64,000 nt of DNA, from positions 337,102 to 401,101 of the forward strand of contig JAZJZE010000001.1 in NCBI GenBank assembly GCA_040390065.1, written 5' to 3'. The notes below the pieces were generated by a model. It saw nothing but the letters and a program-made list of their open reading frames with translations, was not told where the DNA came from and did not search any database. Below are positions 1 to 64,000 of the stretch, piece after piece. Positions within the stretch are counted from its first letter, which is position 1, and every line of letters starts with the position of its first letter. The position numbers were made by a program, and so were the translations under genes. This stretch comes from a bacterium. GTDB taxonomy: Archaea > Thermoplasmatota > E2 > JACPAO01 > JAHFTW01.

Positions 1-44
1 TTGAGGTGCACGTCGAGGAGGTGGAACTTGCGCGCCTTGGGCAT
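1..44 (-). CDS. 5' end of an unidentified CDS running off the window edge
   Basis: Minus-strand ATG at 44..42 followed by open frame MPKARKFHLLDVHL to position 1. Only 14 codons are visible. Confidence 0.2.
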   Translation of the reverse strand, partial: MPKARKFHLLDVHL

Positions 45-51
45 GGCCCGG

Positions 52-2391
52 TCAAGCCCGTCCGGCGTTAGAGGCTTGCCGGCCCTTCGGGGGGCCTGGC
101 GCGGCCGCGAACAGCCACCAGCACGATGGCGACCAGCAGGCCAACCAGGACGAGGGCTGCGCCGCCCAGCACGACCCAGGCGGGGATGCCGGGCGCGGTG
201 GCTGCGGACGTCTCCGGCACGGCCGCCTCGGGGGGTTCATGTCAGATGCCTTGGGCGCGGTGGCTGACGGTGCCGCCGTCGGAGCGGCGACGGCCACCCA
301 GACGGTTTCGACCGCGACGCTGGTGTCCTGGCCGTTGCCGACCTCGAGGGCAAAGCGCAACTGCGTCGCCTGCGACGGAGCGTTGAACGACGGTGTGGCG
401 GAGCTTGCATCGTCCAGGACGACGGCCGGGCCTTCCCACTGGGTCCAGTGGTACGACGTGGCGCCGGTCGAAGCGCTGCCGTCCAGGGCGATGCGCGAGC
501 CGGCGTCGGCGTTCGCTTGGCCAACCACCTGGGCCTGCAGCCCGGAGGCGGTCGGCTGGACGGTGACGGCGACGCCGTCGCTGGCGCCGCGCGAGCCATC
601 CTCGATGGCGACTTCGAGGTAGAACGTCGTCGGTTCCGAGACCGTCGGCGCCTGGAACGTGACGACCGACGTGGTTGCGCCCTGCAAGGCCACGCTAGGG
701 CCCGACGTCTGCGCCCACCGGTATGTGACGCCAGACGCTGCGGTCTGCGCGTGCAGGCTGACCGTGCTGCCGGGGTTGACCATGCGGTCGCGGCCCGCGT
801 CGACGGTCAGCGGGGCCGGAGGCGGCGCGGTCGGCGGCAGGTTGCTGTCAGTTCCCTGCGAACCCGATCCAGACGACGAGCTTGAGGACGAGCCGCCTGC
901 CGAACCGCCGGACCCGCTTGAGCCGCCATTTCCGTTCGACGGATTCGGAGCTGCCACGTGGATCGTACGGCAGCCCTTCGTGCCGACGAGGCCGAGCCGG
1001 TCGTACGGGGTGAGGCACGCGGAGAAGGAGCCGGCATTGCCGTAGATGTGCAACGGCCTGGAGTCGTGCGACAACGCGCCGTCACCGAAGTTCCAGTCCC
1101 AGGCGGACATGACGTCCCCTTGGTCCGGGTCCGTCGAGGAGTCGACGAAGGTGACGGTCTGTCCGGCGACGCCGTCGATGGGGTCTGCGGCGAAGAGCCC
1201 GGTCGGAGGCCGGTCAGGTCCGACAGTGAGCTTGAACGGCGTCGATCCCGTGCAGCCCGCGTCGGAGGCCCTCATCTGCATCGGATAGATGCCTGCGGAC
1301 CCGAGGCCGTCCGTCCACTGGAACGCTCCGGTCGCCGGATTGATGGTCGCGCCCGACGGGATGGTGCCGCCGAGCGAGAACGTCATTGCGTCGTTCTCGA
1401 AGTCCGTGGCCGTGGCCGTGAACTGCAGGACTTGGCCTTCGTTGGCGGTGAAATCGCCCAGGGGCGTGACGACGGGACAGCAGTTGGGGTCGCCGATGGA
1501 GGTCCACGTCTGGGTTGCCGTGTCGGTCGCGCCGAGGCTGTCCGTGATGGTGAGGCTCACCGTCTTTGCGCCGGTTGCCGTGTACGTGTGGGTGGTCGTG
1601 GCGCCGCTTTGCGCCGGTGTCGCGTCGCCGAATGTCCAGGAGGAACTGGTGATGCCGGCCTGCGGGTCCGTCGACGTGCTCGTCGCCGTCACGGTCGAGT
1701 CCTGGCACGTGCCCGGCGAGGTCAAGGAGAAGGAGGCCATGGGGCCGCGCTGGGCGCATGACAGTTGCACGTTGTCGATGAGGACGCCCGCATTGTCGCT
1801 CGACGCCCCAGGCTCGGGGAGGTTCTGGAAACCGATGGCGTAGGTGCCTGCCGCGTTGACCTTGAAGGTCGGCGCAAGCGTCACGGTGCCCCACGCGGCT
1901 TGGTATGCGATGGGCGCCGTGGACGTTGCTGCCGGCAAGGGACGGGCGATGGAGGCGACCGGGATGATGTACGCGCGCAGGGTGTCGGTGGGTGAGAAGG
2001 CGCGCTGCGTCCCCGCCTCACTGAAGCTGAGGGTGAACTGGCCCGTCGGGAAGGTCATCGTGTGGTAGAAGAATCCGGCCTGGTTGCTGGAGCCGTCCAA
2101 GTCGACGAACTTGCCGGTCGTCGTCGCGGCGAAGGTCGCCCCTGGCGCAGTGAAGTCCGCATCCGCGGCCAGCGTGTAGAAGTCCACGGAGCCGCTGAAG
2201 ACCTGCCAGTTGAGCCACGAGGTCTTGCCAAGCTCCTTGGTCCCGCTTGCCGGTGTATCGCCTTCGAAGTTGTCGGAAAACGTCGAGAAGCCCATGCAGT
2301 CGCCACCGGCCTGCGCCGCGCTTTCCGTCACGGCAAGTCCCAATCCAAGCATGAGCATGGCCAAGCATACGCTGACCCAACGAGAAACCAC
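52..2391 (-). CDS. Secreted PKD-domain surface protein; C-terminal membrane anchor is out of frame
   Basis: GTG start and signal peptide (VVSRWVSVCLAMLMLGLGLAVTESAAQA). Two PKD-like modules (WTFGD..HTY, WNFGDG..HIY), a Ser/Gly linker, and two C-terminal repeats paralogous to those of 16650..20099. A TM helix plus basic tail is encoded in another frame at 68..241. Confidence 0.8.
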   Translation of the reverse strand: MVSRWVSVCLAMLMLGLGLAVTESAAQAGGDCMGFSTFSDNFEGDTPASGTKELGKTSWLNWQVFSGSVDFYTLAADADFTAPGATFAATTTGKFVDLDGSSNQAGFFYHTMTFPTGQFTLSFSEAGTQRAFSPTDTLRAYIIPVASIARPLPAATSTAPIAYQAAWGTVTLAPTFKVNAAGTYAIGFQNLPEPGASSDNAGVLIDNVQLSCAQRGPMASFSLTSPGTCQDSTVTATSTSTDPQAGITSSSWTFGDATPAQSGATTTHTYTATGAKTVSLTITDSLGATDTATQTWTSIGDPNCCPVVTPLGDFTANEGQVLQFTATATDFENDAMTFSLGGTIPSGATINPATGAFQWTDGLGSAGIYPMQMRASDAGCTGSTPFKLTVGPDRPPTGLFAADPIDGVAGQTVTFVDSSTDPDQGDVMSAWDWNFGDGALSHDSRPLHIYGNAGSFSACLTPYDRLGLVGTKGCRTIHVAAPNPSNGNGGSSGSGGSAGGSSSSSSSGSGSQGTDSNLPPTAPPPAPLTVDAGRDRMVNPGSTVSLHAQTAASGVTYRWAQTSGPSVALQGATTSVVTFQAPTVSEPTTFYLEVAIEDGSRGASDGVAVTVQPTASGLQAQVVGQANADAGSRIALDGSASTGATSYHWTQWEGPAVVLDDASSATPSFNAPSQATQLRFALEVGNGQDTSVAVETVWVAVAAPTAAPSATAPKASDMNPPRRPCRRRPQPPRPASPPGSCWAAQPSSWLACWSPSCWWLFAAAPGPPKGRQASNAGRA

Positions 2392-2524
2392 ATTTTTTCG
2401 ACACAGACGCAGTACTAGAGGTTTGGGTTGGTCGGTTGCCTCGTCGGTCTATGGATCGCCCGCCACTTCACCAAGGGCCGGCCAGCGGCGTGGCCGGGTC
2501 TGGCGGGGCGCCGTTGTTGCGAGT

Positions 2525-2998
2525 TCAGTTGTGGCCCTGCGTGCCGGGGCAAGCCCAAAGGACGTTCCAGCCGTATTGGTATAGGAGCAGTTCGCAGACC
2601 AGGAGCTGGCCATTCGACAGGCCGTTGGTCGTCCAGGTCACCGTTGCGTTGCGGTCGAAGGCCATGCTCGCCGGCCACTGCATGAACGACGCACAGTCCT
2701 GCGGCACTTGTTCCTGGCCGGCTTGGGCGAGGCAGCGGAGCGCGAGGCCCATGGTCGAGCAGGGGGTCGTGACGATAATCCAGCGGCCGTTCTGGGGATC
2801 GAAGACGCGGGCGTAGTGCTCGCCGCCCGAGCCCCCGGTCTGGACGAAATCGGCGCCGGGTGCAGGGTACGGTTGCTCCGCCGGCTGGGTGGTCACGCAC
2901 TTCGTGTCCGGTGAGCTGGGCGGTGGCGGTCCAGCCCAGGCGGGCGTGGCGGCGAGCAGGACGATGGCGAGGCTGGCGATTGCATACAGGCGTTTCAT
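2525..2998 (-). CDS. Small secreted Cys-containing protein, unknown function
   Basis: Internal ATG at 2998 gives MKRLYAIASLAIVLLAATPAWA signal peptide. 4-nt ATGA overlap with the upstream gene. The longer ORF-track N-terminus is Arg-rich junk. Confidence 0.6.
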   Translation of the reverse strand: MKRLYAIASLAIVLLAATPAWAGPPPPSSPDTKCVTTQPAEQPYPAPGADFVQTGGSGGEHYARVFDPQNGRWIIVTTPCSTMGLALRCLAQAGQEQVPQDCASFMQWPASMAFDRNATVTWTTNGLSNGQLLVCELLLYQYGWNVLWACPGTQGHN

Positions 2999-3765
2999 GC
3001 GTTTTCCTCCGAGACGAAGATCCAGTGATAATCGGCGTCGACCGAGTAAGCGGCCACGGGCGCCATTCCGGCGGGGGCGGCGGCAACGGTGTTGGGCAAG
3101 GTGCCTTGCAGGCTTCCCGCGAGGCTCACGTCGCCGACCCCTTCGCGCGTGCTGGAGTCGAATGCGCCTGCCAGCCCGAGGCCCTGCCCGTGCATGCGCC
3201 AGTCGGCGGACGCCGTGTTGTGGCGCGCAGTCACGCCGCCCAGTCGCAGGTCGAGACTGCCGCCTGCAGTGTCTTGCACGGACCAATGCGCGAGGGCGCT
3301 GTCGGCGCTGCGGTCGATGGTGGCTTGCTGGACGTTGAAGCCGAGCTCGCCCCAGCGGGCGGCCAGCAGCGCATTGTCGACGTAGCCTTCGAGCAGGAAC
3401 AGGTCGGGCGGTCGGCTAGCGTCTGGCGGCGCGACCACGGCGACGAAGGTCATGACGATCCGCACCGTTTCCAGCACGGTGGCGTTGTCGAGCGCCGCGG
3501 ATTTGCACTCGCCGAACCGGGTCGAGACCGGATACACGTTCTCGGTCGTCGGATCGTAGGAGCGCAAGGAGTAGCCGGGGGGCAGGCGGGAGCGCACCGC
3601 GGCCGCGTCGACGGAGTAGGCGGCGTCGATTGCGGTACATCCCTGCAACCAGAAGTCCGCGCCGCGGCCATGGCAGTCCTCGCAGGCCTGGGCCAGAGGC
3701 AGGCGGTCCGGGGGGGTTGCGCATCCGGCCAGGAGCAGGCAGGCAAGTGCCACGCCCAGTCTCAC
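2995..3765 (-). CDS. Lipoprotein, unknown function
   Basis: MRLGVALACLLLAGC lipobox-type signal. 4-nt overlaps with both neighbours suggest an operon with 3762..5384. Confidence 0.65.
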   Translation of the reverse strand: MRLGVALACLLLAGCATPPDRLPLAQACEDCHGRGADFWLQGCTAIDAAYSVDAAAVRSRLPPGYSLRSYDPTTENVYPVSTRFGECKSAALDNATVLETVRIVMTFVAVVAPPDASRPPDLFLLEGYVDNALLAARWGELGFNVQQATIDRSADSALAHWSVQDTAGGSLDLRLGGVTARHNTASADWRMHGQGLGLAGAFDSSTREGVGDVSLAGSLQGTLPNTVAAAPAGMAPVAAYSVDADYHWIFVSEENA

Positions 3766-5384
3766 GTCGAGGCCTCCGCCGTGGCCTCGCGGGTCGGGGG
3801 CGACAGGGTGGGGGCCGGAATGGCGGCGGGCGAGTCGACGGGCAAGGCCGCCATCCCGGCAGCCACGCGCCAGGCGACGGCACGGCCGTGTGCCACGCGC
3901 TCAAGCACGCCTTCCTCTTCCAGCAGCCGCGCGTGGTACAGGACCAGCGGATGCGACGTCACGGCCAGCCCCTGTTCCGTCCAGCTTTGGCGCAACCCTG
4001 CGTAGTCGATGGGCAGGGCGGATTGTCGCACGCCATTGTAGATGCGGGCCCGGATTGGATTGTGCAGGAGCGCCATGGCTTCGAGGTTGGCGGGCGGCGG
4101 ATGCGCTCCACCGGCGTGCAGGAGTTCGGTCATGCCATCGAGCCGGCCGCCGATGGCTTTGGCTCGTTGCAGGACGCGTACATGGAAACGGGTGGTGCTC
4201 TTGCTGAGTCCCAGGTGGCGAGCCATGTCGCCGATGGAGGAGCCTGGCCGGCGCGCGACCTCGCGCAGGATCTCGGCGCGGGCCGGATGCGTGGTGGCGT
4301 TGCGGCGGTGCGCCACGGCCAGTGCGACGAGGGCGGGGCCGCGCAGGATGAGGGCGCCAAGCCCAACGCCCGCCAGGAGCGTGGCGCCCGTGGCCAGCGC
4401 ACTGCGGGAACCGAAGGCTGCGGCGCCGCCGACGCCCAGGTACGTCACGTTGCCAGCAAGGCTCCAATGGGAGGCCGTCTGCTCGTACGAGGCAGCGATG
4501 TGGAGGTCGCCGATCGCCTGGAACATGGCGGTGTCGGCGTCGTAGGATTGCGGTCCGATGTCGACCGCGCCCGTGACGCCCGTGAGCGCCATGTCGCCAA
4601 CGGCGCGGCCGTCGAGGCTCGCGACACAGTGCCGCCAGGTGCCGGCAAATGCTGCATTGGCGGCGCCCGCTTTGGCAATCGCGACGACTTCGTGCCGCAC
4701 GAGGCCGGGGCCGTCGTGGTTGGTGCCGGTCGTGGCAGCACCGGAAGACCATGCCATGGTCCCGCCGTGCAGAAGGACGGTGAGGCCACCGGAGGCTGAT
4801 GGGATGGCCGACGGACCAAGATCGGCGATGCCGCAGGCCCCGGCCGGCGTCGTCGCGGTGGCGTCGGTGTCTGGCAGGTAGCGGCCCTCCGTGAAGCCGG
4901 GCAGCGTGAATGGTTCGAGGCGCTGGTCGCCTTGGGCCTGCAGGGCGCCGACGTAAGGCGCCGACGACAGGAACGGTACGACGAGAAGGGTCGCAGGCAC
5001 GGCCGGAGTACCCTGCGGGAAGAAAGACAGGTTGGGCGCGTCGCCCTCCGCAAGGACGGTTGGTGTCAGGGGTACACTTGTCGACGGCGTCGTCGTCTCC
5101 AAGTAGTCGAAGCGCACGACGCGATAGTGCCAAGCACCCGATGCATCTAGGGCTTTGAGGCCGTCCCCGGCGCCGAGGAGAAGGCTGGCGCGCAGATGGG
5201 CTTCGCCGGAAACCTTGCCGTGCAGGGTCCACGAACCCGTCGCCACGACTTGGCCCTCCAGGTGCCCCGAATCGGCTGCGGCGGGGACCGGGGCGGCCAT
5301 CAGGGCGACCACGGCGAGGCATGCCCCCACGACAGCGAATGCGCCGGTCCGACCGTGCACGAGCTTCCCACCAAATCGAGGCAT
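3762..5384 (-). CDS. Membrane-tethered transcription regulator: signal/TM, ~330-aa extracytoplasmic domain, TM, cytoplasmic double winged-helix (ArsR/TrmB-like)
   Basis: ATG start. N-terminal hydrophobic AFAVVGACLAVVALMAAPVPAAA, second TM ATGATLLAGVGLGALIL followed by HRRN. HTH-like SIGDMARHLGLSKSTTRFHVRVLQRAKAI and a second wHTH-like unit (LVLYHARLLEEEGVLERV). Confidence 0.7.
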   Translation of the reverse strand: MPRFGGKLVHGRTGAFAVVGACLAVVALMAAPVPAAADSGHLEGQVVATGSWTLHGKVSGEAHLRASLLLGAGDGLKALDASGAWHYRVVRFDYLETTTPSTSVPLTPTVLAEGDAPNLSFFPQGTPAVPATLLVVPFLSSAPYVGALQAQGDQRLEPFTLPGFTEGRYLPDTDATATTPAGACGIADLGPSAIPSASGGLTVLLHGGTMAWSSGAATTGTNHDGPGLVRHEVVAIAKAGAANAAFAGTWRHCVASLDGRAVGDMALTGVTGAVDIGPQSYDADTAMFQAIGDLHIAASYEQTASHWSLAGNVTYLGVGGAAAFGSRSALATGATLLAGVGLGALILRGPALVALAVAHRRNATTHPARAEILREVARRPGSSIGDMARHLGLSKSTTRFHVRVLQRAKAIGGRLDGMTELLHAGGAHPPPANLEAMALLHNPIRARIYNGVRQSALPIDYAGLRQSWTEQGLAVTSHPLVLYHARLLEEEGVLERVAHGRAVAWRVAAGMAALPVDSPAAIPAPTLSPPTREATAEAST

Positions 5385-5518
5385 TTATCACCTGTGGCGT
5401 ACGGTTGTTGAACTCGGCCTCTTTCGGCCCAACGTATCTAGACAATAGTGCCCGGATTGGGCCCGCCCTGCCGTGTTTCGCAGTAGCCGTTCCGTTTCGG
5501 GCTTGATGGCCGCGGCGC

Positions 5519-7453
5519 ATGCCACACTTCCCCGTGGGCCCCGCTTCCCGCTGCCCTTGCAGCTTCGGGCATGGACATGGTCCCGACAAACGTCAAGACC
5601 AGGGCCCGAATCGTCACCCTGTGGCTGTCCGCCTGGTGGTTGCATCCCTCGTCCTCTCGGCGGCCGTCGCGGGCGCTGCCCTTCCGGCCCCATCACCCTC
5701 GTTTGCCGGGGGGTCGGCGTACTCGCTGCACATCGTCTGCCCGACGTCGAGTGCCCTGCAGTTCAGCTCCTACTCGCGACCGACCTGTCCCGTCCGCATG
5801 GTGGATACGTCCGAGATGCTTGGCGACCCCGCCTTGGCCATCGACCCGATGGACGGCAACAACCTGGCCATGGCGATGATCCACGGTGCGGTCGACGGCG
5901 GCGGCCCCACGGTGCGCAGTCGCATCGGCCTGCCCTTTACGACGTTCACGTCCAACGACGCAGGTGCCACGTGGGACGACGCCTTTTACCAGTCGCCGCA
6001 GGACCTCGGCAACGCATACGGCGAGCATTCCGCTGCGGCCGTCGACCCGTACGGTCACGTCTACGTCGGTTCCACGTACGCGGTGGGCGAAAGGGGCGGC
6101 CCGTTCCGCTACACGATCGGCGCGCAGAAGTTCGACAGCGTCGAGCAGGTGCGGCAGAAGCAGACGGGTGCCGACGGCTCGTACAACCTCGTCTACGTCG
6201 ACCCGGTGTTCAAGGGCGGGAAGATCCGCCAGACGTGGTTCCTGTTCAACGCGGCCACGGACAACATGACCATGGTGTGGTTCGAGGACCGGGGCAACGC
6301 GCCGTCCGGGTCGGCCACGGTACCCGGCGACGCCCCGCAGGCGGATGCCGATTCCTTGGATGTCCTTCCCGGCTACGCAGCGCGTCGACTTGCGCCGCCG
6401 CCCCACTCGTCACCGCCAGCCAGCAGCGTGGCGCCGCGTGGAACGATCGGCATCGTGTGGACGGGCGTCGGTGACAACGACACGTATCGCCGCCAACCCG
6501 TCGAGTGGTCCATCGGGCCGTGCAGCGGTGCAACGAATCCGGTGCTCTTCGAAGGCTGGCTGTACGTCGGCTGCCAGGCCGACCCGAAGCAGGGGGCGTT
6601 CCCATGGCATCCGGAGACCCAGCCGGGCACGGTGGAGCTGTTTCGCATGGACCCCGACGGCGGCAAGCCCGTCTACATGGGGGCCAGTCCCATCGTTGGC
6701 GGCGCGCCAAAGCTGGGCGTGCGTTCGGATGGCCGGCTTGCCCTGTTGTCGGCCGGCGTCTCCTCGGCCAACGGCTTGGACCTCACTGGCGTCTTCGGGC
6801 ACTACTCCGACGGACGCATCGACTGGACTGGCGTGCACTCGTACTCGGACGGCGTCACTCCTCTGGCCCGCGATGAACGCATCCTGCGCGCCAACATCCA
6901 GGACGTCCTGTACCGCGAGTACTCGGGCGTCGTGCACCTCATCCTGCGCGAGACCATCGAACCGGTGGGCATCGACGCCGTGCAGAAATCCATCGGCCCC
7001 AAGATCCGCAAGTGCTTCGTCGCCTTGGACGAGGATGGCGTCCTGGCCGTGCACCGACTCGACATCGGCAACGTGCTCAACAAGACGGACCCGTTCCTGA
7101 ACTCGCAGCCCGAGATGGCCTACGAGGACTTGAGCGACGACATCGTGCAACTCCCCGCCGCGCCCTTCACGTACAACGGCAAGGACCTTGGCGACACGTA
7201 CCAGCGGGAATTCTTCGCCGTCGGCGACTACGGCGAGGCCATCTTCGCGGAGGTCGTGGAAGTGACCGACCTGCGCTTCGTCCCGCCCGTCCCCGTCATC
7301 GCGGCCGCCCCTGGCATCCCCGCAGCCGCCGCGTCCGGAACGAGCAGCGCGCTCGGAGCCGTCGTCGGCGTCACCACCGGGGCCCTGCTGTTGGCCATGA
7401 TCGCGGCGGGCCGAAAAACGGCGGTCGGCAGCATGGCGAAGATGCGCAAGTGA
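5519..7453 (+). CDS. BNR/Asp-box beta-propeller (sialidase-like fold) surface protein with C-terminal TM anchor
   Basis: Asp-box SNDAGATW. Signal-like VAVRLVVASLVLSAAVAGA (a GTG at 5621 is a plausible alternative start). C-terminal ALGAVVGVTTGALLLAMIAAGRK anchor. Confidence 0.7.
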   Translation: MPHFPVGPASRCPCSFGHGHGPDKRQDQGPNRHPVAVRLVVASLVLSAAVAGAALPAPSPSFAGGSAYSLHIVCPTSSALQFSSYSRPTCPVRMVDTSEMLGDPALAIDPMDGNNLAMAMIHGAVDGGGPTVRSRIGLPFTTFTSNDAGATWDDAFYQSPQDLGNAYGEHSAAAVDPYGHVYVGSTYAVGERGGPFRYTIGAQKFDSVEQVRQKQTGADGSYNLVYVDPVFKGGKIRQTWFLFNAATDNMTMVWFEDRGNAPSGSATVPGDAPQADADSLDVLPGYAARRLAPPPHSSPPASSVAPRGTIGIVWTGVGDNDTYRRQPVEWSIGPCSGATNPVLFEGWLYVGCQADPKQGAFPWHPETQPGTVELFRMDPDGGKPVYMGASPIVGGAPKLGVRSDGRLALLSAGVSSANGLDLTGVFGHYSDGRIDWTGVHSYSDGVTPLARDERILRANIQDVLYREYSGVVHLILRETIEPVGIDAVQKSIGPKIRKCFVALDEDGVLAVHRLDIGNVLNKTDPFLNSQPEMAYEDLSDDIVQLPAAPFTYNGKDLGDTYQREFFAVGDYGEAIFAEVVEVTDLRFVPPVPVIAAAPGIPAAAASGTSSALGAVVGVTTGALLLAMIAAGRKTAVGSMAKMRK

Positions 7454-7611
7454 GGGGCGTCGGAAGCCGCCGTGGCCATGCGGCGGCTGACGGGCCGCGA
7501 TGCAACGCAAAGACCATGCCATCGAGACATGCAATCGGTGGGCGCCGCCGGACACGCCCCGTGGCGCGAACGGTGAAACAACGCAATCCAGCAACGCCGT
7601 CGTCCAGGCGG

Positions 7612-8193
7612 CTAGTATCCAACAGCCCCGCCGCGGATCCTGGGCCGTGGTCCGACCGTGTCCTCGCGGGGCGGGCCGCGCCATGTTCGCCAATGGAGCG
7701 CCACGTCCGTCGGTGTGAAGGAAAGACTGACTGTCATGACGAGCGGCGTCTCTTGCGTCCGCTCCATCCAAGCGCGAATCCATTTGGCTTCTGCGACGTC
7801 CTGTTTCATGTGCATGAGGGCACGGCCCCGCCAAACCTTCCATTCGATGACGGCCAACGGAAAATGGGTTGGCGTCCAGCTCGTGCCGCCCGACTCCCAT
7901 GCGGTGCCATACGGTTCGGGCCAGATGACCAGGTCCTTCGCGATGGCGGCTTTCCGCTTGCCGTTCGTGGCGACGCCGTTGGGGATGCTGACCTCGATTC
8001 CGATCTGGCCGACGTCCTGCAGCGGGCTCCCGGCATGACCAACCTTGGGCAACAGGTGGCGGAAAACGAAGCGATTGACGGCCTCGCGTTCCCGCCCAAC
8101 CCATCCGTCGCCCGCGGCATCCGCCACGAATTCCTGGAGTGCCTCTATGATGACAGTCTGCAGGGTGCGGCAGGATTCGGGGTCGCCCGCCAT
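7612..8193 (-). CDS. Hypothetical protein with PD-(D/E)xK nuclease-like motif
   Basis: ATG at 8193 (MAGDPESCRTLQ..). Motif series IGIEVSI ... KDLVIW ... AVIEWKV resembles the E / D / ExK restriction-endonuclease fold. Lies next to the tRNA-Leu att-like repeats. Confidence 0.5.
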   Translation of the reverse strand: MAGDPESCRTLQTVIIEALQEFVADAAGDGWVGREREAVNRFVFRHLLPKVGHAGSPLQDVGQIGIEVSIPNGVATNGKRKAAIAKDLVIWPEPYGTAWESGGTSWTPTHFPLAVIEWKVWRGRALMHMKQDVAEAKWIRAWMERTQETPLVMTVSLSFTPTDVALHWRTWRGPPREDTVGPRPRIRGGAVGY

Positions 8194-8273
8194 GGGGGAA
8201 TGCCCGGGCGTGCTGCCAGCCACGCTCGGCCAAAGGGGAGCTCCACCATGAGGTTGACGCAACCTCGCGAGCC

Positions 8274-8631
8274 CGCAGCGTTCCTCGCCGCTTCGCGGCA
8301 TCGGCAAACCTGTCCTGGCACCTACGACGTGCTCGCTTCGCTCGCGGTCTCAGTGCACAGGACAGGATTTGGCGCTGCGGCCGCGCAGGCGCAGCCGCAG
8401 CGTTCCTCGCCGCTTCGCGGCATCGGCAAACCCTGCCCATGCACCTGTCTGTCGCCGGCGGGCGCTCGGCGCCGCCGATGCGACGCGACTTAGTGCACAG
8501 GACAGGATTTGGCGCTGCGGCCGCGCAGGCGCAGCCGCAGCGTTCCTCGCCGCTTCGCGGCATCGGCAAACCCTGCCCATGCACCTGTCTGTCGCCGGCG
8601 GGCGCTAGGCGCCGCCGATGCGACGCGACTT
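8274..8631. repeat. Tandem 140-bp repeat (2 full units plus a diverged partial unit), each unit ending in the 3' end of tRNA-Leu
   Basis: AGTGCACAGGACAGGATTT at 8352-8370, 8492-8510 and, in the real tRNA, 8632-8650. Units 8352-8491 and 8492-8631 are nearly identical by eye. Confidence 0.85.
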
Positions 8632-8633
8632 AG

Positions 8634-8715
8634 TGCACAGGACAGGATTTGAACCTGCGAACCACAAAGGAGAAGGCCCTGAACCTTCCGTCGTTGGCCA
8701 CTTGACTACCTGTGC
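8634..8715 (-). tRNA. tRNA-Leu (anticodon CAG), type II, no intron, no encoded CCA
   Basis: Manual cloverleaf: acceptor GCACAGG/CCTGTGC, D arm GTC..GAC, anticodon arm GAAGG-TTCAGGG-CCTTC, long variable arm, T arm GCAGG-TTCAAAT-CCTGT, discriminator A. Confidence 0.85.
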
Positions 8716-8792
8716 ATTTGGGGAAAAGGGCCAGCCCTTGCGGAGGGCTGCATCCGGCCGACTTCAGGTTGGCACTTGAGGGTTGCGCCCAG

Positions 8793-8910
8793 GCGAACCA
8801 CAAAGGGGAAGGCCGTAGCCCTCGGGCCATCAGGTCCGAGGGCGCGACGTGGACGCCGCGAAGCGGCGGCCCGGCCAACCTTCCGTCGTTGGCCACTTGA
8901 CTACCTGTGC
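8793..8910 (-). pseudogene. Truncated, disrupted copy of the tRNA-Leu 5' part
   Basis: The first 34 nt and the next 22 nt (1 mismatch) match the tRNA. The CAG triplet is replaced by a 62-nt two-hairpin insert (8815-8876). No T arm or 3' acceptor strand follows. Confidence 0.75.
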
Positions 8911-8950
8911 AGACGGTTGGGAAGAGGGGAGAAGTGGATTCCCTTGAACC

Positions 8951-9745
8951 TTACATCTCGAGTTCGCCGATGGCGTCCGCGAAGCGCTTGAAGCGCTCGC
9001 CCAGGAGGTCGAGGGCCTTCATGAGGGCGTCCTCGGCCTTGAGCGACCCGTCCGTCTCGAAGCGGAAGATGAACTTGCGGTCGTCGTAGGTGATCTTGAG
9101 GCCGCCCTGCGTCAGCTTCTCGGCTTCGTCCGCGCGGTTGATCTCCTCGGGCTGCAGGATGACGAGCTTGCCGCCATCGAGTCCCAGGATCCCCGCAGGC
9201 GTGCGGGCGACGGCTTCCTTGGCCGCCTCGGGCTTGATCTTGCGATTGTCCAACGTCGCCGTCGGGTAGTACTTGTAGCCGACCGCGGAGCAGACTTGCC
9301 ACTTTGCGTGCTGCGTGCCGTCGCCGAGGATGGCTTCGGCCTCGAGGATGAGGCGCTGGCCTTCCAGGAGGTCAACGAGCGGGACCTTCGCGTCCACGAT
9401 GCTGAACTTCTTGTCCTCGGGCTCGAGGTCGCCGGAGTACACCGTGCACGGGCCCTCCTTGGTGAGGGTGTAGCGCACGAGGTACGTCGGCTTGCCTTCG
9501 GCGTCGACTTGGCCCTTCATGTTGAGCGTGGAGGGGTCGGTCGGCACCGGCAGCAGGCCGATGCGGTGGGCCAGGATCTCGTCGAAGAGCGCGGAGGTGT
9601 TGTCGTAGAACGTCACCTTGTCGATGGCGAGCTTGGGCACTTCCGACAACAGGACGCGGCGCAGGGCATTGACGAAGTACGGGTGAACGCCGTCGATGAC
9701 GAGCTTGCACTCGCGGTCCGTGACGTTGCGAATCTCGATCTTCAT
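8951..9745 (-). CDS. rpoD: DNA-directed RNA polymerase subunit D (Rpo3)
   Basis: MKIEIRNVTDRECKLVIDGVHPYFVNALRRVLLSEVP. Last gene of the S13-S4-S11-RpoD block. A GTG at 9754 is an alternative start. Confidence 0.9.
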   Translation of the reverse strand: MKIEIRNVTDRECKLVIDGVHPYFVNALRRVLLSEVPKLAIDKVTFYDNTSALFDEILAHRIGLLPVPTDPSTLNMKGQVDAEGKPTYLVRYTLTKEGPCTVYSGDLEPEDKKFSIVDAKVPLVDLLEGQRLILEAEAILGDGTQHAKWQVCSAVGYKYYPTATLDNRKIKPEAAKEAVARTPAGILGLDGGKLVILQPEEINRADEAEKLTQGGLKITYDDRKFIFRFETDGSLKAEDALMKALDLLGERFKRFADAIGELEM

Positions 9746-9754
9746 GTCAAGCAC

Positions 9755-10144
9755 CTACACGCGCCGGCCGCGGCGGCCACCCTTCTTGCGGCAGCCGTCG
9801 TGCGGGATGGGAGTGACGTCCTCGATGCGGCCGACCATGATGCCGTTGCGTGCCAGGCCGCGGATGGCGGCTTGGGCGCCGGGGCCGGGGCTGCGGGCCT
9901 TGTTGCCGCCGTAGCCGCGCACGCGGATGTCGACCGTCGTGAAGCCTTTCTCCTTCAGGGCCTCGGCGATGCGCTGGGCGCACGCCATGGCTGCGAAGGG
10001 ACCGCCCTTGTCCTTGTCGGACTTGACGGCCATGCCGCCCGAGGCCTTCGCCACCGTCTCGGCGCCCGTGGCGTCGGTGACGGTGATGAGCACGTTGTTG
10101 TAGCTCGCGAAGATGTGCGCGATGCCGCGCTTGTCGGCGCTCAT
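9755..10144 (-). CDS. rps11: 30S ribosomal protein S11 (uS11)
   Basis: [33 protein letters not shown]; operon position. Confidence 0.95.
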
Positions 10145-10746
10145 GCACTACCTCCCGGACCGGTGGCGCCGGCCGGGGCCGGAGCCTCCGCCAGCGACGG
10201 CGCCGGCGTCTCGAAGCCCTGCGCCTTGGGGCGCACGGGGTGGTTCTCGTCGGCGATGGCGGCGGTGGGGTCGATCATGATCTGTTCCTCTTCGCCGCGG
10301 CGCACGACGTACGACGGCACCGTCACGCGGCGGTCGCCAATCTTGATGTTGCCGTGGCTCACGAACTGGCGCGCCTGCTTGGGCGTGCGGGCCAATCCCT
10401 TGAGGTAGACCTGCGTCTGGAGGCGGCGGTTGAGGACGCGCTCCAGATCCAGGCCCAGCACTTCGTTGAGCGTCGCGTTGTCGCCGAGGTAGCCGCTGCG
10501 CTGCAGGCGGGCGATGAGCAGGCGCGACTCAGTCACGGCCTGTTCGTCCGCCGGGTTGCGCGTGCGGGCGATGAGGGCACGGGCCTGGCCGCGCACGTCG
10601 CGCAGGATGGTCTGGGCCTTCCAGATCTCGGTCTTGTTCTTGAGACCGTACTTGGACTTGACTTCGTTCTCCGCTTTGATGCGTTCGCCTTGCCACGGGT
10701 GGCTCGGCGTGTCGTAGTGGCGGCGGTTGAATTTGGGCTGGCCCAT
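10141..10746 (-). CDS. rps4: 30S ribosomal protein S4 (uS4)
   Basis: [23 protein letters not shown].., S4 domain [26 protein letters not shown]. Confidence 0.95.
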
Positions 10747-11481
10747 CTACTTCTTGCCTCCTGCGGGTTTGGCGGGGGCGCCTGCAGCGGGCTTCGCCGG
10801 GGCTGCGGCCGCCTTGGCCTGGGCACCCTGTGCTGCGCTGGGGGCTGCGGCGGGCTTGGCGCCGCCGAGCGGCTTGGCCCCTCCGCCACCGGCGGCCTTC
10901 GGGGCCGCGGCTGCGGCCGGTGCGCCTTCGGCACCGGGTGCGGGCTGGCCCTCGATCTTGCGCTGCACACCGACAGCGGAGCCGAAGCGTCCGTTGTTCT
11001 TGGTGCGCTGGCCGCGCGTCGGGAGCTTCTTCTCGTGGCGGTGGCCGCGCCAGGAACGGATCTTCTTGAGGCGGTTGAGGTCCTCGCGGAGCATGATGGT
11101 GATCTCGGTGCCGATCATGTGGCGGTCGTCGCCGGACTCGGGGTCCTTGCGGCGGTTGACCATCCACGCGGGCAGCATCTCGGTCAGGCCTTCGATGGCG
11201 GCGTTGACGGCGGCAATCTCGGGGTCCTTGAGGTTCCCGATGCGCTCGTCGGGGTCGACGTTGGCTTCGCGGGCGACGACGTACGCCAGGCGCTTGCCGA
11301 CGCCGGGGACGTAGGCGAGGGCGGTGGCGACGTTCTTCTTGCCGTCCAAGTCGGTGTTGACGAGGCGGACCAGGTGGCGGAAGTCGGGGCCGAACTCGAT
11401 CTTCTTGGCGGGTTCGGATTTCTCCTTCGGCGGGCCTTTCGGGGTCTCCGCCTTCGTGTCGGGCTTGGTGTTCTCTGCCAT
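10747..11481 (-). CDS. rps13: 30S ribosomal protein S13 (uS13) with Ala/Pro/Lys-rich C-terminal tail
   Basis: ATG at 11481 (MAENTKPD..). Core FRHLVRLVNTDLDGKKNV..SWRGHRH. The upstream part of the track ORF overlaps gene 11711..12331 and is rejected. Confidence 0.9.
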   Translation of the reverse strand: MAENTKPDTKAETPKGPPKEKSEPAKKIEFGPDFRHLVRLVNTDLDGKKNVATALAYVPGVGKRLAYVVAREANVDPDERIGNLKDPEIAAVNAAIEGLTEMLPAWMVNRRKDPESGDDRHMIGTEITIMLREDLNRLKKIRSWRGHRHEKKLPTRGQRTKNNGRFGSAVGVQRKIEGQPAPGAEGAPAAAAAPKAAGGGGAKPLGGAKPAAAPSAAQGAQAKAAAAPAKPAAGAPAKPAGGKK

Positions 11482-11626
11482 GGTGACTCCCCCCTCGCCT
11501 CGAAGGGCGCGAGGATCGATGCCGATGCGAACCGTGGAACCGAAGTTCCAGCGGCGTGGCGTGGGCGAACCCACGTCCGCCCGGGTTGCCCCGGACGCTT
11601 CTGCAAGCTTCGCGACAAAGGGGATG

Positions 11627-11634
11627 TATAAAAG
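11627..11634 (-). promoter_or_regulatory. TATA-box-like element (CTTTTATA) upstream of the rps13 operon
   Basis: The only strong A/T octamer in the 11482-11710 spacer. It sits ~145 nt upstream of the rps13 ATG, implying a long leader. Confidence 0.4.
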
Positions 11635-11710
11635 AATTGGGCTGGCCCCGGTGGTGCAAAAGGACTGATGGAAACGAAGGGAAGAGGGGGAGAGGGAGCG
11701 ACCTGTCGGC

Positions 11711-12331
11711 TTACGCGACGATGTAGATGATGCAGACGTTGTGGTTGCCGATGAGGTAGTCGCTGGTGTTGTTGCAGGTGGCAAACGTGGCGCCCGCGGC
11801 GACGTACGCCGTGCCGACGGCGGCGTTGCAGACGATGGAGCCCATGGTGGAGCCGTACGTCAGGGTGGCGCCGACGACGCCGGGGCCGTAGTTGGACGGG
11901 TCGGCGCAGGAGATGTAGACCGCCGACGTGGTCGTGCTGGCAGAGGCCGGCATCGAGATCCCCGTCTCCGTGACGTACACGATCTGGCGCAGCCAGTCGC
12001 CGATGGGCGAGACCGGCGGGTCGCAGGTGCAGGTCGTGGTGCAGCTGCTGCCGAACAGGTAGTTCATCGTCGCCGCGCAGGAGTCGAGGGCGGTGCTGAC
12101 CGCGATGGCGAGCTCCTGGTCGCGCGCGTTGCAGAGGACCGCCGCTTCCTGGGAGACGTACAGCTCGGTGGCGCCAACGACGCCGCCGCTGCCGCCGACA
12201 CTCGGGCAGCGCGTCAGGCACTGCACCGTGCCGCAGATCGTGACGCCGCCGTCGGCCGTCGCCGGGGCGGGGACGGCCAGGATGGCCGTGGCTGCAAGCA
12301 GGCTTGTCGCAAACAGGGTTCGGAGTTTCAT
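11711..12331 (-). CDS. Secreted Cys-rich protein, unknown function
   Basis: ATG at 12331 gives MKLRTLFATSLLAATAILAVPAPATA signal peptide. Many Cys residues, no TM anchor. Confidence 0.65.
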   Translation of the reverse strand: MKLRTLFATSLLAATAILAVPAPATADGGVTICGTVQCLTRCPSVGGSGGVVGATELYVSQEAAVLCNARDQELAIAVSTALDSCAATMNYLFGSSCTTTCTCDPPVSPIGDWLRQIVYVTETGISMPASASTTTSAVYISCADPSNYGPGVVGATLTYGSTMGSIVCNAAVGTAYVAAGATFATCNNTSDYLIGNHNVCIIYIVA

Positions 12332-12384
12332 GCGGTTCACCAGTCCGGCCGTTCCGCCAGACGGTCCGGCATGCCCTGCGCCAC

Positions 12385-13314
12385 TTAAATCTTCAAGGTC
12401 GACAAAATCGGGGAGCCTGGTCGGGGCATTGCGCCGCGGCTCATGGCTTCAACACAACCCGTATCCGGGCACGGCTCCGGGTCGACGGCGACGACCTTGA
12501 TGAGGAAGACGAGTGGTTGCCCGTACAGCGGATGGCCCGCGTGCGCCGCATCCGTGTACGCGTCCTCGGGCGCCAGCCGGACGACGCGCACGGTGTTTGT
12601 GGACAATCCCTTGAGGGCCTTGTTGAAGCCCCGGATGGTCGTGAAGTAGTCCCATGCCGTTCGGTTTCCAGTCGCCGGCCCGACCGGCGTGCCAGCCGTC
12701 GTTGCCGACCACTGTGCGCCGCGTTCGCCGCGTTCGCGGTCGTAGACGTAGACGGGCAGCGCGTCACCGCCATCCCACGAATAGATGGGCGATCGGGCCC
12801 ACCTCGAGTCGTTCTGCACGGCCTCGATGTTGGTGTAGAACAGGGTGCCGTTCTCTAGGAAGCCGGCCGTGAGGACGCGCACGCCGACGCCGGGACGCGC
12901 GACGTCGCCGGGCGTCGGGGCCGCGACCGCCCAGCGCATGTGGCCGGATTGGCTGGCGCGGCACCCGTCCGCTTCGCCGCGCGTCGTCCAGGCCAGCGTG
13001 ACGTTGGCGGTGGTCGCCGTCGCGGGCTGCACCCGCACGCGTACGAGCGACGGCGAGGCCGTGCCGTTTCCTAGCCGCTCGGCGTCCGCCCGCCAGGCGT
13101 CGGGATGGGCGGCGACGGTCGCGTTCCAGTGCAGCCCCGGGGCGTCCTGCAGGACGAGCGTGTCCCATGGCTGGCGGCCGTCGGTCGCCATGAAGTCGGC
13201 GCCGACGTGCGGCGTCGCAAGCAGCGGCACCGCCATGGAACCGCACGCCGTATCCGCGACGCAGCCGGAAAACGGTATGACTGCCAAGGCCCAGAGGAGG
13301 CCCGCCCAACGCAT
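12385..13314 (-). CDS. Lipoprotein with C-terminal FKBP-type peptidyl-prolyl isomerase-like domain
   Basis: MRWAGLLWALAVIPFSGC lipobox. FKBP-like pattern: VRVLTAGFLENGTLFYTN .. IRGFNKALKGL .. VVRLAPEDAY .. PLVFLIKVVAV. Confidence 0.55.
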   Translation of the reverse strand: MRWAGLLWALAVIPFSGCVADTACGSMAVPLLATPHVGADFMATDGRQPWDTLVLQDAPGLHWNATVAAHPDAWRADAERLGNGTASPSLVRVRVQPATATTANVTLAWTTRGEADGCRASQSGHMRWAVAAPTPGDVARPGVGVRVLTAGFLENGTLFYTNIEAVQNDSRWARSPIYSWDGGDALPVYVYDRERGERGAQWSATTAGTPVGPATGNRTAWDYFTTIRGFNKALKGLSTNTVRVVRLAPEDAYTDAAHAGHPLYGQPLVFLIKVVAVDPEPCPDTGCVEAMSRGAMPRPGSPILSTLKI

Positions 13315-13394
13315 GGCCGGCCACGCGGCGCGGCGCGACTTAAGCGTTCCCTGCGTGCATACTGTTCTTCAGGGGCTCGCGTCCTGCGCGACGC

Positions 13395-14516
13395 GTGAAG
13401 GTGACCGTGGTGGGCGGCGGCGTGCTCGGGTGCGCAGGCGCCTTGGGGCTGGCCGATGGGGGGCACGAGGTGACGCTGGTCGAGCGTCGGACCCTTGGCT
13501 CGGGGAACTCCGCGAAAGCGGCGGGCATCCTGTCGTCGTTTGCCTGGAACGACGCGGACTACAAGCTCATCGCCGAGACGCGTGGCGCCATCGGCGAACT
13601 CATCTCGCTCGCCATGGCGGCAGGCGAGCGCAACGCCCGCAATGCTTGGCGGCCGACGCCGTCCATCGTGGTGGGCAAGGGCGACTCGCTGCGGCTGCTC
13701 GACCAATTGCAGGAGCGCGTCGAGCGCCACACGGAGGAATGCGAACGGCTCGACCACCGCAGCGCCGCGCGCGATTTCCCCGAGATGCGGTTCGAGCCAG
13801 GCGAGGAGATCCTCGTGGCGCAGGAGGACGGCATCGTCGAGGTGGGGGATCTCACCGCCGCACTGCGCGCGCGGCTCGTGAGCGAAGGCGTGGCCGTCGT
13901 CGAGAACGGGGCGGATGCCCTTGCCGTGGCGGGCGGCCGGGTGCACGGTGCGGACGCCGTCGTCGTCGCCGCGGGCGTATGGACCGCCCCTCTTGTTGCG
14001 CGCCACGGCGTGCGTCTGCCGGTGCAGAACTACCGGACGCAGCTGGCGAGCCTGGCCATGCCGTCGGAGAACCTGCCCATCGTGCATGACCTGGTGCAGC
14101 ACTTCTACGCGCGGCCCGAGTCGGAGTCCTCCATGATGGCAGGCGACGGCACGCAGTTGCGCCCGTTCGATCCTGAGCACTACAACGAGGCGGCCGATCC
14201 TGAGTTCATCGAGGCCACGGCCGAGCGCGTCGTGCGGCGCTTCGACGATGGCGGCGAGGCGACGGTCCGCTCGGGATGGGCGGGTCTCTGTGTGGCGACT
14301 CCGGACCGGCGTCCGTTGTGCGGTCCGGTCGACGGGGTGGAGGGGCTGTTCGTCCTGACGGGGGACAACGGCTTCGGGGTCATGCGCAGCCTGGCCCTCG
14401 GCGCGAAGCTGGCGGATGCAGTGCGGGGCAGGGTCGACGCCGGCCTCGATCCGCGGCGGTTTGGCAAGGATGCGACGTCCGAGTTCCAGATGCGCGAAGG
14501 ATATGGCGCCCCGTGA
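13395..14516 (+). CDS. FAD-dependent oxidoreductase (DAO/glycine-oxidase-like family)
   Basis: GTG start. Rossmann motif KVTVVGGGVLGCAGALGLADGGHEVTLVE. Length and C-terminal GDNGFG pattern are typical of the DAO family. Confidence 0.75.
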   Translation: MKVTVVGGGVLGCAGALGLADGGHEVTLVERRTLGSGNSAKAAGILSSFAWNDADYKLIAETRGAIGELISLAMAAGERNARNAWRPTPSIVVGKGDSLRLLDQLQERVERHTEECERLDHRSAARDFPEMRFEPGEEILVAQEDGIVEVGDLTAALRARLVSEGVAVVENGADALAVAGGRVHGADAVVVAAGVWTAPLVARHGVRLPVQNYRTQLASLAMPSENLPIVHDLVQHFYARPESESSMMAGDGTQLRPFDPEHYNEAADPEFIEATAERVVRRFDDGGEATVRSGWAGLCVATPDRRPLCGPVDGVEGLFVLTGDNGFGVMRSLALGAKLADAVRGRVDAGLDPRRFGKDATSEFQMREGYGAP

Positions 14517-14593
14517 TGCGACGGTCATCGCATTCCGCGCCATTGAAACGCCGTTTTCCTAGCCCTCGCGATGTCCATACTTGAACAATGACT

Positions 14594-14610
14594 GGATTTC
14601 TGAGAAATCC
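14594..14610. promoter_or_regulatory. Perfect palindrome GGATTTC-TGA-GAAATCC in the promoter region of 14672..16648
   Basis: Seen directly. A further GAAAATCCTTTT patch at 14633-14644 lies ~30-38 nt upstream of ATG 14672. Confidence 0.3.
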
Positions 14611-14671
14611 ATGCGTCGGACTCCGAAAAGACGAAAATCCTTTTCAGGAAAACCAGCGTGAGCCTCAAGGT

Positions 14672-16648
14672 ATGTGGGGAGCACGTGGTGGATTGGGCGC
14701 CGAAGCCGGCGCCCCGAGCAGGGATGAAACGCAGTCGGACCAGGCCCGCCGCGCCTCGCGCGCCCTGTCGGCAGTCGTCCTCGCCTTCCTTGCGACGTTT
14801 GCCGGCCTTGCCATCCCGCTCTTGCCGACCGCGACGGCGGCCCCCGGCGGCGCCGTCTTGGATAACGGCGTCGTCGCCCTCGGCGTCCTGCCACTTGGCA
14901 GCCTCGGCGTCGACAGCGCGGTGATGACGAACTGCAACCGCGCCAACCAGCCGCAGCACGCCGACCCGATCACGCTGCGGCACGACGGCCTGAACTCGGA
15001 CGCCAACTGCCAAGCCTACGAGGCCTGGGGCCTGGCGTATACGGGGGCATCGTCCTGCTGGGCCACGGCCACCAGCGTCGCTGTTCCATGGGCGGGGTTG
15101 AGCTCGCCGCCGCCTACACCTGTGTCCTTCACCGCCACCGCCACGACGGCGGTCTCCGTGGTGACGTGCGGCGACATCCAGATGACCCAATCCTTCAGCC
15201 CGCAGCCGGGATTCCCGCAGATCTTCCGCGACGACATCCAGATCGTCAACACCTGCATGACGTGCACTCTGACGAACGTGCAGTTCCGCCGCACAATGGG
15301 CTGGTTCGACATGAACATGCACACCAACTATGGCGGCAACTGCCAATGCCAGACGGCGCAGGACATCGACACGCTCCCGACGGCGGCGCCGACGCCCGCA
15401 AGCCTCGTCGCGACCGGCCTGGTGGAGCCGTACGCCATCGGCCCGCCGGCGCTCAGCGGCCCCGTGCCCGACCCGACCGTTCCCCTGACGTACGCGGTGC
15501 AAGGCCCCCCAGGCGGCCCCCCAGTGTACCACTTCGCCTACGTGCAGACGCAGTCGATGGTCTACGACCTCAACTTCGGGACCCTCGGTCCGGGAAGCAT
15601 GCAGCCTTTCGTCTTCTACTACGGGGCGGATACGAGCACAGACGCCGCGACGGCGGCCCTCACGACCATCGGGGCGCAGGTGTACAACTACGACAATCCG
15701 GTCCCGAACTGGGACACGCAGGCACCGACCCAGCTCCCCGGGCCTGTCGGCGTGTTTGCCTACCAGGAGCTTCCCAAGATCGACGTGACCCCGCCCGCAG
15801 GGCCGACGGCGAGCCACAAGGGCCAGCAGACGAACGGCTGCGGACTTTCGCCCGTCCAGTTCACCGACTCGTCAACGGCCGGCGGCGCCCCCATCGTGGG
15901 CTGGGCCTGGGACTTTGGCGACGGCAGCACCAGCACCGACCAGAACCCCCTGCACTACTATGGCGGAGAGGGCACGTACGCCGTCACCGAGACGGTCACC
16001 GACGCCAACGGAAACACGAACACCGTTTCGTCCACGGTCGACGTCACGACGACCCAGTGCACGGAACCGACGATCTCACAGTCGGACCCGCAGGGGATCC
16101 GGCCACCGCACGATGGCACCGACCCGGCAATCGCCGGCGCAGACGCGGACGGTGACGGCGTGGCGAACGCCTTGGACAACTGCGTGTTTGCAGCCAACGC
16201 CGATCAAGCCGACAGCGATGCGGACCTGGCCGGCGACGCGTGCGACATCGACGCCGACAACGACGGCTTGGCCAACAACGCGGACAACTGCCCGACGACC
16301 GCGAATCCCAACCAAGAGGACCTCGACGGCAACGGCGAGGGTGACCCATGTGACGACGACCAAGACGGCGACCATGTCCTGAATGGCATGGACAACTGCC
16401 CCACGGTCCCGAACACGCTGCAGGGCGACGTCGACGCAGACGGGGTCGGCGACGCGTGCCAAATCAAGACGCTGCAGGCCTTGGCGGTCGCGCCCACGGC
16501 AAGCCGAGATCTGACGACCGACCGCGGTGTCTCTGCCCCGGCACAGCCGCAGTCCACAGTGCCGCTCCTTCTGCCGGTCAGCATCGCGGCCGCCCTAGGG
16601 GCATTTGCCATCGGCCTCGTTGCAGCCGGCCGCCGGCGGAGGCGGTAG
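14672..16648 (+). CDS. Surface protein with PKD domain, thrombospondin type-3 (Ca-binding) repeats and C-terminal TM anchor
   Basis: Start re-picked at ATG 14672 because 14588-14671 has low third-position GC. PKD ([20 protein letters not shown]). TSP3 array ([45 protein letters not shown]..). Tail [25 protein letters not shown]. Confidence 0.8.
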
Positions 16649-16649
16649 C

Positions 16650-19600
16650 ATGGCGTTCCAGCGGGCCACGCTGCTCGCCCTGGCGCTTGCCGTCCTTGCA
16701 AGTGGGCTGGCCCTGTTTGCCCACACCGCGGCGGCAGGCGGCACCGGGTTCGAGATCCTGGCGGACAGCACATCCGACCATACGGGCGGCAGCCAGGACG
16801 CCGAGATCGTGCGCATCGGCGCCTCGTCCGACGCATCCCGGATCTATTTCTGGGTGAAGGTCGGCGACTCGAGCTCCTCGTATGACCCGACGGCGGCTGC
16901 CAACCACGTCACGGCCCTGACGTTTCCCGTCAACTTGATCGACAAGTTCGGCACCTCCCGCTGGTTCACCAACAAGTACGACACTGCGGGAGCGTGGTCC
17001 GGAGCCGACTTCGCGGTCGGCAACAGCGACTCCGGCTCCTCCACGCAACCGACGCCGTACACCGTCACGTGGGCCTGCAATGAGGTCAAGTATTCAGTCA
17101 GCCGCACGGGCTGGGGCGCCGCGGGTTCGCAAAACCCGGCGGACGGCGATGCCTGGACGGGCATCTGGGTCGATTCCAAGGATTTCGCCGCCGCGACGCT
17201 GTTCGACTCGGCTGGCCGCTCGACGCCCCCACCGGCCGGAACCGGATCCGGTGCATGGACCGTTGGCCAGAACGGAAACACCTGGCAAGACGCACCGACC
17301 CTCTCCGCCCTGACCCCGGTCGGGGACAACAAGGTTCGCGTCTCGTGGTCTGCGGCAGCGGACAACGGTGCCCAAGCCGTCTCCGCCTACCGTGTGTACC
17401 GCAGCGTGAACGGAGTCCTCCCGTTCGGGCTCGTCGCCACGGTGAGCTCCCCGAGCACGACGTACGATGACACGGGCCTCACGACGGGGTCGACGTACGC
17501 CTACAAGGTGTCCGCCGTCAACTGCCCACAACTACCGGCCAAGACGTCGGCGCCACCCGCGGGCGAGCCCTCTTACGTAGGCGGCGAGAGCCTGCGCAGC
17601 GCATCCATGTCCATCGTGCCCGACTTCCGGCCGCTCGCGGCAACCGGGCTTGCGGCTGGATCCCCCACGGCGGACTCGCTGCAGCTGACGTGGACCGCGC
17701 CGACGGACTGCCCCGCGGCATCTTGCACCCCGGCCGGGTCGGGTGGCAGCGGCATCCAGGGCTACAAGGTCTACCGCGGACCGTCGGGCGGCGAAGCCCT
17801 AGTGGACGACGTACTGGCCTCGGCGGTGTGCACACCTGCGTGCGCCTACACCAGTTCGGGCCTGACCGCCGCGACACACTACTGCTACTACATCCGGGCG
17901 TACGACAACTACGCCACGCCGAACCTTGGCCCCGCCTCGGCGGAGGCGTGCGGCGATACGACGTCCAGCGGTCCCACGCCGCCTGCGGCCGTCGCCGATT
18001 CTTTCAACGCAATCAAGGACACGCTCTTGACCGCGACCACTGCGTGCGTTCCGGCAGGCACGCCGGCCGCATCGGGCGGACCGTACGCGGGCGTCGTCTG
18101 CAACGACCAAGACACCGCGAACCACGTCATCACGGCGCTGCTGGTCTCCGGCCCGACCCATATCACGCCCGGAGGGACGTTTTCCCTCGACGCCAAGGGC
18201 GGCGTGACGTACCAGGCGGCGACCGGATACTGCGGCGGCACGGGCGATTCCTTCCAGTACCAACTGAAAGACATCGACACAAACACGCTGCTCAACACGG
18301 TCACGGCCAGCATCGCCGTCGCTTGCACTGCCGCCGACCCGTTCGCCTTGGCGGACTCCTATTCGCTCTCCGAAGACTGCAGCGCCGCTGCGGCCCTCCT
18401 CTGTGCAACGCCCTTTGCGGCAAGCGGGTATCCGGCCTGCGGCGGCACGGCGGGCGTGTTGTGCAATGATGTGAACACCCTCGGCCACGCGATCCGCGCC
18501 ATCCTGGGGGCTGGTGTCCTGCACGGCTCCTTGACGCTCTCGTCGAACGGCGCCTTCTCCTACACGCCCACCGCCAACTATTGCGGCAGCGACGCCTTCA
18601 CCTACACGTTGCACGATGACACCACGGCCGCCGACGTCAACACCGTGGCGGTCACCCTGACGCTTGCATGCGTCAATGACCTGCCGCAGCCGACCAACGA
18701 CAGCTATCTCGTCATCACGAACGCGGCACCGGCCTTGCTGAGCCCGAGTGTGACCGCCACGGACGGCGACCCCGACGCAGGCGTGGCCGCTTCTCCTGCC
18801 GCTTGGAGCACGCTCAGTATCACTGGCGTCACCCTGCCGAACTTTGGCGGCACGGCGACCATCGTCGGCAGCAACATCCGCTACAACCCGGCCGTCGGGT
18901 TCTCCGGTACCGAGACGTTCAGCTACACATTGTCGGACGCCGGCGGCTTGTCCGCAAGCGCCATGGTCAGCATCACCGTCCGCGCCAACCAGCTGCCCCA
19001 TGCCCACTTCGTGGCCAATCCCGGCAGCCCCGTGGTCGGTCAGCCGGTCACGTTCATCGACTCGTCTGCCGACCCGGATCCCGGGGACGCGGTGCAAACC
19101 CGGGCGTGGGACTTCGGCGATGGGTACGCATCCGCCGCGACCAGCCCGACGCACGTCTTCGGAACAATCGGCGGCGCCAAGGTCTGCTTGACGGTCAAGG
19201 ACGGCTTCGGCGCGTTCAGCCTCCCCTACTGCCAGAGTCTGGCCGTGCTCGCGCCGTCCGGTCCAGCCAATCCGCCGGGCTCGGGGCCTGCGCCGCCGAC
19301 CCAGCCTCCGGCACAACCGCCGGCGGAGCAACCGGGGACGCAAGCCTTCCATGTGGATGCCGGGCCGGCCCAACGTGTGCCGGCGGGCTCCGCGGTGACG
19401 CTGCACGCGTCCGCCGCAGGCGCGACCGCCTTCGCTTGGATCCAGACGGCGGGCCCGCACGTCGACCTGCAAGCCGCGGGCACGGCGTCGCCGACGTTTG
19501 CCGCCCCCAAGGTCGCCAATCCGTACGCCGTGCTGTTCTTCGAGGTCACCGCACAGGGTGCGACGCAGAGCGCCGTCGGCGGCGTCATGGTGACCGTGGA

Positions 19601-20099
19601 GGCCGGGCCGGGCCCGGTCGCCGCCGTGAACTCCGACTCCTCCGCCGAGCCAGCGCAGACGGTGGCCCTCGACGCAAGCATGTCCAAGGATGACAACGGC
19701 GAGAGCCTCTCGTACCACTGGACACAGTGGGAAGGGCCGCCCGTCGTCATCGCCGACCCGAACGCGGCCCGGACGACGTTCACTGTCCCCGATGCGCCAT
19801 CCGGTACGAAGCTGCGCTTTGGCCTCGAGGTGAGCGACGGCCAGGCCTCGGGCGTCGCCGTGCAGACCGTCACGGTCGCCCCGTCCTCGATCGAAGTTCC
19901 CCAAGTCCCCGGCGATGGCGAGAAGGCCGCGCAGGACACCGCCGCCGCGGCGCCGGGAGGGGGGGCGTCCGTCCCGCAAGCAGCGGCCGCCGATTCCGGG
20001 GCGAAGGTCGGATTGGCGGTGTGGATCGTCGTAGCAGTTGCTGCCGTAATCGCCGTGGTCCTGCTGGTCGCATTGTGGCCGCGCAAGGGCACCACGTAG
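16650..20099 (+). CDS. Giant adhesin-like surface protein (FN3 x2, cadherin-like Ig repeats x3, PKD, C-terminal repeats, TM anchor)
   Basis: ATG at 16650, directly after the stop of the upstream gene. Signal MAFQRATLLALALAVLASGLALFAHTAAA. FN3 (VRVSWSAA..YRVYRS..YAYKVSAVN). ND..D cadherin-like units. PKD (RAWDFGDGYASAATSPTHVF). Tail LAVWIVVAVAAVIAVVLLVALWPRK. Confidence 0.85.
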   Translation: MAFQRATLLALALAVLASGLALFAHTAAAGGTGFEILADSTSDHTGGSQDAEIVRIGASSDASRIYFWVKVGDSSSSYDPTAAANHVTALTFPVNLIDKFGTSRWFTNKYDTAGAWSGADFAVGNSDSGSSTQPTPYTVTWACNEVKYSVSRTGWGAAGSQNPADGDAWTGIWVDSKDFAAATLFDSAGRSTPPPAGTGSGAWTVGQNGNTWQDAPTLSALTPVGDNKVRVSWSAAADNGAQAVSAYRVYRSVNGVLPFGLVATVSSPSTTYDDTGLTTGSTYAYKVSAVNCPQLPAKTSAPPAGEPSYVGGESLRSASMSIVPDFRPLAATGLAAGSPTADSLQLTWTAPTDCPAASCTPAGSGGSGIQGYKVYRGPSGGEALVDDVLASAVCTPACAYTSSGLTAATHYCYYIRAYDNYATPNLGPASAEACGDTTSSGPTPPAAVADSFNAIKDTLLTATTACVPAGTPAASGGPYAGVVCNDQDTANHVITALLVSGPTHITPGGTFSLDAKGGVTYQAATGYCGGTGDSFQYQLKDIDTNTLLNTVTASIAVACTAADPFALADSYSLSEDCSAAAALLCATPFAASGYPACGGTAGVLCNDVNTLGHAIRAILGAGVLHGSLTLSSNGAFSYTPTANYCGSDAFTYTLHDDTTAADVNTVAVTLTLACVNDLPQPTNDSYLVITNAAPALLSPSVTATDGDPDAGVAASPAAWSTLSITGVTLPNFGGTATIVGSNIRYNPAVGFSGTETFSYTLSDAGGLSASAMVSITVRANQLPHAHFVANPGSPVVGQPVTFIDSSADPDPGDAVQTRAWDFGDGYASAATSPTHVFGTIGGAKVCLTVKDGFGAFSLPYCQSLAVLAPSGPANPPGSGPAPPTQPPAQPPAEQPGTQAFHVDAGPAQRVPAGSAVTLHASAAGATAFAWIQTAGPHVDLQAAGTASPTFAAPKVANPYAVLFFEVTAQGATQSAVGGVMVTVEAGPGPVAAVNSDSSAEPAQTVALDASMSKDDNGESLSYHWTQWEGPPVVIADPNAARTTFTVPDAPSGTKLRFGLEVSDGQASGVAVQTVTVAPSSIEVPQVPGDGEKAAQDTAAAAPGGGASVPQAAAADSGAKVGLAVWIVVAVAAVIAVVLLVALWPRKGTT

Positions 20100-20226
20100 C
20101 CGCCGGCGCCTTCGGCGGTCCCTGACGGTTGAAGGCTCGGGCCCCGGCAACCGGAAAGAGGCTGTTCTTCCCACACATCGCGAGGCCGCCTTATCCAGGG
20201 CACGCGCGTTGGTTGCCCGGGTCCGC

Positions 20227-21210
20227 ATGACACGAACCATCCCCTTGGCGCTTGCCGTGATTGCCGCTGTATCGCTCTTCGTCACGGCCGCCGCCGTCCG
20301 CGGCCCCGAAGGCTCGCCCGCCCCCATCGCGACGCACGCGGCCCCCCTGCCCTCCGTCCAGGAGATTGCTGCGTCGATGTCGGAACCCCCCGTTCGCCAC
20401 ATGATGAAGCCATTCAGCCACGCGCCGGCCGTCACGCTCCCCGTCCCCACCCCGCCGGTCGCGGCTGACGCCCTGCCGTCGGGCGGAGGGAACCTCGTGT
20501 ACCACGGCGGGCCCGTCCAGACGGCCCCCAAGGTCTACCTGGTCTACTGGGGCTGGAACGGCGTCGACCCAGCCAACGTCGAGCCCTACCTCACGGCGTT
20601 CTTCAACGGCGTTGGCGGCACGGGCTGGGCCAACATCCAGACCCAATACTCCAGCATCACCAACCCGACCGGCCAGCTCGCCGGCGTGTGGCACGACAAC
20701 TCGGCTCTACCGCCAACGATCCCCGACCTGTGGCTGCCCGCCGAAGCAATCCGGGCCGAGGCGTACTTCGGATACAGCGCGGACGCCGACTACATCATCG
20801 CGACGCCGCCGTACAGTTCCACGGCGGGCTTCGGCGCGGAATTCTGCGCCTGGCATTCGACCACGACGGACAGCCTGAGCCGCAATGTCGCGTTCACCAA
20901 CCTGCCGTACATGCCGACCATGCCGGAGACCTGCGGCGCCTACTCGGTCAACGGTGGCCTGCCCTACCCGGGCCTTCTCGATGGCGTCAGCATCGTGGCA
21001 GGGCACGAGTACGCCGAGGTCGTGACGGATCCCGTGCCGGTCACCGGATGGGCCGACTCGACCGGCGGCGCCGGCGAGAACGCCGACAAGTGCGCCTGGG
21101 TGACCTCTGGACCCGGCCACATGCAGAACGTCGCCTGGAGCACCGGCACGTTTGCGGTCCAGGGTCTCTGGAGCAACGCCGCCAGCGGTTGTGTCATCAC
21201 GTACCCGTAG
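20227..21210 (+). CDS. Secreted protein, weak resemblance to PHI-1/EXORDIUM family
   Basis: ATG 20227 gives MTRTIPLALAVIAAVSLFVTAAA signal. NLVYHGGPV..VYLVYWG and VAGHEYAEVVTDP recall EXORDIUM-like motifs (from memory; the function call is weak). Confidence 0.6.
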   Translation: MTRTIPLALAVIAAVSLFVTAAAVRGPEGSPAPIATHAAPLPSVQEIAASMSEPPVRHMMKPFSHAPAVTLPVPTPPVAADALPSGGGNLVYHGGPVQTAPKVYLVYWGWNGVDPANVEPYLTAFFNGVGGTGWANIQTQYSSITNPTGQLAGVWHDNSALPPTIPDLWLPAEAIRAEAYFGYSADADYIIATPPYSSTAGFGAEFCAWHSTTTDSLSRNVAFTNLPYMPTMPETCGAYSVNGGLPYPGLLDGVSIVAGHEYAEVVTDPVPVTGWADSTGGAGENADKCAWVTSGPGHMQNVAWSTGTFAVQGLWSNAASGCVITYP

Positions 21211-21270
21211 TTGCCGAGGAATGCGAAATCCATGCCAGGCTCATGAGGGCCCGGCCATGATGCGGCGGCC

Positions 21271-22413
21271 ATGCCTTTGGGCCTGCGTCGCGTCGTGCCG
21301 GCTGCCATCCTGGTCGCCCTCCTCGCCGGGCCGTCCACGGGGCTGGCCCCGACATCGGCGTTGCAGCCGCCCGACGTCGAGTCGTTCTGCGACATGCACA
21401 CCAAGCACTGCGAGCCCGTGCCCCTCGACCTGAGGCAATGGCTGGTCCCGCAGAGCCAACCGATGTCGCAGACGTCGGATTCCGACACACAGCGCTGGCT
21501 CGTGGCGCCGATCCGTGGCTACCTCACGCACGACGAATACCAGATCATCCAAGGCCTGGTGCCGGACATCCCGACTGTGCCGCTCGCAGCACCGCCGGGG
21601 GCCATCAACGAGACAGTCGGGGAAAACGTGACGGTGCACAAGGAGGTTGCCGGCATCACGCTGGACGGCCAGGCCACGCTCAGCGCCACCGTGCTCGTCC
21701 CGCTGCCGCCGGAGCAAGGAGAGGCCCCCGCGGGGTCCGTCCCTTGCACCGACCCGCGCGGCTGTCCTGACCTGACGGTCGACGCCGCCCGGCTTGCCGA
21801 CGGCATCCTCGAGAAGCGCACGTTCACGTCGTCGTCGTGCGCCGTCGTCGAGAACAGCACGTCGCCCGGAACGCGCCGACTCCTGCGTTTCACCTTCGCG
21901 ACGCCGAACATCGGCGACGGCGACCTGCTCATCGGGGACCCCGCCGAGCATCCCTCCTGGTTCCAGTGGGGTGCGTGCCATGGCCATTGGCACTTCAGGC
22001 AGTACGCCGAGTATCGTCTTTGGACGCTGCGGGCGTACGTCGCGTGGCGCCACGCCCGCGACGCCGCCCCGACCGCCACGGCGGCGCAAGTCCTGGCGCA
22101 GCATCCGGAGCTGGCTGCGGGCTTCCTCAGTGGGCACAAGCAGGGATTCTGCGCCATCGATGTCGTGCCCTACGCGCCGCTCGAAGCCCCGCGATACCAA
22201 TCGTGTGCCACCCACCAGGGGATCTCGCGCGGCTGGGCGGACGAGTATGGCTACGCGCTCGACGGCCAGTGGGTGGACATGACCGGCGTGGCGGCCGGCG
22301 CGTACGTGCTCGAAGCGGAAGTGAACCCCGCGCGCTTCTACCAAGAGACGGTGTACACGAACAATTCGGGGGCGCTGCTCGTCGTCATCCCGCCCGACAC
22401 CCCTATCGTGTGA
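21271..22413 (+). CDS. Lysyl oxidase-like copper amine oxidase (LOX family), secreted
   Basis: Collinear with the animal LOX catalytic domain: RRLLRFTF.., WFQWGACHGHWH (cf. WEWHSCHQHYH), GHKQGFCAIDV (cf. GHKASFCLEDT), QGISRGWADEYGYALDGQWVDMTGV..YVLEAEVNP..YTNN. N-terminal signal peptide. Confidence 0.85.
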   Translation: MPLGLRRVVPAAILVALLAGPSTGLAPTSALQPPDVESFCDMHTKHCEPVPLDLRQWLVPQSQPMSQTSDSDTQRWLVAPIRGYLTHDEYQIIQGLVPDIPTVPLAAPPGAINETVGENVTVHKEVAGITLDGQATLSATVLVPLPPEQGEAPAGSVPCTDPRGCPDLTVDAARLADGILEKRTFTSSSCAVVENSTSPGTRRLLRFTFATPNIGDGDLLIGDPAEHPSWFQWGACHGHWHFRQYAEYRLWTLRAYVAWRHARDAAPTATAAQVLAQHPELAAGFLSGHKQGFCAIDVVPYAPLEAPRYQSCATHQGISRGWADEYGYALDGQWVDMTGVAAGAYVLEAEVNPARFYQETVYTNNSGALLVVIPPDTPIV

Positions 22414-22608
22414 TGGTCACCGCAAGTAGGTTCACGGACGCGCCGTTCCTCCGAGAAACATGGCAATTGCGCGGTCGCGGCAAGCGCGGTTGGCAAATGG
22501 TTTCACGCGTTCGTTCTTGGATTTCCCACAAGTCCCGTCAATCATTATCATCGGCGCCCATTATCGACGCCCGCCCGCCGGGACAACCTGGCGGTTGGAG
22601 ACATCGAC

Positions 22609-23616
22609 ATGCACAAGAGAACACTGAGTCTGGGCCTCGCGGCCCTGTTTGCAAGCCTCGCTTTGGCGGGCCCGATCGCATCGGCCCTCCCCGGCGACAA
22701 CCAAGACCTGAGCCGCACGTTCTACATCAACGCGGCCCGCGTCACCACGCCCGGTATCGGCTGGTTCCAGAACACGCCTCATCAGGTCTGTGTCATCGAG
22801 CTCTTCGGTGTCCAAGCCCCTCTCGGCGTCTTCTACTACGAGAGCCTGCGCGTCTACACCAACGCCGGCACGTCGACGACGATCCCTGCCCTCATCCCGC
22901 CGGTCCCGCTCGCTTGCCCGGCCGCCATCAATCCGGCCTGCAACAACCCGGGCCCGGTTGACCCCTGCGCCATCCAGGTCGGCGGCGTTACGCTGGCCGG
23001 TGGCCAGTTCATCAGCCAGGACGCCCTGCACTGCCTCAAGGACGCGGTCAACAACTGCTTCGCCGTCGCCGGCACGCAGGAGTGGACCCTGACGCGCTGC
23101 CCCTACGCGAGCATCGTCTACACGGCCCCCATGGCTCAGGGCAAGGGCACCTTCGCGGGCACCCCCCTCGACGGCGTCCTCATGACCCCCGCCATCCACT
23201 GCACGGCAGGCGCAGCCGGCGCGGCCAGCTTCGACGCCTCGGCCTACATCGACTTCTTCACCGACGGCGAGTCGGGAACGAGCTTCAACATCGTCCCGGT
23301 CGGCACGATCGTGCCGGCCGCCGCTGGTGACAGCTACGTCATCTCGTGCTACAACGTCGACAAGCTCATCCTGTCCGGCGTGCCCATCTCGTCGCACACC
23401 GACCTCGGTGAGGACTCCGAGTCGCACGACTGGGCCCTCGTCCTCGACCAGAACGACGTCCCGGCCAGCCACCAGGCCGCCATCACCGCCCACCTGGGCG
23501 GCGGCAACCTGCAGGGCCTGTACGACCTCAGCGGCCAGAACGGCTGCGATGACGGCTCCAACGTCGCCTACATGGACGTCGACGACCCAGCCGGCGCGAC
23601 CGTCCTGACGCCGTAG
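22609..23616 (+). CDS. Secreted Cys-containing protein, unknown function
   Basis: MHKRTLSLGLAALFASLALAGPIASA signal peptide. High third-position GC. No recognisable domain. Confidence 0.65.
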   Translation: MHKRTLSLGLAALFASLALAGPIASALPGDNQDLSRTFYINAARVTTPGIGWFQNTPHQVCVIELFGVQAPLGVFYYESLRVYTNAGTSTTIPALIPPVPLACPAAINPACNNPGPVDPCAIQVGGVTLAGGQFISQDALHCLKDAVNNCFAVAGTQEWTLTRCPYASIVYTAPMAQGKGTFAGTPLDGVLMTPAIHCTAGAAGAASFDASAYIDFFTDGESGTSFNIVPVGTIVPAAAGDSYVISCYNVDKLILSGVPISSHTDLGEDSESHDWALVLDQNDVPASHQAAITAHLGGGNLQGLYDLSGQNGCDDGSNVAYMDVDDPAGATVLTP

Positions 23617-23633
23617 AGCGGTCCTGAGACCAT

Positions 23634-23659
23634 CCCTTTCCCCCTTTTCCTCCGTTTTT
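23634..23659 (+). terminator. Oligo-T rich stretch (archaeal terminator-like) after 22609..23616
   Basis: CCCTTTCCCCCTTTTCCTCCGTTTTTCG starts 18 nt after the stop codon. Confidence 0.4.
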
Positions 23660-23686
23660 CGTCGGCGAACCTGCTAGCGATGAGTG

Positions 23687-23694
23687 GGAAATCC
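23687..23694 (+). promoter_or_regulatory. TATA-like GAAATCCA about 30 nt upstream of ATG 23719
   Basis: The spacing fits a leaderless or short-leader archaeal promoter. The same WWATCC(A) core recurs upstream of other genes here. Confidence 0.35.
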
Positions 23695-23718
23695 AGTCAA
23701 CCTTGAAGGCGGCCCCAC

Positions 23719-26700
23719 ATGTCGACGGCTGCTTTTCCCATGACCGGCCCAACGACAACCTCACGCCGGCCATCCGGCGCAATCCTCGCAGCCTTGGTTG
23801 CACTCCTCGTCCTTCCTGCACTCCCCGCCGAGGCCGCGACCCCGCAGGACGTGTGGGTCCAGGCGACCGATGCCGTCGTGGCCCGCGCTCCCGCCAGCCT
23901 CCTCGACGAGCCGGATTTCCGTAATGCCAGCGCCCACCATGCCTACCGCACCGCCATGCTGGATGCCAGCGTTGCCCATGCCACCGCCTTGGCCCACGCG
24001 CTCTGGGAGGAAGCACAGAACGCGCCGAACCCGGCCCAGCAGTACTTGTATGAGCTGGCCAACGAGACGCAAGCCAACGCCGGTCGCATCGACCACGCGA
24101 GCGCGCGCATGGCCGCCCTCGAGGCCGGAGACCTGCACGCAAACCAGCTCGAAATCCTCCTCACCGCGGCCAACGTCCTTGCCGATGCCGAACAGGAACA
24201 CGTGCACGCCGTCGGGTACTTGATGCCCGAGCAGTCCGTCGACGTCTTCCGCTCCGAGACCGGGCGATACTCGTTTGCCCACCCCGTCGCCATGGCCGGC
24301 GACCTCGCGGCCGCGACCGAACGCATCCTCGATCTCGTGCCGGCGCCATCCGGGCCGCGGGCCGACCTTGCGGGCATGGCCCAGCGGATCAACGGGCTCT
24401 CGCTGCCCACGTTCCAGTGGCCGGTCGCCCATCCCGGCATCGTCGAGGAGACGGCGCGTCGAATCTATGCATACTCGGCTCTCCAGGGCAACACGACGGT
24501 CGCCGAGCTTGACGCAGTGATCCAGCAGTTGCCCGCTGAACGTCAGCGTCTGCAGGATGCCGGATATGACGGCGTGCATATCGTCGAAGTGCAAGGTGAT
24601 GCCTCCTGGTGGCTGACGCAGGCCCGGGCCGACCCCGACTCTGCAGTCACCGCTGGCGTCGTGCGCAGCCAAGCGGCGTACGCGCACGGTGCCATCCTGG
24701 AGGCCAACCTGCTCGCTGCTCCGGCCAACCGGCCGTCGTCGGCGGCCATGTGGATTGGCCTTGCGTGTGCGGGAGTTGCCCTCGTGGGCGGCCTGTGGTG
24801 GCGCGGACGCCGAAGGTCTGGCGGGCGGAAGGGCAAGGCGCTCCTTGGGCTGCTGGCACTGCTCATGGTGCTGCCACCGGTCCAGGGTGCGCTTGGAATG
24901 GCCGCCGTCAACGACCCGTCCGCCCCGCCGACCGTCGTCCCCGGCCCCGAAGGTGGAGCCTGGGGTTCTGCCGCCGCCCTTGCCAACGGCACACTGCTGT
25001 TTGCCTGGCCGTCCTGTCCCGGCACGTTCGTGGACGGGTGCTCCGACCTCTACCTGCGCATGTACGACCCAGTGGCCGACAAATGGAGCGCGTCGTGGCG
25101 CGCCGTCGACGACCTGTACCACGTCTCGATTGCCAAAGTGTTCCTCGTTGGGGCGGACGTCCACGTCGTCTGGGAGGAACAGCTGGGCAACGCGACCGCC
25201 CCCGTCGTCCTCGTCCATTGCGTGCTGTCCGGTCGCACGTGCGGCGCCCGCGAAACGTTCACGGACACCGCCGGAACGGCCATCATGTTCAGCGGCGCCG
25301 TCGGCGGCAACGGCCACCTGCGGATCGCCTACTTGCGCTCTGACCTGATGCAGGTGCATGTGCGCGAATGGTCGAGTGCCGGCTGGGGAGCCGACAAACG
25401 CTTCGACACGGGCTCGTCCCTGCAGACGCGCCCCAACGTCCTATGCGGGACCGACGGCGCCTGCTACGTCACATGGGAGGAGGGCGTGCCCGGATCCAAG
25501 GAGACGAAGGACCGGCGCGTCGAACTCGCCATCGTCGATGCCGGCGCAGATGTCGCCCGCAAAGTCATCACGGTCCCAGCCCAGGGCTCCTTCCAGCAGA
25601 TGGCCGCCGCCTTCCCCATCCCCGAGGGCGTCGGGGCCCTGTACGGCACGCAGCGGGACTTGTTCTTCGCGGTCCTCGACCCGGCCACGGGCCAATGGTC
25701 GGCGGCCACCAACGTGTCGCGCGGGCATCCGCCCACGGCCCCAGCCCTCGTGGGCGCGTACACGCTGGGCGGCGGTGACGTGCTTGCCGTGTGGCAGACC
25801 GGGACGGTCAACACGTTCCAGATGTGGGCGGCACGGCGCTCCGGCGGCTTCTGGCTCGCTCCCGAGCTGCTCGTCGGCAAACCCTACCAAGAACACATGT
25901 TCGTCCCGATGGCGCAGCCCCAAGCGTCGGGCGACCTGGTGTTGGCGTGGACCGGCAATGGGCCCGGCATCGCGGACAATATCCTGCTCACACGCCGCAT
26001 CGCCGGCGGCACGGCCCCGCCCCCAGGGCCTCCGACCGTGACGTGGCGCGAGCCTCGTGCTGGCGGCTGGACGGGTTCGGCCGTCGACCTGGCAGCGCAA
26101 CTCGAATTCGCCGCGACGCCGGACGCCGCCTCCGTGGTGCTCACCGTCGACGGCCGGGCGCTCGCAACGACGTTGTCGCCCGACGGCCACGCGCACGCAC
26201 GTGCGACGGGGCTTGCCGAAGGGGCGCACCACGTGACGCTGCATGCTGCAGACCGCTTGGGAGCAGCCTGCGATGAGCAATGGGATTTCGCCGTCGATGC
26301 AACGGCGCCGGCACTGAGTGTGCAGATCGTGGGTCCCGCGACATCCGCGTCTGCGCCCTGGGCAAACCAGGTGCTGACGGTCGTCGCCTCGGCTCCACAG
26401 GATGGCGGCAGCCCCGTCCACTTGCAGGTCGACCATGATGCCGCGGGCGATTGGCGCGACGCCACGGCGGCCGGCTGGAAGGCTGTCGGGCTGGTGCCGT
26501 CGATCATTGGTGCCGCCGTGCCCGAGAACCGCCTTCTCGACGTTCGCCTTCGTGCGGTCGATGACGCGGGGAACGTTGCCCTTGGCTCGCCGATGGCCCT
26601 TGGCTGGGACGCCACCCCGCCCCTGATGCAAGGCGGGCCGGCCCCGACGACGCGGCCAGGCCGGGTTCCTCTCCTCTTGACGGACCAGGCCGCAGCGGGA

Positions 26701-27228
26701 TCTCCACTCCACTACGAACTCCAGGTGTCGGGGCCCGGCGGCAACGCGCAGCAGACCTCCATGGACGGCATGGTCATCCTTCCCGCGGAAGGAACATGGC
26801 AAGTCCGTGGGCGCGCATCCGACGCCGCCGGAAATGCACAATCAATCGGCCCGTGGACCGTCGTGGTGGACGGCACGCCGCCGACGGTCTCGGTGGCGTG
26901 GCAGGGCGACGACTTCCGTCTCACCGCCAGCGACGCGGGAGGCCTCGCCCATGTGGCCATGACGGCTGGCGACGGCCGGCCCATCGAGTCGAACGCGACC
27001 GGCACCTCGGCGGCGTCGGATGGCCGCTGGGAGGGCGCCCCCATCGGGGTCAACGTCCGCGACGCGGCCGGAAACGAACTGTCGGGTTTCATTGCAGAGT
27101 CCGGCGGCCAACTCGTCGCGTCGGCGCCGGAAAAGCCGGCGGGGAAGTCGACGCCGGCACTGCCCCTCGCGCTGGTCGGCCTGGCCGTGCTGGGCCTTGC
27201 CCTAGGCCGGAGGCGCCAGGATGGCTGA
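23719..27228 (+). CDS. Large envelope protein: signal peptide, helical ectodomain, TM-basic loop-TM hairpin, beta-propeller-like region, Ig-like repeats, C-terminal TM anchor
   Basis: ATG start. LAALVALLVLPALPAEA signal. Internal AAMWIGLACAGVALVGGLWWRGRRRSGGRKGKALLGLLALLMVLPPVQGALG. Tail LPLALVGLAVLGLALGRRR. Confidence 0.8.
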   Translation: MSTAAFPMTGPTTTSRRPSGAILAALVALLVLPALPAEAATPQDVWVQATDAVVARAPASLLDEPDFRNASAHHAYRTAMLDASVAHATALAHALWEEAQNAPNPAQQYLYELANETQANAGRIDHASARMAALEAGDLHANQLEILLTAANVLADAEQEHVHAVGYLMPEQSVDVFRSETGRYSFAHPVAMAGDLAAATERILDLVPAPSGPRADLAGMAQRINGLSLPTFQWPVAHPGIVEETARRIYAYSALQGNTTVAELDAVIQQLPAERQRLQDAGYDGVHIVEVQGDASWWLTQARADPDSAVTAGVVRSQAAYAHGAILEANLLAAPANRPSSAAMWIGLACAGVALVGGLWWRGRRRSGGRKGKALLGLLALLMVLPPVQGALGMAAVNDPSAPPTVVPGPEGGAWGSAAALANGTLLFAWPSCPGTFVDGCSDLYLRMYDPVADKWSASWRAVDDLYHVSIAKVFLVGADVHVVWEEQLGNATAPVVLVHCVLSGRTCGARETFTDTAGTAIMFSGAVGGNGHLRIAYLRSDLMQVHVREWSSAGWGADKRFDTGSSLQTRPNVLCGTDGACYVTWEEGVPGSKETKDRRVELAIVDAGADVARKVITVPAQGSFQQMAAAFPIPEGVGALYGTQRDLFFAVLDPATGQWSAATNVSRGHPPTAPALVGAYTLGGGDVLAVWQTGTVNTFQMWAARRSGGFWLAPELLVGKPYQEHMFVPMAQPQASGDLVLAWTGNGPGIADNILLTRRIAGGTAPPPGPPTVTWREPRAGGWTGSAVDLAAQLEFAATPDAASVVLTVDGRALATTLSPDGHAHARATGLAEGAHHVTLHAADRLGAACDEQWDFAVDATAPALSVQIVGPATSASAPWANQVLTVVASAPQDGGSPVHLQVDHDAAGDWRDATAAGWKAVGLVPSIIGAAVPENRLLDVRLRAVDDAGNVALGSPMALGWDATPPLMQGGPAPTTRPGRVPLLLTDQAAAGSPLHYELQVSGPGGNAQQTSMDGMVILPAEGTWQVRGRASDAAGNAQSIGPWTVVVDGTPPTVSVAWQGDDFRLTASDAGGLAHVAMTAGDGRPIESNATGTSAASDGRWEGAPIGVNVRDAAGNELSGFIAESGGQLVASAPEKPAGKSTPALPLALVGLAVLGLALGRRRQDG

Positions 27229-27901
27229 CCCCGTGGAAAACGGCAATCCAGGCAGGGCGGAAGGTCCCGGGGCGAGCCCTGGTCCCCACCATTGGACGCG
27301 ACGCAACTCGCCCTCCCCCCGAAAGGCTGAAACACATGCACGCCTCTCCCGGAATGTGGTCGTGCCCGGTCTCCTGGTCCAGGATAGCGCGGGCCGGCCC
27401 TCCGCCGACGGCGAAGTGACCCGCCGACTCGCAGTCGTCGCCCGGATCCTCGCCGAGCAGCCCGGCTGCACGATCCAGGAAGTCGCACTCCAGCTGCAGT
27501 GCAGCCACACGACGGCCGCGTATCACCTCTCCAAGATGGCCGCGGCGGGCCGCGTCCTGCAGCGCCGCGAAGGAAGGGTCGTGCGCCACTACTTGGCCGG
27601 CGATGAGACGCCCGCCGCCTGGCTGCGCGCGTTTGTCGCGGAACCCAAGCGCCGCGAGCTTGCGGTCACCCTCGGCGGCACCGAACGCCGCGAATGGCCG
27701 GTGAACAAGCTTGCCCGCCACATCGGAATGCATCACGGATGGGTCATGCGATCGCTGCGCATGCTCGAGACGCAGCGCTTCATCGTCCTCATTCGGCCCC
27801 GCGCCAGGTATTACGTGCAACGGACCGCCGCGTTGCAGCAGGCGCTGCAAGAGGCGCAAACGGTTCGCGTTGTCGTCGAAGTCGTGACGGACCCGTCGTA
27901 G
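27221..27901 (+). CDS. Double winged-helix transcription regulator (ArsR/TrmB-like), soluble
   Basis: ATGGCTGA start/stop overlap with 23719..27228. HTH units TIQEVALQLQCSHTTAAYHLSKMAAAGRV and PVNKLARHIGMHHGWVMRSLRMLETQRFIV. Confidence 0.7.
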   Translation: MADPVENGNPGRAEGPGASPGPHHWTRRNSPSPRKAETHARLSRNVVVPGLLVQDSAGRPSADGEVTRRLAVVARILAEQPGCTIQEVALQLQCSHTTAAYHLSKMAAAGRVLQRREGRVVRHYLAGDETPAAWLRAFVAEPKRRELAVTLGGTERREWPVNKLARHIGMHHGWVMRSLRMLETQRFIVLIRPRARYYVQRTAALQQALQEAQTVRVVVEVVTDPS

Positions 27902-27966
27902 GGCCGGAACCGCGAGGCCGGCCGGGCCCCTGCAGAAAGTCGTGCTGACTCGAACGGAGTGCGGAC

Positions 27967-28241
27967 CTAGAGGTCATTGCATAACCTCCAGGAGGTCTGC
28001 GCGCGCCGGTTTGCAAGGAGTGCTAGGAGGTTGGGCCGACTTCGTGGCAGCGCCACGACGAGGTCCAGGCGACGACGCAATCCGCCGCAAAGCGGCGCGC
28101 CCTTGCGGGTCGTTTTCCGGCCACACACTCCTGGCGCCGGCGGTCTTGGCGGACTTCCGGCCCGCCGGCGACCGCCCCCGCCAGGATCGCGAAGGCCGGA
28201 AAACGACGCAGGCACCCTGGAAGCTATGCAATGACCTCTAG
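27967..28241. mobile_element. MITE-like element, 275 bp, ~26-bp terminal inverted repeats
   Basis: Left end CTAGAGGTCATTGCATAACCTCCAGG. Reverse complement of right end CTAGAGGTCATTGCATAGCTTCCAGG (24/26 match). No ORF of transposase size. Sits between convergent genes. Confidence 0.7.
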
Positions 28242-29743
28242 TGTTCGCTTCGTCGTGGGCGGCGCGACGGCCAGCCCCCAAGCAGGCTACGCAGAGCTGG
28301 ATCGCCCTCTGCGTCTTCGTGGAGGGTCGGGTCATGGCGGCGAGCGATGTCCAGCCAGGCGAGCGCGTCGTCGCGCAGGTCCAATCGGGCGAAGGTGCGC
28401 GCAGCCGTCAAGGCGTTGCTTGCCATCGCCTCTCCTTCATCGGCCGGGAACCGACGCTGCGCCTCTTGGTGGTCGCGGCGGGCCAGGTCGGCCTTTCCCA
28501 AGGCGCCATGGCAGCGGGCCCGCACTGCGTACGCGTCAGCGCACGATGGATCGAGTCGGATGGCCCGCGTGGCCCAGCGCCGCGCCTGTCGCCAGGCGGA
28601 ATCCTCCGCACTCGTGTGCGCGTGGGCCAATGCCCGGGAGGCGGCGGCGCGGCGGCGCGGACTCACGCGGGTCGGCAGGCGACGCCGCAGCAGGGCGGCG
28701 ATTGCGATTGCCACGAGAGCGGCGCCTAGAAGGTCAAGCCATAGCCATCCAGCGGGTCCAGGCGACGTGGCCATCGTCGCTGGGGACGTGGGGCCGGCCG
28801 TCTGCCCCGAGACCGCTACCGGGATGCCCGATTGAGCGGGGCCTGCCCGCAGCTTGAGGCTGCCCTCGAGGTGGAGGGTCAGACCGCCAACCGGCCCAGC
28901 CACCCCATCGCGCACGAGCGTGCCGACCGGGTTGTGCAGGTCGAGGCGGCCTTGGACGACCATCTCTGGCTGCTGCACGTAGACGAAGGCGATGTCGCCC
29001 AACTCGCTGGGGACGGTGAGCGCGCCGTGGGTGACTTCGAGGAATGCTTCCTGGTCGCGGGTCGCCCCGGGGTCCGCGCTCGGCCCGGCAAGGGGTTGCA
29101 TGCCCGTCGGAATGGAAACCCTTCCTTCCAGACTGTCGAGTTGCACGTCCCACTGCCAAAGGGCCAGGACGAAGTCTCCGGTGATGGTCGCGTTGGCAGG
29201 CGCGCACGGCTGCATGTGCACGGCTGCCTGGACGTCCGCCGTCAGCGTCGCGTGGACGCCGAGTTGGGAACTGTAGGTGAGGCTCTGGGCGTTCGTCGGC
29301 CGAGCGACGTTGCAGGTGATGGAATCGGTCCAGACTGGGGGCGCGTGGCCGGGCATCGGCTGCACGACGAACCAGTAGCCAGGTCGGTTCACGATTCCCG
29401 TGACGCTCGCAGCGTGGTAGTCGTTCTCGCTGTGATGGCGCCCCTGGGGCTGGCTCGCGATGATGCCGTGGACGACGATGTCCGCTTCGTCCACGACCAG
29501 GTGCAGGGCGTCTGCCCGCAGGGAGAAGGGCGACGAGGCCTGGGCATTGCTTGGGGCTCCTACAGGGACGTTGCCGCCCGAGGCCAACTCGAACGCACCC
29601 AGCGGGCCGCTTGTCGCGGTGAGGCCCGTGAGGTCGGCTTGGCTGACGGTCAGGGACCCCTGCACGTCGCTAGCCTCGGCAAGGCCGGCCATCGCAAGGA
29701 CAGCACAAATCAAGGCGGCGGGGAGGAGAGCGCGGGCCGTCAC
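28238..29743 (-). CDS. Single-pass membrane protein: extracytoplasmic domain plus cytoplasmic TPR-like repeats
   Basis: GTG at 29743, 7 nt after the stop of the upstream gene, gives (M)TARALLPAALICAVLAMAGLAEA signal. TM GWLWLDLLGAALVAIAIAALLRRR. C-terminal TPR-like helices (AYAVRARCHGALGKADLARRDHQEAQR). Confidence 0.7.
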   Translation of the reverse strand: MTARALLPAALICAVLAMAGLAEASDVQGSLTVSQADLTGLTATSGPLGAFELASGGNVPVGAPSNAQASSPFSLRADALHLVVDEADIVVHGIIASQPQGRHHSENDYHAASVTGIVNRPGYWFVVQPMPGHAPPVWTDSITCNVARPTNAQSLTYSSQLGVHATLTADVQAAVHMQPCAPANATITGDFVLALWQWDVQLDSLEGRVSIPTGMQPLAGPSADPGATRDQEAFLEVTHGALTVPSELGDIAFVYVQQPEMVVQGRLDLHNPVGTLVRDGVAGPVGGLTLHLEGSLKLRAGPAQSGIPVAVSGQTAGPTSPATMATSPGPAGWLWLDLLGAALVAIAIAALLRRRLPTRVSPRRRAAASRALAHAHTSAEDSAWRQARRWATRAIRLDPSCADAYAVRARCHGALGKADLARRDHQEAQRRFPADEGEAMASNALTAARTFARLDLRDDALAWLDIARRHDPTLHEDAEGDPALRSLLGGWPSRRPRRSEH

Positions 29744-29750
29744 GAGGCGA

Positions 29751-30272
29751 TCAGACCGGTGGCGGGAGGAGGCATTCCGTCCGGAGGTCGTAGAACGGGA
29801 AGCTCGGCAGCGAACGCACAATATTGGTGCAGTACGGGTACGGGAACAGGGTGCCGTCAATCAGGGTGGGCAGGCCGAGGGTGCCGAACACGCCGTTGTA
29901 GAGGGGTGGCGAGTGGACTACGATGGCTGCGGGGCCCTCGCCATCAGCCGTGATGGCGGCGATGCTGAAGACCGTCGGCATGGGGTCCGCCGCCGTCGTG
30001 AAGGTGAGGAGCGGGCCTTCGTAGACAATCTGGGCGTTGGCCTTGATGACGTAGCTCGTCACCGGGTTGGAGCCCGCGATGACGGGCGGGTCCCAGCGCA
30101 GCGCCACCGTGTTGGTGCTGTCGTCGTAGGCCGCGTTGACATGCGTCGGCATGCCGGGCGGCGTGTTGACTGGGTCGGCGTAGGTCGAGGCAGGAACGAG
30201 GATCATGAACAGGGCCGTCAGGAGGATGGCAGTAAAGGGTCGCGTCACGGGACAATCCACCACGGTTGGCAC
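29751..30272 (-). CDS. Secreted fibronectin type III domain protein
   Basis: FN3 pattern (VALRWDPP..VTSYVIKAN). Signal TRPFTAILLTALFMILVPASTYA. A GTG at 30248 is a likely alternative start. Confidence 0.65.
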   Translation of the reverse strand: MPTVVDCPVTRPFTAILLTALFMILVPASTYADPVNTPPGMPTHVNAAYDDSTNTVALRWDPPVIAGSNPVTSYVIKANAQIVYEGPLLTFTTAADPMPTVFSIAAITADGEGPAAIVVHSPPLYNGVFGTLGLPTLIDGTLFPYPYCTNIVRSLPSFPFYDLRTECLLPPPV

Positions 30273-30337
30273 AGAGCCGCGGCATATAGATGGGCGCCGT
30301 TCTTTTCATTCATCCATAGAGCGATGCGATGATGCCT

Positions 30338-30353
30338 GGATTTGCGGTAAATC
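30338..30353. promoter_or_regulatory. Imperfect palindrome GGATTT-GCGGT-AAATC in the divergent promoter region
   Basis: Seen directly in the 30273-30375 spacer. A CATATAGA TATA-like patch lies at 30283-30290. Confidence 0.3.
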
Positions 30354-30375
30354 TGCATTGGCCTGAAGATGGCCG

Positions 30376-30936
30376 GTGGTCTTCGGCCGCGTGGTGGTGC
30401 CGGGACCTTCGAGTCGACATCGGCTACGCAAGCCGAACGTGAATCGCAACCGCATCGAGGACACGGTCCGGCGCAGTCCGGGTGTCACCAAGAGCGAGTT
30501 GGCGCGCCTTTTGGGGCTTGGCTGGGGGACCATCTCCCATCACTTGGCCTTCCTCGAAAGCCAGGGCATCGTTGCGGCGTTCCCCGTCGGCAAGGGCGTA
30601 CGCCTGTACCCGGCTGGGCGCCCCGAGGCCCGTCTTCTCGCCGTCCTGTCGGATGGTCCCGGCGCCGCGCTCACGGCATTGCTGGCGCACCGCCCCGGCC
30701 AGACGCTCAGCGACCTGAGCCGCGGCCTCGGAATCTCCCGCAAGATCGTCCGCCGCCACCTCGGGCAGTTGGGCCGCGAGGGACTCGTCGGCGAGGCCGG
30801 CATGCACCGGCGCCGCTACTTCCTCCATGAAGGCGCGGCCGAGCGGGCCCAAGGCCTGCCCATCGAGGCTCCGGCGCCGCGCCTCTTCGTCGTCGCGAAC
30901 CAACCGGTGCTCCAGTCGGCAAGTCAGCCGGGGTAA
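30376..30936 (+). CDS. Double winged-helix transcription regulator (ArsR/TrmB-like), soluble
   Basis: HTH units TKSELARLLGLGWGTISHHLAFLESQGIV and TLSDLSRGLGISRKIVRRHLGQLGREGLV. Start uncertain (GTG 30376 or GTG 30439). Confidence 0.7.
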   Translation: MVFGRVVVPGPSSRHRLRKPNVNRNRIEDTVRRSPGVTKSELARLLGLGWGTISHHLAFLESQGIVAAFPVGKGVRLYPAGRPEARLLAVLSDGPGAALTALLAHRPGQTLSDLSRGLGISRKIVRRHLGQLGREGLVGEAGMHRRRYFLHEGAAERAQGLPIEAPAPRLFVVANQPVLQSASQPG

Positions 30937-30939
30937 GGT

Positions 30940-32340
30940 CTACGCTTCGTCGACGGCGTCGCCAACGCGGCCGGCCGCGACGCCGCCACCGCCCATCTGC
31001 GCGCCCGTCTTCGAGGTCTTCACGAAGACGCGCGGCTTGCGCAGCACGAACTCATCGAAGAACGCTGCCCAGGCGACGATGCTCAGCATGGTGTAATACA
31101 CGGGGAGGAAGGGCAGGGCGGCCACTTCGCGCCATTCGTGGCGGACACCGTCGATGGCATCGCGCACCATCATCGTGGCCCAGGACACAAACGGCGCCAC
31201 GGCGGCCGCCGTCCAGATCCAAGTCCATTGCGACGGCAAGGCCCCCACGTCGTACCCGAAGCGCCCAAGGATGCCAAGCGGCAGCAGCAGGATCAGCGCC
31301 ATCGGGATGAAGACGTATACGAACGTGAGGTACAGGTCGAGGCGCGGCAGGGCACGCACGCGCAGGCGATGGATGCGCGGCAAGTAGTGGGCTGCAACCT
31401 GGAACCAGCCGCGCGCCCAGCGCTTGCGTTGCGCCCACCAGGCCGCAAGGCGGGCGGGGTTCTCCTCGTGGGTCTGGATGCCCGGGTCGACGCGCAGGCG
31501 GCCGCCGCTGGCGTGGATGCGCACCGAGTAGTCGATGTCCTCGACGAGCTGCTCCTCCGAGTAGCCGCCGACGCGGTCGAACACCGACCGCCGGAAGAAC
31601 ACCTGGCCACCGCCGAAGAACGTGAAGCCGGAGGCCAGCTGTCGGGCGTAGATGTCGCCGCGTTCCAGGATGTCGCGCTCGATGCGCATCATGAGCGCCA
31701 GGGGCGATTCGCGGCCGTTCAGCCCAATGGCGCGTCCCTTGATGCAGTCGAGCTTCGGGTCGGCGAGGAACCAGCGGGCGGCGCGCTGCACGGCGTCGGG
31801 CTTGAGGACTTGGTCGGCGTCGAGGCCAACGAGGATGTCGCCGTGGCACTGCGCCACACCGTCGTTGAAGGCAGCGGACTTGCCCGGCCGGCCGCCGGAG
31901 CGCTCGAACACGCGGAAGCGCGGGTCGCGTTCGGCCTGGTCGCGAAGGAGTTGCTGCGTGCCGTCGTTCGAGCGCGATTCGCAGACGTACAGGAACTCGA
32001 TGCGGTCACGCGGATAGTCGACGTGGGCGAGGGCCGCCATGGACCGCGGCAGGACGTTGGCCTCGTTGTACGTGGGGATGAGGATGGTGACGCGCGGCCA
32101 TTCGGCGCCGTCGGGCTTGGCGGGCGGTTCCGGGTTGCGGCGCAGCCCCGCGATGCACGAGCCGTAGGTCCGCACGAGGGGGAACGCCATGAGGGCCACG
32201 AGGACCACGCCGACCACGGCGAAGTAGTGGGGCACGAAGAAGCCGGGGACGAGCAGCAGGAGCGTGCAAGCCAGCATGGCGAGCGTGGTGGCGACGATCT
32301 CGCCCCAGTCCGGGCGGTCGCGGTGCAGGCTCACTTCCAT
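30940..32340 (-). CDS. Membrane-embedded family-2 glycosyltransferase, processive beta-glycan synthase type
   Basis: ATG at 32340 (MEVSLHRD..). N-terminal TMs. Motifs LDADQ (DxD), VEDIDYS (ED), QRKRWARG (QxxRW). C-terminal TM bundle. Confidence 0.85.
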   Translation of the reverse strand: MEVSLHRDRPDWGEIVATTLAMLACTLLLLVPGFFVPHYFAVVGVVLVALMAFPLVRTYGSCIAGLRRNPEPPAKPDGAEWPRVTILIPTYNEANVLPRSMAALAHVDYPRDRIEFLYVCESRSNDGTQQLLRDQAERDPRFRVFERSGGRPGKSAAFNDGVAQCHGDILVGLDADQVLKPDAVQRAARWFLADPKLDCIKGRAIGLNGRESPLALMMRIERDILERGDIYARQLASGFTFFGGGQVFFRRSVFDRVGGYSEEQLVEDIDYSVRIHASGGRLRVDPGIQTHEENPARLAAWWAQRKRWARGWFQVAAHYLPRIHRLRVRALPRLDLYLTFVYVFIPMALILLLPLGILGRFGYDVGALPSQWTWIWTAAAVAPFVSWATMMVRDAIDGVRHEWREVAALPFLPVYYTMLSIVAWAAFFDEFVLRKPRVFVKTSKTGAQMGGGGVAAGRVGDAVDEA

Positions 32341-33761
32341 GGCATGGCCTCTTCGAGGATGGACTCCGCCCGGACGGGCGCGACGGCGGGGGCGGCGGGC
32401 AAGGCGGGCTCCGCGCCGGTTTTGGACGTCTTCACGTACACCGGCTTCGTCCGCAGCACGAACTCGTCGAGGAAGGCGCTTGCGAACACGGCGCCCTGCA
32501 GGACAAGGTAGGGCCAAAGGAGCGGCACGGCCAACCACTCGACGGCCGCGTGCTTCACGCCGTCGCGCCGGTCGTGCCACCACATGCCGATCCAGGCCAC
32601 GGTGGGCATCGCCGCGAAGAAGATGCCGCCGAAGGTCTCGACGGCTTGCGGGAAGAACGTGCGGACGTGGATGCCGAGGAAGGGCATGATGACGAACGGC
32701 AGCGTCATCAGCAGCACGACCGGCAGGAGCGAGAACGCGAGGTTGTAGAACAGGTCGGCGCGCATGCCAAGCGGTGCGCGGTTCATGGTCGACAGGTGCG
32801 GCAGGTAGCGCTCCACCAGTTGCATGCCGCCGCGCGTCCAGCGCGTGCGCTGCGCCCACCACGCCGACCAGTTGGCCGGGTGCTCCTCATGGCTAATCAC
32901 GAACGGGTCGACGACAAGGCGGTAGCCGGCCTGGTGGATGCGCACCGAGAAGTCGATGTCCTCGATCAGGACCTCCTCGTCGAAGCGGCCGATCTGCTCG
33001 AACAGGCTGCGGCGGAAGAACGCCTGGCCGCCGCCGAAGAACGTGAAGCCGCCGACGACCTCGCGGAAGTAGGTCTCGCCGCGCTCGACGACGTCGCGTT
33101 CGAGCGTCGTGCACAGGGCCAGCGTCGACTCCGTCGCGTTCACGGCCATGGGGCGACCCTTCACGCAGGCGATGTTCGGGTCCGACAGGAACCAGCGCAC
33201 GGCGCGCTCGATGGCGTCCGGCTTGAGGGCGTGGTCCGCGTCCAAGGAGACCAGGATTTCGCCCGTGCAGTGGTCGAGGCCGAAGTTGCACGCCGCCGCC
33301 TTGCCGCCGCGCTTGTCGTTTCGTTCGACCGGCACGATGCGCGCGTCGCGTTCGGCAAAGGAGCGGATGATCGCGGCCGTCGCGTCGGTGCTGCGCTTCT
33401 CGTAGACGTACACGAACTCGATGCGGTCGCGGGGGTAGCGCACATGCTCCATCGCAGCCATCGTGCGTGGCAGGACCGCCGCCTCGTTGTAGGCGACGAT
33501 GAGGACGGACACGGTCGGCCACTCGATGCCGTCGGGCTTTGCCGGGGGGTCCACGGGGCGTCGACCGGTCAGGATCGTGGCCGCCAGGGTGCGCACGCCG
33601 AGGATGGCCAGGCCGACGAAGCCGGCGGTGGCAAGCACGCGGAAGTAGCCGTCGACGTACAGGCCGGGGGCGAGGGCCAGGAGGAGCAGGCCGAGGCCGA
33701 TGCCGAGCTTGCGCGCCACGTCGCGTGGCCGTGCGCGCCTGCCCGACAGCTTGACCTCCAT
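32331..33761 (-). CDS. Membrane-embedded family-2 glycosyltransferase, processive type (paralogue of 30940..32340)
   Basis: ATG at 33761 (MEVKLSGRR..). Motifs LDADH, IEDIDFS, QRTRWTRG. 10-nt overlap with the downstream paralogue. Confidence 0.85.
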   Translation of the reverse strand: MEVKLSGRRARPRDVARKLGIGLGLLLLALAPGLYVDGYFRVLATAGFVGLAILGVRTLAATILTGRRPVDPPAKPDGIEWPTVSVLIVAYNEAAVLPRTMAAMEHVRYPRDRIEFVYVYEKRSTDATAAIIRSFAERDARIVPVERNDKRGGKAAACNFGLDHCTGEILVSLDADHALKPDAIERAVRWFLSDPNIACVKGRPMAVNATESTLALCTTLERDVVERGETYFREVVGGFTFFGGGQAFFRRSLFEQIGRFDEEVLIEDIDFSVRIHQAGYRLVVDPFVISHEEHPANWSAWWAQRTRWTRGGMQLVERYLPHLSTMNRAPLGMRADLFYNLAFSLLPVVLLMTLPFVIMPFLGIHVRTFFPQAVETFGGIFFAAMPTVAWIGMWWHDRRDGVKHAAVEWLAVPLLWPYLVLQGAVFASAFLDEFVLRTKPVYVKTSKTGAEPALPAAPAVAPVRAESILEEAMPWK

Positions 33762-33860
33762 CGCATTGTCTCCCGGGCAGGCCCCACCGGACCCGCCGCA
33801 CCCTCGCACGACCTCCCCACATTCATGAAGGTATGGGTTGACTTCCTTCCTGGGGCGAGG

Positions 33861-33866
33861 AAAAAA
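33861..33866 (-). terminator. T6 run 14 nt downstream of the 33880..35640 stop codon
   Basis: GGAAAAAAGG on the plus strand. Archaeal oligo-T terminator-like. Confidence 0.3.
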
Positions 33867-33879
33867 GGCGGCGTTGCGG

Positions 33880-35640
33880 CTACCGGTGGTAGGCCGCGTC
33901 GAAGTCCTTGCGGGCCGTTGCATCCTTCAGGATGGTCGCGGCGTAGACGTCGGATCCGGCCAGCCGGCCCGCCTCGCCCGTGTGCCGTGTGTCCGCCCAG
34001 AAGACCGTGGCCGATTCCTTGCTCGTGTCCAGCCCGATGTAGTCGCCGATGAAGGGCGCGCCGCTCTGGTGGTGGCCGAGGTCGCCATCGAACGAGCGCT
34101 CCGTCACGCGCACGTTGGGGTGGAAACTGTCGCCGCCGTTGTCCGAATAGGCGTAGTACACGTCGAGCAGGCGGTTGTCCGGCGAGTTGCGCCGGTCGTA
34201 CCACGCGACGTGCACCCCGCCCAGCGGGTCGACGTCGACCCAGGGCACGAATTGGTCGCCCTTCTCCGTGTCGCTGACGCGCACCGGTGCACTCCAGGCC
34301 ATGCCATCGTCGGAGTGCCGCATCATGAGCTGCACGTCCGTGTTGACGCGCCCGGTCTGCTCGGCGTAGACGACGTAGCGCCGGCCATCGTGGGCCCCGC
34401 CGGATGTATCGATGGCGAGCACCGGGTACGTGGCGACGCGGAAATGGCTGGGTCCGGTTCCGTCGCGCGGGCCGACGCTTGGGTCGGACTTGATGGGCGA
34501 GATGGTGAACGTCGACATGACGGGGGCGAAAACGGTGCCGCCGGGTGTGACCGTCCCTTCCGTGTACGACAGTTGGTCGCCGTTCGGGTGGACGCCCACG
34601 GGCAGGGTTCCGTCGGTGTCGGCCGCCCAGATGACAGCGACGCGCGGCATGCCGCCGGGACCGTTGGGCAGATACTGCGGCATGGAGAATTGCGAATCGA
34701 GGCCGCTCGACGTGCCGGGGGCGAACGTGTGCTGCGGGCCCCAGGTCTTGCCACCGTCCATGCTCTCGCAATAACTGATGACGCTCGTCGACTGCGCGAG
34801 CAGGCCGGTCGGGTCGGGGACGCCGCTGGGCAGCGGCGGCGTCGAGTAGTACGGTGTCCACGTCACGATCGCATGGTCGCCGCCCGGCTGCAACGCGAAC
34901 CACTGCTTGTCATTGAATTGGATGCCGTTGTCGCCGACACCGCAGAACGAGATGGCGCCGAAGGTCTTGCCGCCGTCCGTGCTGGTTGCGAAGTAGATCT
35001 GTGTTGCCGTGGTGGCGTCCGTCGACCCCGGATAGACCGGGTTGGGCTGGCTCGGAACCTGACCGGCATGCGCACCGCCGTAGTTGAGGCCCGAGAACAC
35101 GAAGGTGCCATCGTCGTCGAACGCCACGACCGGGTCCGTGTTGCAGGTGTTTCCAGAGATGGCGCTTGGACGCTTGTCGCCGGGGAAGCCAGGCATGAGG
35201 TCGTCGTTCCACGTCAGGCCGCCGTCCAGGCTGGAGAACGTGCCCATCCACACGTTGTATTTCCCGCAACCTGCGCCGCCCCCGAGGTAGGAGACCGTGT
35301 AGTCCTTCGCGCCGCCCGCGACGTTGAGCGGGTTCGTCGGATTCACGGCGACGGACACCTCGTTGCCCGGCCCATGCTGCGTCGTCCAGTCCATCGTGTG
35401 GTTGTCGACGAGCGGATGCGTCACGCGATGGTTGCACTCGTCGATGCCGGCCTGCGACGCCGCCGCCCCGATGCGGTAGCCGGCATTGCACAGGAAGATG
35501 GTGTACGGTGCGGCGCCCGCCAGGTCGGAGTCGGTCGCCGTCGGGGGCAACGCCGGCCCCGTGTCGTCGCTGCCGCCGAAACAGCCGGCCAGCAAGGGGA
35601 CCAGAAACGCCGCCAGGGCAAGTGCGGGCTTTGCCTTCAT
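33880..35640 (-). CDS. BNR/Asp-box beta-propeller lipoprotein (sialidase/glycosidase-like fold)
   Basis: MKAKPALALAAFLVPLLAGC lipobox. Asp-boxes SLDGGLTW, STDGGKTF, SMDGGKTW, HSDDGMAW, SDNGGDSF. Confidence 0.8.
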   Translation of the reverse strand: MKAKPALALAAFLVPLLAGCFGGSDDTGPALPPTATDSDLAGAAPYTIFLCNAGYRIGAAASQAGIDECNHRVTHPLVDNHTMDWTTQHGPGNEVSVAVNPTNPLNVAGGAKDYTVSYLGGGAGCGKYNVWMGTFSSLDGGLTWNDDLMPGFPGDKRPSAISGNTCNTDPVVAFDDDGTFVFSGLNYGGAHAGQVPSQPNPVYPGSTDATTATQIYFATSTDGGKTFGAISFCGVGDNGIQFNDKQWFALQPGGDHAIVTWTPYYSTPPLPSGVPDPTGLLAQSTSVISYCESMDGGKTWGPQHTFAPGTSSGLDSQFSMPQYLPNGPGGMPRVAVIWAADTDGTLPVGVHPNGDQLSYTEGTVTPGGTVFAPVMSTFTISPIKSDPSVGPRDGTGPSHFRVATYPVLAIDTSGGAHDGRRYVVYAEQTGRVNTDVQLMMRHSDDGMAWSAPVRVSDTEKGDQFVPWVDVDPLGGVHVAWYDRRNSPDNRLLDVYYAYSDNGGDSFHPNVRVTERSFDGDLGHHQSGAPFIGDYIGLDTSKESATVFWADTRHTGEAGRLAGSDVYAATILKDATARKDFDAAYHR

Positions 35641-35707
35641 GCTGCAACGGCACTGGCCTGCGCTTCATCACGTTTGGGGCATTGGTGCGGATGGAGCCGG
35701 CCTTCCG

Positions 35708-37051
35708 TCAGTACGATTCCAAGGTACGCTGCAGGCGGCACCGGGCCAGGAGGTCCGCATGGGCCTGCCACGTCTTGAACTGGCAGTGCCGGTCGATGTG
35801 GCGCAGTGCGGATTCGACGTCTTCGAAGACGAGCGGCCGAGCGGCCATCGTCAAGCGGGACACTTCGCGCACGACCCAGACGCCAAGCGGTGTCGTGTAG
35901 TCGTCGGTAATCTCGCGTAGGACGATTGCGGTCGCCTGGCGGCCAGTCGCAATCATGTGTTCGAGGACGGCCAGTCGCGTGGCGTAGTATCCCCCCGCGG
36001 TGGCGGCGTACGTCGTGCGGCCCGCGTGGTCTTCCCAGTCCGCCTCCACGATCCCGGATGCCCCCTCGGCCAGGGGCATGCCAGAGCTGGCCCAAAAACT
36101 CCCCTTCAGCCAGGCCTCGATGGATTCGAACCCCCAAACGCGCGGCAGCAGAAGCGCGAAAAAGCGGTTGCCGAAGCGCTCGCCGACGTGCAGAATCGGT
36201 TTGTCGATGGTCGGCAGGTCACGCACCTTCTCGATCAAGGCCTTGCCGACCTGGTCGTCCGTCGCCGTGATGGCCCAACGCGTCGGCACGAGCTTGCGGT
36301 TCTGCCCGAGGCCGAGCAGGCCCGCCGAGAGCACCCGTTCCAATTGGTACACCGAGGTGCCGCCGGCGTACAGGCCCGCGATGGCTTCGCCGGCCCGCAA
36401 GTCGGTGTCGCCCGCCGCGCGTTCGAGGGGCCGCTCGACGCGCACGTTCTCGGCAAGTGTGGCGCGCTCCACTTCGGCGCTCGGCCCGTGCGGTGGGGCA
36501 AAGTCGCCCACGGTCGGGGCACCGAAACGCGGGGCTTTTGCCAGATGCACCTCGGTGTCGATGGGCCGGGCGGCGAGCGCGAGCTCTTGGCTGAGGCGGG
36601 TGATGCGGTCGGGGGAGAACACGTCGCCGGCAAGCCGCGCCACGTCGCGCACGGCCACTTTGTGCGTGGTGCGCAGCAGGCTCGAGCGCAGGCCCACGAT
36701 GTCCGGGATGGTCATGCCAAGCCACTCTGCGGGCGAGTCGAGGCGGCGCGCGGCGTCGGCCTCGCGGTGCTCGGGGGGCAACATCGGGCCGATTGCCACA
36801 TTGGGGTATCCATGGCGGCCGACGAACAGGCTCGGCGGCGAACTGCCAAACACGTCGCGCCCCAGATGTCCCCCCTCGCGCACGACCTTGGGCATCTGCG
36901 AGCGGATCTTCTGCAACAGCGGGCAGGGGTCGTAGCCGCAGAGCATTCTCGCCCCCTTGCACGAGACGCAGAGCCTCGGGTCGATGGTGGCGAGGACCTG
37001 ATCCAGCTCCGTGCCGTCGCCATGGCCACCACACGCTTTAAGAATCCCCAA
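35708..37051 (-). CDS. Nre-family (archaeal DNA-repair-associated) protein
   Basis: N-terminal LCVSCKGARMLCGYDPCP motif and ~445-aa length recall archaeal NreA-type proteins (from memory). The only in-frame start is TTG 37051. Confidence 0.55.
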   Translation of the reverse strand: MGILKACGGHGDGTELDQVLATIDPRLCVSCKGARMLCGYDPCPLLQKIRSQMPKVVREGGHLGRDVFGSSPPSLFVGRHGYPNVAIGPMLPPEHREADAARRLDSPAEWLGMTIPDIVGLRSSLLRTTHKVAVRDVARLAGDVFSPDRITRLSQELALAARPIDTEVHLAKAPRFGAPTVGDFAPPHGPSAEVERATLAENVRVERPLERAAGDTDLRAGEAIAGLYAGGTSVYQLERVLSAGLLGLGQNRKLVPTRWAITATDDQVGKALIEKVRDLPTIDKPILHVGERFGNRFFALLLPRVWGFESIEAWLKGSFWASSGMPLAEGASGIVEADWEDHAGRTTYAATAGGYYATRLAVLEHMIATGRQATAIVLREITDDYTTPLGVWVVREVSRLTMAARPLVFEDVESALRHIDRHCQFKTWQAHADLLARCRLQRTLESY

Positions 37052-37065
37052 GGGGAGGCCGACAC

Positions 37066-38487
37066 ATGGGCAGGGCCACCGTCGCAGTCGCCGTCTTGGC
37101 GCTGTTTGCCGCGGGGTGCGCCGTGCCCGCGCCGACCCATCTGCCCGGTCGGACGCCGCCCGAGACGCCGCTCGAGATCCCGACCGTGGGCGTCATGGAA
37201 GGCGCCTTCGCGGTCATGCATCGTGGCGGCACCTTGTCCTTCGGCTTGTCCGCAGGCGCAGCCAACCTCACGCTCTTTGCGCCCGACGACCACCGCGTCG
37301 CCGGCTTCCGACTCGATACGATCCACGCACGCCTCGACATGCAGGCGGCCGCGGGTGAATACGTCATGGTCGCCGTGCCGCAGAGGCAGGTCGCCATCGG
37401 GTTCTGGGTCGCGTCGGCGGGGGAAACGCTGCCCGTGCTGCGCAAGTTGCCGTGGGTGTCCGGATTCGCCGTGCTCGCCGATGACAACTCCTTGCCGACC
37501 GAAGGCATGCTGCCGGGCGCCGGCCCATCGGTCCGCCAAGTGAACGTGACCGTGGAGGCGCCCCCTGTGTGGGCCGTGGCACTCGTCGCCGCCGGCGAAT
37601 ACCAGGACCTTGAAGTCGAGTTGCACACCGACGCGGGCGCCCTCCTCGAGGCCAGCAGTGCCGGGAGCCCGTTCGGCCTGCTCGTGCCCCTGCCCGCCCT
37701 GCAAGGCCATCAGGAGTGGAGCGTGCCTGCAAAGACCTACCTCGGCAGCGCCTCGGGCCACGTGGTGGCTGGCGTCGTGCGCTACACGGCCCTCGACGGC
37801 GCCATTCTGCTGACCTGGACGACGTACAGCCGGGCGGGTCACCTCTCCGCGGTCGCCACGGAGCCCTCCCCGACCGGCTTCTCGTACGGTCCGCTCGGGC
37901 CTCGCCCGCTCTTGGCCCACGTCAGCGGCGACGCCGCGAAGCTGACCCTTGCAGCGCCGGACCCCATGGCCGGCCCCGGCATCGTGCAAGTGTGGGACCC
38001 GGACGATCACCCCCTCGGGCCGTTTCGCGTCCCTGCGGGTGCCAACGTCAGCCTGCCCGTGCACCGTGGCGGCGCCTACATCTTCCTCGTCCTCAACGGC
38101 ACGGTCGAACTCGGGGCCGACGACGCCCCGGCGGACCAGTCCCTGTACACGTTGCCGGTGGAGGCACAGCAATTCCCCCTCCGCCGCAGCAGCGTGAGCG
38201 GCCGCTTCGTCGAGGAGACGCAACCCATGGCCGTGGCAACGGGCGCAGTCCCCTTCGGCTTGCAGGCATCCGTCATTTCGCCCTCCACGGCAATCGGATT
38301 CTGCTCCGACGACGTCCACCTCCAGGTCTTGCAGGGGAACGCGACGATCGGCTCGAACGGCCCGGGCGACTGGTGGCAGGCGGCCATTTTCATGGACGGG
38401 CAGCCACTGCAGATCCATTCGACGGGCTTCGGCGAGGACAGCTGCGAGCAAGCCGGCGTCGACCTCTTGTCCTTTTCCCGCCCGTAG
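37066..38487 (+). CDS. Lipoprotein, unknown function
   Basis: MGRATVAVAVLALFAAGC lipobox. High third-position GC. Only 14 bp from the divergent Nre-like start. Confidence 0.65.
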   Translation: MGRATVAVAVLALFAAGCAVPAPTHLPGRTPPETPLEIPTVGVMEGAFAVMHRGGTLSFGLSAGAANLTLFAPDDHRVAGFRLDTIHARLDMQAAAGEYVMVAVPQRQVAIGFWVASAGETLPVLRKLPWVSGFAVLADDNSLPTEGMLPGAGPSVRQVNVTVEAPPVWAVALVAAGEYQDLEVELHTDAGALLEASSAGSPFGLLVPLPALQGHQEWSVPAKTYLGSASGHVVAGVVRYTALDGAILLTWTTYSRAGHLSAVATEPSPTGFSYGPLGPRPLLAHVSGDAAKLTLAAPDPMAGPGIVQVWDPDDHPLGPFRVPAGANVSLPVHRGGAYIFLVLNGTVELGADDAPADQSLYTLPVEAQQFPLRRSSVSGRFVEETQPMAVATGAVPFGLQASVISPSTAIGFCSDDVHLQVLQGNATIGSNGPGDWWQAAIFMDGQPLQIHSTGFGEDSCEQAGVDLLSFSRP

Positions 38488-38532
38488 CCGCACGGCCCCG
38501 GGCCTTATGAGTCGCCGGACCTTGGCGCCCGC

Positions 38533-39882
38533 GTGGACCTCGTCTGCCCCCTCGATTTCCGCTACGGCCGCCCGGAGATGAAGGCCCTGTGGACGGAAGA
38601 GCGGCGCCTGCGGTACCTGCTGCAAGTCGAGGCGGCACTCGCCCACGCCCACGCCGCCACGGGCACCATCCCGAAGGACGCGGCCAAGCGCCTGCAGAAG
38701 GTCGCCGATTCGGGCAAGGTCAAGGCGGACCGCGTCAAGGCCATCGAGGCCGAGATCAAGCACGACCTCATGGCGGTCGTCAAGGCGATGACGGAGGTCG
38801 CGGGCGCCGCCGATGGCAAGTACATCCACCTCGGGGCGACGAGTTACGACATCATCGACACGGCCAACTCGCTGCAGTTCCGCGACGCCATCGCCGTGCT
38901 TCGCGGCGGCCTGCGCGCTCTTCGCGACGCCCTCCTCAAGCAGGCCGATGCCCACCGGCACACGACCATGCTCGGCCGCACACACGGACAAGCCGCCGTC
39001 CCCATCACATTCGGTCTCAAGATGGCCGTGTTCGCAAGCGAAGTCGGGCGCCACCTCGAGCGCCTCGCCGAGGTCGAACCCCGCGTCGCCGTCGGCATGA
39101 TGAGCGGCGCCACGGGCAGCATGGCGGCCTTCCGCGGCAAGGGCATCCAGGTCCAAGCCGCCGTGTGCGCCAAACTCGGCCTTCGGCCCGTGACGGCGTC
39201 GACCCAGATCATCCAGCGCGACCGCTACATCGAACTCTTTGGCCTCATCGCGAACATCGCGACCAGCCTTGAGAAGTTCAGCACCGAAGTGCGCACCCTG
39301 CAGCGCAGCGAGATCGGCGAAGTGGCCGAGGGCTTCGACGCCAAGAAGCAGGTCGGCAGCTCCACCATGCCGCACAAGCAGAACCCCATCACCTCGGAAC
39401 AAGTCACAGGACTTGCCCGCCTCGTTCGCTCGATGGTCTTGCCTGTGTGGGAGAACGCCGTGCAATGGAACGAGCGCGACTTGGCCAACTCGGCGCCAGA
39501 GCGCTTCCTGCACCCGCACGCCTTCATCCTCCTCGACCACATCACGCACCAGATGGCCAAAGTCTTCCGTGAACTGCGGGTCCGCCCAGACCGGATGCAG
39601 GACAACATGGACCGCGCCCAGGGCCTCATGATGGCCGAATCGGTCATGATCTCGTTGACCGAGAAGGGCGTCGGCCGGCAGGAAGCCCACGAGATGTCGC
39701 GCGCAGCCTCGATGAAGGCCATCGCCAAGAACGTCCACCTGCGCGTCGCCCTCGCCGCCGACAAGCGCATCGTCAAGCTGCTTGGCAAGAAAGGCCTCGC
39801 CGACGCGATGGACCCGGCCAAGTACGTCGGCCCCGTCGACGCCATCATCGACCAGGTCATCGCCGAGACGAAGTCGTTGTGA
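38533..39882 (+). CDS. purB: Adenylosuccinate lyase
   Basis: GTG start. FRYGRPEM.., GATSYDIIDTA, TMLGRTHGQAAVPITFG, signature GSSTMPHKQNPITSE. Confidence 0.92.
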   Translation: MDLVCPLDFRYGRPEMKALWTEERRLRYLLQVEAALAHAHAATGTIPKDAAKRLQKVADSGKVKADRVKAIEAEIKHDLMAVVKAMTEVAGAADGKYIHLGATSYDIIDTANSLQFRDAIAVLRGGLRALRDALLKQADAHRHTTMLGRTHGQAAVPITFGLKMAVFASEVGRHLERLAEVEPRVAVGMMSGATGSMAAFRGKGIQVQAAVCAKLGLRPVTASTQIIQRDRYIELFGLIANIATSLEKFSTEVRTLQRSEIGEVAEGFDAKKQVGSSTMPHKQNPITSEQVTGLARLVRSMVLPVWENAVQWNERDLANSAPERFLHPHAFILLDHITHQMAKVFRELRVRPDRMQDNMDRAQGLMMAESVMISLTEKGVGRQEAHEMSRAASMKAIAKNVHLRVALAADKRIVKLLGKKGLADAMDPAKYVGPVDAIIDQVIAETKSL

Positions 39883-39965
39883 ATCCGCGGGACCGGCGGG
39901 CCGCCTGGGCCTGTCGTAGCCACAAGGGATAACCTCCCGTTGCATCGTCTGCGACCAGGATTCCC

Positions 39966-41333
39966 ATGGCCGTCCGACCTCGCACCTACCTCATGTTCGC
40001 CGCTGTCCTGCTGGTCCTGGCGACGCTTGCCTCAACCGCTCCCGGATTTGCCACAGCCCAGCCCTCGCCGACCGGCCAGGTCGAGAAAGCCGCAGGCGAC
40101 CTCGTGCCGACGACGGACCTGGCAATGACGTTCGCCTCGGGCACCGTCACGCCCGCCGTGGGCGTCTTGCAGGACCTCTACGAGCCGACCGTCACGGTTT
40201 CCGGGACGGGAGCCATCTATGTGGCTGGCCACGTCATCGGCGCCTACTCGACCGGCACGCCCGCCTACGTGAGCAACAACAACGGCGTGTCGTGGACGCA
40301 ACTGCCCGCCGTCTCCAGCGTGTCCACCGCGCCCGTCCAGGGCTCGGCCCAGCCCGGCGGCGACGAGGGCATCGTCGTCGCGGACGGCACCGGTCGCGCG
40401 TGGCTCGTCGACATGGGCGCCCAGGGCATGTCCGTCACCGGGTATTGCGGCAATGGCGCCAACGTGTGCTACACGCTGCCTGACGCGTGGAGTCCGAACC
40501 AGTCGGTGGCCTCCGGATGCGGTGTGGCCTCGGTCGCGACCGACAGGCCTTGGGCAGCCTACGCCAACAACCAACTCCTGCTCGTGAACAACGGGTACCT
40601 CGGGACAGCTGGAAACCGCGTCCAGTTGAGCCTGCTGAACGTCGCCCCCGGCGTTGCGCCCCCTGTCACGCCGCCGTTCTGGAACGGCTGCGCCAGCGCC
40701 GCTGGCTTCATTCCTGGCGTGCCTGCCTTGCGGGGCTCCGATGGCCGGTACGTGATTCCGCACGTCCAAGGCGCCAACTTGCGCGTCATCACGGGAACGA
40801 CGCTTGTCCCCAGCGCAACCACGACCGACTTCGCCGTCGCCTCGACGGACCTTGCGTGCCCAGGCAGCGGCTACGGCGCCAACTGGGGTTTCTCCACAGT
40901 CAGTCAGCCCGGCACGTTCTATGTCACGGCCGCGAAGGACGCCACACACTTCAGTGTCTCGGCCACCACGACCGGCACCACGTTCAAGACGGGAACGTTC
41001 GCGACGGTCGCGGGCAACATCGCGTTCCTGTGGATCTCGGGCTCGCAGCTCGCGGAGGGCGCCCTCGTGAGTTGGGCGGAGGACAACGGGTCCTGCTTCA
41101 ACCCGACTTTCTACGCAGCGCACATCAAGCTTGACGCCACCGGCACGCCCGTCATCAGTGACATCACGACGATCGGCGCCGTCAACGGCGCATGCGGCGA
41201 CCTCATGGGCTCCAGCCTGAGCCCGAGCGGCAACGCCTACGTCGTGGTCTTCGCGCAGCCCAACGGATGCACTGACTTCCCCTTGGTGACGCCGCTGCGG
41301 GTGTACAAGCAGACGGCCGGCCCCATCCTGTAG
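39966..41333 (+). CDS. Secreted beta-propeller-like protein (single Asp-box-like motif)
   Basis: Signal MAVRPRTYLMFAAVLLVLATLASTAPGFA. SNNNGVSW Asp-box-like motif. No anchor. Confidence 0.6.
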   Translation: MAVRPRTYLMFAAVLLVLATLASTAPGFATAQPSPTGQVEKAAGDLVPTTDLAMTFASGTVTPAVGVLQDLYEPTVTVSGTGAIYVAGHVIGAYSTGTPAYVSNNNGVSWTQLPAVSSVSTAPVQGSAQPGGDEGIVVADGTGRAWLVDMGAQGMSVTGYCGNGANVCYTLPDAWSPNQSVASGCGVASVATDRPWAAYANNQLLLVNNGYLGTAGNRVQLSLLNVAPGVAPPVTPPFWNGCASAAGFIPGVPALRGSDGRYVIPHVQGANLRVITGTTLVPSATTTDFAVASTDLACPGSGYGANWGFSTVSQPGTFYVTAAKDATHFSVSATTTGTTFKTGTFATVAGNIAFLWISGSQLAEGALVSWAEDNGSCFNPTFYAAHIKLDATGTPVISDITTIGAVNGACGDLMGSSLSPSGNAYVVVFAQPNGCTDFPLVTPLRVYKQTAGPIL

Positions 41334-41386
41334 ACCGACGCGACGCGGGGCGCTAGGCCTAAGGGCGCGTTGCACGTCCGACGCGC

Positions 41387-42724
41387 GTGGACAACCAGCC
41401 CGCCCGGGAAATCCAGCGCCCCCGCGGCACCCGCGACTTCGCCCCGGCCGAGATGGCCGTGCGTCGTCACGTGGCCGACCAGATGCGCGGCGTGTTTGCG
41501 CGTTTCGGGTACCGCGAGGTGCAGACGCCGGCCTTCGAGGAACTCGGTTTGTTCACGGCGAAATCTGGCGAGGGCATCGTCGAGGAATTGTACAACTTCA
41601 AGGACAAGGGCGAGCGCGACATGTGCCTGCGGCCGGAACTGACGGCTCCCGTCATGCGCATGTATTTCCAGGAACACTTCAACGACCCGAAGCCCATCAA
41701 GTGGTTCTACCACGGCGCGTGCTACCGCTACGACCGGCCGCAGGCAGGGCGCTACCGAGAATTCTGGCAGTTCGGCTGCGAGCAGATTGGTGCGGGAACG
41801 CCGTTGGCCTACGCCGAGCTGCTGGCCTTGGCGGACGCTGTCATGCGCGAAGTCGGGCTCGTCGAGCGCGAGTTCTTCGTCGGCCATGTCAAGATCCTGA
41901 AGCACTGCGTGGACACCTTCGGCTTCGACGCCGCCACGCGCGGCAAGCTCATGCGCGCCATCGACAAGGGCGACCGGGCCGAGGTGCAGCGGCTCGCGGA
42001 TGCGAAGGGCGGATGCGAAGCGGCGCTCGACCGGCTCTTCCTCATCATGGACGCGCCGACGGTCGCGGCCGCGCGCCACGCTCTGCTGATCGACGCGACG
42101 TCCGTGTCGGAGGACGACGCTGAACTGCGGGCTGACCTCGCCGACCTCGATGCGGCGCTTCGCTTCCTCGACGGGTTCGGTGTGAAGGGCGTGCGGCTCA
42201 ACCTCGGCATCGCCCGCGGCCTCGACTACTACACGGGCATCGTCTTCGAGATGCATTGCCCCATCCTCGGCGCCGAGAAGCAACTCCTGGGAGGCGGCGG
42301 CTACGACCTCTCGGCCGTCTTTGGCGGCCAGCCGACGCCCACGATGGGCTTCGGGCTCGGGTTCGACCGCACGATCGTCGCACTCGAGAAACAGGCGGAA
42401 CTCGCCGGCCAGAAGACTGCCTTCCCCGCGCACGCCGGACCTGCCGCGTACTTTGCCGCCCTCTCGGACGCCGCCGCCGCGAAGGTGCTGCCAATCGTCT
42501 CGGGGCTGCGCGCAAACGGCCTCGTCGTGGAGCTGGACCTCGCTGGCCGCAAGCCAGGCGCCGTGGCCAAGCACGCCGACGCGGTTGGGGCACGGACCCT
42601 TGTCATCCTAGGCGACCGCGACCTCGAAGCCGGCAAGGCGCAGGTCAAGGACCTCGCCACGGGGAACACCGAGGACGTGGCAATCGATGCCCTGCCTGCC
42701 TGGTTCGTTCGGCACCGTACCTGA
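41387..42724 (+). CDS. hisS: Histidyl-tRNA synthetase
   Basis: GTG start. RGTRDF, FGYREVQTPAFEE, LRPELTAPV, YHGACYRYDRPQAGRYREF class II motifs. Confidence 0.92.
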   Translation: MDNQPAREIQRPRGTRDFAPAEMAVRRHVADQMRGVFARFGYREVQTPAFEELGLFTAKSGEGIVEELYNFKDKGERDMCLRPELTAPVMRMYFQEHFNDPKPIKWFYHGACYRYDRPQAGRYREFWQFGCEQIGAGTPLAYAELLALADAVMREVGLVEREFFVGHVKILKHCVDTFGFDAATRGKLMRAIDKGDRAEVQRLADAKGGCEAALDRLFLIMDAPTVAAARHALLIDATSVSEDDAELRADLADLDAALRFLDGFGVKGVRLNLGIARGLDYYTGIVFEMHCPILGAEKQLLGGGGYDLSAVFGGQPTPTMGFGLGFDRTIVALEKQAELAGQKTAFPAHAGPAAYFAALSDAAAAKVLPIVSGLRANGLVVELDLAGRKPGAVAKHADAVGARTLVILGDRDLEAGKAQVKDLATGNTEDVAIDALPAWFVRHRT

Positions 42725-42818
42725 CCGCGAGGTGTATGCCCGCGCGCGGCGTTTCGTGCGCATGGCCCCTCTTGCCGCGATGCGGTGCCTGAAGCGACGC
42801 CCCGATCGTCCGGCCGCC

Positions 42819-43565
42819 ATGGGACTGCGTGTCCTTGCCGTCTGCGTCGTTCTGTTGCTGGCCGGCTGCTCCGGCTCGTCCAAGCAGGATTCCTCGTCGC
42901 CATCCGCCGCGCGCCCCGCCACGTCCTCGTCGGCAGCCCCTCCACCGCCGCCTCCACCTCTGGCGCCGATGCCGCCGCCTCCGCAGGCGCAGCCCGAGCA
43001 GCCGCCGCAGACGTACCGCGTCCTCAAGGTGGACTTGTGGCTGAACGGGACCGGGCCGCCAGCGCCGCCGCCCGCCAACCCGGTGCCTTGCGACGACGAC
43101 GGTTCGGCCCAGGCCGACTTCGGGACGCAGATGCTGCACTTGCGCGGCGACGGACACGATTTCGTCGTGGGCCAGACGGCGCTTGTCACATACGTTGTCC
43201 CCCGGCTGCACGACCCATCCGTCCCGCTTGGCGAATGCCCGCCGGAAGGCGAGCCCCAGTTCGACGCATGGGACGCTGGCAACCAAACGTTCGCCTACGT
43301 CCTGCACGGCCACCGGGAACGCGTCGCCATCGAACCGACCGGTTTCGGCGTCCGCGCCGACGGTGTGGCGCTCGCGGCGGGCAAGTCGACGGAGCGAGCC
43401 GTGCGCTTCGATTGGACCCAGCCGTCCGACGGCGCGCACTACCGCTACGTTGGCCTCCTGCGTGTGACGTTCGTCGGCTTCTGGTCCTACACCAAGGTGA
43501 ACGAGGCCTTCAGCTCGAACGGCCCAGGCTACGACGCGGGCGAAGGAAACTGGCACGTTGGCTGA
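42819..43565 (+). CDS. Lipoprotein with poly-proline linker, unknown function
   Basis: ATG 42819 gives MGLRVLAVCVVLLLAGC lipobox (ATG 42762/42780 also possible). Followed by the APPPPPPPLAPMPPPPQAQPEQPPQ linker. Confidence 0.6.
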   Translation: MGLRVLAVCVVLLLAGCSGSSKQDSSSPSAARPATSSSAAPPPPPPPLAPMPPPPQAQPEQPPQTYRVLKVDLWLNGTGPPAPPPANPVPCDDDGSAQADFGTQMLHLRGDGHDFVVGQTALVTYVVPRLHDPSVPLGECPPEGEPQFDAWDAGNQTFAYVLHGHRERVAIEPTGFGVRADGVALAAGKSTERAVRFDWTQPSDGAHYRYVGLLRVTFVGFWSYTKVNEAFSSNGPGYDAGEGNWHVG

Positions 43566-43597
43566 GCTTGGCCAGCGCGCAGGTGGGGGCGCGCCCG

Positions 43598-43807
43598 TCA
43601 ACCGCCACTGAACGCCGACAGCAGGACAAGGGTCTCGCCATCGACGACGGGCTCGTCCTCGGGGACCGGCGTCGAGCCGCGAATGGCAAGCGTGTGGTCC
43701 GGCGATTGACCGACGGCGCGAAGCACGTCCCCAACCGTCGCACCGGGCGACAAGGCGACGTCGCGGGGCGGCTCTCGGGCGGGTCGGAAGACAATGCGGA
43801 CCTGCAA
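43598..43807 (-). CDS. ThiS/MoaD-family ubiquitin-like small protein (SAMP-like) ending in Gly-Gly
   Basis: 69 aa. ..ATVGDVLRAVG..VPEDEPVVDGETLVLLSAFSGG*. TTG start 1 nt after the tRNA-Ser 3' end. Confidence 0.6.
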   Translation of the reverse strand: MQVRIVFRPAREPPRDVALSPGATVGDVLRAVGQSPDHTLAIRGSTPVPEDEPVVDGETLVLLSAFSGG

Positions 43808-43808
43808 G

Positions 43809-43891
43809 CGCCGAGGGCAGGATTTGAACCTGCAAATCCAGGGGACACTGGTTTTCGAGACCAGCGCAATACCGGGTTATGCGACCTCGGC
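43809..43891 (-). tRNA. tRNA-Ser (anticodon CGA), type II
   Basis: Manual cloverleaf: acceptor GCCGAGG/CCTCGGC, anticodon arm CTGGT-CTCGAAA-ACCAG, variable arm, T arm GCAGG-TTCAAAT-CCTGC, discriminator G. Confidence 0.88.
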
Positions 43892-44308
43892 AGGTAAGTC
43901 GGCCGACTTGTGGCCGCTATTTCCAGGTTTCGTGCCGTGCGAGCGCGACGCGCGAGCCATCAGGGGGTCGCGGGGGGCGGTAAGCCCCCCCGCAGGTCCG
44001 CGGGGCCGCAGGCCCCGCTGCCCAAATGATCGACCTGTTTGCAGGTCGAGGGACACTGGTTTTCGAGACCAGCGCAATACCGGGTTATGCGACCTCGGCA
44101 GGTAAGTCGGCCGACTTGTGGCCGCTATTTCCAGGTTTCGTGCCGTGCGAGCGCGACGCGCGAGCCATCAGGGGGTCGCGGGGGGCGGTAAGCCCCCCCG
44201 CAGGTCCGCGGGGCCGCAGGCCCCGCTGCCCAAATGATCGACCTGTTTGCAGGTCGAGGGACACTGGTTTTCGAGACCAGCGCAATACCGGGTCATGCGA
44301 CCTCGGCA
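43842..44308. repeat. Tandem 208-bp repeat (2 full units plus a truncated third), each carrying the first 50 nt of tRNA-Ser plus a 158-nt hairpin-rich spacer
   Basis: Units 43842-44049 and 44050-44257 are identical by eye. The third copy ends ~44308 with one substitution (44294). The ORF track shows the same 66-aa peptide twice (43877..44077, 44085..44285). Confidence 0.9.
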
Positions 44309-44340
44309 GAAGGGCGCTGGGGCGGAGGCCAGGGCTCGCC

Positions 44341-44348
44341 TATATTCC
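44341..44348. promoter_or_regulatory. TATA-like TATATTCC between the tRNA-Ser repeat array and the subtilase gene
   Basis: The only A/T-rich patch in the spacer. ~38-45 nt upstream of ATG 44386 and ~35-40 nt upstream of the outermost tRNA 5' fragment on the other strand. Confidence 0.3.
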
Positions 44349-44385
44349 CATTTCGAGGGGCCGCAGGTCGACCCACCCAAACCTC

Positions 44386-45420
44386 ATGTGGGCGGCGCCG
44401 ATAGGATACGCCGTGCGCAAGCGCCTGGCCATGGCCGCCCTCGTCCTCATGCTTCTGCCGGCCGTTCCGGCCCGCGCCGCCGACCCTGGCGACGGCATCG
44501 TGATCGCCGTTCTCGACACGGGCGTCGACTCGAGCCACCCGGAACTGAAGGACCGCGTCGAGCGCATGAGTTTCTACCGATCCCCCATCCCGCCGGTTCC
44601 CGGCTTGCCAGACCCGACGACGCTTCAGCCGGACCCCGATGGCCACGGCACGGCGGCGGCGAGCGTCGCGGCGGCCAAGTCGTTCGGCGTCGCCTCCGGC
44701 GCCCGCATCCTGGACATGCAGGTCAGCGCCCGCTACACGCAAGGCGCCCTCGACCCGACGGCGGAGGAAGCGGCCACGCGTGCGATGGATGAACTGCTGC
44801 GCCACCACGGCGGCAACGGCACGGCGGGACCGCGCGTCGTGCTGCTGTCCTTCGCGAACAACTTGACGGCATCCGGGGCCGCGACCTTGGCCGCGCAGGC
44901 GCACGACCTGTGGGATGCGGGCGTCCTTGTCATCGTGCCTGCGGGCAGCCACTCGCCGCTTCACGACAGCCCATACGTCGTCACCGTCGGCGACCGCGAC
45001 GCTACGTGTGCAGCGGGCGTTCCGGCGGCCGGCGTCCTCAAGCCCGACCTGGCGGCCGCGGCTCGCAACGTCAAGGTGGCGACGCCTGGAACGCCCACGG
45101 GCGGCCAAGGCCAGGCGTCGGGCACCGCGTTTGCATCGGCGTCCGTCGCCGGGGCCGCGGCCCTCATGTGGCAGGCCCGTCCTGGACTTCCCGTCGCCGC
45201 GCTCGCCGCCATCATGCGTGACACGGCGGCCGACAAGGCCGCAGCCGGTCCCGACGGGTGCACCGGTTTCGGCGCCTTGGACGCGGAGGCGGCCGTCGTC
45301 GCCGCGAAAGCCTGGAGCGATCCCGTTCCGCCGGGCACCCCATCAGCGGCCAAGTCGCCGATGCCGATCGGCCCCTTGGTCGCGCTGGTCCTGTTGGCCT
45401 TGGCGGCTCGTCGGAGGTAG
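44386..45420 (+). CDS. Subtilisin-like serine protease (S8) with C-terminal TM anchor
   Basis: ATG 44386 (or 44431). Catalytic-triad contexts VLDTGVD, HGTAAAS, SGTAFASASVAG. Signal LAMAALVLMLLPAVPARA. Tail PIGPLVALVLLALAARRR. The upstream part of the track ORF lies in the repeat array. Confidence 0.85.
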   Translation: MWAAPIGYAVRKRLAMAALVLMLLPAVPARAADPGDGIVIAVLDTGVDSSHPELKDRVERMSFYRSPIPPVPGLPDPTTLQPDPDGHGTAAASVAAAKSFGVASGARILDMQVSARYTQGALDPTAEEAATRAMDELLRHHGGNGTAGPRVVLLSFANNLTASGAATLAAQAHDLWDAGVLVIVPAGSHSPLHDSPYVVTVGDRDATCAAGVPAAGVLKPDLAAAARNVKVATPGTPTGGQGQASGTAFASASVAGAAALMWQARPGLPVAALAAIMRDTAADKAAAGPDGCTGFGALDAEAAVVAAKAWSDPVPPGTPSAAKSPMPIGPLVALVLLALAARRR

Positions 45421-45421
45421 C

Positions 45422-45613
45422 ATGACGGCCGATGCCGAAGAGTGCCAGACCTGCCAGGCGCCGCTGTCATGGGTCGACGCCGCCTACTCCTGCGCCCTCG
45501 ACTGCACGTTCTGCCCTGATTGCGCGGAGCAATACGGCCACGTCTGCCCCAATTGCTCCGGCGAGCTGACCATGCGGGCCCGCAAGACGCAGCCAGTAGG
45601 CCCTCGGCGATGA
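45422..45613 (+). CDS. Small Cys-rich zinc-ribbon protein (DUF1272-like)
   Basis: 63 aa MTADAEECQTCQAPL..YSCALDCTFCPDCAEQYGHVCPNCSGELTMR. ATG 1 nt after the subtilase stop. Confidence 0.6.
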   Translation: MTADAEECQTCQAPLSWVDAAYSCALDCTFCPDCAEQYGHVCPNCSGELTMRARKTQPVGPRR

Positions 45614-46134
45614 CGGTGTCCGTCTTCGTCGGCGTCAGCGTCGACGGCTTCCTGGCGCGCCCCGACGGCGGCCTCGATTGGCTCCCCTCGCCTGGCGGCG
45701 ATGACGCAGGCTATGCCGACTTCATGGCCGGCATCGACGCCCTCGTCATGGGACGAAAGACGTTCGAGACCGCCCTTGGATTCGGCAAGTGGCCGTACAC
45801 CGGCAAGCGCGTCGTGGTCCTGAGCAGCAAGCCCGTCGACCTCGCGGCCGTACGCGGCCACCGCGTCGAAGCGATGGCGGGCACGCCCGCCGACATCGTG
45901 GAGCGCCTTGCGTTGACGGGGGCCCGGAACTTGTACGTCGATGGCGGAGCGACCATCCAGGGCTTCCTGCGCGACGGCCTCGTCGACCGGCTCATCGTCA
46001 CGCGCGTCCCCGTCCTCATCGGCCAAGGCATCCCCCTGTTCGGGCCGCTTGCCAACGACGTCCGACTGCGGCAGGTGGCGACGCGCACGTTTTCCGGTGG
46101 CTTGGTCCAGACCGAATATGCAGTCGTCCGCTGA
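45610..46134 (+). CDS. RibD C-terminal/dihydrofolate-reductase-like family protein
   Basis: ATGA overlap with the upstream gene. VSVDGFLARPDGGLDWL..DALVMGRKTFE..LYVDGGATIQGFLRDGLVDRLIVTRVPVLIG. Confidence 0.8.
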   Translation: MTVSVFVGVSVDGFLARPDGGLDWLPSPGGDDAGYADFMAGIDALVMGRKTFETALGFGKWPYTGKRVVVLSSKPVDLAAVRGHRVEAMAGTPADIVERLALTGARNLYVDGGATIQGFLRDGLVDRLIVTRVPVLIGQGIPLFGPLANDVRLRQVATRTFSGGLVQTEYAVVR

Positions 46135-46445
46135 CCCTGGAAGGCGCCCCATCACCTCTTTATACCCCCCCTCCGTCGCCGCGTTTAGCAGCTTCACCAG
46201 ACGCTGTCGGGCAATGCCTTGTGCAACCCGGTGCGGCAAGTCCGCCTTCCAGTGATGGAGGGCCCCCTTGGACATGCAGCAGGCGTCACGGTGGAACCGC
46301 GTCGAAGTCCTTCGGGACCTCGGCAGTCATCCGTCTTGGGCGATAGGGGCTCTTCCACGATCTCGTGGTGGAACCACCCGTTCCAAACACCAGGCGCGAC
46401 GGCGGCATAGGGGCCGCCTGACCGTCAGCACAGGAGACACATCAC

Positions 46446-47447
46446 ATGGGCAAACGTTCTCACCCGCGACAGGGCTCGATGGGGTTCTACCCCCGCAAGC
46501 GCGCGCGCTCCACCGTCCCGCACGTCAAGGCCTGGGCCGCTGACGCCGGACAACCGAAACTGCAGGGCTTCGCCGGCTACAAGGCCGGCATGACGCACGC
46601 CTTGGTCATCGACTACCGGCCGACCTCCGACACGTCGGGCCAGGAAGTCCGCATGCCCGTCACCGTCATCGAGACGCCGCCCATGGGCGTCGTCGCGGTC
46701 CGCCTGTACGAGAACACCCCGTACGGCCTCAAGACCATCACCGAGATCTGGGCCGACAAGGTCGACCAGCGCCTCGACAACCGCCAGCCCCTCGGCAAGC
46801 AGGCCGACGTCGCCGCGAACTGGAAACTCGTGAGCGAGTCCGTCATCGCCGATGTCCGCGTCCTGGCCCACACGCAGCCCGTCGAAGTGACCGGCGTCGA
46901 CTCGAAGATCCCCGAGATCATGGAGATCCGCGTCGGCGGCGGCGACCTCAAGGCCCGCGTCGAATACGCCAAGTCCATCCTGGGCAAGACCATCTCGGTC
47001 GACCAGGCACTCAAGTCCGGCCAGATGATGGACGCCCTTGCCATCACGAAGGGCTACGGGTTCGAGTCGCGCGTCGTGCGCTTCCACACCAAGTTGCTCT
47101 CGCACAAGAACTCCAAGCACCGCCGCATGATCGGCACCCAGGGCTCCTGGCACCCGAACTGGGTCCAGAGCACGGTCCCGAACGACGGCCAGCGCGGCTT
47201 CCACCAGCGCACGGAGTACAACAAGCGCGTCCTCAAGATCGGCACCGATGGCGCCGAGATCACGCCTGCCGGCGGCTTCCCGCACTACGGCGTCGTGCGC
47301 AACGGCTACATCATCGTGCACGGCAGCATCCCGGGCCCGACGCGCCGCCTCATCCGCATGCGCGACGCCGTCCGCTACACGCGCGGCATCGAGGTCCAGC
47401 AGGCCGACATCCGCTACGTCTCCACCGCCAGCAAGCAGGGGGCCTGA
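46446..47447 (+). CDS. rpl3: 50S ribosomal protein L3 (uL3)
   Basis: MGKRSHPRQGSMGFYPRKRA..; first gene of the conserved L3-to-SecY order. Confidence 0.95.
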   Translation: MGKRSHPRQGSMGFYPRKRARSTVPHVKAWAADAGQPKLQGFAGYKAGMTHALVIDYRPTSDTSGQEVRMPVTVIETPPMGVVAVRLYENTPYGLKTITEIWADKVDQRLDNRQPLGKQADVAANWKLVSESVIADVRVLAHTQPVEVTGVDSKIPEIMEIRVGGGDLKARVEYAKSILGKTISVDQALKSGQMMDALAITKGYGFESRVVRFHTKLLSHKNSKHRRMIGTQGSWHPNWVQSTVPNDGQRGFHQRTEYNKRVLKIGTDGAEITPAGGFPHYGVVRNGYIIVHGSIPGPTRRLIRMRDAVRYTRGIEVQQADIRYVSTASKQGA

Positions 47448-47449
47448 AG

Positions 47450-48211
47450 ATGACGAAGATCACGATCCATAACAAGGAAGGCAAGTCGGCCGGCTCGGTC
47501 GAACTGCCCGCCGTCTTCGACACGCCGCTGCGCATCGACCTCATCCGCAAGGCCGTCAACGTGGCCCAAGCCAACCGCCGCCAGCGCTACGGCGCCATGC
47601 CGGTGGCCGGCGAGCGCCCGTCCGTCGAGTGGCCCGGCAAGGGCAAGGGCATGGCCCGCACGCCGCGCATGAAGCAGGCCGACGGCGCAGCCTTCGTGCC
47701 CAACGCGTACCACGGCCGCCGCGCCCACCCGCCCGAGTCGCGCCACTTCTGGACCGAGAAGATCAACACGAAGGAGCGCCGCCTCGCCATCGCGTCGGCC
47801 CTCGCGGCGACCGCCAACGGCGCCATCGTGCGCGCCCGCGGCCACAAGGTCGACGACAAGCTCGCCCTCCCCGTCATCGTGACGGACGACGCCATCGGCG
47901 CCGCGAAGACCAGCGACCTCGCCGACATCTTCGGCAAGCTAGGACTCGCCGGCGACCTCGAGCGCGCCAAGAACGGCGTGCACGTGCGCGCCGGCATGGG
48001 CAAACTCCGCGGCCGCCGCTACAGGACCCCGAAGTCGGTCCTCCTCGTCACGGCCGACGGCAAGGCCCCGGGCGCACGCAACCTTGCTGGCGTCGAGGTC
48101 GTCGCGGCCCGCAACCTGTCGGCCGAACACCTCGCCCCCGGCGGCGACGCCGGCCGCCTCACGGTCTTCACGCAAGGCGCCATCGCCGCCATCCAGGAGG
48201 CCTTCCAATGA
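47450..48211 (+). CDS. rpl4: 50S ribosomal protein L4 (uL4)
   Basis: Operon position; KAVNVAQANRRQRYG..GKGMARTPR motif. Confidence 0.93.
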   Translation: MTKITIHNKEGKSAGSVELPAVFDTPLRIDLIRKAVNVAQANRRQRYGAMPVAGERPSVEWPGKGKGMARTPRMKQADGAAFVPNAYHGRRAHPPESRHFWTEKINTKERRLAIASALAATANGAIVRARGHKVDDKLALPVIVTDDAIGAAKTSDLADIFGKLGLAGDLERAKNGVHVRAGMGKLRGRRYRTPKSVLLVTADGKAPGARNLAGVEVVAARNLSAEHLAPGGDAGRLTVFTQGAIAAIQEAFQ

Positions 48212-48468
48212 TTGACCCGCACGACGTCCTCCTGCACCCGATGGTGACGGAGAAGACCATGATGCTCATGGACCGCAACAACTCGCTCGAGTTCCTGGTG
48301 CGCCGCACCGCGAACAAGCCCGAGATCAAGTCGGCCATCGAGCAGCTCTTCGACTGCAAGGTCGCGACCGTCAACACCCGCATCACGAAGGACGGCAAGC
48401 GCGCCATCGTCAAGTTCGCGGGCGAGACGACTGCTGAGGACATCGGCATGCGCATCGGGGTGTTCTAA
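48208..48468 (+). CDS. rpl23: 50S ribosomal protein L23 (uL23)
   Basis: ATGA overlap with rpl4. MIDPHDVLLHPMVTEKTMMLMDRNNSLEFLV. Confidence 0.93.
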   Translation: MIDPHDVLLHPMVTEKTMMLMDRNNSLEFLVRRTANKPEIKSAIEQLFDCKVATVNTRITKDGKRAIVKFAGETTAEDIGMRIGVF

Positions 48469-48525
48469 GTGAGCATTCCACAGATTGCCAATGGGAACTC
48501 ACCGACAATCCAGGGGGGTTTCTAG

Positions 48526-49233
48526 ATGGGAAAGCGCATCCTGACACGCCGCCGCGGAGCCATGGCCCCGCGCATGCTGTCGCCCAGCCACCGCCACTCC
48601 GGCAACGTCAGCTACCCGGTCAACTTCACGGGCAGCGGCACGGTCGAGAAGCTCGACCACGCCCCGGGCCGCACCTGCATCCTCGCCACCCTGAAGCTCT
48701 CGGACGGCAAGGAGCTCCTGCACATCGCGAGCGAAGGCATGTCGGTCGGGCAGGTCGTGACCTTCACGGCCACGACGCAGATCCTCCCCGGCAACGTCAC
48801 CATCGTCTCCAAGATTCCGGAAGGCACCCCGATCTACAACATCGAGGCGCGCCCCAACGACGGCGGCAAGTTCGTCCGCACCGCCGGCACGGCCGCCGAG
48901 ATCGTCACGCACGCGGAGGGCCGCACGGTCATCCGCATGCCTTCGGGCAAGTTCCGTGACTGCCACCCGCTGGCCCGCGCCACCATCGGCCTCATCGCCG
49001 GCGGCGGCCGCGGCGACAAACCGTTCCTCAAGGCCGGCAAAGTGTACCACCACATGCGCGCCCGTGGCCAACGCTGGCCCCGCGTGCGCGGTGTCGCCAT
49101 GAACCCCGTGGACCACCCCCACGGCGGCGGCGCACACAACTTCCGTGGCGGTCAGACCTCGGTGGCTCGCGGGGCACCCCCGGGCCGCAAGGTCGGCAAG
49201 ATCGCACCCAGCCGAACCGGCATGAGGAGGTAA
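48526..49233 (+). CDS. rpl2: 50S ribosomal protein L2 (uL2)
   Basis: MGKRILTRRRG..; VAMNPVDHPHGGG motif. Confidence 0.95.
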   Translation: MGKRILTRRRGAMAPRMLSPSHRHSGNVSYPVNFTGSGTVEKLDHAPGRTCILATLKLSDGKELLHIASEGMSVGQVVTFTATTQILPGNVTIVSKIPEGTPIYNIEARPNDGGKFVRTAGTAAEIVTHAEGRTVIRMPSGKFRDCHPLARATIGLIAGGGRGDKPFLKAGKVYHHMRARGQRWPRVRGVAMNPVDHPHGGGAHNFRGGQTSVARGAPPGRKVGKIAPSRTGMRR

Positions 49234-49237
49234 TTCC

Positions 49238-49702
49238 ATGGCAAAACGCGTCATCGTCAACGTCGGCGCCGCCCGCCGCAAGCTGCGCAAGGCAAAGGCG
49301 GTCATCGAGACCCGCTCCAAGAAGGAGTTCCTGTACCGTGGCAAGAGCCTCGCAGAGTTGCAGGCCATGCCCCTGGACCAGGTGCTGCCCCTGCTGCCGA
49401 GCCGCACCCGCCGCCTCTACACCCGCGGTGTGAAGCCGGAGGAGAAGCGCTTCCTCGAGAAGGTCGAGGCCGCCAAGCCCGGCGAGGTCGTGCGCACGCA
49501 CTACCGCCACATGGGCATCCTGCCGCGCTTTGTCGGCAAGATCGTCGCCGTGCACAACGGCCACGAGTTCCAGAACGTGACGGTCCAGCCGGAGATGATC
49601 GGCCACCGCCTCGGCGAGTTCGCGATCACCACGAAGGCCTGCATCCACTCGGGTGTGGGTGTCGGTGCGACACGGTCGAGCAAGCATGTCCCCCTGAAGT
49701 GA
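49238..49702 (+). CDS. rps19: 30S ribosomal protein S19 (uS19)
   Basis: VAVHNGHEFQNVTVQPEMIGHRLGEFAITT; operon position. Confidence 0.95.
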   Translation: MAKRVIVNVGAARRKLRKAKAVIETRSKKEFLYRGKSLAELQAMPLDQVLPLLPSRTRRLYTRGVKPEEKRFLEKVEAAKPGEVVRTHYRHMGILPRFVGKIVAVHNGHEFQNVTVQPEMIGHRLGEFAITTKACIHSGVGVGATRSSKHVPLK

Positions 49703-50322
49703 TTGCCATGGCGACCTACTACTCCACCGTCAGCGATTCCGAAACCACCGCTCGCGCCTATGGCCGCGACCTGGACTGCTCCCCGAAGAGCGGCCGCAAC
49801 GTCGCCCGCGCCATCAAGGGCATGCCCGTCGCGCGCGCCAAGACCTTCCTGCAGGAAGTTGCCGAGCTCAAGACGCCGGTCCCCTTCAAGGTCCGCAACC
49901 GCAAGATCCACCACCGGCGCGGCCAGGGCTTCGGCCCCGGCAAGTACCCGGTCGGCACGGTCACGCGTATGCTCAAGGTGCTCGAGTCCGCCGAGGCGAA
50001 CGCCGAATACAAGGGGCTCGACAAGGAGCGCCTCGTCATCACGCACGCCACGGCCTACCAAGGCACCGTGAACCAGGCGTTCACGCCGCGCGCCCAGGGC
50101 CGCGCAACGCCGCACTACAACCGCAAGTGCAACTTCGAGGTCATCGTCAGCGTCATCGAGGAGGACGAGGAGTCGGCGTCGCCCCGCAAGGGCCGCGCCG
50201 CCAAGTCCGCCAAGACCGCGAAGCCGAAGGCAGAGAAGGGCGAGAAGGCCGAGGCCAAGGGCGCCAAGGCCGACAAGCCGGCCCCGAAGGCCACGAAGGA
50301 GTCCAAGGGAGCTGAGAACTGA
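49699..50322 (+). CDS. rpl22: 50S ribosomal protein L22 (uL22) with Lys/Ala/Glu-rich C-terminal tail
   Basis: ARAYGRDLDCSPKSGRNVARAIKGM. GTG 49699 overlaps the rps19 stop (ATG 49708 is an alternative). Confidence 0.92.
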   Translation: MIAMATYYSTVSDSETTARAYGRDLDCSPKSGRNVARAIKGMPVARAKTFLQEVAELKTPVPFKVRNRKIHHRRGQGFGPGKYPVGTVTRMLKVLESAEANAEYKGLDKERLVITHATAYQGTVNQAFTPRAQGRATPHYNRKCNFEVIVSVIEEDEESASPRKGRAAKSAKTAKPKAEKGEKAEAKGAKADKPAPKATKESKGAEN

Positions 50323-51191
50323 TGGCAGTCGAACGCAAATTCATCAAGGAATCCGTCAACCGCCTCCTGGTCAAGGATTTCGTCAAGAAGGAGACCGAGC
50401 GCGCCGGCTACGGCGGCATGGACATCCAGCGCACGCCGCTCGGTACCCGCGTCAACATCGTCGCCGAGCGCCCGGGCATGGTCATCGGCCGCCGCGGCGA
50501 GACCATCAACAAGCTCACCTCCCGCCTGCACGGCGAGTTCGGCCTCGAGAACCCGCAGATCTCCGTCGAAGAGCCGAACTACAACCCCGGCTTGAACGCG
50601 CAGATCATGGCCATCAAGGTCGCCGAGTCCCTGGAGCGCGGCTGGCACTTCCGCCGCGTCGGCCACAGCACCGTCCAGCGCGTCATGGCATCCGGCGCCC
50701 AGGGCGTCATCGTCGAGATCGCCGGCAAGCTCACGGGCCAGCGCAAGCGCCGCGAGAAATTCATCGCCGGCCACGTCAAGTACTGCGGCGAGACGGCCCT
50801 CACCCTGATGGACGTCGGCTACGCCCAGTGCAAGAAGAAGCTCGGCATCATCGGCTGCACCGTCCGCATCATGAAGAAGGACGCCCACCTGCCCGACGAA
50901 GTCAAGATCTTCGCGCCCGGCGAGAAGGATGCCGCAGAGGCAGCCCGCAAGGCCCGCGTCGCCCAGCAGGCCGCTGGCGTCCAGACCGTGGCACCCGACT
51001 TCGGCGGCGGCGCCGCAGCCGGAGCCAGCCCGCAGACCGGCACGGCATCCCCCGCCCCGGCAGCGCCGGCGGCCCCGGCCGGCCCCCGCATGCCCGCATC
51101 GTCGGGACCGGTGGAGCCGCCCTCGAAGACGGGCGACCGCCGCGAGCGCAAGTCCTTTACCGTCGGCGGCACCTCGGGAGGTAGCCAATAA
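50322..51191 (+). CDS. rps3: 30S ribosomal protein S3 (uS3)
   Basis: MAVERKFIKESVNRLLVKDFV.. KH domain; long Ala/Pro-rich C-terminal tail. Confidence 0.95.
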   Translation: MAVERKFIKESVNRLLVKDFVKKETERAGYGGMDIQRTPLGTRVNIVAERPGMVIGRRGETINKLTSRLHGEFGLENPQISVEEPNYNPGLNAQIMAIKVAESLERGWHFRRVGHSTVQRVMASGAQGVIVEIAGKLTGQRKRREKFIAGHVKYCGETALTLMDVGYAQCKKKLGIIGCTVRIMKKDAHLPDEVKIFAPGEKDAAEAARKARVAQQAAGVQTVAPDFGGGAAAGASPQTGTASPAPAAPAAPAGPRMPASSGPVEPPSKTGDRRERKSFTVGGTSGGSQ

Positions 51192-51445
51192 TGCTCAAGG
51201 CCAACGAAGTCCGCGCCATGCCCAAGGAAGACCGCAAGTCCCGTCTGTCGGAACTGCGCCGGGAACTCATGCAGGAGCGCGGCATCCAGGCCATGGGCGG
51301 CTCGACGCCGAACCCCGGCAAGATTCGCACGCTGCGCCGCGAGATTGCGCGCATCCTGACCATCCAAAACGAAGATGTCCATGGTATCAAGCGTGGCCCG
51401 GCGGTCGTCGTCGCCGGCCGCGCCAAGAAGGAGTCCGCGAAGTGA
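51191..51445 (+). CDS. rpl29: 50S ribosomal protein L29 (uL29)
   Basis: MLKANEVRAMPKEDRKSRLSELRRELMQER; TAATG junction with rps3. Confidence 0.93.
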   Translation: MLKANEVRAMPKEDRKSRLSELRRELMQERGIQAMGGSTPNPGKIRTLRREIARILTIQNEDVHGIKRGPAVVVAGRAKKESAK

Positions 51446-51482
51446 ATTCCGACGTCTCCCGGGCAGCCCGCGGAGGCCCGCA

Positions 51483-51776
51483 GTGATCTGCGACACCTGT
51501 GGCCTTCCCAAGGAGATTTGCGTGTGCGAGGACATCGCACGCGAGCAGCAGGAGATCCGCATCACGACGGACTCGCGCCGCTACGGCAAGAAGATGACGA
51601 TCGTCGACGGCATCGTCGACAGCACCATCAGCCTGGACAACCTCCTCTCGACCCTGAAGTCGAAGTGCGCTTGCGGTGGCACCATCAAGGAAGGCGCCAT
51701 CGAGTTGCAGGGCGACCACGCCAAGAAGGTCCAGAAAGTGCTTCTCGAGATGGGATTCCAGGCCCGCGTTGAGTGA
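51483..51776 (+). CDS. sui1: Translation initiation factor aSUI1 (eIF1 homologue)
   Basis: GTG start. ICDTCGLPKEICVCE..RRYGKKMTIVDGI..CACGGTIKEGAIELQGDH. Confidence 0.88.
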   Translation: MICDTCGLPKEICVCEDIAREQQEIRITTDSRRYGKKMTIVDGIVDSTISLDNLLSTLKSKCACGGTIKEGAIELQGDHAKKVQKVLLEMGFQARVE

Positions 51777-52016
51777 GCATTTCGCAGAATCCCTTCGGTC
51801 CGTCATCCATCTGGATGCCTCGCAGATTGACCAAACCGGGAAAAAACAATCCGTGGAATCTGCTCCCAGTCCGCGCCATTGCAAGACGTGCAAGAGCTCA
51901 CCAGGGGGATACCTGAGATCTCGGGGGAATCTGTGGATTGGTGGCGGGTACTCCGCAACGAGCGCACCAAGGCCTGTTCGACGGCGTTCAGGAACGTCGG
52001 CTGCCTCGGCTCTCCC

Positions 52017-52412
52017 ATGACCCGCTCGCGGCCGCAAGACTCGCCTGAGACGCAGACCATCCTCCAAGCCGCAGTCGGCATCCACAACTGGCTCGGCGGC
52101 GGCCACCCGTGGGCAGCGTACCGCGAAGCGTTGGCATGCGAGTTCGCGCTGCGCGCCATCCCGTTCTGGCGCGAGCCGTTTCGTCCCGGCCACGCCGTCG
52201 ACTTCCTCTGCTCTCCGGGAATCGTCGTGGACGTGCAGCGCGACGTGGACGACGGCCGCGAACGCGACGTGCACGAGGTGCTGCAGGAGACCGGCCTGGC
52301 GTTCGGGCTTCGCCTGGATTTCGCGGGCCCATGCCTCGAAGTGCACCAGATCTGCCTCCGTCACGGGCCCAACCTGGTTTTTCAACGGCCGGCGCCCTCG
52401 GCCGCGTCGTGA
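52017..52412 (+). CDS. Hypothetical protein inserted in the r-protein operon; weak DUF559/Vsr-like endonuclease resemblance
   Basis: ATG 52017. High third-position GC. Its stop overlaps the rnp1 GTG start (GTGA). The segment AIPFWREPFRPGHAVDFLCSPGIVVDVQRD..RDVHEVLQETGL loosely recalls the DUF559 core. Confidence 0.4.
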   Translation: MTRSRPQDSPETQTILQAAVGIHNWLGGGHPWAAYREALACEFALRAIPFWREPFRPGHAVDFLCSPGIVVDVQRDVDDGRERDVHEVLQETGLAFGLRLDFAGPCLEVHQICLRHGPNLVFQRPAPSAAS

Positions 52413-52702
52413 AGCGCACCATCCCCCGGCTCGAGGGGGCCGCGCGGGCCGTCGCCCGGGGCGAACTCATTGGCCTTGCCGTGGCCGTCGTGGAGTCGAC
52501 CGACCCCGGGCTGGTGGGCTTGGCCGGCGTCGTCGTGGACGAAACCCTCCGGACCCTGGTGGTTCGGCGTGGCGATGGGCGCGAAATGCGCGTCGGCAAA
52601 CCCGGGACCACCTTCGAATTCGCTTCAGCCGGCGGTCGTGTTCGTATCCCCGGCGCTGCCATCGAGTTCCGCCCCGAGGACAGGACCAAGAAGGTCCGGT
52701 AG
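52409..52702 (+). CDS. rnp1: RNase P protein component 1 (Rpp29/Pop4)
   Basis: GELIGLAVAVVESTDPGLVGLAGVVVDETLRTLVV..FRPEDRTKK; the expected gene between L29/SUI1 and S17. Confidence 0.88.
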   Translation: MKRTIPRLEGAARAVARGELIGLAVAVVESTDPGLVGLAGVVVDETLRTLVVRRGDGREMRVGKPGTTFEFASAGGRVRIPGAAIEFRPEDRTKKVR

Positions 52703-53023
52703 GGGAAAACCGTCCTTGTCTGCGTGGTCGTGGTGTCGGTGGTGGTGGGCTCCGCCGTCGCCGGTGGGCGCGCCGTCGTCCGGCGCGGCGGCGTCCGCCT
52801 TGTCGCCCTGCTTCAAGGTTTGGGGCTCGATTGGCGCCGAGGCCACGGGTTGCGGCCCCTCGGCGTGGGCGCTTCCCGGGACCAAGGACTGCTGCAGGGC
52901 GGTCGGCGCGGCAAACGGCCGGCCAACCTTCCCCAGGTCCGCACGGTCGGGAAAGGCGACGACGGGGGCAAGGAGGACGAACGCCATGAGCGCGCCCAAG
53001 ATGGGACTTGACAGGTCCCTCAA
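52625..53023 (-). CDS. Possible small secreted His-rich protein (antisense, overlaps the rnp1 3' end)
   Basis: MRDLSSPILGALMAFVLLAPVVAF hydrophobic N-terminus, GGAHHHRHHDHADKDG cluster, mostly GC-ending codons. However, 78 nt overlap rnp1 convergently. Confidence 0.3.
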   Translation of the reverse strand: MRDLSSPILGALMAFVLLAPVVAFPDRADLGKVGRPFAAPTALQQSLVPGSAHAEGPQPVASAPIEPQTLKQGDKADAAAPDDGAPTGDGGAHHHRHHDHADKDGFPLPDLLGPVLGAELDGSAGDTNTTAG

Positions 53024-53165
53024 GGTTGCCCCTCACGACGGCGGCACGCGCGCATGCCCACGCTCTTGGCGCGGTGGGGCCAGATACCTTGCGACAAAAT
53101 TGCCCGCATGGGGCCAGCGACCCCTGACCTGCAAGCTTATCGCGGGGCCCACCCTGGACGCAGCC

Positions 53166-53381
53166 ATGCCTGGAACGTATGCGGTCACGAAGCGGGGCCT
53201 CAAGGGCGAACCCCTCGAGATCCGCTGCGAGTCGCACGAGGGTTGCACCTGGACCATGAAATCCACCGGCCCCAAGTCCGACCGCGACCCCATCTTCGAG
53301 GCGCAGTGGAAGAACCACATGATGGAGGCCAAGACACCCGACGTGCAGGCCTTCGGCCACCTGCGCCGCTCCCGCAAGTAG
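53166..53381 (+). CDS. Hypothetical small protein (71 aa)
   Basis: MPGTYAVTKRGLKGEPLEIRCESHEGCTWTMKSTGPKSDRDPIFEAQWKNHMMEAK.. Strongly GC-ending codons and non-repetitive composition. Start could be further upstream. Confidence 0.45.
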   Translation: MPGTYAVTKRGLKGEPLEIRCESHEGCTWTMKSTGPKSDRDPIFEAQWKNHMMEAKTPDVQAFGHLRRSRK

Positions 53382-53388
53382 GTGCCCC

Positions 53389-53610
53389 GTGGACCAGCAC
53401 AAGCGCATCGCCCACCTCAAGGATCTGCAGAACGAGAACGACATCCTGCTGCACCAGATGCAGGACCACTTGGCGAAACTGCAGCGCCACCACGCCTCCC
53501 GGGAACGCGACCGCGGCATGCTGCACGCCACCAAGGCCATCGCGCGCGCCGAGAAGGAGAAGCGCTGGCTGGACAGGCAGATGCGCAACGAGTCGAAGCG
53601 TTCGAGCTGA
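53389..53610 (+). CDS. Hypothetical coiled-coil small protein (73 aa)
   Basis: GTG start 8 nt after the previous stop, with AGGTG just upstream. (M)DQHKRIAHLKDLQNENDILLHQMQDHLAKLQRHH.. GC-ending codons. Confidence 0.5.
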   Translation: MDQHKRIAHLKDLQNENDILLHQMQDHLAKLQRHHASRERDRGMLHATKAIARAEKEKRWLDRQMRNESKRSS

Positions 53611-53802
53611 TCCGCTTCACAAGGGGCCGCCGGGGCGAAGCAACGCAGTGACCGGCTACCAAATCGTGCGACGGTGGCGACGCGAATGGGGTGCCCGCAT
53701 GGCCGGATTCGGGCCCTACGGAATCACCGATGACACCGATGAAACCGAGACGACCTTTGGGTGGGCCGGTGAAGCTCGCGTTTCTTCAGGCTTGCAAGGA
53801 CG

Positions 53803-53886
53803 GGCGGCCTGGGAGAACAGGAACTTCGTAGAGAGAAGGAGAACGGGTTCCGGTTCTCCGGTCGTCTCCTGTTCTCCCAGGCCGCC
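53803..53886. other. 84-nt hairpin with a perfect 20-bp stem and an inner 7-bp stem
   Basis: GGCGGCCTGGGAGAACAGGA (53803-53822) is the exact reverse complement of 53867-53886. Inner stem GGAGAAC/GTTCTCC. Lies in a non-coding spacer. Confidence 0.8.
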
Positions 53887-53978
53887 GTTGCCCGAAAGAC
53901 CAGGAACCCGTGGAAAACCGGGAAAAAGCGGTTCGCTTTCTTCGGGGGCTTCCCGATCTTTCAGGCCCCCCGAAGCGC

Positions 53979-53986
53979 TTATATCC
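53979..53986 (+). promoter_or_regulatory. TATA-like TTATATCC upstream of rps17
   Basis: Best A/T patch in the spacer. ~193 nt upstream of ATG 54179, implying a ~170-nt structured leader. AGGAG Shine-Dalgarno-like at 54164-54168. Confidence 0.4.
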
Positions 53987-54178
53987 AACGGGGAGTCCCC
54001 GACTCCTAGCAACAGGTGCTGTGGCGTCTCCCGCCGCAATGCCTGGGACCGTATCTAGCCCGACAAACGGCCGGGTCGCAGTCGTCGAGGATTCGTTACC
54101 CTCGGAGGCTGCTAAGGCAACGGAATCTTCCTCCTGGAAGACACCCGTTTCCGCCGCAACACAGGAGAAGTCAATCCC

Positions 54179-54664
54179 ATGCCCAACCGCGACATCGGCA
54201 TCGACGTCAAGGCTCCCGCGCGCGAGCCGGCCCCAGGCGACCGCCTGAACCCATTCAACGGCAGCCTGCCCATCCGCGGCAGCGTCATCGTCGGCACCGT
54301 CGTGTCGGCCAAGATGCAAGGCACCGCCATCGTCGAGAAGCAGCACCAGCGCCTCGTCGAGAAGTTCGAGAGGTACGAGAAGCGCACCCGCCGCTACGCT
54401 GCCCACGTCCCCTCCAACATCGACGTCCACGAGGGCGATGAGGTCTCCATCGCGGAATGCCGCCCCATCTCCAAGACCGTGACCTTCGTCGTCGTCGAGA
54501 ACCGCGGCAACCCGGCCGCCGTCCGCGCCGTCCCGGCCCGCAACGTCCCCGCCAAGCCGGAGCCCAAGGCCAAGCCCATCCCCGCGTCGGCCGAGAAGCC
54601 GGCCGCCGGCAAGGCCGCCGCCCCCGCCGCCAAGCCCGCGAAGGCCCCCAAGAAGGAGGCCTAG
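54179..54664 (+). CDS. rps17: 30S ribosomal protein S17 (uS17) with Ala/Pro/Lys-rich C-terminal tail
   Basis: RGSVIVGTVVSAKMQGTAIVE..YEKRTRRYAAHVP..EGDEVSIAECRPISKT. Confidence 0.93.
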   Translation: MPNRDIGIDVKAPAREPAPGDRLNPFNGSLPIRGSVIVGTVVSAKMQGTAIVEKQHQRLVEKFERYEKRTRRYAAHVPSNIDVHEGDEVSIAECRPISKTVTFVVVENRGNPAAVRAVPARNVPAKPEPKAKPIPASAEKPAAGKAAAPAAKPAKAPKKEA

Positions 54665-54667
54665 GAC

Positions 54668-55069
54668 ATGCGTGGAATCCCCGGCAACGTCACGCGTGGC
54701 CTGCCCCGCGGCGCCCGCATGGAAGTCATCGACAACACGGGCGCCAAGGAAGTCGAGATCGTCATGGTCCCCAAGCTGGGCGGCGTCATGAAGCGCTACC
54801 CGGCCGCCGGTGTCGGCGACATGATCATCGTCTCCGTCAAGAAGGGTACGCCCGAGATGCGTCGCCAGATTCTCTACGCCGTCGTCGTCCGCCAGCGCCG
54901 CCCCTACAAGCGCGCCGACGGCACCACCGTCCAGTTCGAGGACAACGCGTGCGTCATCATCAACGAGGAGGACGGCGAAGTGAAGGGTTCCCAGATCAAG
55001 GGGCCCGTCGCGAAGGAAGCCGCTGCCCGCTGGCCCCGCATCGCCGCAACCGCGGCCACGATCATCTGA
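54668..55069 (+). CDS. rpl14: 50S ribosomal protein L14 (uL14)
   Basis: ARMEVIDNTGAKEVEIV..GDMIIVSVKKG..RQRRPYKRADGT. Confidence 0.95.
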   Translation: MRGIPGNVTRGLPRGARMEVIDNTGAKEVEIVMVPKLGGVMKRYPAAGVGDMIIVSVKKGTPEMRRQILYAVVVRQRRPYKRADGTTVQFEDNACVIINEEDGEVKGSQIKGPVAKEAAARWPRIAATAATII

Positions 55070-55078
55070 GGTGACACC

Positions 55079-55606
55079 ATGTTCCGCTCCCGCTCCGTCC
55101 AGAACCGCAAATTCCGCACCGCCTCCACGCAGCCCCGAAAGCAGCGCAAGGCGATGTACGACGCGCCGCAGCACATTGCCCGCAAGGCGCTGGCCAGCCA
55201 CCTCTCCGAGGAGTTGCTGCTGAAGTACAACCGCCGCAGCCTCACCGTCATCAAGGGCGACGAGGTCAAGGTCCTGCGCGGCGACTTTGCCGGCAAGTCG
55301 GGCAAGATTATTGGCATCGATGTCCCGGCTCGCCGCGTCACCGTCGACGGTGTCGTGAACAAGAAGGCGGACGGCACCGAGGTCGCCCGCTCCATCCACC
55401 CGTCCAACCTGCTCCTGGTCAAGCTCAACCTCGAGGACAACCGCCGCCGCGAGAAACTCGCCGAGGCCGAAGAGTCCACGAAGATGGGCACCTCCAAGAA
55501 GGCGGCCAAGCAGCCGTCCAACAAGGGCAAGCCCGCCAAGAAGGAGGCCCCCGCCAAGGCGGAGGCCAAGCCTGAGCCGAAGAAAGAAGTGGAAGTGAAG
55601 GTATGA
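55079..55606 (+). CDS. rpl24: 50S ribosomal protein L24 (uL24) with Lys/Ala-rich C-terminal tail
   Basis: KQRKAMYDAP..LTVIKGDEVKVLRGDFAGKSGKI KOW motif. Confidence 0.93.
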   Translation: MFRSRSVQNRKFRTASTQPRKQRKAMYDAPQHIARKALASHLSEELLLKYNRRSLTVIKGDEVKVLRGDFAGKSGKIIGIDVPARRVTVDGVVNKKADGTEVARSIHPSNLLLVKLNLEDNRRREKLAEAEESTKMGTSKKAAKQPSNKGKPAKKEAPAKAEAKPEPKKEVEVKV

Positions 55607-56325
55607 GCAAGCACCTGAAGCGCCTGGCAAGCCCGCGTTCGTGGGCGATCCCGCGCAAGACCAACGTCTACACGACGAAGCCCCGCCCCGGCGCGCACCC
55701 CATCGAGCGCGCCCTGCCCCTGGCGACCATCGTGCGCGACGTCCTCCAGCTCACCACCACGGGCCGCGAAGCCCGCCGCGTCATCGGCGCCGGCGAGGTC
55801 ATGGTCGACGGCCGCGTCGTCAAGGAACCCAAGTTCGCCGTCGGCTTCATGGACGTCGTCACCGTCGTGAAGCTCGGCAAGTCCTGGCGCGTCGTCGTCG
55901 ACGAAAAGGCCCGCCTCCGCCTGGCCCCCATCGAGTCGGCCCAGGCCGCGTGGAAGCTCGTCCAGATCGACGACAAGACGACCGTCTCCGGCGGCCGCAC
56001 CCAACTCAACTTCCACGACGGGCGCAACCTGCTAGTCAAGAAGGACGATTACAAGACCGGCGACGTCCTGCGCATGGAGCTCCCGTCGCAGAAGATCCTC
56101 GGCCACTTCCCCTTGAAGGAAGGCGCCCAGGTCTTCATCACGTCCGGCCGCCACGCCGGCGAAGTGGCGCCCGTCAAGGCCATCGAGGTCACGCGCAGCC
56201 ACAAGCCCAACCTCATCCACCTCGCCGTCGGCGACGTCGCGTTCACGACCATCAAGCCGTACGCGTTCCCCATCGGCGACAAGTCCAACATGCCCTCCAG
56301 CACGGCGGTGAAGACGATTGTCTAA
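55603..56325 (+). CDS. rps4e: 30S ribosomal protein S4e (eS4)
   Basis: MSKHLKRLASPRSWAIPRKTNVYTTKPRPGAH; ATGA overlap with rpl24. Confidence 0.95.
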   Translation: MSKHLKRLASPRSWAIPRKTNVYTTKPRPGAHPIERALPLATIVRDVLQLTTTGREARRVIGAGEVMVDGRVVKEPKFAVGFMDVVTVVKLGKSWRVVVDEKARLRLAPIESAQAAWKLVQIDDKTTVSGGRTQLNFHDGRNLLVKKDDYKTGDVLRMELPSQKILGHFPLKEGAQVFITSGRHAGEVAPVKAIEVTRSHKPNLIHLAVGDVAFTTIKPYAFPIGDKSNMPSSTAVKTIV

Positions 56326-57031
56326 GAATGAAAACAAGGGCGAGAACACCCGCGAGAACAAGTCCGGCAAGGACGCGCAGGGCTTCACGATCAAGGCCGA
56401 GAAGGCCGACAAGCCCGCCGCCAAGCCGGGCGCCAAGAACCCGTTGGCCACCGTGTACCCGGACCGCAAGCGCGCGGCCAAGGTCGCCAGGCCGGTCCTC
56501 ACCAAGATGGCCGCGGGCGCCACGAACCCGATGACGGTGCCCCGCATCGCCAAGGTCACCGTCAACATCGGTGTCGGCGACTCCGGCGAGAAGCTGGAGA
56601 AGGCCGAGAAGGTCCTGGCCAAGCTCACCGGCTGCAAGCCCGTGCGCACGCTCGGCCGCGAGATGAACCGCGAACTGAACGTCCGCCTCGGCCAGCCCAT
56701 CGGCTGCAAGGTCACCCTGCGCGGCGAGGACGCCGACTCGTTCGTCAAGCGCGCCCTCTACACGCGCAAGAACAAGGTGTACGAGTACTCCTTCGACAAC
56801 CAGGGCAACCTGCAGTTCGGCGTCACCGACTACACGAACTTCGAGGGCGAGCGCTACGACCCCGAGATCGGCGTCTTCGGCATGGACGTCTGCATCACGC
56901 TCGAGAAGCCGGGCTTCCGCGTCAAGCGCCGCCGCATGGTCGCGGCCAAGATCCCGGCCCAGCACCGCGTCACCCGCGACGAGGCCAAGGCCTTCCTGTC
57001 CAAGAAATTCGCCATCGAGGTGGTTGGATGA
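56318..57031 (+). CDS. rpl5: 50S ribosomal protein L5 (uL5), possibly with ~60-aa Lys/Ala-rich N-terminal extension
   Basis: Core [24 protein letters not shown]... TTG 56318 overlaps the rps4e stop. ATG 56507 would give a conventional N-terminus. Confidence 0.9.
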
Positions 57032-57189
57032 CACTGCAAATGAAGACACGCAAGGTGTACAAGGGCGTCTACGAAGGCTGCCGCCGCTGCGGCCAGATGC
57101 GCTCCATGGTCCGCCGCTACGGACTGCGCCTGTGCCGCCACTGCTTCCGCGAATCTGCGCGTGACCTGGGCTTCAAGAAGTACTCCTAG
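57028..57189 (+). CDS. rps14: 30S ribosomal protein S14 (uS14, zinc-ribbon type)
   Basis: Not in the ORF track (53 aa). Hand translation: [57 protein letters not shown] overlap with rpl5. Confidence 0.9.
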
Positions 57190-57200
57190 GAGGAAATGAC

Positions 57201-57590
57201 ATGCAAAACGATCCTCTCGCCGACGCTCTGACCGTTCTTCGCAACGCCGAGCGCGCATCCAAGACCGAAGCCACCATCACCCCGGCCAGCAAGCTGGTCG
57301 GCCGCGTCCTCAAGGTCATGCAGGAGCAGGGCTACATCGGCCCCTTCGAGTACCAAGACGACGGCAAGGGCGGCCTGTACAAGGTCACGCTCGTGGGCGC
57401 CATCAACAACTGTGGCGTCATCAAGCCCCGCTACGCCATCAAGGTCGGGGAGTTCGACCACTGGGAGTCGCGCTTCCTTCCGGCGCGCGACTTCGGTTCG
57501 CTCATCCTCACCACCACGGGTGGCGTGATCGACCAATACAAGGCCAAGGAGGCCGGCACCGGCGGACGGTTGCTGGCGTACGTTTACTGA
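57201..57590 (+). CDS. rps8: 30S ribosomal protein S8 (uS8)
   Basis: MQNDPLADALTVLRNAERA..; GGAGG 8 nt upstream. Confidence 0.95.
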   Translation: MQNDPLADALTVLRNAERASKTEATITPASKLVGRVLKVMQEQGYIGPFEYQDDGKGGLYKVTLVGAINNCGVIKPRYAIKVGEFDHWESRFLPARDFGSLILTTTGGVIDQYKAKEAGTGGRLLAYVY

Positions 57591-57599
57591 GGTGAATGG

Positions 57600-58145
57600 A
57601 TGTCCAAAGTCGCTGAAACCATCCACAAGATCCCCGTCCCCGCCGGTGTCACCGTCACGGTCGGGCCGAACAACAACAAGACCGTCGTGAAGGGCCCCAA
57701 GGGGACCCTGCAGCGGCCGTTCCGCAGCCTTTCCGTGAAGGTCCGTATGGACGGCGCCACGGTCGTCGTATCCAAGGAATTGCCCCGGCGCAAGGAGAAG
57801 GCCATGGCCGGAACCTACGCGGCGCACATCCAGAACATGATCAAGGGAGTCACGAACGGCTGGACCTACCAGATGAAGGCCGTGTTCAACCACTTTCCCA
57901 TCAAGATGACCATCCACGGCGATGCGTTCCACGTCGAGAACTTCCTCGGGGAGCGCTCGCCGCGCGTCGCACGCATCGAGCCGGGCGTCAAGATCACCGT
58001 GAAGGGCGCCGACGTCACGCTCGAGGGCGTCGACCTCACCGCGGTCTCGCAGACCGCCGCCAACATCGAAGGCTGCACCAAGATCCGCAACAAGGACATC
58101 CGCGTCTTCCAGGACGGCGTGTACATCACGAACAAGGGGGCCTAA
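57600..58145 (+). CDS. rpl6: 50S ribosomal protein L6 (uL6)
   Basis: VTVGPNNNKTVVKGPKGTLQRPF..; operon position. Confidence 0.95.
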   Translation: MSKVAETIHKIPVPAGVTVTVGPNNNKTVVKGPKGTLQRPFRSLSVKVRMDGATVVVSKELPRRKEKAMAGTYAAHIQNMIKGVTNGWTYQMKAVFNHFPIKMTIHGDAFHVENFLGERSPRVARIEPGVKITVKGADVTLEGVDLTAVSQTAANIEGCTKIRNKDIRVFQDGVYITNKGA

Positions 58146-58147
58146 GC

Positions 58148-58705
58148 ATGACTCCGGACAAGAAGAAGGAATCCGCCGCCAAGAAGGCCGGCGAGAAGGC
58201 CCGCGCGAAGGCCGCAGCCAAGAAGGACACCAAGGAGCACAAGCCGGCCGCCACCGACGGCAAGCCGGAACCCAAGGCCGAGTCCTACAAGGCCCGCGCC
58301 AAGCCCAAGCTCACCGCCGACCAGAGCCAGGCCCTCGGCCTGCGCCGCGAGAAGCAGTCCAAGCGCCCAGCGTTCCGCCGCCACGAATGGTGGCGCTACG
58401 TCAAGCTCGGCGGCAAGAACGCCCCGTGGCGCGTCCCGAGCGGCATCCACTCCAAGGTGCGCCGCCACTTCAAGTACCGTCCGCCGGTCGTCTCGATTGG
58501 CTACCGCGGCCCCGCCGACGTGCGCGGGCTGCACCCGTCGGGCTTCGAGGAAGTGCTCGTGTACAACCCCGAGCAGCTCGCGAAGATCGACAAGACCACG
58601 CAGGCGGCCCGCATCGGCGGCACCGTCGGCGGCCGCAAGGCCAAGCTCATCGTGGAGGCCGCCGACAAGGCCGGCATCCGCGTCCTCAACCGAGGTGAGA
58701 ACTGA
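58148..58705 (+). CDS. rpl32e: 50S ribosomal protein L32e (eL32) with Lys/Ala-rich N-terminal extension
   Basis: Core RPAFRRHEWWRYVKLG..WRVPSGIHSKVR. Confidence 0.93.
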   Translation: MTPDKKKESAAKKAGEKARAKAAAKKDTKEHKPAATDGKPEPKAESYKARAKPKLTADQSQALGLRREKQSKRPAFRRHEWWRYVKLGGKNAPWRVPSGIHSKVRRHFKYRPPVVSIGYRGPADVRGLHPSGFEEVLVYNPEQLAKIDKTTQAARIGGTVGGRKAKLIVEAADKAGIRVLNRGEN

Positions 58706-59169
58706 TGGCCGATCTGCGCAACCAGAAGCGCCTGGCAGCCTCCGTCATGAAGGTGGGCGCCAGCCGCATCCGCATCGACCCTGACCGCAACGACGAGGTC
58801 GCGACGGCGGTGACCCGCGGCGACGTGCGCAAGCTCGTCTCCGGCGGCGTCATCACGGCCGTCCAGAAGACCGGCGTCTCACGCGGCCGCGGCCGCAAGA
58901 TCGCATCCCAGAAGGCCAAGGGCCGCCGCACCGGCCCCGGCTCCCGCAAGGGCGCCGCCAACGCCCGCACGCCGCGCAAGGCGACGTGGGTCGGCCGCAT
59001 CCGGGCGCTGCGCGACGAGCTGCGTGTCCTTCGCGAGAAGGGCGCCATCGACGCCGCCGCGTACCGCGACTACTATGTGCGCGCGAAGGGCGGACAGTTC
59101 CGCTCCCGCGCCCACTTGCGCACCCACATGAAGACTGAAGGCGCCCTCTCCGAAGAGGTGGCAATCTAA
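58705..59169 (+). CDS. rpl19e: 50S ribosomal protein L19e (eL19)
   Basis: MADLRNQKRLAASVMKVGASRIRIDPD. Confidence 0.95.
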   Translation: MADLRNQKRLAASVMKVGASRIRIDPDRNDEVATAVTRGDVRKLVSGGVITAVQKTGVSRGRGRKIASQKAKGRRTGPGSRKGAANARTPRKATWVGRIRALRDELRVLREKGAIDAAAYRDYYVRAKGGQFRSRAHLRTHMKTEGALSEEVAI

Positions 59170-59765
59170 TGGCAACCTCACCCCGCACCCGCGTCCCGTT
59201 CCGCCGCCGCCGCCAAGGCAAGACCGACTACCGCCGCCGCCTGGCCCTGCTGCGCTCCGAGGAGACCCGCCTGGTCGTCCGCCGCACCAGCGCCAACGTC
59301 ATCGTGCAGTTCGTCGACTGGGACCAGAACGGCGACCTCGTGAAGGCCACCGCCGTCGCCCAGGAACTCGCCAAGCTCGGCTGGGAAGGATCCAGCAAGA
59401 ACACTCCCGCAGCGTACCTGACCGGTCTCCTGGCCGGCAAGCGCGCTGCTGCCGCCGGCGTCTCGTCGGCGGTCCTCGACATCGGCCGCCGCCCGCCCAC
59501 GAAGGGCTCGCGCGTCTTTGCCGCCCTCAAGGGCGTCCTGGACGCCGGCATCGACGTGCCACACGGCGAGGATGGCATCTACCCCAGTGAAGAGCGCCTG
59601 AACGGGGCGTTCCTGGACCTGGAAACGAACTTCAACGCTGTCAAGGCCAAGATTGGGTCTGGAGACCAGAAGGGCTCTGGACCCGCGAGCGCTGCCCACA
59701 AGGGCAGTGCGGTCGGCGCCACGCCGAAGGCATCGGCAGCTAAGTCCAACGACGAGGAAGAATAA
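59169..59765 (+). CDS. rpl18: 50S ribosomal protein L18 (uL18)
   Basis: RVPFRRRRQGKTDYRRRLALLRSEETRLVVRRT. Confidence 0.95.
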   Translation: MATSPRTRVPFRRRRQGKTDYRRRLALLRSEETRLVVRRTSANVIVQFVDWDQNGDLVKATAVAQELAKLGWEGSSKNTPAAYLTGLLAGKRAAAAGVSSAVLDIGRRPPTKGSRVFAALKGVLDAGIDVPHGEDGIYPSEERLNGAFLDLETNFNAVKAKIGSGDQKGSGPASAAHKGSAVGATPKASAAKSNDEEE

Positions 59766-59766
59766 C

Positions 59767-60678
59767 ATGGCCGACGCTCCAAGCAGTCCAGCCCCCCGCG
59801 CGCCGCGTGCCGCGGGCGAAGCGCCCCGCTCCGGCGGATTCGGTGGCCCCCGCGGCGGCGGAGGCGGCTTCGGCGGCCCCCGCCCCGGCGTGCGCCCAGA
59901 CGGCCGCCGCTCCGCCCCGCGTGGCGGCTCGCGCGATGGCGCCCCGCGCCGCCGCCGCGACGACGACGCACCCAAGCTGCCGTGGGTCCCCAAGACCCGC
60001 CTTGGCAAGATGGTCAAGTCCGGCGACGTGAAGTCGATGAGCGAGGCACTGGCCACGAAGCTGCCGCTTCGCGAACCCGAGATCGTCGACGCACTCCTCC
60101 CGGAACTCGCCGATGAAGTCCTCAACATCAACATGGTCCAACGCATGACCGACTCCGGCCGCCGCGTCCGCTTCAGCATCACCGCTGTCACGGGCAACAA
60201 GGACGGCTTCGTCGGCCTCGGCATGGCGAAGGGCAAGGAAGTCGGCCCCACGATCAAGCGCGCCATCGACCGCGCGAAGATCAACATGATCGAAGTCAAG
60301 CGCGGCTCCGGCTCGTGGCAGTCGGGCGCCGGCGCCCCCGCCAACTCGGTGCCGTTCAAGCTGTTCGGCAAGTGCGCCTCGACCGAAGTCACCATCAAGC
60401 CGGCGCCGCAGGGCACCGGCCTCGTCGGCGGCAAGACCGCCCGCGCCGTCCTCGGACTCGCGGGCGTGCACGACGCGTGGATCTACACGCGCGGCCAGAC
60501 CGGCACGACCACGAACTACGCCAAGGCACTGTTTGCGGCTCTGAAGAACGTCGAGGACATGGAGATGACGCCAGCCCAGCGCTCGCGCATCCAGATGGTC
60601 TCTGGCGCCCAGAAGGCCATCGCACCGCGCCCGGTCGAGCAGCCGCCGGTGGCGGCCCCTGAAGGAGGCGCGGCATGA
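59767..60678 (+). CDS. rps5: 30S ribosomal protein S5 (uS5) with ~75-aa Arg/Gly-rich N-terminal extension
   Basis: ATG 59767 (MADAPSS..). GGFGGPRGGGGGFGGPRPG stretch, then core WVPKTRLGKMVKSG..VTGNKDGFVGLGMAKGKEV. Confidence 0.92.
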   Translation: MADAPSSPAPRAPRAAGEAPRSGGFGGPRGGGGGFGGPRPGVRPDGRRSAPRGGSRDGAPRRRRDDDAPKLPWVPKTRLGKMVKSGDVKSMSEALATKLPLREPEIVDALLPELADEVLNINMVQRMTDSGRRVRFSITAVTGNKDGFVGLGMAKGKEVGPTIKRAIDRAKINMIEVKRGSGSWQSGAGAPANSVPFKLFGKCASTEVTIKPAPQGTGLVGGKTARAVLGLAGVHDAWIYTRGQTGTTTNYAKALFAALKNVEDMEMTPAQRSRIQMVSGAQKAIAPRPVEQPPVAAPEGGAA

Positions 60679-61298
60679 GCACGGCCCGCCCCCCGATGGC
60701 GCACCGCGTCGGCTCCAAGACGGGAGCCTTCACCATCATCCGCCTGCGCGGCACGCAGAACCTCAACCCCAAGACGAAGGACACGCTGCGCTACCTGCGC
60801 CTCAACCGCGTCAACCACGCCGTCGTCCTGCCGCAGAACGAGACGACCATCGGCATGCTCCAGGTCGCCAAGGACTACGTCACTTGGGGCGAGGTCGACG
60901 CTGCAACGTTGTCCAGCGTCATCAAGTCGCGCGGCCGCGTCGTCGGCAACGGTCCCCTCACGGAGGCCCACGTCGCGAAGCACACGCCGTTCAAGACCAT
61001 CGACGCACTGGCCTCGGCCATCGTCGAGGGCAAGTTCCGCTACCAGGACGTGCCCGAGGTCAAGCCCCTGTTCCGCCTGCACCCGGCCCGCAACGGCCTG
61101 GAAGGCATCAAGCGCTCCGTCCAGGTGGGCGGCGCGCTCGGCTACCGCGGCCCGGCCATCAACAAGCTGCTTGGCAAGATGATCCACAGCGACAACGAGG
61201 GCACGGGCTCGACGGCGCCGAAACAGACCGTCAAGCAGCCCGCGAAGGTCGCCGCCACCTCCGTCCGCGCGGGCGCCCAGACATCGGGAGGTGCCTGA
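60675..61298 (+). CDS. rpl30: 50S ribosomal protein L30 (uL30)
   Basis: FTIIRLRGTQNLNPKTKDTLRYLRLNRVNHAVV; ATGA overlap with rps5. Confidence 0.93.
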   Translation: MSTARPPMAHRVGSKTGAFTIIRLRGTQNLNPKTKDTLRYLRLNRVNHAVVLPQNETTIGMLQVAKDYVTWGEVDAATLSSVIKSRGRVVGNGPLTEAHVAKHTPFKTIDALASAIVEGKFRYQDVPEVKPLFRLHPARNGLEGIKRSVQVGGALGYRGPAINKLLGKMIHSDNEGTGSTAPKQTVKQPAKVAATSVRAGAQTSGGA

Positions 61299-61299
61299 G

Positions 61300-61845
61300 A
61301 TGGCATCGGGTGGCAAAGCCAAGAAGATGCGCGGCAACCACACGCACGGACGCGGCAAGAAGGCCGGCCGTGGCGCGGGTCTGCAGGGCGGCCGCGGCCG
61401 CGCCGGCGCCAACAAGCACCGCTACCTCATGTTGCAGGTGCTCGGCGGCAAGCACGCCCACATGGCGGCCAAGCCGTGGGGCCGCATCGGCTTCAAGTAC
61501 CGCAGCCGCGACGGCAACCCGAAGCCGGAGTCGCTCAACGTCGGTGACCTCGCCCTGGTCTTCCCGGGCAAGTCCGACATCGACCTGACGCTCGCGGGCT
61601 ACGGCAAGTTGCTGGGTTCCGGCGACGTCGCTGGCAAGTTCACGGTCAAGGTGGAGTCGGCCTCGGCCGGCGCCATCGCGAAGGTCAAGAAGGCCGGCGG
61701 CAACGTCGTCCTCCCGGCCGGCGCCTCCCCAGAGGAGAAGGCCGCAGCGGCGAAGGCAGCCCAATCCAAGGCCGCGGCCGCCAAGCCCGCAGCAAAGGGT
61801 GCCCCCGCCAAGCCGGCGGACAAGCCCGCTCCGGCCAAGCCGTAG
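61300..61845 (+). CDS. rpl15: 50S ribosomal protein L15 (uL15) with Ala/Lys/Pro-rich C-terminal tail
   Basis: MASGGKAKKMRGNHTHGRGKKAGRGAGLQGGRG. GGGAGGTG upstream. GTG 61291 is an alternative start. Confidence 0.92.
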   Translation: MASGGKAKKMRGNHTHGRGKKAGRGAGLQGGRGRAGANKHRYLMLQVLGGKHAHMAAKPWGRIGFKYRSRDGNPKPESLNVGDLALVFPGKSDIDLTLAGYGKLLGSGDVAGKFTVKVESASAGAIAKVKKAGGNVVLPAGASPEEKAAAAKAAQSKAAAAKPAAKGAPAKPADKPAPAKP

Positions 61846-61944
61846 ATAGGTCAGGCCCGTTTTCCCCTTCTTTCCCTTCCTTCAAGTCCGAGCCCTTAAG
61901 AGGGAACCCTCTTTGGGCGCAACAATCCCCGGCTGGTCCCACAC

Positions 61945-63537
61945 ATGGCAGACACGGAGAAACGCAGTTCCCTCTACGCACTGGAGCCCCTCATCAAGAG
62001 GTGGCCTGCGGTCACGAAGCCTGAGGGTCACGTCTCGTTCAAGACGAAGCTCCTCTGGACGACCATTTGTCTCCTGCTGTACTTCGCGCTGTCGAACATC
62101 CCGCTCTTCGGGGTGTCGAACCAGCAGCTCGACATCTTTGCGAGCTTCCGCGCCGTCTTGGCCGGCCAGTCCGGCACTTTGATGCACCTGGGCATCGGCC
62201 CCATCGTCACCGGGTCCATCGTGATGCAGCTCTTCACGGGCGCCAAGATCATCAAGCTCGACCTCACGAAGGACGAGGACAAGGCGATCTACCAGGGCGC
62301 CCAGAAGATCATGGTCCTGCTGTTCATCTTCATCGAAGCCATCCCGCAAGTGTACGGCTTCCTCAACCCGGACCCGAAGTTCATCTCCTGGTTTGGCAGC
62401 CACAACATCGGCGGCGGCGAGGCCTGGTCCCGCAGTGTCATCATCGCGCAGTTGGCTCTCGGCGCCATCATCGTCTTCCTGATGGACGAACTCATCTCCA
62501 AGTGGGGTATCGGTTCGGGCATTTCGCTCTTCATCGCGGCCGGTGTGAGCCAGTCGCTGTTCCAAGGCACCTTGTCTTGGCAGCCGTCGAACGCGGGCCT
62601 TGGCAACCACTACAACCCCATCACGAACCCGCCCGTCGGGGCCATTCCCATGGCGGGATACGTGTTCTGGAACCGTGACTTGCAAAGCATGGTGCATGGG
62701 CAAGGCTTCGAGAACGTCTTCATCGGCGGCGGCAACTTCCCCAACCCACTCATCGCCTTCTTCGGCACGATCATGATCTTCATGTTCGTGGTCTACGCGG
62801 AAGCAAGCCGCATCGAGTTGCCCCTCGCGCACGGCAAGGTCCGCGGCGCCCGCGGCCGCTACCCGCTGCGCCTCATCTACGCCTCGAACATCCCGGTCAT
62901 CCTGATGGCCGCGCTGCTCGCGAACATCAACATCTTCAGCCTGCTTCTCTGGCAGCACCCAACGTTCAGTCACATCCCCGGCATCGGCCACTCCTGGTGG
63001 GTCGGCACGTACGAGACCGGCGGCGGCTCGACGCAGCCCATCGCCGGCGGCGCCTGGTACCTGCAGCAGTTCCGAGGATTGTCCGATTGGTTCCTGCCCC
63101 TGTTCGACCCGCGCTACAGTGGGCTTGCCCACGGCCACGTGTGGTGGCAGATCCTCATCAAGATCACGTTGTTCCTGGGCCTCTTCATCGGCGGCTCCAT
63201 CATGTTCGCCAAGTTCTGGGTCGACACGACGAACATGGGCCCCCATGACGTGGCCAAGCAGATCGAGAAATCCGGCATGCAGATTCCCGGCTTCCGCCGT
63301 GACCCGCGCGTGCTGGAGAAGGTCCTCGAACGCTACATTCCAACTCTTACCATCATCGGTGGTGCGACGGTCGGTGCTCTGGCAGCCGTTGCCGACATGA
63401 TCGGTACCGTCGGCCAGGCGTCCGGTACTGGATTGCTGCTCTGCGTCGGCATTTTCATGAGGATGTACGAGCAGATTGCGAAGGAACAGGTCATGGAAAT
63501 GCACCCCGTGCTCCGTGGCTTCTTCGGCGCGGAATAG
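61945..63537 (+). CDS. secY: Preprotein translocase subunit SecY
   Basis: 530 aa, 10-TM pattern, LLWTTICLLLYFALSNIPLFGV.. Follows rpl15 as in all prokaryotic spc-type operons. Confidence 0.95.
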   Translation: MADTEKRSSLYALEPLIKRWPAVTKPEGHVSFKTKLLWTTICLLLYFALSNIPLFGVSNQQLDIFASFRAVLAGQSGTLMHLGIGPIVTGSIVMQLFTGAKIIKLDLTKDEDKAIYQGAQKIMVLLFIFIEAIPQVYGFLNPDPKFISWFGSHNIGGGEAWSRSVIIAQLALGAIIVFLMDELISKWGIGSGISLFIAAGVSQSLFQGTLSWQPSNAGLGNHYNPITNPPVGAIPMAGYVFWNRDLQSMVHGQGFENVFIGGGNFPNPLIAFFGTIMIFMFVVYAEASRIELPLAHGKVRGARGRYPLRLIYASNIPVILMAALLANINIFSLLLWQHPTFSHIPGIGHSWWVGTYETGGGSTQPIAGGAWYLQQFRGLSDWFLPLFDPRYSGLAHGHVWWQILIKITLFLGLFIGGSIMFAKFWVDTTNMGPHDVAKQIEKSGMQIPGFRRDPRVLEKVLERYIPTLTIIGGATVGALAAVADMIGTVGQASGTGLLLCVGIFMRMYEQIAKEQVMEMHPVLRGFFGAE

Positions 63538-63917
63538 CGCGCAGCGCGTTCCGCCGACGGGAGCCGGAGCCGGGCGCATCCAGGCCAGGTTCCCGCAATG
63601 TGCTCGCAGCGAGGCCCGCAGGGCCGAGCGGACCTACGGCTGCGCCTCAGCGCGGCCGTAGGGCACGAAGGGCGACGCCGCAGCGTCGCCCGACAGCAGA
63701 TTGCGAAGGAACAGGTCATGGAGATGCATCCGGTTCTGCGCGGCTTCTTCGGGGCCGAATAGCGCGCAGCGCTTCGGCCTTCGAAGGCCGTGCAGAACAG
63801 CGCGCCCGAGCGATGCGAAGCGAGCGTGGGCAAGCGGACCCTGCGGTTGCGCTTCAGCGCGACCGCAGGGGTGGCGAGCGACGCCGCAGCGTCGCGAGCC
63901 GTGCTCCGTGGCTTCAC
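63470..63917 (+). repeat. Re-copied secY 3' end: second 78-bp copy at 63695-63772, third 17-bp fragment at 63899-63915, separated by related hairpin-rich spacers
   Basis: Copy 2 encodes the same 21 residues plus stop as the secY C-terminus, with 8 third-position differences. Spacer hairpins at 63633-63662 / 63839-63870 and 63671-63690 / 63878-63895. Confidence 0.85.
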
Positions 63918-64000
63918 CCGACCCTGCGCAACATTCAGGAAAGCCCGGGTTGGTCAGGCGAAACCTTGTCGGCCCTCAACGTCGGCCAGCCCCGCCGCTC

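Follow-up and report, generated by a model that had tools for sequence, protein, structure and literature searches.

In ArnR, the helix-turn-helix (HTH) lies at the N terminus and the transmembrane (TM) helices at the C terminus, with no large outside domain. Together with ArnR1, this protein of Sulfolobus acidocaldarius belongs to the archaeal membrane-bound one-component regulators that have been studied by experiment (PMC6396743). The product of the gene A described here is, in our reading, likewise a membrane-bound one-component regulator. On a broader scale, the 2023 census of Demey et al. (PMC10269533) predicted 1,384 transmembrane transcription regulators (TTRs) in 367 archaeal species and places them in most archaeal genomes at about four per genome, and its introduction describes the archaeal TTRs of known function as regulators of motility and pilin genes. 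The remark in an earlier note on this DNA that such a layout is rarely described in archaea was thus half true. As for the bacterial systems, ToxR and TcpP are described as being controlled by co-transcribed extracytoplasmic partners, these being ToxS and TcpH, respectively (PMC11323476, PMC5430869). Here, we consider it rather probable that A is a transmembrane one-component transcription regulator in which a complex of its ectodomain with the products of two adjoining genes, B and C, gates a winged HTH (wHTH) module. Because gene A adjoins a lipoprotein gene in uncultured Thermoplasmata, it is probably an envelope-sensing switch, itself uncharacterised but of a kind known in outline.

The features of the locus are given in Table 1, with positions counted from the first nucleotide of the window (the whole 64,000-nucleotide stretch of DNA that was analysed).

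Table 1. Coordinates of gene A and its segments, of its two companion genes, of the two soluble tandem-wHTH proteins and of the region upstream of A.
Feature	Position	Strand	Basis and remarks
Gene A, membrane-tethered tandem-wHTH regulator	3762..5384 (including stop)	-	540-aa ORF; GC3 0.81
A residues 12-36, N-terminal hydrophobic segment, then PVPAAA/DSG	5277..5351	-	Hydropathy and model
A residues 37-328, predicted all-beta extracytoplasmic domain	4401..5276	-	Model; no known family
A residues 329-348, predicted TM helix, then juxtamembrane helix 351-359 (..AVAHRRN)	4341..4400	-	Hydropathy and model
A residues 362-428, wHTH unit 1, ArsR-like	4101..4301	-	Pfam, PDB sequence matches, Foldseek
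A residues 438-510, wHTH unit 2, diverged duplicate of unit 1	3855..4073	-	hhalign, model, Foldseek
Gene B, predicted lipoprotein, 256 aa	2995..3765	-	Lipobox LLAGC at residues 11-15; start overlaps stop of A
Gene C, secreted protein, 157 aa, signal peptide, six Cys	2525..2998	-	Sequence; start overlaps stop of B
R226, soluble tandem-wHTH protein, 226 aa	27221..27901	+	Pfam and A-family profile; overlaps end of the gene for a 1169-aa envelope protein
R186, soluble tandem-wHTH protein	30376..30936	+	Two Pfam HTH stretches; A-family profile; transcribed divergently from the gene of a 173-aa protein that weakly matches fn3
Divergent intergenic region between A and the gene for a 644-aa membrane-anchored protein (5519..7453, +)	5385..5518	.	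Presumed promoter/operator region

The topology of A was based on hydropathy, charge bias and a structural model. By Kyte-Doolittle hydropathy, residues 11-39 and 328-358 stand out as hydrophobic, and the AlphaFold model, for which the input alignment held 55 sequences, has a mean pLDDT of 82 and a pTM of 0.64 (the single-sequence model has a pLDDT of 34). From the N terminus, the modelled elements are a helix at 12-30, an all-beta region at 40-325, the TM helix at 329-348, a helix at 351-359, and wHTH units at 367-424 and 443-507. For the first segment, a Sec signal peptide is the probable reading and an N-in anchor the alternative, and the AxA-like motif after it suggests that it is probably cleaved. 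Among 55 members of the A family, an N-terminal hydrophobic segment is found in 44 and a TM segment immediately before the HTH in 53, with a mean of 3.0 Lys and Arg residues in the 15 positions after the TM segment versus 1.1 before it, a positive-inside bias. Taken together, hydropathy, model and charge bias bear out the earlier proposal of a membrane-tethered regulator with a second TM segment and two cytoplasmic wHTH units, though the outside domain, put there at about 330 residues, is corrected to about 290. Likewise, the HRRN motif noted after the TM segment is present, but R348-G-P and a short helix come first. Against the proposal, the TM helix is rich in Gly and Ala and no more than moderately hydrophobic, and with a linker of about 15 residues, a regulator that stays in the membrane would be hard for DNA to reach.

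The first wHTH unit is recognised by Pfam above the gathering scores at residues 365-410, foremost by HTH_20 (36.4 bits, cut-off 27, E 5.2e-9) and also by HTH_24 (28.7 bits, cut-off 21.9) and HTH_5 (26.3 bits, cut-off 22). Its best matches in the PDB sequence search were YgaV, ArsR and Rv0081, and its structural neighbours in Foldseek include ArsR (6j05), SmtB and CzrA. The second unit is missed by Pfam, but its helices (443-454, 461-470 and 478-490) and wing (494-507) are seen in the model, ArsR (6j0e) matches it weakly over 440-509 in the PDB sequence search, and the profile comparison of the two units with hhalign gave 98.9% (E 1.5e-17). Judged from sequence, unit 2 is a diverged duplicate of unit 1, and the C-terminal pair of wHTH units that the earlier note had proposed is confirmed for unit 1 by Pfam and for unit 2 by hhalign, the model and Foldseek.

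Foldseek alignments of some 150-160 columns also join the module of A to tandem winged-helix proteins, such as ScpB (3w6j) and MarR-type proteins of phages. In fact, ScpB 3w6j is the best Foldseek match (E 2.4e-4), and winged-helix arrays of TFIIIC, RPC62 and SelB are matched as well, as might be seen if the tandem winged helices were a tethering scaffold of the ScpB, RPC62 or TFIIIC-like sort, joining an envelope complex to a cytoplasmic partner or the nucleoid. This we hold to be quite improbable, since the TMt values to ScpB, RPC62, TFIIIC and SelB are 0.13-0.38 (for 3w6j, 0.34 with an rmsd of 10 Å, which sets A outside ScpB), versus 0.6-0.7 for the ArsR/SmtB repressors. The Pfam matches of A include no ScpB model, nor do the 25 families that the 55 members match most often, whereas repressor families (HTH_20, HTH_5 and MarR_2) are matched in 55 of 55, with HTH_20 in every one. 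Moreover, in the A family conservation is 74-98% at H401/L405 and H484/L488, positions that are characteristic of recognition helices in ArsR proteins. A repressor-like, presumably DNA-binding module is therefore the reading that we follow.

On the outer side, the domain is composed of long beta strands, for which most 10-residue blocks have a pLDDT of 80-97, with lower confidence around residues 161-200. Conserved within the family are W250, G263, G292, W307 and G311, and Pfam gave no match to the ectodomain in any of the 55 members. The structure prediction and structural search advised in the earlier note were carried out, and returned an all-beta domain with no credible relative among the matches listed (Foldseek searches of PDB and BFVD with the whole model as query, the best 50 for each library); all of the listed matches longer than the cytoplasmic part of A have a prob of 0.16 or less. 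These longer matches, to herpesvirus gB and to a few phage proteins that are uncharacterised, were rejected as noise. By hhalign, neither an internal repeat nor a relation to protein B was found, and an A-family profile search located no second copy of the ectodomain within the window.

The earlier note also had A at the head of an operon with genes for a lipoprotein and for a small secreted protein, and this holds on reading the sequence, where A and B overlap by 4 nt (GTGA at 3762-3765), as do B and C (ATGA at 2995-2998), and in relatives, where the cassette is conserved. Protein B is a predicted lipoprotein, having a signal peptide that ends in a lipobox with the invariant Cys, and (L/S)AGC is present in eight of nine aligned homologues (the ninth is a gene call without its N terminus); beyond the lipoprotein signal region, no Pfam or PDB relative of B was found. 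Each of the eight loci for which there is DNA, all independent genomic contexts, has a B homologue beside the A-family gene, and such pairs are found in loci L002, L003, L005, L007, L008, L009 and L010; in those outside the profile-building set, B is detected by hmmsearch at E 1.6e-20 to 2.6e-38. A small secreted protein follows B in most of the eight loci. The C protein of the window has a homologue in the product of the third gene in L002 (E 7e-8). At the corresponding place, L003, L005, L009 and L010 also encode a small signal-peptide protein, as does, going by size, the P0018 contig; sequence conservation of C is confined to the window and L002, and its position is kept more widely. Searched with tblastn, the other surface proteins of the window were not found in the related loci, from which we take it that conservation of a regulon does not extend past B and C.

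It could be argued that A is a regulator of which B and C are merely the regulated products, with no part in sensing, given that regulators are often co-transcribed with their targets, that C varies in sequence by locus, and that the position of B on the divergent strand in L007 and L009 is as compatible with a target as with a partner. We see only a slim chance of this, as the A-B linkage is kept despite complete turnover of the surrounding genes. Besides, the close translational coupling by 4-nt start/stop overlaps, which recurs in at least five loci (the window, L002, L003, L005 and the P0018 contig), suggests that the proteins are produced together in stoichiometric amounts. We accordingly favour B and C as partners of A.

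Going by its relatives in sequence, A is not an orphan protein. In an exhaustive HMMER search, 247 homologues were found at E ≤ 1e-3. With the threshold at E ≤ 1e-10, the search gave 52 cluster representatives, which have the same layout as A, and most of the stronger homologues are 480-660 aa long, with an alignment that spans part of the ectodomain, the TM segment and both wHTH units. The family is seen only by this exhaustive search: a word-index search, whether with the single protein or with the 55-sequence profile, returned A itself only. For related loci, a scan of genomes yielded one and a scan of metagenomes none. Those relatives that are named come from Thermoplasmata or Thermoplasmatota MAGs and are annotated solely as hypothetical or generic HTH proteins, and no publication describing the family was found in the literature searched. 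In distant relatives, the TM segment, juxtamembrane motif and tandem wHTH are kept behind unrelated, longer N-terminal domains. Such sharing of an anchor and wHTH pair among differing outside domains points to a modular design, which fits a sensor with a shared output.

Two soluble proteins of the window were earlier said to have the same tandem-wHTH layout, and at the profile level R226 (E 7.6e-9, profile positions 374-476) and R186 (E 3e-19) do share the module of A. For R226, the Pfam matches are HTH_20 at 69-110 and, weakly, HTH_Crp_2 at 162-207, and its reported overlap with the gene for the 1169-aa envelope protein was found to be 8 nt (ATGGCTGA). R186 is 34% identical to a gene that follows an A-family gene in L007. 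By their adjacency to surface-protein genes, R226 and R186 may be wired to these, although secreted proteins are in any case the products of most genes in this 36-kb stretch; one related locus, L007, is arranged similarly.

The presence of such free-standing homologues of the whole cytoplasmic module, in the same genome and beside A genes, raises the thought that the membrane anchor is a sequestration device that keeps A inactive, and that, upon an envelope signal, trimming of the ectodomain followed by a cut of an intramembrane protease in the TM helix would free a soluble wHTH module that resembles R186 and R226 and acts on DNA in the cytoplasm. The TM helix, which is Gly/Ala-rich and followed by R-G-P, would suit this, as would the very short linker between it and the wHTH units and a faint Peptidase_M50 match near one locus. 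Nonetheless, the neighbourhood has no conserved protease gene, a motif for cleavage was not identified, and the helix-breaking residues of the TM segment are not conserved across the family, so we think release by proteolysis unlikely. Signalling by an intact, membrane-held A is what we propose instead.

According to this proposal, A would be exported by Sec, with its signal peptide probably cleaved, leaving the all-beta domain of about 290 residues outside, helix 329-348 across the membrane, and the wHTH units held by the linker at the cytoplasmic face. There, the two ArsR-like units may act on DNA as a putative built-in pseudo-dimer. Co-translated with A, protein B and the disulfide-rich protein C would most likely serve as its extracytoplasmic partners, either co-sensors or stabilisers, in the manner of ToxS for ToxR and TcpH for TcpP, and DNA binding by the module inside would depend on the state of this outside complex. 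We infer the DNA binding, the stimulus, the contact among A, B and C, and the regulon alike from sequence and model, and the likeliest first target of A would be its own operon. In this respect, the intergenic region upstream of A is presumed to contain its promoter and operator, and GGTGAT is placed 2 nt ahead of the ATG of A. A search of this region turned up no strong palindrome, and no operator shared upstream of A genes was found, the palindromes in relatives differing by locus.

Tentatively, and with less assurance than for A itself, A-B-C may serve for envelope signalling across the whole Thermoplasmatota lineage. A lipoprotein and a small, disulfide-bonded secreted protein would then gate a type-I membrane-tethered regulator by way of an all-beta sensor fold not seen before, and the output, made up of TM segment, juxtamembrane motif and tandem wHTH, would be re-used behind many ectodomains. 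If so, it would be an archaeal counterpart, made of unrelated parts, of bacterial lipoprotein-dependent envelope stress sensing (the logic of ToxRS/TcpPH, Rcs and sigma-E). Should the partners gate A, this would be the first lipoprotein-coupled transcriptional signalling in archaea and would provide a function for three sets of genes without specific annotation; should they not, A would be one more predicted transmembrane regulator. How signals are passed across the envelope of archaea is poorly understood. In A-B-C, uncultured Thermoplasmatota offer a module that is concrete, conserved and open to testing.

Compared with ToxR-ToxS, TcpP-TcpH and CadC of Vibrio and E. coli, protein A similarly combines a tethered DNA-binding domain with an extracytoplasmic sensor, and the earlier label of ToxR/CadC-like stands as an analogy but not as a type. 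In ToxR, TcpP and CadC, the wHTH is N-terminal and OmpR-type and the periplasmic domain C-terminal, whereas in A the order is reversed and the wHTH is ArsR-type and duplicated. In the type II topology, a DNA-binding domain with its N terminus inside is followed by one TM segment and a periplasmic sensor at the C terminus; A instead has a signal/TM segment, ectodomain, TM segment and cytoplasmic wHTH units in that order, and Pfam gave no match to Trans_reg_C at E ≤ 1. No homology to these systems was seen for the sensor of A or for B and C, which match no known family. With the ArsR/SmtB repressors (YgaV, ArsR, SmtB and CzrA), A shares the wHTH fold and sequence signature (HTH_5 and HTH_20 above cut-offs), but these repressors form soluble homodimers (about 100-120 aa) that carry metal- or thiol-sensing sites, whereas A has two fused units behind a membrane anchor, no Cys in residues 360-540, and an NCBIfam HTH_metalloreg score of 30.6 bits (cut-off 55). 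Soluble archaeal tandem-wHTH proteins (Pfam HTH_HVO_0163_N and related ones, with R186 and R226 in the window) are homologous over the whole cytoplasmic module of A, though they lack the signal peptide, ectodomain and TM segment, all three of which A has. With the TTR class, A shares a recognised DNA-binding domain (HTH_20, HTH_24 and HTH_5 above cut-offs) and at least one predicted TM segment (hydropathy and model) in one polypeptide, and the A family is set apart from that class at large by its all-beta ectodomain outside Pfam, its C-terminal tandem ArsR-like output and its conserved lipoprotein partner gene.

The open reading frame of A, the membrane-tethered tandem winged-helix (wHTH) regulator, was judged to be real, with 540 codons, a GC3 of 0.81 that matches the third-position bias of genuine genes (window GC 68%), and a GGTGAT sequence 2 nt before the ATG. 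That the window is archaeal is evident from the RNA polymerase subunit D, archaeal-type S11, S4, L3, and SecY it encodes. By hydropathy, the whole protein has only two hydrophobic stretches, at residues 11-39 and at 328-358. The first, with K/R residues before it and PVPAAA/DSG after it, looks like a Sec signal peptide, and the second consists of a Gly/Ala-rich transmembrane (TM) helix (329-347), then R-G-P, then a short helix ending in HRRN. An ArsR-type winged helix follows at residues 365-410, where HTH_20, HTH_24, and HTH_5 all exceed the Pfam gathering scores, the best PDB sequence matches being YgaV, ArsR, and Rv0081. The second TM and the C-terminal HTH proposed in the earlier note are both present. 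Among 55 relatives of A, 53 have a TM-like segment immediately in front of the first HTH, and 44 have an N-terminal hydrophobic segment, with several of the others looking N-terminally truncated. Here, the mean K+R content of the 15 residues after the TM is 3.0 versus 1.1 before it, as the positive-inside rule would predict for winged helices in the cytoplasm. From hydropathy and this charge bias, such a location is strongly predicted.

The second HTH of A was undetected by Pfam. AlphaFold was uninformative when run on the single sequence (pLDDT 34) and confident with the 55-sequence family alignment (mean pLDDT 82, pTM 0.64). In a profile-profile comparison across the family, the first and second winged helices match with 98.9% probability (E 1.5e-17, 62 columns), and the second is therefore a diverged duplicate of the first. 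Foldseek searches of PDB and BFVD matched single units to ArsR/SmtB repressors (TMt 0.6-0.7) and about 150-160 aligned columns to the tandem winged-helix proteins ScpB, TFIIIC, RPC62, SelB, and phage MarR-type. While the ScpB-like matches would suit tandem winged helices that serve as a non-transcriptional tether, the repressor-type sequence signatures speak against this, and we regard it as highly improbable. Of the 50 listed matches for each library, those longer than the cytoplasmic part reached only prob <= 0.16, and an ectodomain Pfam match was found in none of the 55 relatives.

A word-index search found no homologue of A besides A itself. An exhaustive HMMER search covering 1.84 billion cluster representatives gave 247 matches at E<=1e-3 and 52 at E<=1e-10. 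Most of the stronger ones have 480-660 aa, and their alignment with A starts in the ectodomain and takes in the TM and the two winged helices. Source names within the family are 'hypothetical protein', 'Helix-turn-helix domain', 'predicted transcriptional regulator', and 'ArsR family regulator', and the organisms given are MAGs of Thermoplasmata or Candidatus Thermoplasmatota. In the weaker matches, what is shared comes down to the TM, the tandem wHTH, both units of which are detected as HTH by Pfam, and a motif next to the membrane (juxtamembrane; ..Y/F-x-R..L-D/N-H-P-x-R); in front of these, after a signal peptide, lie unrelated N-terminal regions of ~240-650 aa. Such pairing of a single output module with exchangeable outside domains is to be expected of a sensor-output design. 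Eight proteins (P0106, P0125, P0146, P0097, P0100, P0104, P0112, and P0085) combine the same TM, motif, and tandem wHTH with differing large N-terminal regions, acidic and low-complexity in P0097 and of unrecognised type in the other seven; the sole Pfam match among these regions is a single sub-threshold Ig-like one in P0106. These eight suggest a wider superfamily of type-I membrane-tethered regulators. Many family members (P0009, P0010, P0011, P0012, P0014, P0016, P0018, P0022, and P0024) have a C-terminus 40-120 aa longer than that of A, and by eye the extra segment (e.g. ..LRDLEAFGYVVRD..) resembles a third winged helix. At this place, A ends in a Pro/Ala-rich tail.

As the earlier note had read them, the 4-nt overlaps joining A to the downstream genes of the predicted lipoprotein B and the small secreted protein C were confirmed in the DNA, as GTGA (3762-3765) for A/B and ATGA (2995-2998) for B/C. 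Our locus comparison took in eight independent genomic contexts with DNA and one with gene calls only. Each of the eight loci for which there is DNA has a homologous B (E values in pairwise BLASTP go down to 1e-15), a six-copy profile retrieves three unused copies (E 2.6e-38, 4.2e-31, and 1.6e-20), and an (L/S)AGC lipobox is found in eight of nine copies, the ninth being a truncated gene call. C is small with a signal peptide in every case and has 2-7 Cys in the copies read, its sequence conservation being seen only between the window and L002 (E 7e-8). Since the genes flanking A-B differ completely by locus (e.g. Lhr helicase and ThrRS, PyrBI, and DNA polymerase B), the A-B linkage is not residual synteny. 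That B and C are cargo only strikes us as very unlikely. Neither matched a Pfam family, and no PDB relative of B was found beyond the lipoprotein signal.

At L007 (192-9352), a predicted lipoprotein and a second B paralogue lie upstream, the lipoprotein having, by eye, a subtilisin-like GTSxSxP serine motif and no Pfam family on record. There, two soluble tandem-wHTH genes come after the A-family gene, and then an overlapping 872-aa envelope protein, so this locus has a larger version of the module. In this lineage, LAGC-type lipoboxes recur on many secreted proteins (window 33880-35640(-), L009 7059-10260, and L007 192-1655), which makes lipoprotein-type anchoring a seemingly common trait of these Thermoplasmata.

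Features of A, its relatives' loci, and the soluble tandem-wHTH genes
Locus or protein	Feature	Position	Detail
Window	A gene	3762..5384(-)	then B (256 aa) and C (157 aa) downstream
A	N-terminal helix	residues 12-30	AlphaFold model
A	all-beta region	residues 40-325	unusually long strands; AlphaFold model
A	TM helix	residues 329-348	Gly/Ala-rich; AlphaFold model
A	two complete winged helices	residues 367-424 and 443-507	AlphaFold model
Window	R226, soluble tandem wHTH	27221..27901	
Window	R186, soluble tandem wHTH	30376..30936	
L002	genes after A		240 + 219 aa; L001 syntenic, identical B and C
L003	genes after A		291 + 124 aa; L004 has identical A, same neighbours
L005	genes after A		281 + 110 aa
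P0018 contig	genes after A		289 + 117 aa; gene sizes only
L008	gene after A		284 aa
L010	genes after A		226 + 169 aa
L009	genes on divergent strand relative to A		282 + 128 aa
L007	gene on divergent strand relative to A		277 aa
L002	upstream palindrome	about 7961-7979	CTACTA-N5-TAGTAG
L003	upstream palindrome	about 5895-5914	ACCAC-N6-GTGGT
L008	upstream palindrome	about 4919-4941	ATCAAC-N8-GTTGAT
L010	upstream palindrome	about 2974-2996	GTGGTT-N8-AACCAC

No operator motif common to the upstream regions of the A family was definable. Relatives of A have locus-specific palindromes 40-100 nt upstream of the A genes, and those of L002, L003, L008, and L010, which sit in AT-richer patches and differ in sequence by locus, are candidate operators. 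At the same stringency, no palindrome was found in window 5385-5518 upstream of A.

The reading we favour, and consider probable, is that A is a transmembrane one-component regulator. Its all-beta outside domain, probably together with B and C, would set the DNA-binding state of the cytoplasmic pseudo-dimeric ArsR-like module, and the A-B-C operon would be the likeliest first target. Alternatively, proteolysis might release the winged-helix module. This would fit the very short linker of ~15 residues, a TM rich in Gly and Ala, and the occurrence of stand-alone proteins homologous to the entire cytoplasmic module. No protease gene is conserved near A, and we consider such release unlikely.

The tandem-wHTH layout that the earlier note saw in common between A, R226, and R186 holds, as the A-family profile matches both soluble proteins across the tandem region. 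Pfam detects two HTH units in R186 and one good and one weak unit in R226, and the two proteins align over both units with 29% identity. One of the two soluble proteins after the L007 A-family gene is 34% identical to R186, and a 159-aa HTH gene is divergent from A on the P0018 contig. The shared module is real, and so is some linkage between soluble tandem-wHTH genes and A genes. In the region of R226 and R186, the majority of genes are for membrane proteins or secreted ones (PKD, Ig-like, lysyl oxidase, and BNR-like), and the proposed wiring of both to surface-protein genes rests on adjacency within this region. No homologues of the window surface proteins were found in related A loci.

Elsewhere in the window, 21271-22413(+) encodes a 380-aa secreted protein with a domain (PF01186, E 1.9e-22) of lysyl oxidase, which is uncommon among archaeal enzymes. 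At 28238-29860(-) is a second bitopic protein of 540 aa, in which an N-terminal TM, an outside part of ~350 aa, and another TM precede a cytoplasmic tail that is TPR-like. It falls into no Pfam family, and the A-family profile gave no match to it, its outside part having no relation to the A ectodomain. Ahead of tRNA-Leu(CAG) at 8633..8715(-), a 140-nt repeat occurs twice in tandem (8349-8488 and 8489-8628, 99% identical). The first 31 nt of each unit duplicate the 3' end of the tRNA, and at 8877-8911 its 5' part recurs exactly over 35 nt. These repeats (8349-8911) look like repeated att-site scars of integrative elements. An exact 38-nt repeat is present in three copies (8273, 8395, and 8535).

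Our literature search found no paper on the A family or the A-B-C cassette. As a class, 1,384 transmembrane transcription regulators have been predicted in 367 archaeal species (Demey et al., 2023; PMC10269533), and A falls within their operational definition. The introduction of that paper gives motility and pilin gene regulation as the known archaeal functions, and one case that has been studied is that of the membrane-bound regulators in Sulfolobus acidocaldarius (PMC6396743). The earlier note's remark that such a topology is seldom described in archaea holds only in part. The likeness to ToxR/CadC, also claimed, survives by analogy; family membership was rejected on account of the absent OmpR-type domain and the reversed polarity, and only by analogy does A work like ToxRS and TcpPH. 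Also rejected was A as a bona fide ArsR/SmtB metalloregulator, given its NCBIfam score under the cut-off, a cytoplasmic part that lacks Cys, and its fused units behind a membrane anchor. The original observation of a membrane-tethered tandem-wHTH protein is borne out and extended by the family and the cassette in other loci, and the interpretation put on it is supported in part. A-B-C is a conserved, unannotated Thermoplasmatota cassette of a known class, with a novel putative sensor domain, an output of tandem ArsR-like units, and a lipoprotein as the putative dedicated partner.

Follow-up and report, generated by a model that had tools for sequence, protein, structure and literature searches.

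The repeats that follow the tRNA gene tyrT in Escherichia coli (tyrT/rtT repeats) have for decades been an isolated curiosity of uncertain function. In the E. coli reference (NC_000913) tyrT-tyrV is followed by 178-bp units in 3.1 copies, each with an upstream complement (GGGGAAGGAT) and hairpins, and the 3′-terminal 19 nt of tRNA-Tyr, which begin in the T-loop, are present six times. The rttR ncRNA, which is annotated on one unit, is encoded by a single repeat unit of the tyrT operon (PMC3318445), and the rtT RNA has been tied to processing of the tyrT transcript (bioRxiv 10.1101/2024.07.17.603846). Partial tRNA copies next to archaeal tRNA genes usually come from integration (PMC9897764; PMC8371274) and are routinely read as integration scars that delimit islands. 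On tRNA-linked minihelix repeats or miniature integrative elements in archaea, nothing specific was found in the literature.

The locus described here lies in a window of 64,000 nt, the whole stretch of DNA that was analysed (contig JAZJZE010000001.1, assembly GCA_040390065.1), from a high-GC metagenome-assembled genome (MAG) of the Thermoplasmatota. Tandem units, each ending in the 3′-terminal ~19 nt of the tRNA, follow a tRNA-Leu(CAG) gene, which is the architecture of RtT-like repeats. With moderate confidence, the locus is interpreted as a tRNA-linked repeat that is an analogue, not a homologue, of tyrT, with units that would be seeded in the T-loop, turned over by unequal recombination and probably co-transcribed with the tRNA; the usual reading as integration scars would mislead here. 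As in E. coli, the units are arranged head-to-tail after the tRNA gene, each ends in the last 19–20 nt of the tRNA, and this copy begins in the T-loop (A58 in E. coli, C56/A57 in the archaeal units). In both systems an upstream complement of the tRNA end and internal hairpins give a stem-closed, multi-branched fold, about three copies are present, and the units contain no mobile-element genes. By contrast, the archaeal units have no sequence homology to those of E. coli, are shorter (115–140 nt vs 178) and have a longer closing stem (16–19 bp vs ~10). Furthermore, the E. coli copies include the encoded CCA, whereas the archaeal copies end at the discriminator base plus two trailer nucleotides; no Tpr-like ORF is evident in the archaeal locus, which adds a truncated 5′ tRNA copy with an insert. 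The Rfam RtT model (RF00391, gathering score 45) had no match at E ≤ 10 in window positions 7000–10500 and none in the related locus L157, and its best match anywhere, in L005, reached 13.7 bits (E 9.3), below the gathering score. The T-loop start, the upstream complement and the stem-closed fold common to both systems suggest a recurrent route by which tRNA genes spawn linked structured units, perhaps with a shared dependence on tRNA end-processing enzymes.

Anatomy of the tRNA-Leu(CAG) locus

The locus is situated downstream of rpoD, the final gene of a rps4-rps11-rpoD block, and contains the following features, given in the order of the minus strand:

8951–9754, minus strand: rpoD, RNA polymerase subunit D (Pfam RNA_pol_L and RNA_pol_A_bac)
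8793–8910, minus strand: 5′ tRNA-Leu-like piece (exact comparison with the tRNA)
8877–8910, minus strand: tRNA nt 1–34 within the 5′ piece
8815–8876, minus strand: 62-nt insert of the 5′ piece, between nt 33 and 34, with hairpins at 8852–8870 and 8818–8843
8793–8814, minus strand: tRNA nt 38–59 within the 5′ piece, with one mismatch
8716–8792, minus strand: 77-nt spacer from the 5′ piece to the intact tRNA, with a hairpin and, immediately before the tRNA, a T-rich stretch (sequence reading)
8633–8715, minus strand: intact tRNA-Leu(CAG) (ARAGORN; Rfam tRNA model, 48.5 bits at 8634–8715)
8492–8632, minus strand: unit 1 (TRF; covariance model, 77.9 bits, E 3e-16)
8585–8632, minus strand: spacer of unit 1, with its own hairpin
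8567–8584, minus strand: inverted copy of the tRNA 3′ end in unit 1
8549–8561, minus strand: hairpin H1 of unit 1, GCCGC-GAA-GCGGC
8513–8542, minus strand: hairpin H2 of unit 1
8492–8511, minus strand: direct copy of the tRNA 3′ end in unit 1
8352–8491, minus strand: unit 2 (TRF, covariance model and exact comparison), with spacer 8445–8492, inverted copy 8427–8444, H1 8409–8421, H2 8373–8402 and direct copy 8352–8371
8164–8351, minus strand: unit 3, older and diverged (motif search; covariance model at 8164–8323, 23 bits, E 0.009), with a spacer, inverted copy GTGCCAGGACAGGTTTG at 8305–8321, H1 at 8287–8299, a long interior that has been replaced, and a degenerate direct copy CGAATCCTGCCGCACC at 8164–8179
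7612–8191, minus strand: first ORF downstream of the array, 193 aa from an ATG at 8191 (context only)

Much of this anatomy had been anticipated by the original prediction, which was made from the sequence alone. The intact tRNA-Leu that it placed between partial copies of itself is called by both ARAGORN and Rfam, and the coordinates and composition of the upstream piece were reproduced exactly. The 140-bp period that it described downstream is recovered by TRF (8352–8651, 2.1 copies, 99% matches), and the 18-mer AAATCCTGTCCTGTGCAC occurs exactly three times, on the minus strand at 8633, 8493 and 8353 (chance expectation 0.02). The corresponding 20-nt direct repeats of the tRNA 3′ segment lie at 8632–8651, 8492–8511 and 8352–8371, the first of them being the last 20 nt of the tRNA with two trailing nucleotides counted. 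When aligned in register, the two full units show a single difference in 140 positions, not the predicted three or so. A diverged third unit, also foreseen, is recognizable by its inverted copy and H1 (8287–8321 together), which are identical to those of unit 2 in L157, and the covariance model extends it as listed; its degenerate direct copy sits within the first codons of the ORF at 7612–8191. The motif GCCGCGAAGCGGCGAGGAA is present three times, and the intervals between the repeats hold no ORF of real length. Assembly expansion is an unlikely source of the array because many independent assemblies carry similar arrays.

All units follow one plan, in which the spacer comes first, then the tRNA 3′ end as an inverted copy, two hairpins with covarying stems and the 3′ end again as a direct copy. 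Two pairing partners are available to the inverted copy, the tRNA 3′ end immediately upstream and the direct copy of its own unit; pairing with the latter closes a Y-shaped fold around the two hairpins. For unit 1 the predicted fold has −66.4 kcal/mol (z −6.4).

The 5′ piece lacks the T arm and the 3′ acceptor strand. It holds the ancestral position of the tRNA beside rpoD, and the sequence upstream of it is orthologous to that flanking the intact tRNA in L157. A homologous 5′ piece in L012 has compensatory changes in the anticodon stem as well as in the two hairpins, and the 77-nt spacer is not homologous to the L012 spacer. In a separate reading, held to be unlikely, the piece would be a conserved tRNA-derived non-coding RNA in which the anticodon loop is replaced by a three-way junction. 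A breakpoint common to the 5′ and 3′ copies, as had been proposed, is not seen: the 5′ piece stops after nt 59 (..GGTTCGC), the 3′ copies begin at nt 65 (CAAATCC..), and the five nucleotides AGGTT are in neither. The relatives differ again, with breakpoints at nt 62 in L012, in the anticodon loop in L146 and in the 5′ strand of the T-stem in the first units of L011 and L151.

The window RpoD is 70–94% identical to RpoD of Thermoplasmatota MAGs, and the tRNA-Leu(CAG) after rpoD has orthologues in more than 20 relatives, among which the acceptor-stem sequence turns over unusually fast. For the proposed gene order rps13-rps4-rps11-rpoD-tRNA, the part from rps4 onward is supported by Pfam matches, and rps13 was placed by homology to relatives with an annotated rps13. 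The absence of rpl18e-rpl13 after the tRNA had been taken as a break of the operon at this point; these genes are missing after tRNA-Leu in every relative examined, which makes this a trait of the clade and not a break made in the source genome. The ORF at 7612–8191, labelled PD-(D/E)xK-like in the original prediction, matches nothing in Pfam, NCBIfam, PHROGs or PADLOC and is without a homologue in the relatives' loci. Other genes follow the array position in the relatives, and in L002 a lower-GC insert of 4 kb with a DUF1643 gene separates the unit from cyclophilin, the ancestral neighbour gene. Another tRNA of the window, tRNA-Ser, is accompanied by tandem copies of itself with no mobile-element genes nearby; the 3′ part of this array is the native promoter region, and the array is missing from three relatives.

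Conserved, covarying units restricted to the tRNA-Leu locus

Homologous units are found directly after the orthologous tRNA-Leu in the window and in L157, L002, L003, L005, L006, L011, L012, L151 and L162, and these unit-bearing genomes (at least 10) carry 1–3 copies each, for example about three in the window, three in L157 and one in L002. Degenerate remnants are present in L001, L004, L158, L160 and L161. The search for unit-free tRNA-Leu genes among relatives, suggested as a check together with the original prediction, was successful in L007, L010, L013 and L014. A covariance model run over 365 kb on both strands detected units only after tRNA-Leu.

The length of the units is 115–140 nt across the family. 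The linkers CCGA and GAGGAAT are conserved, and the four-part plan is kept where RpoD is only ~75–80% identical to that of the window. The pairings are conserved as well, with 89.9% of cells paired and 10 pairs changed on both sides, a result reached by none of 500 shuffles; within H2, six of eight pairs are compensatory. Compared with shuffled sequence, the folds of the units have z values between −6.4 and −8.5. The inverted copy tracks the acceptor sequence of the tRNA of its own genome, and the closing helix, at 16–19 bp, often extends past the discriminator base. G·T versus A·C mismatches, which report on folding of the sense strand, were counted at 9:7 in the closing stem and 10:3 in H2, from rows that are non-independent; as neither strand is clearly preferred, the covariation could reflect hairpins at the DNA level.

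The hairpins do not simply follow the kinship of their hosts. The combination of H1 and H2 varies from genome to genome. H2 departs from host relatedness in that the window, L157 and L002, which are closer relatives, each have a different H2, while L002 and L151, despite their different tRNAs, share an identical stretch of 41 nt that contains H2. In L003 and L151, some direct copies bear the acceptor sequence of the tRNA of another lineage, and L146 has a second tRNA-like copy whose anticodon-loop insert contains an H2-like hairpin. When possible partners for the inverted copy of unit n were compared, the direct copy of unit n−1 together with its trailer paired better than the unit's own direct copy in 11 of 13 cases; this rule is largely trivial, because the direct copy that ends an array is degenerate and its trailer differs.

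Origin of the units and competing explanations

Recombination at the tRNA gene must have produced the partial copies. In the preferred reading as a tRNA-linked repeat, a segment running from the T-loop of tRNA-Leu(CAG) into the downstream DNA would have been duplicated, so that each 115–140-nt unit ends in a direct copy of the last ~20 nt. Unequal homologous recombination between the direct copies would then gain and lose units, the gain accounting for the two near-identical units in the window and the loss for copy numbers of 0–3 among the relatives. The 5′ piece, which occupies the original position of the tRNA, would have arisen earlier by a comparable duplication on the opposite side. By analogy with E. 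coli, the units would be co-transcribed with the tRNA and freed by the enzymes that trim tRNA 3′ ends, giving small structured RNAs. Simple duplication leaves the inverted copy of the 3′ end and the conserved 62-nt insert of the 5′ piece unexplained, and the mismatch of H2 with host kinship and the foreign acceptor types are more readily reconciled with mobility, or with recombination between lineages, than with simple local duplication. Enzymes of tRNA processing measure the 12-bp stack of acceptor stem and T-stem, and the closing helix of 16–19 bp exceeds this length, which speaks against the processing view.

The original prediction had ascribed the copies to repeated site-specific integration at a single crossover site. 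The appearance is indeed that of att sites or displaced tRNA fragments of tyrosine-integrase elements, since a direct repeat identical to the tRNA 3′ segment flanks inserted DNA, the repeats follow an intact tRNA with a boundary in the T-loop, and the neighbouring genes vary. A history in which large elements (virus, plasmid or island) were repeatedly inserted into tRNA-Leu and then nearly all deleted, with window positions 1 to 8.6 kb as a surviving island, could also draw on integration being the usual origin of partial tRNA copies beside archaeal tRNA genes, on positions 1–8300 being unique to the source genome and on the L002 insert before cyclophilin. This history is nevertheless judged very improbable. 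No integrase, phage-like or defence protein is encoded beside the tRNA in the window or L002 (Pfam, NCBIfam, PHROGs, PADLOC), no integrase is found beside the tRNA among the called genes of eight further loci, and the window and L002 contain no further copy of the tRNA 3′ end that would bound an island. In IMG/VR, the unit motif GGATTYGCSGAN{8,30}GAGGWAT was matched at more than 120 places, all by chance in phage ORFs, and scans with the tRNA 3′-end copy gave only tRNAs of bacterial phages, so that neither a unit nor a copy of the clade was seen on viral contigs. The intervals, unlike those between att repeats, are 95–120 nt and gene-free, every unit includes the tRNA end in inverted form, and the 5′ and 3′ copies do not share a breakpoint. 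Moreover, the units are structured and homologous across genera, and this conserved plan with its compensatory stem changes argues against decaying att scars or random remnants. What stands of the earlier view is that the partial copies are real, non-random and derived from recombination; the integration model itself is not supported. The stretch of 1–8.6 kb lacks homologues in the relatives' loci (1–8300), but neither a bounding repeat nor a mobility gene was found, and its status as an island is unproven. The fallback that the intervals are miniature non-autonomous elements survives as a live rival in a refined form, in which the units are cassettes of ~120–140 nt that use their own hairpin as an attachment site and are inserted at the T-loop of tRNA-Leu by a recombinase acting in trans, by a logic resembling integron attC or the single-stranded attP of CTX type. 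This form is thought unlikely, although several observations favour it. The T-loop is reportedly a classic crossover sublocation for tRNA-targeting integrases, and the direct copy begins there; serial insertion at the T-loop predicts the preference for unit n−1; copy number varies, and some tRNAs of relatives are unit-free. The foreign acceptor types in direct copies of L003 and L151, the mosaic of H1 and H2 with the H2 shared by L002 and L151, and the H2-like hairpin in the anticodon-loop insert of L146 also fit. Integron attC arrays, compared here in their pairing logic (n versus n−1), are likewise imperfect palindromes with structure conserved over sequence, in which the left arm matches the right end of the preceding site. 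However, the archaeal arrays, unlike these, have no cargo ORFs and are anchored on a tRNA gene, and neither R″/R′ cores (RYYYAAC ... GTTRRRY) nor a consensus are evident by eye in the units; an integron integrase is likewise absent from the loci covered. Against cassettes, furthermore, there is no recombinase near any array, dispersed or extrachromosomal copies are absent from the 365 kb searched and from viral contigs, a foreign 3′ acceptor strand, without a parallel change in the 5′ strand, would disrupt the tRNA, the n/n−1 rule is largely trivial, and the E. coli analogue needs no such mechanism. Somewhat less likely still is that the units and the loop hairpin modules form a new class of cargo-less cassettes that fold as single strands, are inserted at tRNA loops by a recombinase in trans and exchange the acceptor ends of tRNA-Leu between lineages; if true, this would explain the fast acceptor-stem turnover, the foreign acceptor types and the H1/H2 mosaic. 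A casposon or MITE was rejected, as the interval ends show no terminal inverted repeats on inspection and the 365 kb contain no dispersed copies.

It is also conceivable, if rather doubtful, that the units are functionless DNA satellites, that is, tandem duplications decaying at a recombination-prone tRNA, with their complementarity maintained at the DNA level, through gene conversion from the tRNA and the templated correction of quasi-palindromes, rather than by selection on an RNA. Their loss from several relatives and degeneration in others, the mismatch counts without a clear sense-strand preference and the abundance of hairpins in GC-rich genomes would suit such satellites, as would the tRNA-Ser array, which is missing from three relatives and whose 3′ part is what plain tandem duplication predicts. 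By contrast, the plan and linkers persist at the RpoD divergence given above with stems that change by paired substitutions, the inverted copy follows the acceptor sequence of its own genome, and the L012 5′ piece keeps a compensatory change in the anticodon stem, all of which is hard to maintain without constraint. Far less probable is that the locus encodes a disrupted tRNA, with the 5′ piece as an intron-containing or split tRNA (anticodon position TAC) and the units as 3′ halves joined by archaeal splicing. Like the disrupted tRNA genes of archaea (BHB introns, split, permuted), the tRNA-like sequence is interrupted in the anticodon loop and T-loop; the window and L012 both have the insert between nt 33 and 34, conserved and with compensatory changes, and nt 37–38 after the insert match the tRNA of the respective genome. 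Unlike in those genes, the same locus has a tRNA-Leu(CAG) that is complete and uninterrupted and is the only tRNA called by ARAGORN and Rfam. A strict BHB scan (3-nt bulges separated by 4 bp, restoring a 7-nt loop) of the window, L012 and L146 gave no conserved candidate for excision of the insert, and by inspection the 5′-piece trailer shows no complementarity to the leaders of the units. The T-stem 5′ strand and the TT of the T-loop are in neither copy, so that joining cannot rebuild the T arm. A hammerhead ribozyme was likewise discarded: the topology is that of type I and GUC precedes many direct copies, but the core (CUGANGA, A15.1) is missing and Rfam finds no ribozyme.

The variants within the clade, with 0–3 units, differing hairpins and differing acceptor sequences, make it testable whether tRNA-linked repeats of this kind are functional or selfish DNA. 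A metagenome scan with a D-arm pattern returned mostly bacterial tRNA-Tyr genes, together with four loci of the clade only (L145, L146, L149 and L151).

The tRNA-Leu locus and its repeat unit

The window (GC ~68%) derives from an uncultured Thermoplasmatota archaeon; RpoD proteins of Thermoplasmatota MAGs share 70-94% identity with the one encoded here. The HisRS encoded here matches P0121, from an NCBI MAG contig labelled 'bacterium', at 100% identity, and L002, one of the loci of relatives (L handles), is publicly labelled 'uncultured Halobacteriales'. The public taxonomic labels of the window source contig and of L002 look wrong, RpoD and HisRS placing both with Thermoplasmatota MAGs. Comparison with annotated relatives places an rps13 homologue before rps4-rps11-rpoD, which precede the tRNA.

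Features of the tRNA-Leu locus in the window
upstream of the tRNA locus, -, rps4, rps11 and rpoD (Pfam)
8793-8910, -, 5' tRNA-like piece, 118 nt (comparison with the tRNA)
between 5' piece and intact tRNA, -, spacer, 77 nt
8633-8715, -, intact tRNA-Leu(CAG) (ARAGORN; Rfam 48.5 bits)
8492-8632, -, unit 1, 140 nt
8352-8491, -, unit 2, 140 nt
8164-8351, -, unit 3, diverged (recovered by the covariance model)
7612-8191, -, ORF of unknown function, first downstream of the array

TRF reports a period of 140 bp with 2.1 copies and 99% matches, and the 3'-terminal 18-mer of the tRNA has exactly three occurrences in the 64 kb (0.02 expected). The original prediction described the partial copies and the repeat structure correctly, but the single breakpoint that it assigned to all copies does not hold, the 5' copy ending at nt 59 and the 3' copies starting at nt 65; units 1 and 2, in register, differ by one base and not by about three.

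In the direction of the tRNA, each unit has first a 48-nt spacer that holds a hairpin of its own. This is followed by an inverted copy (18 nt) of the tRNA 3' end; then come hairpin H1 (5 bp, GAA loop) behind the linker CCGAT, hairpin H2 (13 bp) behind the linker GAGGAA, and a 20-nt direct copy, which starts at C56 of the T-loop and covers the acceptor strand, the discriminator base and two trailer nucleotides. The inverted copy can pair with the direct copy of its own unit, in a Y-shaped predicted fold (-66.4 kcal/mol, z -6.4), and equally well, across the spacer, with the tRNA end that precedes it (-53.5 kcal/mol, z -6.4). At 8164-8191 (-), the degenerate direct copy of unit 3 (CGAATCCTGCCGCACC, 8164-8179) falls within the first codons of the ORF at 7612-8191, read from the ATG at 8191. 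The N-terminus of the encoded protein may be built on repeat-derived sequence, or the real start may lie further downstream.

Units in relatives and the E. coli tyrT operon

In nearly all relatives tRNA-Leu(CAG) lies 3' of rpoD. It is followed by units of the same plan in L157 (three; RpoD 94% identical), L003 and L005 (three each), L011 and L151 (two each), L012 (at least two) and L002, L006 and L162 (one each), by degenerate unit-like remnants in L001, L004, L158, L160 and L161, and by no unit in L007, L010, L013 and L014. A covariance model of 14 units, searched against 365 kb (window and loci), recovered units only directly 3' of tRNA-Leu. Pairing in the closing stem and H2 reaches 89.9%, with both-side changes in 10 pairs, as compared with 33-48% in slid controls, and none of 500 column shuffles reached the observed values. 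Compensatory changes affect six of the eight H2 pairs, the stem being CGCTGCGG/CCGCAGCG in the window, CCCCGAGGC/GCCTTGGGG in L157, CCCTCCGG/CCGGAGGG in L002, L011 and L151, GCCCGCGG/CCGTGGGC in L003 and CCCTGCGC/GCGCAGGG in L005. The inverted copy also matches the genome's own acceptor sequence (GCCCAGG in L003; GCGCGGG in L162 and L151). Given this common plan, locus restriction, stem covariation and acceptor matching, the units form a structured family that is conserved and bound to this locus, rather than a set of random remnants. For the sense-strand fold, G·T to A·C counts are 9:7 in the closing stem and 10:3 in H2, in rows that are non-independent; they give no clear preference for the sense strand, and the paired changes could reflect hairpins in the DNA.

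The acceptor stem of tRNA-Leu(CAG) changes unusually fast among close relatives (GCACAGG, GCCCAGG, GCACGAG, GCACGGG, GCATCGG, GCAAGGG, GCGCGGG), with the remaining tRNA nearly constant (window, L001-L014, L151, L157-L164), and the acceptor type of another lineage persists in some of the direct copies downstream. The public assembly of one relative contains a 100-N gap within the unit array (L012:11167-11266 / L163:7167-7266), which shows that such repeats break short-read assemblies; unit counts from MAGs are lower bounds.

The lead to the E. coli tyrT operon was an Rfam match to RtT that stayed below threshold (13.7 bits, in L005). In MG1655, tyrT and tyrV are followed by 3.1 copies of a 178-bp unit, and there are six copies of the last 19 nt of tRNA-Tyr (from A58 in the T-loop on), namely in both tRNAs, the spacer between them and each unit. 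Each unit also carries the complement GGGGAAGGAT and internal hairpins, with a closing stem in the predicted fold, and one is annotated with the rttR ncRNA and tpr. A connection of rtT RNA with the stringent response and with the processing of tyrT transcripts has been described (bioRxiv 10.1101/2024.07.17.603846). As an archaeal analogue, the tRNA-Leu locus reproduces the architecture of this operon without sequence homology to it. An rtT-like tRNA-linked repeat is the best-supported reading, held with about as much doubt as confidence. A duplication would have been seeded in the T-loop of tRNA-Leu, unequal recombination between the 20-nt copies would then amplify and remove units, and the stem-closed fold would hold them; the units would probably be co-transcribed with the tRNA and may be freed by 3'-end processing.

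The 5' piece and alternative origins

The 5' piece consists of tRNA nt 1-34, a 62-nt insert and nt 38-59 (one mismatch). In L157, which lacks the piece, the orthologue of the upstream flank precedes the intact tRNA, so that, judged by this flank, the 5' piece occupies the ancestral tRNA position, with the intact tRNA 195 nt further on. A homologous piece is present in L012, a distant relative (RpoD 75% identical), with the insert likewise between nt 33 and 34 and flanked likewise by TT-GGCC ... GGC-TAC. The two pieces differ by compensatory changes in both insert hairpins, and that of L012 bears a compensatory anticodon-stem change relative to its own tRNA. Persistence of the piece, of which these two examples are known, suggests constraint.

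By gene content the tRNA-Leu site is plastic, since window 1-8300 has no counterpart in the loci of relatives and nearly every relative carries other genes downstream of the array. This would suit scars of large integrated elements, as the original prediction proposed, yet that origin is very improbable: the ORFs beside the arrays of the window and L002 gave no match to integrases or to phage or defence families, no integrase adjoins the tRNA among the called genes of eight further loci, neither the window nor L002 has a further tRNA 3'-end copy (<=3 mismatches) that delimits a larger segment, and two scans of viral contigs detected neither the unit nor a clade-type attachment sequence. The rpl18e-rpl13 continuation, which the original prediction expected, is missing after tRNA-Leu in every relative examined, as a trait of the clade, and was thus not lost in this genome. 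Miniature recombination cassettes are a less remote, though still unlikely, explanation. In 11 of 13 cases the inverted copy of a unit pairs better with the preceding direct copy plus trailer than with its own, which is partly trivial as terminal copies are degenerate; the direct copies of L003 and L151 bear acceptor sequences typical of other lineages; H1/H2 assortment varies among genomes, with L002 and L151 sharing an identical 41-nt stretch that includes H2; and an H2-like hairpin lies within the 94-nt insert that a second tRNA-Leu-like copy in L146 carries immediately 5' of the anticodon. Functionless DNA satellites are just as doubtful as cassettes. Least probable of all is a disrupted (intron or split) tRNA: a strict bulge-helix-bulge (BHB) scan found no motif able to excise the 62-nt insert of the 5' piece, which rules this insert out as a standard intron.

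The second copy in L146 (reverse strand) is nearly full-length and lies ~5-180 nt downstream of the intact tRNA-Leu. Its insert is multi-hairpin, the CAG anticodon and the 3' 47 nt are intact, the 5' acceptor and D arm are degenerate, and no BHB motif was found in it; the H2-like hairpin (CCGGCCGCGCTTGCGCGGCCGG) is common to the T-loop-type units of L011 and L002. The junction of rpoD and tRNA-Leu is a clade-wide rearrangement hotspot. Protein genes lie between rpoD and tRNA-Leu in L158 (10867-12276) and L161 (6889-8756), encoding an LVIVD-repeat protein in both and also a hemerythrin-like protein in L161, and the tRNA is inverted or displaced in L160 and L164.

Self-copies of tRNA-Ser

This genome seems prone to duplication next to its tRNAs, since tRNA-Ser(CGA) (43808-43891, -), the window's only other tRNA, also has a self-containing repeat (self-copies spanning 43808-44309). 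A 208-bp tandem repeat upstream (2.2 copies, 99% matches) contains the first 50 nt of this tRNA two more times; each of its units has several GC hairpins and a 3' part formed by the promoter-like region (GAAATAGC), conserved in relatives in front of their tRNA-Ser. A divergent subtilisin-like protease gene lies on one side, the downstream ORF is syntenic with the relatives' SAMP2 gene, and no mobile-element genes were found near the repeat. A CTGATG motif, which resembles box C/D elements although no full C/D pair was seen, is common to the tRNA-Ser unit (43950-44010, -; CCCCTGATGGC) and the second-hairpin loop of the 5' piece insert (8815-8876, -; CCTGATGG in the window, GCTGATGC in L012). 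The repeat is absent from three relatives (L165, L167 and L169). In L169 (7721-7830, -), from the L012 genome, a mini tRNA-Ser-like leader, GCCGAGGTTGCAG-hairpin-CAAAACGCCCTCGGCA, stands between the promoter-like box and the tRNA; it is built of an acceptor stem and a residual T arm whose T-loop holds a hairpin, the design of the tRNA-Leu units, but on the 5' side.

Follow-up and report, generated by a model that had tools for sequence, protein, structure and literature searches.

Tandem hairpin-rich modules at tRNA and secY gene ends of an uncultured archaeon as possible miniature integrating elements

We wondered why three genes in one stretch of archaeal DNA should each be accompanied by repeated copies of their own end. 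The stretch (64,000 nucleotides, hereafter the window) belongs to an uncultured archaeon and was compared with relatives (L numbers below) that are uncultured Thermoplasmatota. A preliminary description had reported that tRNA-Leu, tRNA-Ser and secY are each intact and are followed by tandem copies of the gene end joined to GC-rich hairpins, and this layout was confirmed with coordinates at all three loci (Table 1). The modules measure 140-225 bp, are non-coding, gene-less and hairpin-rich and stand in tandem, one to three at each host gene. A scan of the whole window found short-range gene-end duplication at these three loci only. Overlooked earlier were what we regard as the defining features, namely an antisense copy of the gene end (X'), a long hairpin formed with the gene end, a GAGCGGAC motif and a junction at the hairpin base. 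We give about even weight to the reading that the modules are non-autonomous, hairpin-guided integrative units, each equipped with a copy of the target gene end that rescues the gene. They would then be miniature integrating elements of a new kind, although both their mobility and the enzyme behind it are things that we infer.

Read away from the gene, a typical unit opens with the gene-end copy, X. A linker with the stop codon or native flank leads on to X', then to a small hairpin with a GNA loop (hpA), to GAGCGGAC and finally to H, a hairpin that covaries. X pairs with X' in a single long hairpin, and the next displaced X begins at the nucleotide paired with the last base of X'. On the 3' side of tRNA-Leu a 140-bp unit is repeated 2.1 times (8352-8651, 99% identical; copy numbers of identical arrays come from short-read assembly and may be inexact), and each unit closes with 19 nt copied from the 3' end of the tRNA. 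X' of unit 1 is antisense to that end (X':X z = -5.0), and in the outermost unit H is broken past CGCTGCGG and no X follows. At secY a 78-nt gene end recurs with 90% identity and a 17-nt end piece recurs further out, and the distal part of X2 serves as the own X of unit B. The antisense signal ranged from z = -2 to -7.8 in 8 units, and X' was not detectable in L029 S1, L030 and L032, a point against the integrative reading. X' is junction-specific: it is the antisense of GAGCAGAT in site A units, of GTCATGGA in the site C unit and of GCGACCTCGGC in the tRNA-Ser unit of L037. In 6 of 6 informative units X' pairs better with its own X than with the displaced X, by 7-10 kcal/mol (DNA parameters), and compensatory X:X' changes occur at synonymous sites (GTTCTGCGCGGC/GCCGTGCAGAAC in the window, GTTCTCAGAGGC/GCCTTTGAGAAC in L001).

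Table 1. Positions of the host genes, units and displaced gene-end copies in the window.
Feature	Position	Strand	Details
tRNA-Leu(CAG), intact	8633-8715	-	ARAGORN, Rfam; copy X1 for the 3' units: final 19 nt, 8633-8651
tRNA-Leu 3' unit 1 spacer	8512-8632	-	fold; R1 match 8511-8569, 41.1 bits
tRNA-Leu 3' unit 1 spacer parts		-	linker hairpin 8608-8629 region; X' 8567-8584; hpA GCCGCGAAGCGGC 8549-8561; GAGGAA; H 8513-8542
Displaced copy X2, tRNA-Leu 3' end	8493-8511	-	T-loop to discriminator +1
tRNA-Leu 3' unit 2 spacer	8372-8492	-	99% identical to unit 1; R1 match 8371-8429
tRNA-Leu 3' unit 2 spacer parts		-	X' 8427-8444; hpA 8409-8421; H 8373-8402
Displaced copy X3, tRNA-Leu 3' end	8353-8371	-	
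Outermost tRNA-Leu 3' unit, truncated	8271-8352	-	GCGAGCGAAGCGAGC; X' variant GTGCCAGGACAGGTTTG 8305-8321; hpA 8287-8299
76-nt spacer, intact tRNA-Leu to displaced 5' pseudo-copy	8717-8792	-	
Displaced tRNA-Leu 5' pseudo-copy	8793-8814 + 8877-8911	-	split by 62-nt insert 8815-8876
62-nt two-hairpin insert in 5' pseudo-copy	8815-8876	+	loop-GCCATCAGG hairpin 8818-8843, GCGACGTGGAC, hairpin GCCGCGAAGCGGC 8855-8867
tRNA-Ser(CGA), intact	43808-43891	-	ARAGORN, Rfam
tRNA-Ser unit 1	43842-44049	+	X1 43842-43893 (52-nt tRNA 5' part plus 2 nt), then 156-nt spacer
Promoter-like GGAAATAGCGG in unit 1 spacer	43914-43924		tRNA sense
Hairpins in unit 1 spacer			9-mer hairpin 43951-43972; terminal hairpin 44030-44049
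tRNA-Ser unit 2	44050-44257	+	100% identical to unit 1
Displaced copy X3, tRNA-Ser 5' part, outermost	44258-44309	+	1 mismatch
secY, intact	61945-63537	+	last gene of ribosomal-protein cluster; P0147, 100% identical
secY unit A	63470-63694	+	own X 63470-63547 (junction site A through stop +10); 67 bits; z = -4.2
secY unit A parts		+	linker; X' 63585-63605; hpA 63613-63625; GAGCGGAC 63626-63633; H 63634-63661; extra hairpin 63672-63689
Displaced secY end X2	63695-63772	+	site A to stop +10
secY unit B spacer	63763-63898	+	fold; 72 bits
secY unit B parts		+	X' 63783-63800; AAGCGGAC 63832-63839; H 63839-63870; extra hairpin 63878-63895
Displaced secY end X3, truncated	63899-63915	+	site B; oldest

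The H helix is 93% paired, 9 of its 14 pairs are changed on both sides and none of 500 shuffles equalled it. A covariance model built from secY units only (R1) found the two tRNA-Leu 3' units, each on the tRNA-sense strand and along the entire model, with 41.1 bits (E 6.5e-6) and with no other comparable score over 353 kb. Because a secY-only model recovers them, the tRNA-Leu 3' units form one family with the secY units. The earlier suggestion of one family for all three loci thus holds for these units and is not borne out for the window's tRNA-Ser and tRNA-Leu 5' units, which lack this layout and gave no model match. That misfit counts against the integrative reading, as does the failure to find the core on viral contigs. 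Modules at tRNA and secY ends could also be what is left of kilobase-sized proviruses or plasmids with tyrosine integrases, their att site duplicated and their interior deleted. Partial tRNA copies beside integrated elements, the standard archaeal footprint (PMC9897764), speak for this, as do synonymous differences in an element-borne end, which are typical of target-restoring attP sites. Such decay nevertheless appears rather improbable. Many genomes share, at different genes, one covarying architecture of 100-160 nt (X', hpA, GAGCGGAC, H), an outcome that independent deletions would not produce; the junction varies (three sites in secY) and follows X' instead of a fixed core site, and a full-length element was found at none of 20 or more related loci.

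In 11 units the whole-unit fold is a long hairpin plus two hairpins, and the more stable strand is always the one reading away from the gene (41 G.T pairs against 12 on the other strand; 1 A.C mismatch against 14). The structured strand of the 5'-end units (tRNA-Ser in L037, tRNA-Lys in L034) is antisense to the tRNA, and therefore a DNA-level rule fits better than a transcript. Strand-specific G.T-rich helices are, however, also a classic signature of RNA structure, which counts against reading the units as DNA elements. As RNA, the units would be cis-acting structures of mRNA 3'-UTRs or tRNA trailers serving stability, processing or termination, in which the transcript end pairs with a downstream antisense segment; they would stack without dedicated mobility, through illegitimate or unequal recombination of diverged alleles in a recombining polyploid population. 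We consider this unlikely, although it accommodates several observations: only the sense strand of secY and tRNA-Leu shows covariation, G.U-type pairs included; X' follows the working gene end; L002, L003 and L027 have a solo core without displaced copy at a conserved place between genes; and the tRNA-Leu arrangement is kept in distant relatives. It conflicts with the L037 and L034 units, whose structured strand lies upstream of the tRNA as well as antisense to it, and X', in pairing with the 3' end of the tRNA itself, would compete with the folding of that tRNA. The RNA reading leaves unexplained that all displaced copies begin at the base of the hairpin and that one core occurs at both secY and tRNA-Leu; Rfam holds no known RNA family matching the units, and of the roughly 55 gene ends in the window just 3 have them.

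The displaced secY ends bear on where the copies came from. X2 and X1 differ at 8 positions, synonymous without exception. Across five genomes, 40 of the 45 nucleotide differences between working and displaced ends fall in synonymous codon pairs (P about 6e-22 against a random expectation of 21%), the remaining 5 lying in the junction codon. Because the differences are almost only synonymous, the displaced ends were once working ends of diverged lineages, as would be expected if an element brings its own copy of the target end. The site-B unit (window, L038 and L001, with orthologous units in the latter two) is distal and the site-A unit proximal, and the site-A unit is therefore the later one. 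In L038 and L001, X3 is full length and reaches through the stop codon. Replication or repair errors might build arrays with no element involved, by snap-back template switching at hairpin-prone sequence and subsequent slippage. Tandem inversion duplications, known from Salmonella, consist of direct, inverted and direct copies, which is the order of X, inverted X' and X, and the 99-100% identical tRNA-Leu and tRNA-Ser units are most simply products of slippage or unequal crossing-over. As an account of the arrays, such errors strike us as quite improbable: they predict identical copies, whereas X1 and X2 are diverged alleles with synonymous differences only and spacer S1 is strongly diverged from S2. 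Moreover, a conserved, gene-unrelated core of 50-60 nt, common to different loci, lies between X' and X, and consistent microhomology was not seen at the junctions when the sequences were read directly.

That a metagenome assembly strung the alleles of co-existing strains in tandem is scarcely credible, even though X1 and X2 resemble alleles from different strains and arrays do break assemblies (a scaffold gap, an N-run, lies inside the L089 array, and the L005 contig ends inside its array). The junction of hairpin and X has no k-mer in common with that of gene body and X, so an assembler could not have made it without spanning reads. Independent assemblies (NCBI, ENA, JGI and Logan) show the same architecture, and misassembly would yield neither the match of X' to its own X nor the hairpin-base junction.

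Polymorphism in module presence, which the preliminary description had named in advance, was borne out: relatives carry 0-3 modules at the same genes, with clean empty sites at tRNA-Leu 5' (L029), tRNA-Ser (L035) and secY (L006, L007, L008, L024, L090). At secY, five relatives have no unit, six have displaced copies and three (L002, L003, L027) have a core after the gene without displaced copy. Such solo cores are also what a native 3'-flank element passed on by vertical descent would look like, which counts against a mobile reading. The tRNA-Leu locus has the same design in 6 of 6 genomes examined, down to 76% RpoD identity.

If the modules are integrative units, insertion would occur within the terminal 11-78 nt of strongly conserved genes, at the 3' ends of tRNA-Leu and secY and, in relatives, the 5' ends of tRNA-Ser and tRNA-Lys. 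The unit would act as single-strand-structured DNA of about 60-225 bp in which X' pairs with the target X or, alternatively, joins its own X in a hairpin that imitates the target duplex. Folding would bring the 3' end of H beside the first nucleotide of X, and a single-strand exchange at this junction would let the unit integrate or excise. The resident end would be displaced outward, and the gene would stay intact because the module supplies a replacement. Repeated events would stack units, unequal crossing-over could amplify them, and ordinary homologous recombination, with the gene body and displaced X as arms, might spread them later. The exchange enzyme would be encoded elsewhere, perhaps as a Xer-like or other tyrosine recombinase, an HUH nuclease, or a junction resolvase plus ligase. 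The absence of an integrase noted earlier was upheld, as recombinase, transposase, Cas1 and HUH genes were lacking among the window ORFs tested, and no candidate enzyme was identified anywhere. No excised circle was seen, and no two loci were seen to share a near-identical unit, so we infer inter-locus movement from the shared core. Retargeting would need X and X' to change together, which counts against mobility.

Parts of this design have precedents. Integron attC sites and IS200/IS605 ends (PATEs) are hairpins of single-stranded DNA that are recognised by their structure and contain short guides. They resemble the modules as structured single-strand sites on a 57-141-nt scale with structure conserved beyond sequence, and for X' as a guide no precedent is closer than their internal segment, which base-pairs with the site of cleavage or the target. 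Their known guides are, however, about 4 nt long, against 11-24 nt here, they are not known to duplicate or replace the end of a target gene, and IntI and TnpA were not found here. Casposons are archaeal and sit at the 3' ends of tRNA or EF-2 genes, and the CRISPR repeat is duplicated on spacer insertion. There too an archaeal element targets a conserved gene 3' end, direct target duplications flank the insertions, and the newest insertion adjoins the gene or leader to give an X-S-X-S-X array. Casposons have a fixed 14-15 bp duplication, terminal inverted repeats and a Cas1 gene, whereas the duplications here are 13-78 nt and allelic, not identical, and terminal inverted repeats and Cas1 are absent. 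In the intergenic mosaic elements of Neisseria, dRS3 repeats alternate with RS segments of 50-150 bp. This likewise sets a short att-like repeat between small non-coding segments through repeated integration and recombination, but dRS3 is not gene-end derived, has neither antisense copy nor rescue function, and the hosts are bacterial.

The likeness to CIMEs drawn in the preliminary description stands as an analogy. Integrative elements specific to tRNA or protein-gene ends, together with derivatives devoid of a recombinase such as CIMEs and accretion arrays (background in PMC9897764, PMC5704250), also target a conserved gene end that the element's end copy restores, leave a displaced fragment as boundary mark, stack in tandem and include modules without a recombinase. 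The likeness does not extend to a cognate autonomous element or integrase, neither of which was found. The modules here are 60-225 bp, not kilobases, have several junction positions per gene and carry an antisense target copy, which folds with the gene end into a long hairpin; this hairpin, not a fixed core site, sets the junction. CTX-phi and other IMEX elements use host Xer recombinases to integrate in the form of folded single-stranded DNA (PMC3442271, PMC4246890). In these, two inverted target copies on one strand form a hairpin mimicking the duplex of the chromosome, one strand pair is exchanged by a host enzyme on behalf of an element that has no recombinase gene, and tandem arrays build up because the target is regenerated. 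By comparison, the targets here are varied gene ends without common sequence motif, not dif, the modules are gene-less and the host is archaeal, and a single line of evidence, strand-biased G.T pairing, suggests single-stranded integration.

At tRNA-Ser a 208-bp unit is repeated 2.2 times (43842-44309), and the three copies of the 52-nt 5' part are 100%, 100% and 98% identical. Beyond X3 lies the native upstream region with a promoter-like box (44337-44349), and the spacer is mostly a diverged copy of this intergenic region plus an insert of ~70 nt. The tRNA-Leu 5' pseudo-copy is broken at anticodon-loop position 33/34: its part at 8877-8911 represents tRNA positions 1-33 plus 1-2 nt (35/35 identical), and 8793-8814 the anticodon-stem 3' strand and variable arm. 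The 76-nt spacer beside it holds a version of the native pyrimidine-rich upstream motif and lacks the long gene-end hairpin; L089 has the same design. A 9-mer, GCCATCAGG, had been put forward as a mark common to the tRNA-Leu and tRNA-Ser loci. Its positions (8826, 43956 and 44164) and its placement in a hairpin loop hold in all three cases, and with coding-sequence occurrences at 5296, 37706 and 62901 it is found 6 times in the window against 0.8 expected. On its own the 9-mer is weak evidence, and what it marks is a separate two-hairpin insert of ~60 nt common to the window's tRNA-Ser units and tRNA-Leu 5' unit, not the module core. L089 carries an insert orthologous to that of the tRNA-Leu 5' pseudo-copy, and the loop motif is real because CATCAG is kept there in the hairpin loop with 5 compensatory pairs.

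All three gene-end arrays of the preliminary description, at tRNA-Leu, tRNA-Ser and secY, were recovered by repeat finders, and at each gene direct repeats derived from the target gene bound the inserted DNA. A comparable end duplication was not found at any other gene in the window, which spans 64 kb, has a G+C content of ~68% and holds two tRNAs (ARAGORN and Rfam). The archaeal core genes of the window include the S13-S4-S11-RpoD cluster, HisRS, a small ubiquitin-like SAMP gene that abuts tRNA-Ser, an S8 peptidase and a large ribosomal-protein cluster with secY as its last gene. The nearest SecY and RpoD relatives are uncultured Thermoplasmatota MAGs, some of them mislabelled Halobacteriales or 'bacterium'. 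The source contig (421,768 bp; protein records P0121 and P0147) carries the NCBI label 'MAG: bacterium' and the close relatives L001, L008 and L009 the label 'uncultured Halobacteriales'. Because gene content and nearest neighbours indicate Thermoplasmatota, these labels look like taxonomic errors.

Positions of the gene-end arrays and of further features in the window and in loci of related genomes (L numbers)
Feature	Locus	Position (strand)	Details
S13-S4-S11-RpoD cluster	window	ends at 8951 (minus)	followed by tRNA-Leu
tRNA-Leu array	window	8352-8651	140 bp x 2.1; Tandem Repeats Finder and repeat finder
tRNA-Leu 5' pseudo-copy	window	8793-8911	interrupted by 62-nt insert
tRNA-Ser array	window	43842-44309	208 bp x 2.2; Tandem Repeats Finder and repeat finder
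secY-end repeat	window		78 nt, second copy 225 bp downstream; 90% identity; repeat finders
Extra secY piece	window	63899-63915	17 nt
tRNA-Lys(UUU) units	L034	20500-20720
Motif CGAGCGAAGCGAGC	window	8326-8345
Motif CGAGCGAAGCGAGC	L001	3635-3650
Motif CGAGCGAAGCGAGC	L028	about 397-412
Motif CGAGCGAAGCGAGC	L029	about 10937-10950
SAMP/MoaD-type ORF	window	43598-43807 (minus)	69 aa
Contig end within secY array	L005	4694-4706
Scaffold gap in tRNA-Leu array	L089	6169-6266	N-run
Palindromic repeats after secY	L008	3860-4080
Conserved post-core ORF	L002	4697-5060	motifs TTRKGAKTFQV, GVGPEGLY.WGILG
Conserved post-core ORF	L003	about 4770-5185	same motifs
Conserved post-core ORF	L027	431-835	same motifs
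Type ISP gene and DDE-transposase-like ORF	L029	713-3418 and 6342-7772	both absent from window
Paired glycosyltransferase genes	window	30940-33923 (minus)	family 2
Lys/Ala/Pro-rich ribosomal-protein stretches	window	50233-50298, 55510-55579, 56392-56425, 58180-58255, 61782-61833

Loci of related genomes containing secY were drawn from genome and metagenome collections and through exact-protein look-ups. Displaced secY ends were present in six genomes, with two units each in the window and L038 and one in L001, L004, L005 and L028. Three relatives (L002, L003, L027) had the hairpin core and no displaced secY copy, and in five (L006, L007, L008, L024, L090) secY had neither units nor core. Relative to such empty sites the units are insertions. 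Fixed module counts, which the preliminary description had named as evidence against its proposal, were not what we saw, as secY carries zero to two units across the window and the relatives examined. The displaced copies start at three points, before GAGCAGAT (site A), before C(C/A)(G/T)TGCTCCG (site B) or before GTCATGGA (site C). The nesting order is consistent: farthest out lies the site-B unit, which L038 and L001 share with the window, and the unit at site A, being proximal to the gene, is the later one. Seven comparisons of working with displaced secY ends gave 45 nucleotide differences, 40 of them in synonymous codon pairs and the other five in the codon containing the junction. By chance, 21% of changes in these codons are expected to be synonymous (P ~6e-22). 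Since the differences are nearly all synonymous, the displaced copies are not junk that diverged after local duplication. They once served as gene ends in lineages of substantial synonymous divergence. The units bring a working gene end, often together with native flank such as the stop codon or a promoter-like box, and the resident gene end is displaced intact.

All six genomes examined had, after tRNA-Leu, one to three units that terminate in a repeat of its 3' end. The 5' pseudo-copy was found in the window and L089 and was absent from L029, L030, L032 and L034. A compensatory change in the anticodon stem distinguishes the L089 pseudo-copy from the working tRNA, and hence this copy was also once a working end. 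The Rfam tRNA model gives the window pseudo-copy no score. In a true split or intron-containing tRNA, removal of the insert restores a 7-nt anticodon loop and the cloverleaf, and complementary leaders or a bulge-helix-bulge are present. We rejected a split or intron-containing tRNA-Leu since neither T-arm nor acceptor 3' strand is present in the 5' copy and since removal of the insert leaves a defective anticodon loop in both the window and L089. Trans-splicing of the pseudo-copy with 3' fragments fails on the T-arm gap, the defective anticodon loop and the lack of complementary leaders.

For tRNA-Ser, L035 represents an empty site and L037 carries a single 62-nt unit with a 13-nt copy. Over its length the window tRNA-Ser spacer is a divergent version of the intergenic sequence native to the upstream side, with a promoter-like box that can drive the restored tRNA; an extra segment of ~70 nt is added to it. 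In L034, two units laid out like the others lie upstream of tRNA-Lys(UUU), and in each a hairpin is flanked by the copied tRNA 5' end (GGGAGATTGG) and by the complement of that copy (GCCAATCTCCC); they widen the phenomenon to a third tRNA species. Template switching or tandem inversion duplication probably accounts for the last step at tRNA-Leu and tRNA-Ser, where tandem units are 99-100% identical. As an origin for the arrays as a whole it predicts identical copies and no foreign core, and we consider it decidedly improbable. The SAMP/MoaD-type ORF beside tRNA-Ser ends in GG and has its TTG start one nucleotide past the tRNA 3' end, an arrangement repeated in L035 and L037 that suggests co-transcription of the tRNA and the small protein gene.

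The preliminary description had each unit consist of a gene-end copy and stem-loops; it overlooked an antisense element, the long hairpin that this forms, a conserved motif and the position of the junction at the hairpin base. We call the gene-end copy X. Many spacers hold a segment, X', that repeats the first 11-24 nt of X in antisense, and the energy of the X:X' duplex had z-scores from -2 to -7.8 against shuffles in eight units. X' is specific to the junction in use. In all six informative units it pairs far better with the gene-proximal X of its own unit than with the displaced copy. Synonymous changes in X are matched by compensatory ones in X', as at site B (window, GTTCTGCGCGGC / GCCGTGCAGAAC; L001, GTTCTCAGAGGC / GCCTTTGAGAAC), and at site A the third position of an Ala codon pairs as G-C, A-T or C-G, depending on the genome. 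MFE folds of eleven whole units agree. In them, X, linker and X' form one long imperfect hairpin with its apex near the stop codon or tRNA end. A small hairpin with a GNA loop comes next, then the motif GAGCGGAC, in whose place tRNA-Leu units have GAGGAA and the mini unit GGAC, and at the end a further hairpin, H. Read from the sequences, 0-5 nt separate the last hairpin from the next X, whose first nucleotide is the pairing partner of the final X' base. The junction is thus tied to the X:X' hairpin. H covaries, with 93% of cells paired and 9 of 14 pairs changed on both sides, which none of 500 shuffles equalled. Consistent microhomology was absent from the junctions, and a blind search for extra X...X'...X triplets in the window and the loci, whose output was too noisy, gave no new units. 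An assembly artefact is very unlikely, as independent assemblies show the design again and the junctions between hairpin and X have no k-mers in common with the native one. Separately, the motif CGAGCGAAGCGAGC or its complement, which holds the very stable mini-hairpin GCGAAGC, directly follows gene ends and starts many spacers in either orientation; it is not over-represented in the window (1 match, 1.1 expected).

The structure is strand-specific. In every case the strand reading away from the gene was the more stable one, with 41 G.T pairs and 1 A.C mismatch versus 12 and 14 on the other strand. For units at 5' ends the more stable strand is antisense to the tRNA. Covariation of the G.U type and the solo cores would fit a cis-acting RNA structure spread by allelic recombination, but that account leaves the antisense-oriented 5'-end units, the competition with tRNA folding, the junction rule and the shared core unexplained, and we think it rather unlikely.

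The shared core was revealed by a covariance model (model R1) built from ten secY cores and none from tRNA loci. It matched both complete tRNA-Leu 3' units of the window at full length and on the tRNA-sense strand (41.1 bits, E 6.5e-6), with no other comparable score in 353 kb, and so secY and tRNA-Leu 3' units have a common core. BLAST between spacers found short motifs only; detection of the core required a structure-aware model. The L037 tRNA-Ser and L034 tRNA-Lys units, too short for model R1, follow the same plan (X, X', GGAC or GTCGC, hairpin, X). The idea of one family at three genes therefore holds for secY and the tRNA-Leu 3' units but not for the window tRNA-Ser units and the tRNA-Leu 5' unit, from which the long hairpin fold is absent. 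A 9-mer noticed earlier in hairpin loops at tRNA-Leu and tRNA-Ser does lie there, carried by the insert of the tRNA-Leu pseudo-copy and the extra tRNA-Ser segment, but has three further occurrences in coding DNA. The orthologous insert of L089 sits at the same anticodon-loop position (33/34), keeps GTAGCC and has CATCAG in its loop, with five compensatory pairs. From these segments we conclude that the 9-mer marks a second, small type of insert with two hairpins. GCGGAC-like motifs and GNA-loop motifs occur in this type as well, and a relation to the core is possible.

The units were compared with known classes. Elements of tyrosine integrases, and CIMEs, share with them the flanking direct repeats derived from the target gene but have an integrase of their own or a cognate autonomous element. 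In line with the earlier remark that no integrase is visible, none of ~30 window ORFs matched an integrase Pfam family. Integrase elements also keep a fixed crossover core across att copies, whereas the units use three junction positions at secY, and the X starts at Leu, Ser, Lys and secY share no common motif. The modules contain no ORFs, and no larger element was seen at the tRNA or secY sites in >20 related loci. Decay of large integrated elements is improbable in our view, contradicted by the conserved small architecture and by variable junctions that follow X'. Casposons have Cas1, terminal inverted repeats and a 14-15 bp target-site duplication; in the units the duplications are allelic and span 13-78 nt, the ends are not inverted repeats of one another, and no Cas1 match appeared among the window ORFs tested. 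In MITEs the terminal inverted repeats are specific to the family and the target duplication is short and constant in length, whereas the sole inverted repeat of the units, X/X', is target-derived and differs by locus and the duplication length varies. PATEs derived from IS200/IS605 share the hairpins, which are subterminal there, but insert 3' of a conserved tetra- or pentanucleotide without target duplication; the units duplicate the target end and have no shared motif before their junctions.

Diversity-generating retroelements produce differences at adenines of the template repeat and have a reverse transcriptase nearby; we rejected this reading, since one of eight window differences involves A and all are synonymous, and no reverse transcriptase match was seen among the window ORFs tested. 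Rfam searches of all three loci, at gathering thresholds and relaxed E-values, passed the two tRNAs and left the rest far below gathering scores; a hammerhead or other ribozyme suggested by CTGATG and GAGCGGAC found no Rfam support. A TnpB omega-RNA or guide RNA, with a scaffold and the flank as guide, was likewise dismissed: X' pairs with X, the working X1 would become its own target, the junctions are not preceded by any shared target-adjacent motif, and TnpB was not seen. In viral contigs, the conserved 28-mer had 0 matches, and none of 50 loci with the GAGCGGACC-hairpin pattern scored >27 bits with model R1.

IMEX elements come closer. They integrate at chromosomal dif via XerC/D or XerA, whereas the units target tRNA and secY ends, but their attachment site is a folded single strand with inverted target copies. 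The X:X' hairpin and strand-biased G.T pairs fit folding of this type, although ssDNA and RNA are indistinguishable by sequence. The nearest precedent is integration of CTX-phi, whose single-stranded DNA forms an attachment site by folding of inverted target copies; one pair of strands is then exchanged by a host recombinase (PMC3442271).

We infer that the unit works in folded, single-stranded form. Three elements, the X:X' helix, the small hairpin and H, would converge at one junction, with the last base before X beside the 3' end of H. There, a free unit could exchange strands with a target in which X has been paired by X'. The product would be gene body, donor X, donor spacer and resident X, exactly as observed. 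The identical exchange between copies would yield tandem arrays or circles, and established units may also spread via homologous recombination with gene body and displaced X as arms. A candidate enzyme for the exchange was not found among the window ORFs tested. We give this reading of the modules, hairpin-guided integration of a folded single strand at the junction, an even chance. More tentatively, and with considerable doubt, X' might be a programmable guide: a gene-less element of 60-225 nt would select where to insert through base pairing to the end of the target gene and be joined at a folded three-way junction by a host enzyme, its rescue copy of the gene end making it a natural 'home-and-rescue' element. 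Archaea would then have a new class of integrating DNA that is guided by nucleic acid.

The anatomy of the units is solid and unusual. Att-flanked, tandem-stacked insertions that restore a conserved target gene without a recombinase of their own are of an already known kind. New are the small size, the lack of any gene, the antisense copy that forms a long hairpin with the gene end and thereby sets the junction, and the range of targets in one archaeal clade, which takes in the 5' and the 3' ends of tRNAs as well as the end of a protein gene. The literature searched held no earlier description of this X-X'-hairpin architecture. If mobile, the units would be among the smallest integrating elements known and would follow a targeting principle undescribed for integrative elements, in which the junction is determined by an antisense target copy and an essential gene is preserved by the replacement end that comes with the unit. 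Mobility would also explain the stacks of 'fossil' alleles from other lineages at conserved genes of uncultured Thermoplasmatota, a direct record of between-lineage gene flow, and would imply a structure-specific single-strand exchange activity worth a search. Annotation of these genomes benefits from recognition of the arrays, which interrupt short-read assemblies and give rise to pseudo-tRNA calls. One scaffold gap (L089, tRNA-Leu) and one contig end (L005, secY) fall within arrays, and copy numbers in MAGs are therefore probably underestimated.

Several further features were noted. Downstream of secY, L008 has no hairpin modules but another repeat family, in which the palindromic motif AACCGCGGATT / TCCGCGTAATCCGCG occurs several times. 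A conserved ORF of ~120-135 aa with no known function follows the solo core in L002, L003 and L027. Upstream of the S13-RpoD cluster, the closest relative, L029, has a Type ISP restriction-modification gene and a weak DDE-transposase-like ORF, whose absence from the window indicates a variable island beside this conserved operon. Within the window, two neighbouring paralogous glycosyltransferase genes are ~73% identical in DNA over several hundred bases, with a repeat spacing of 1421 bp, and several ribosomal-protein genes contain similar low-complexity stretches built of AAGCCCGCC / AAGGCCGAC repeats.
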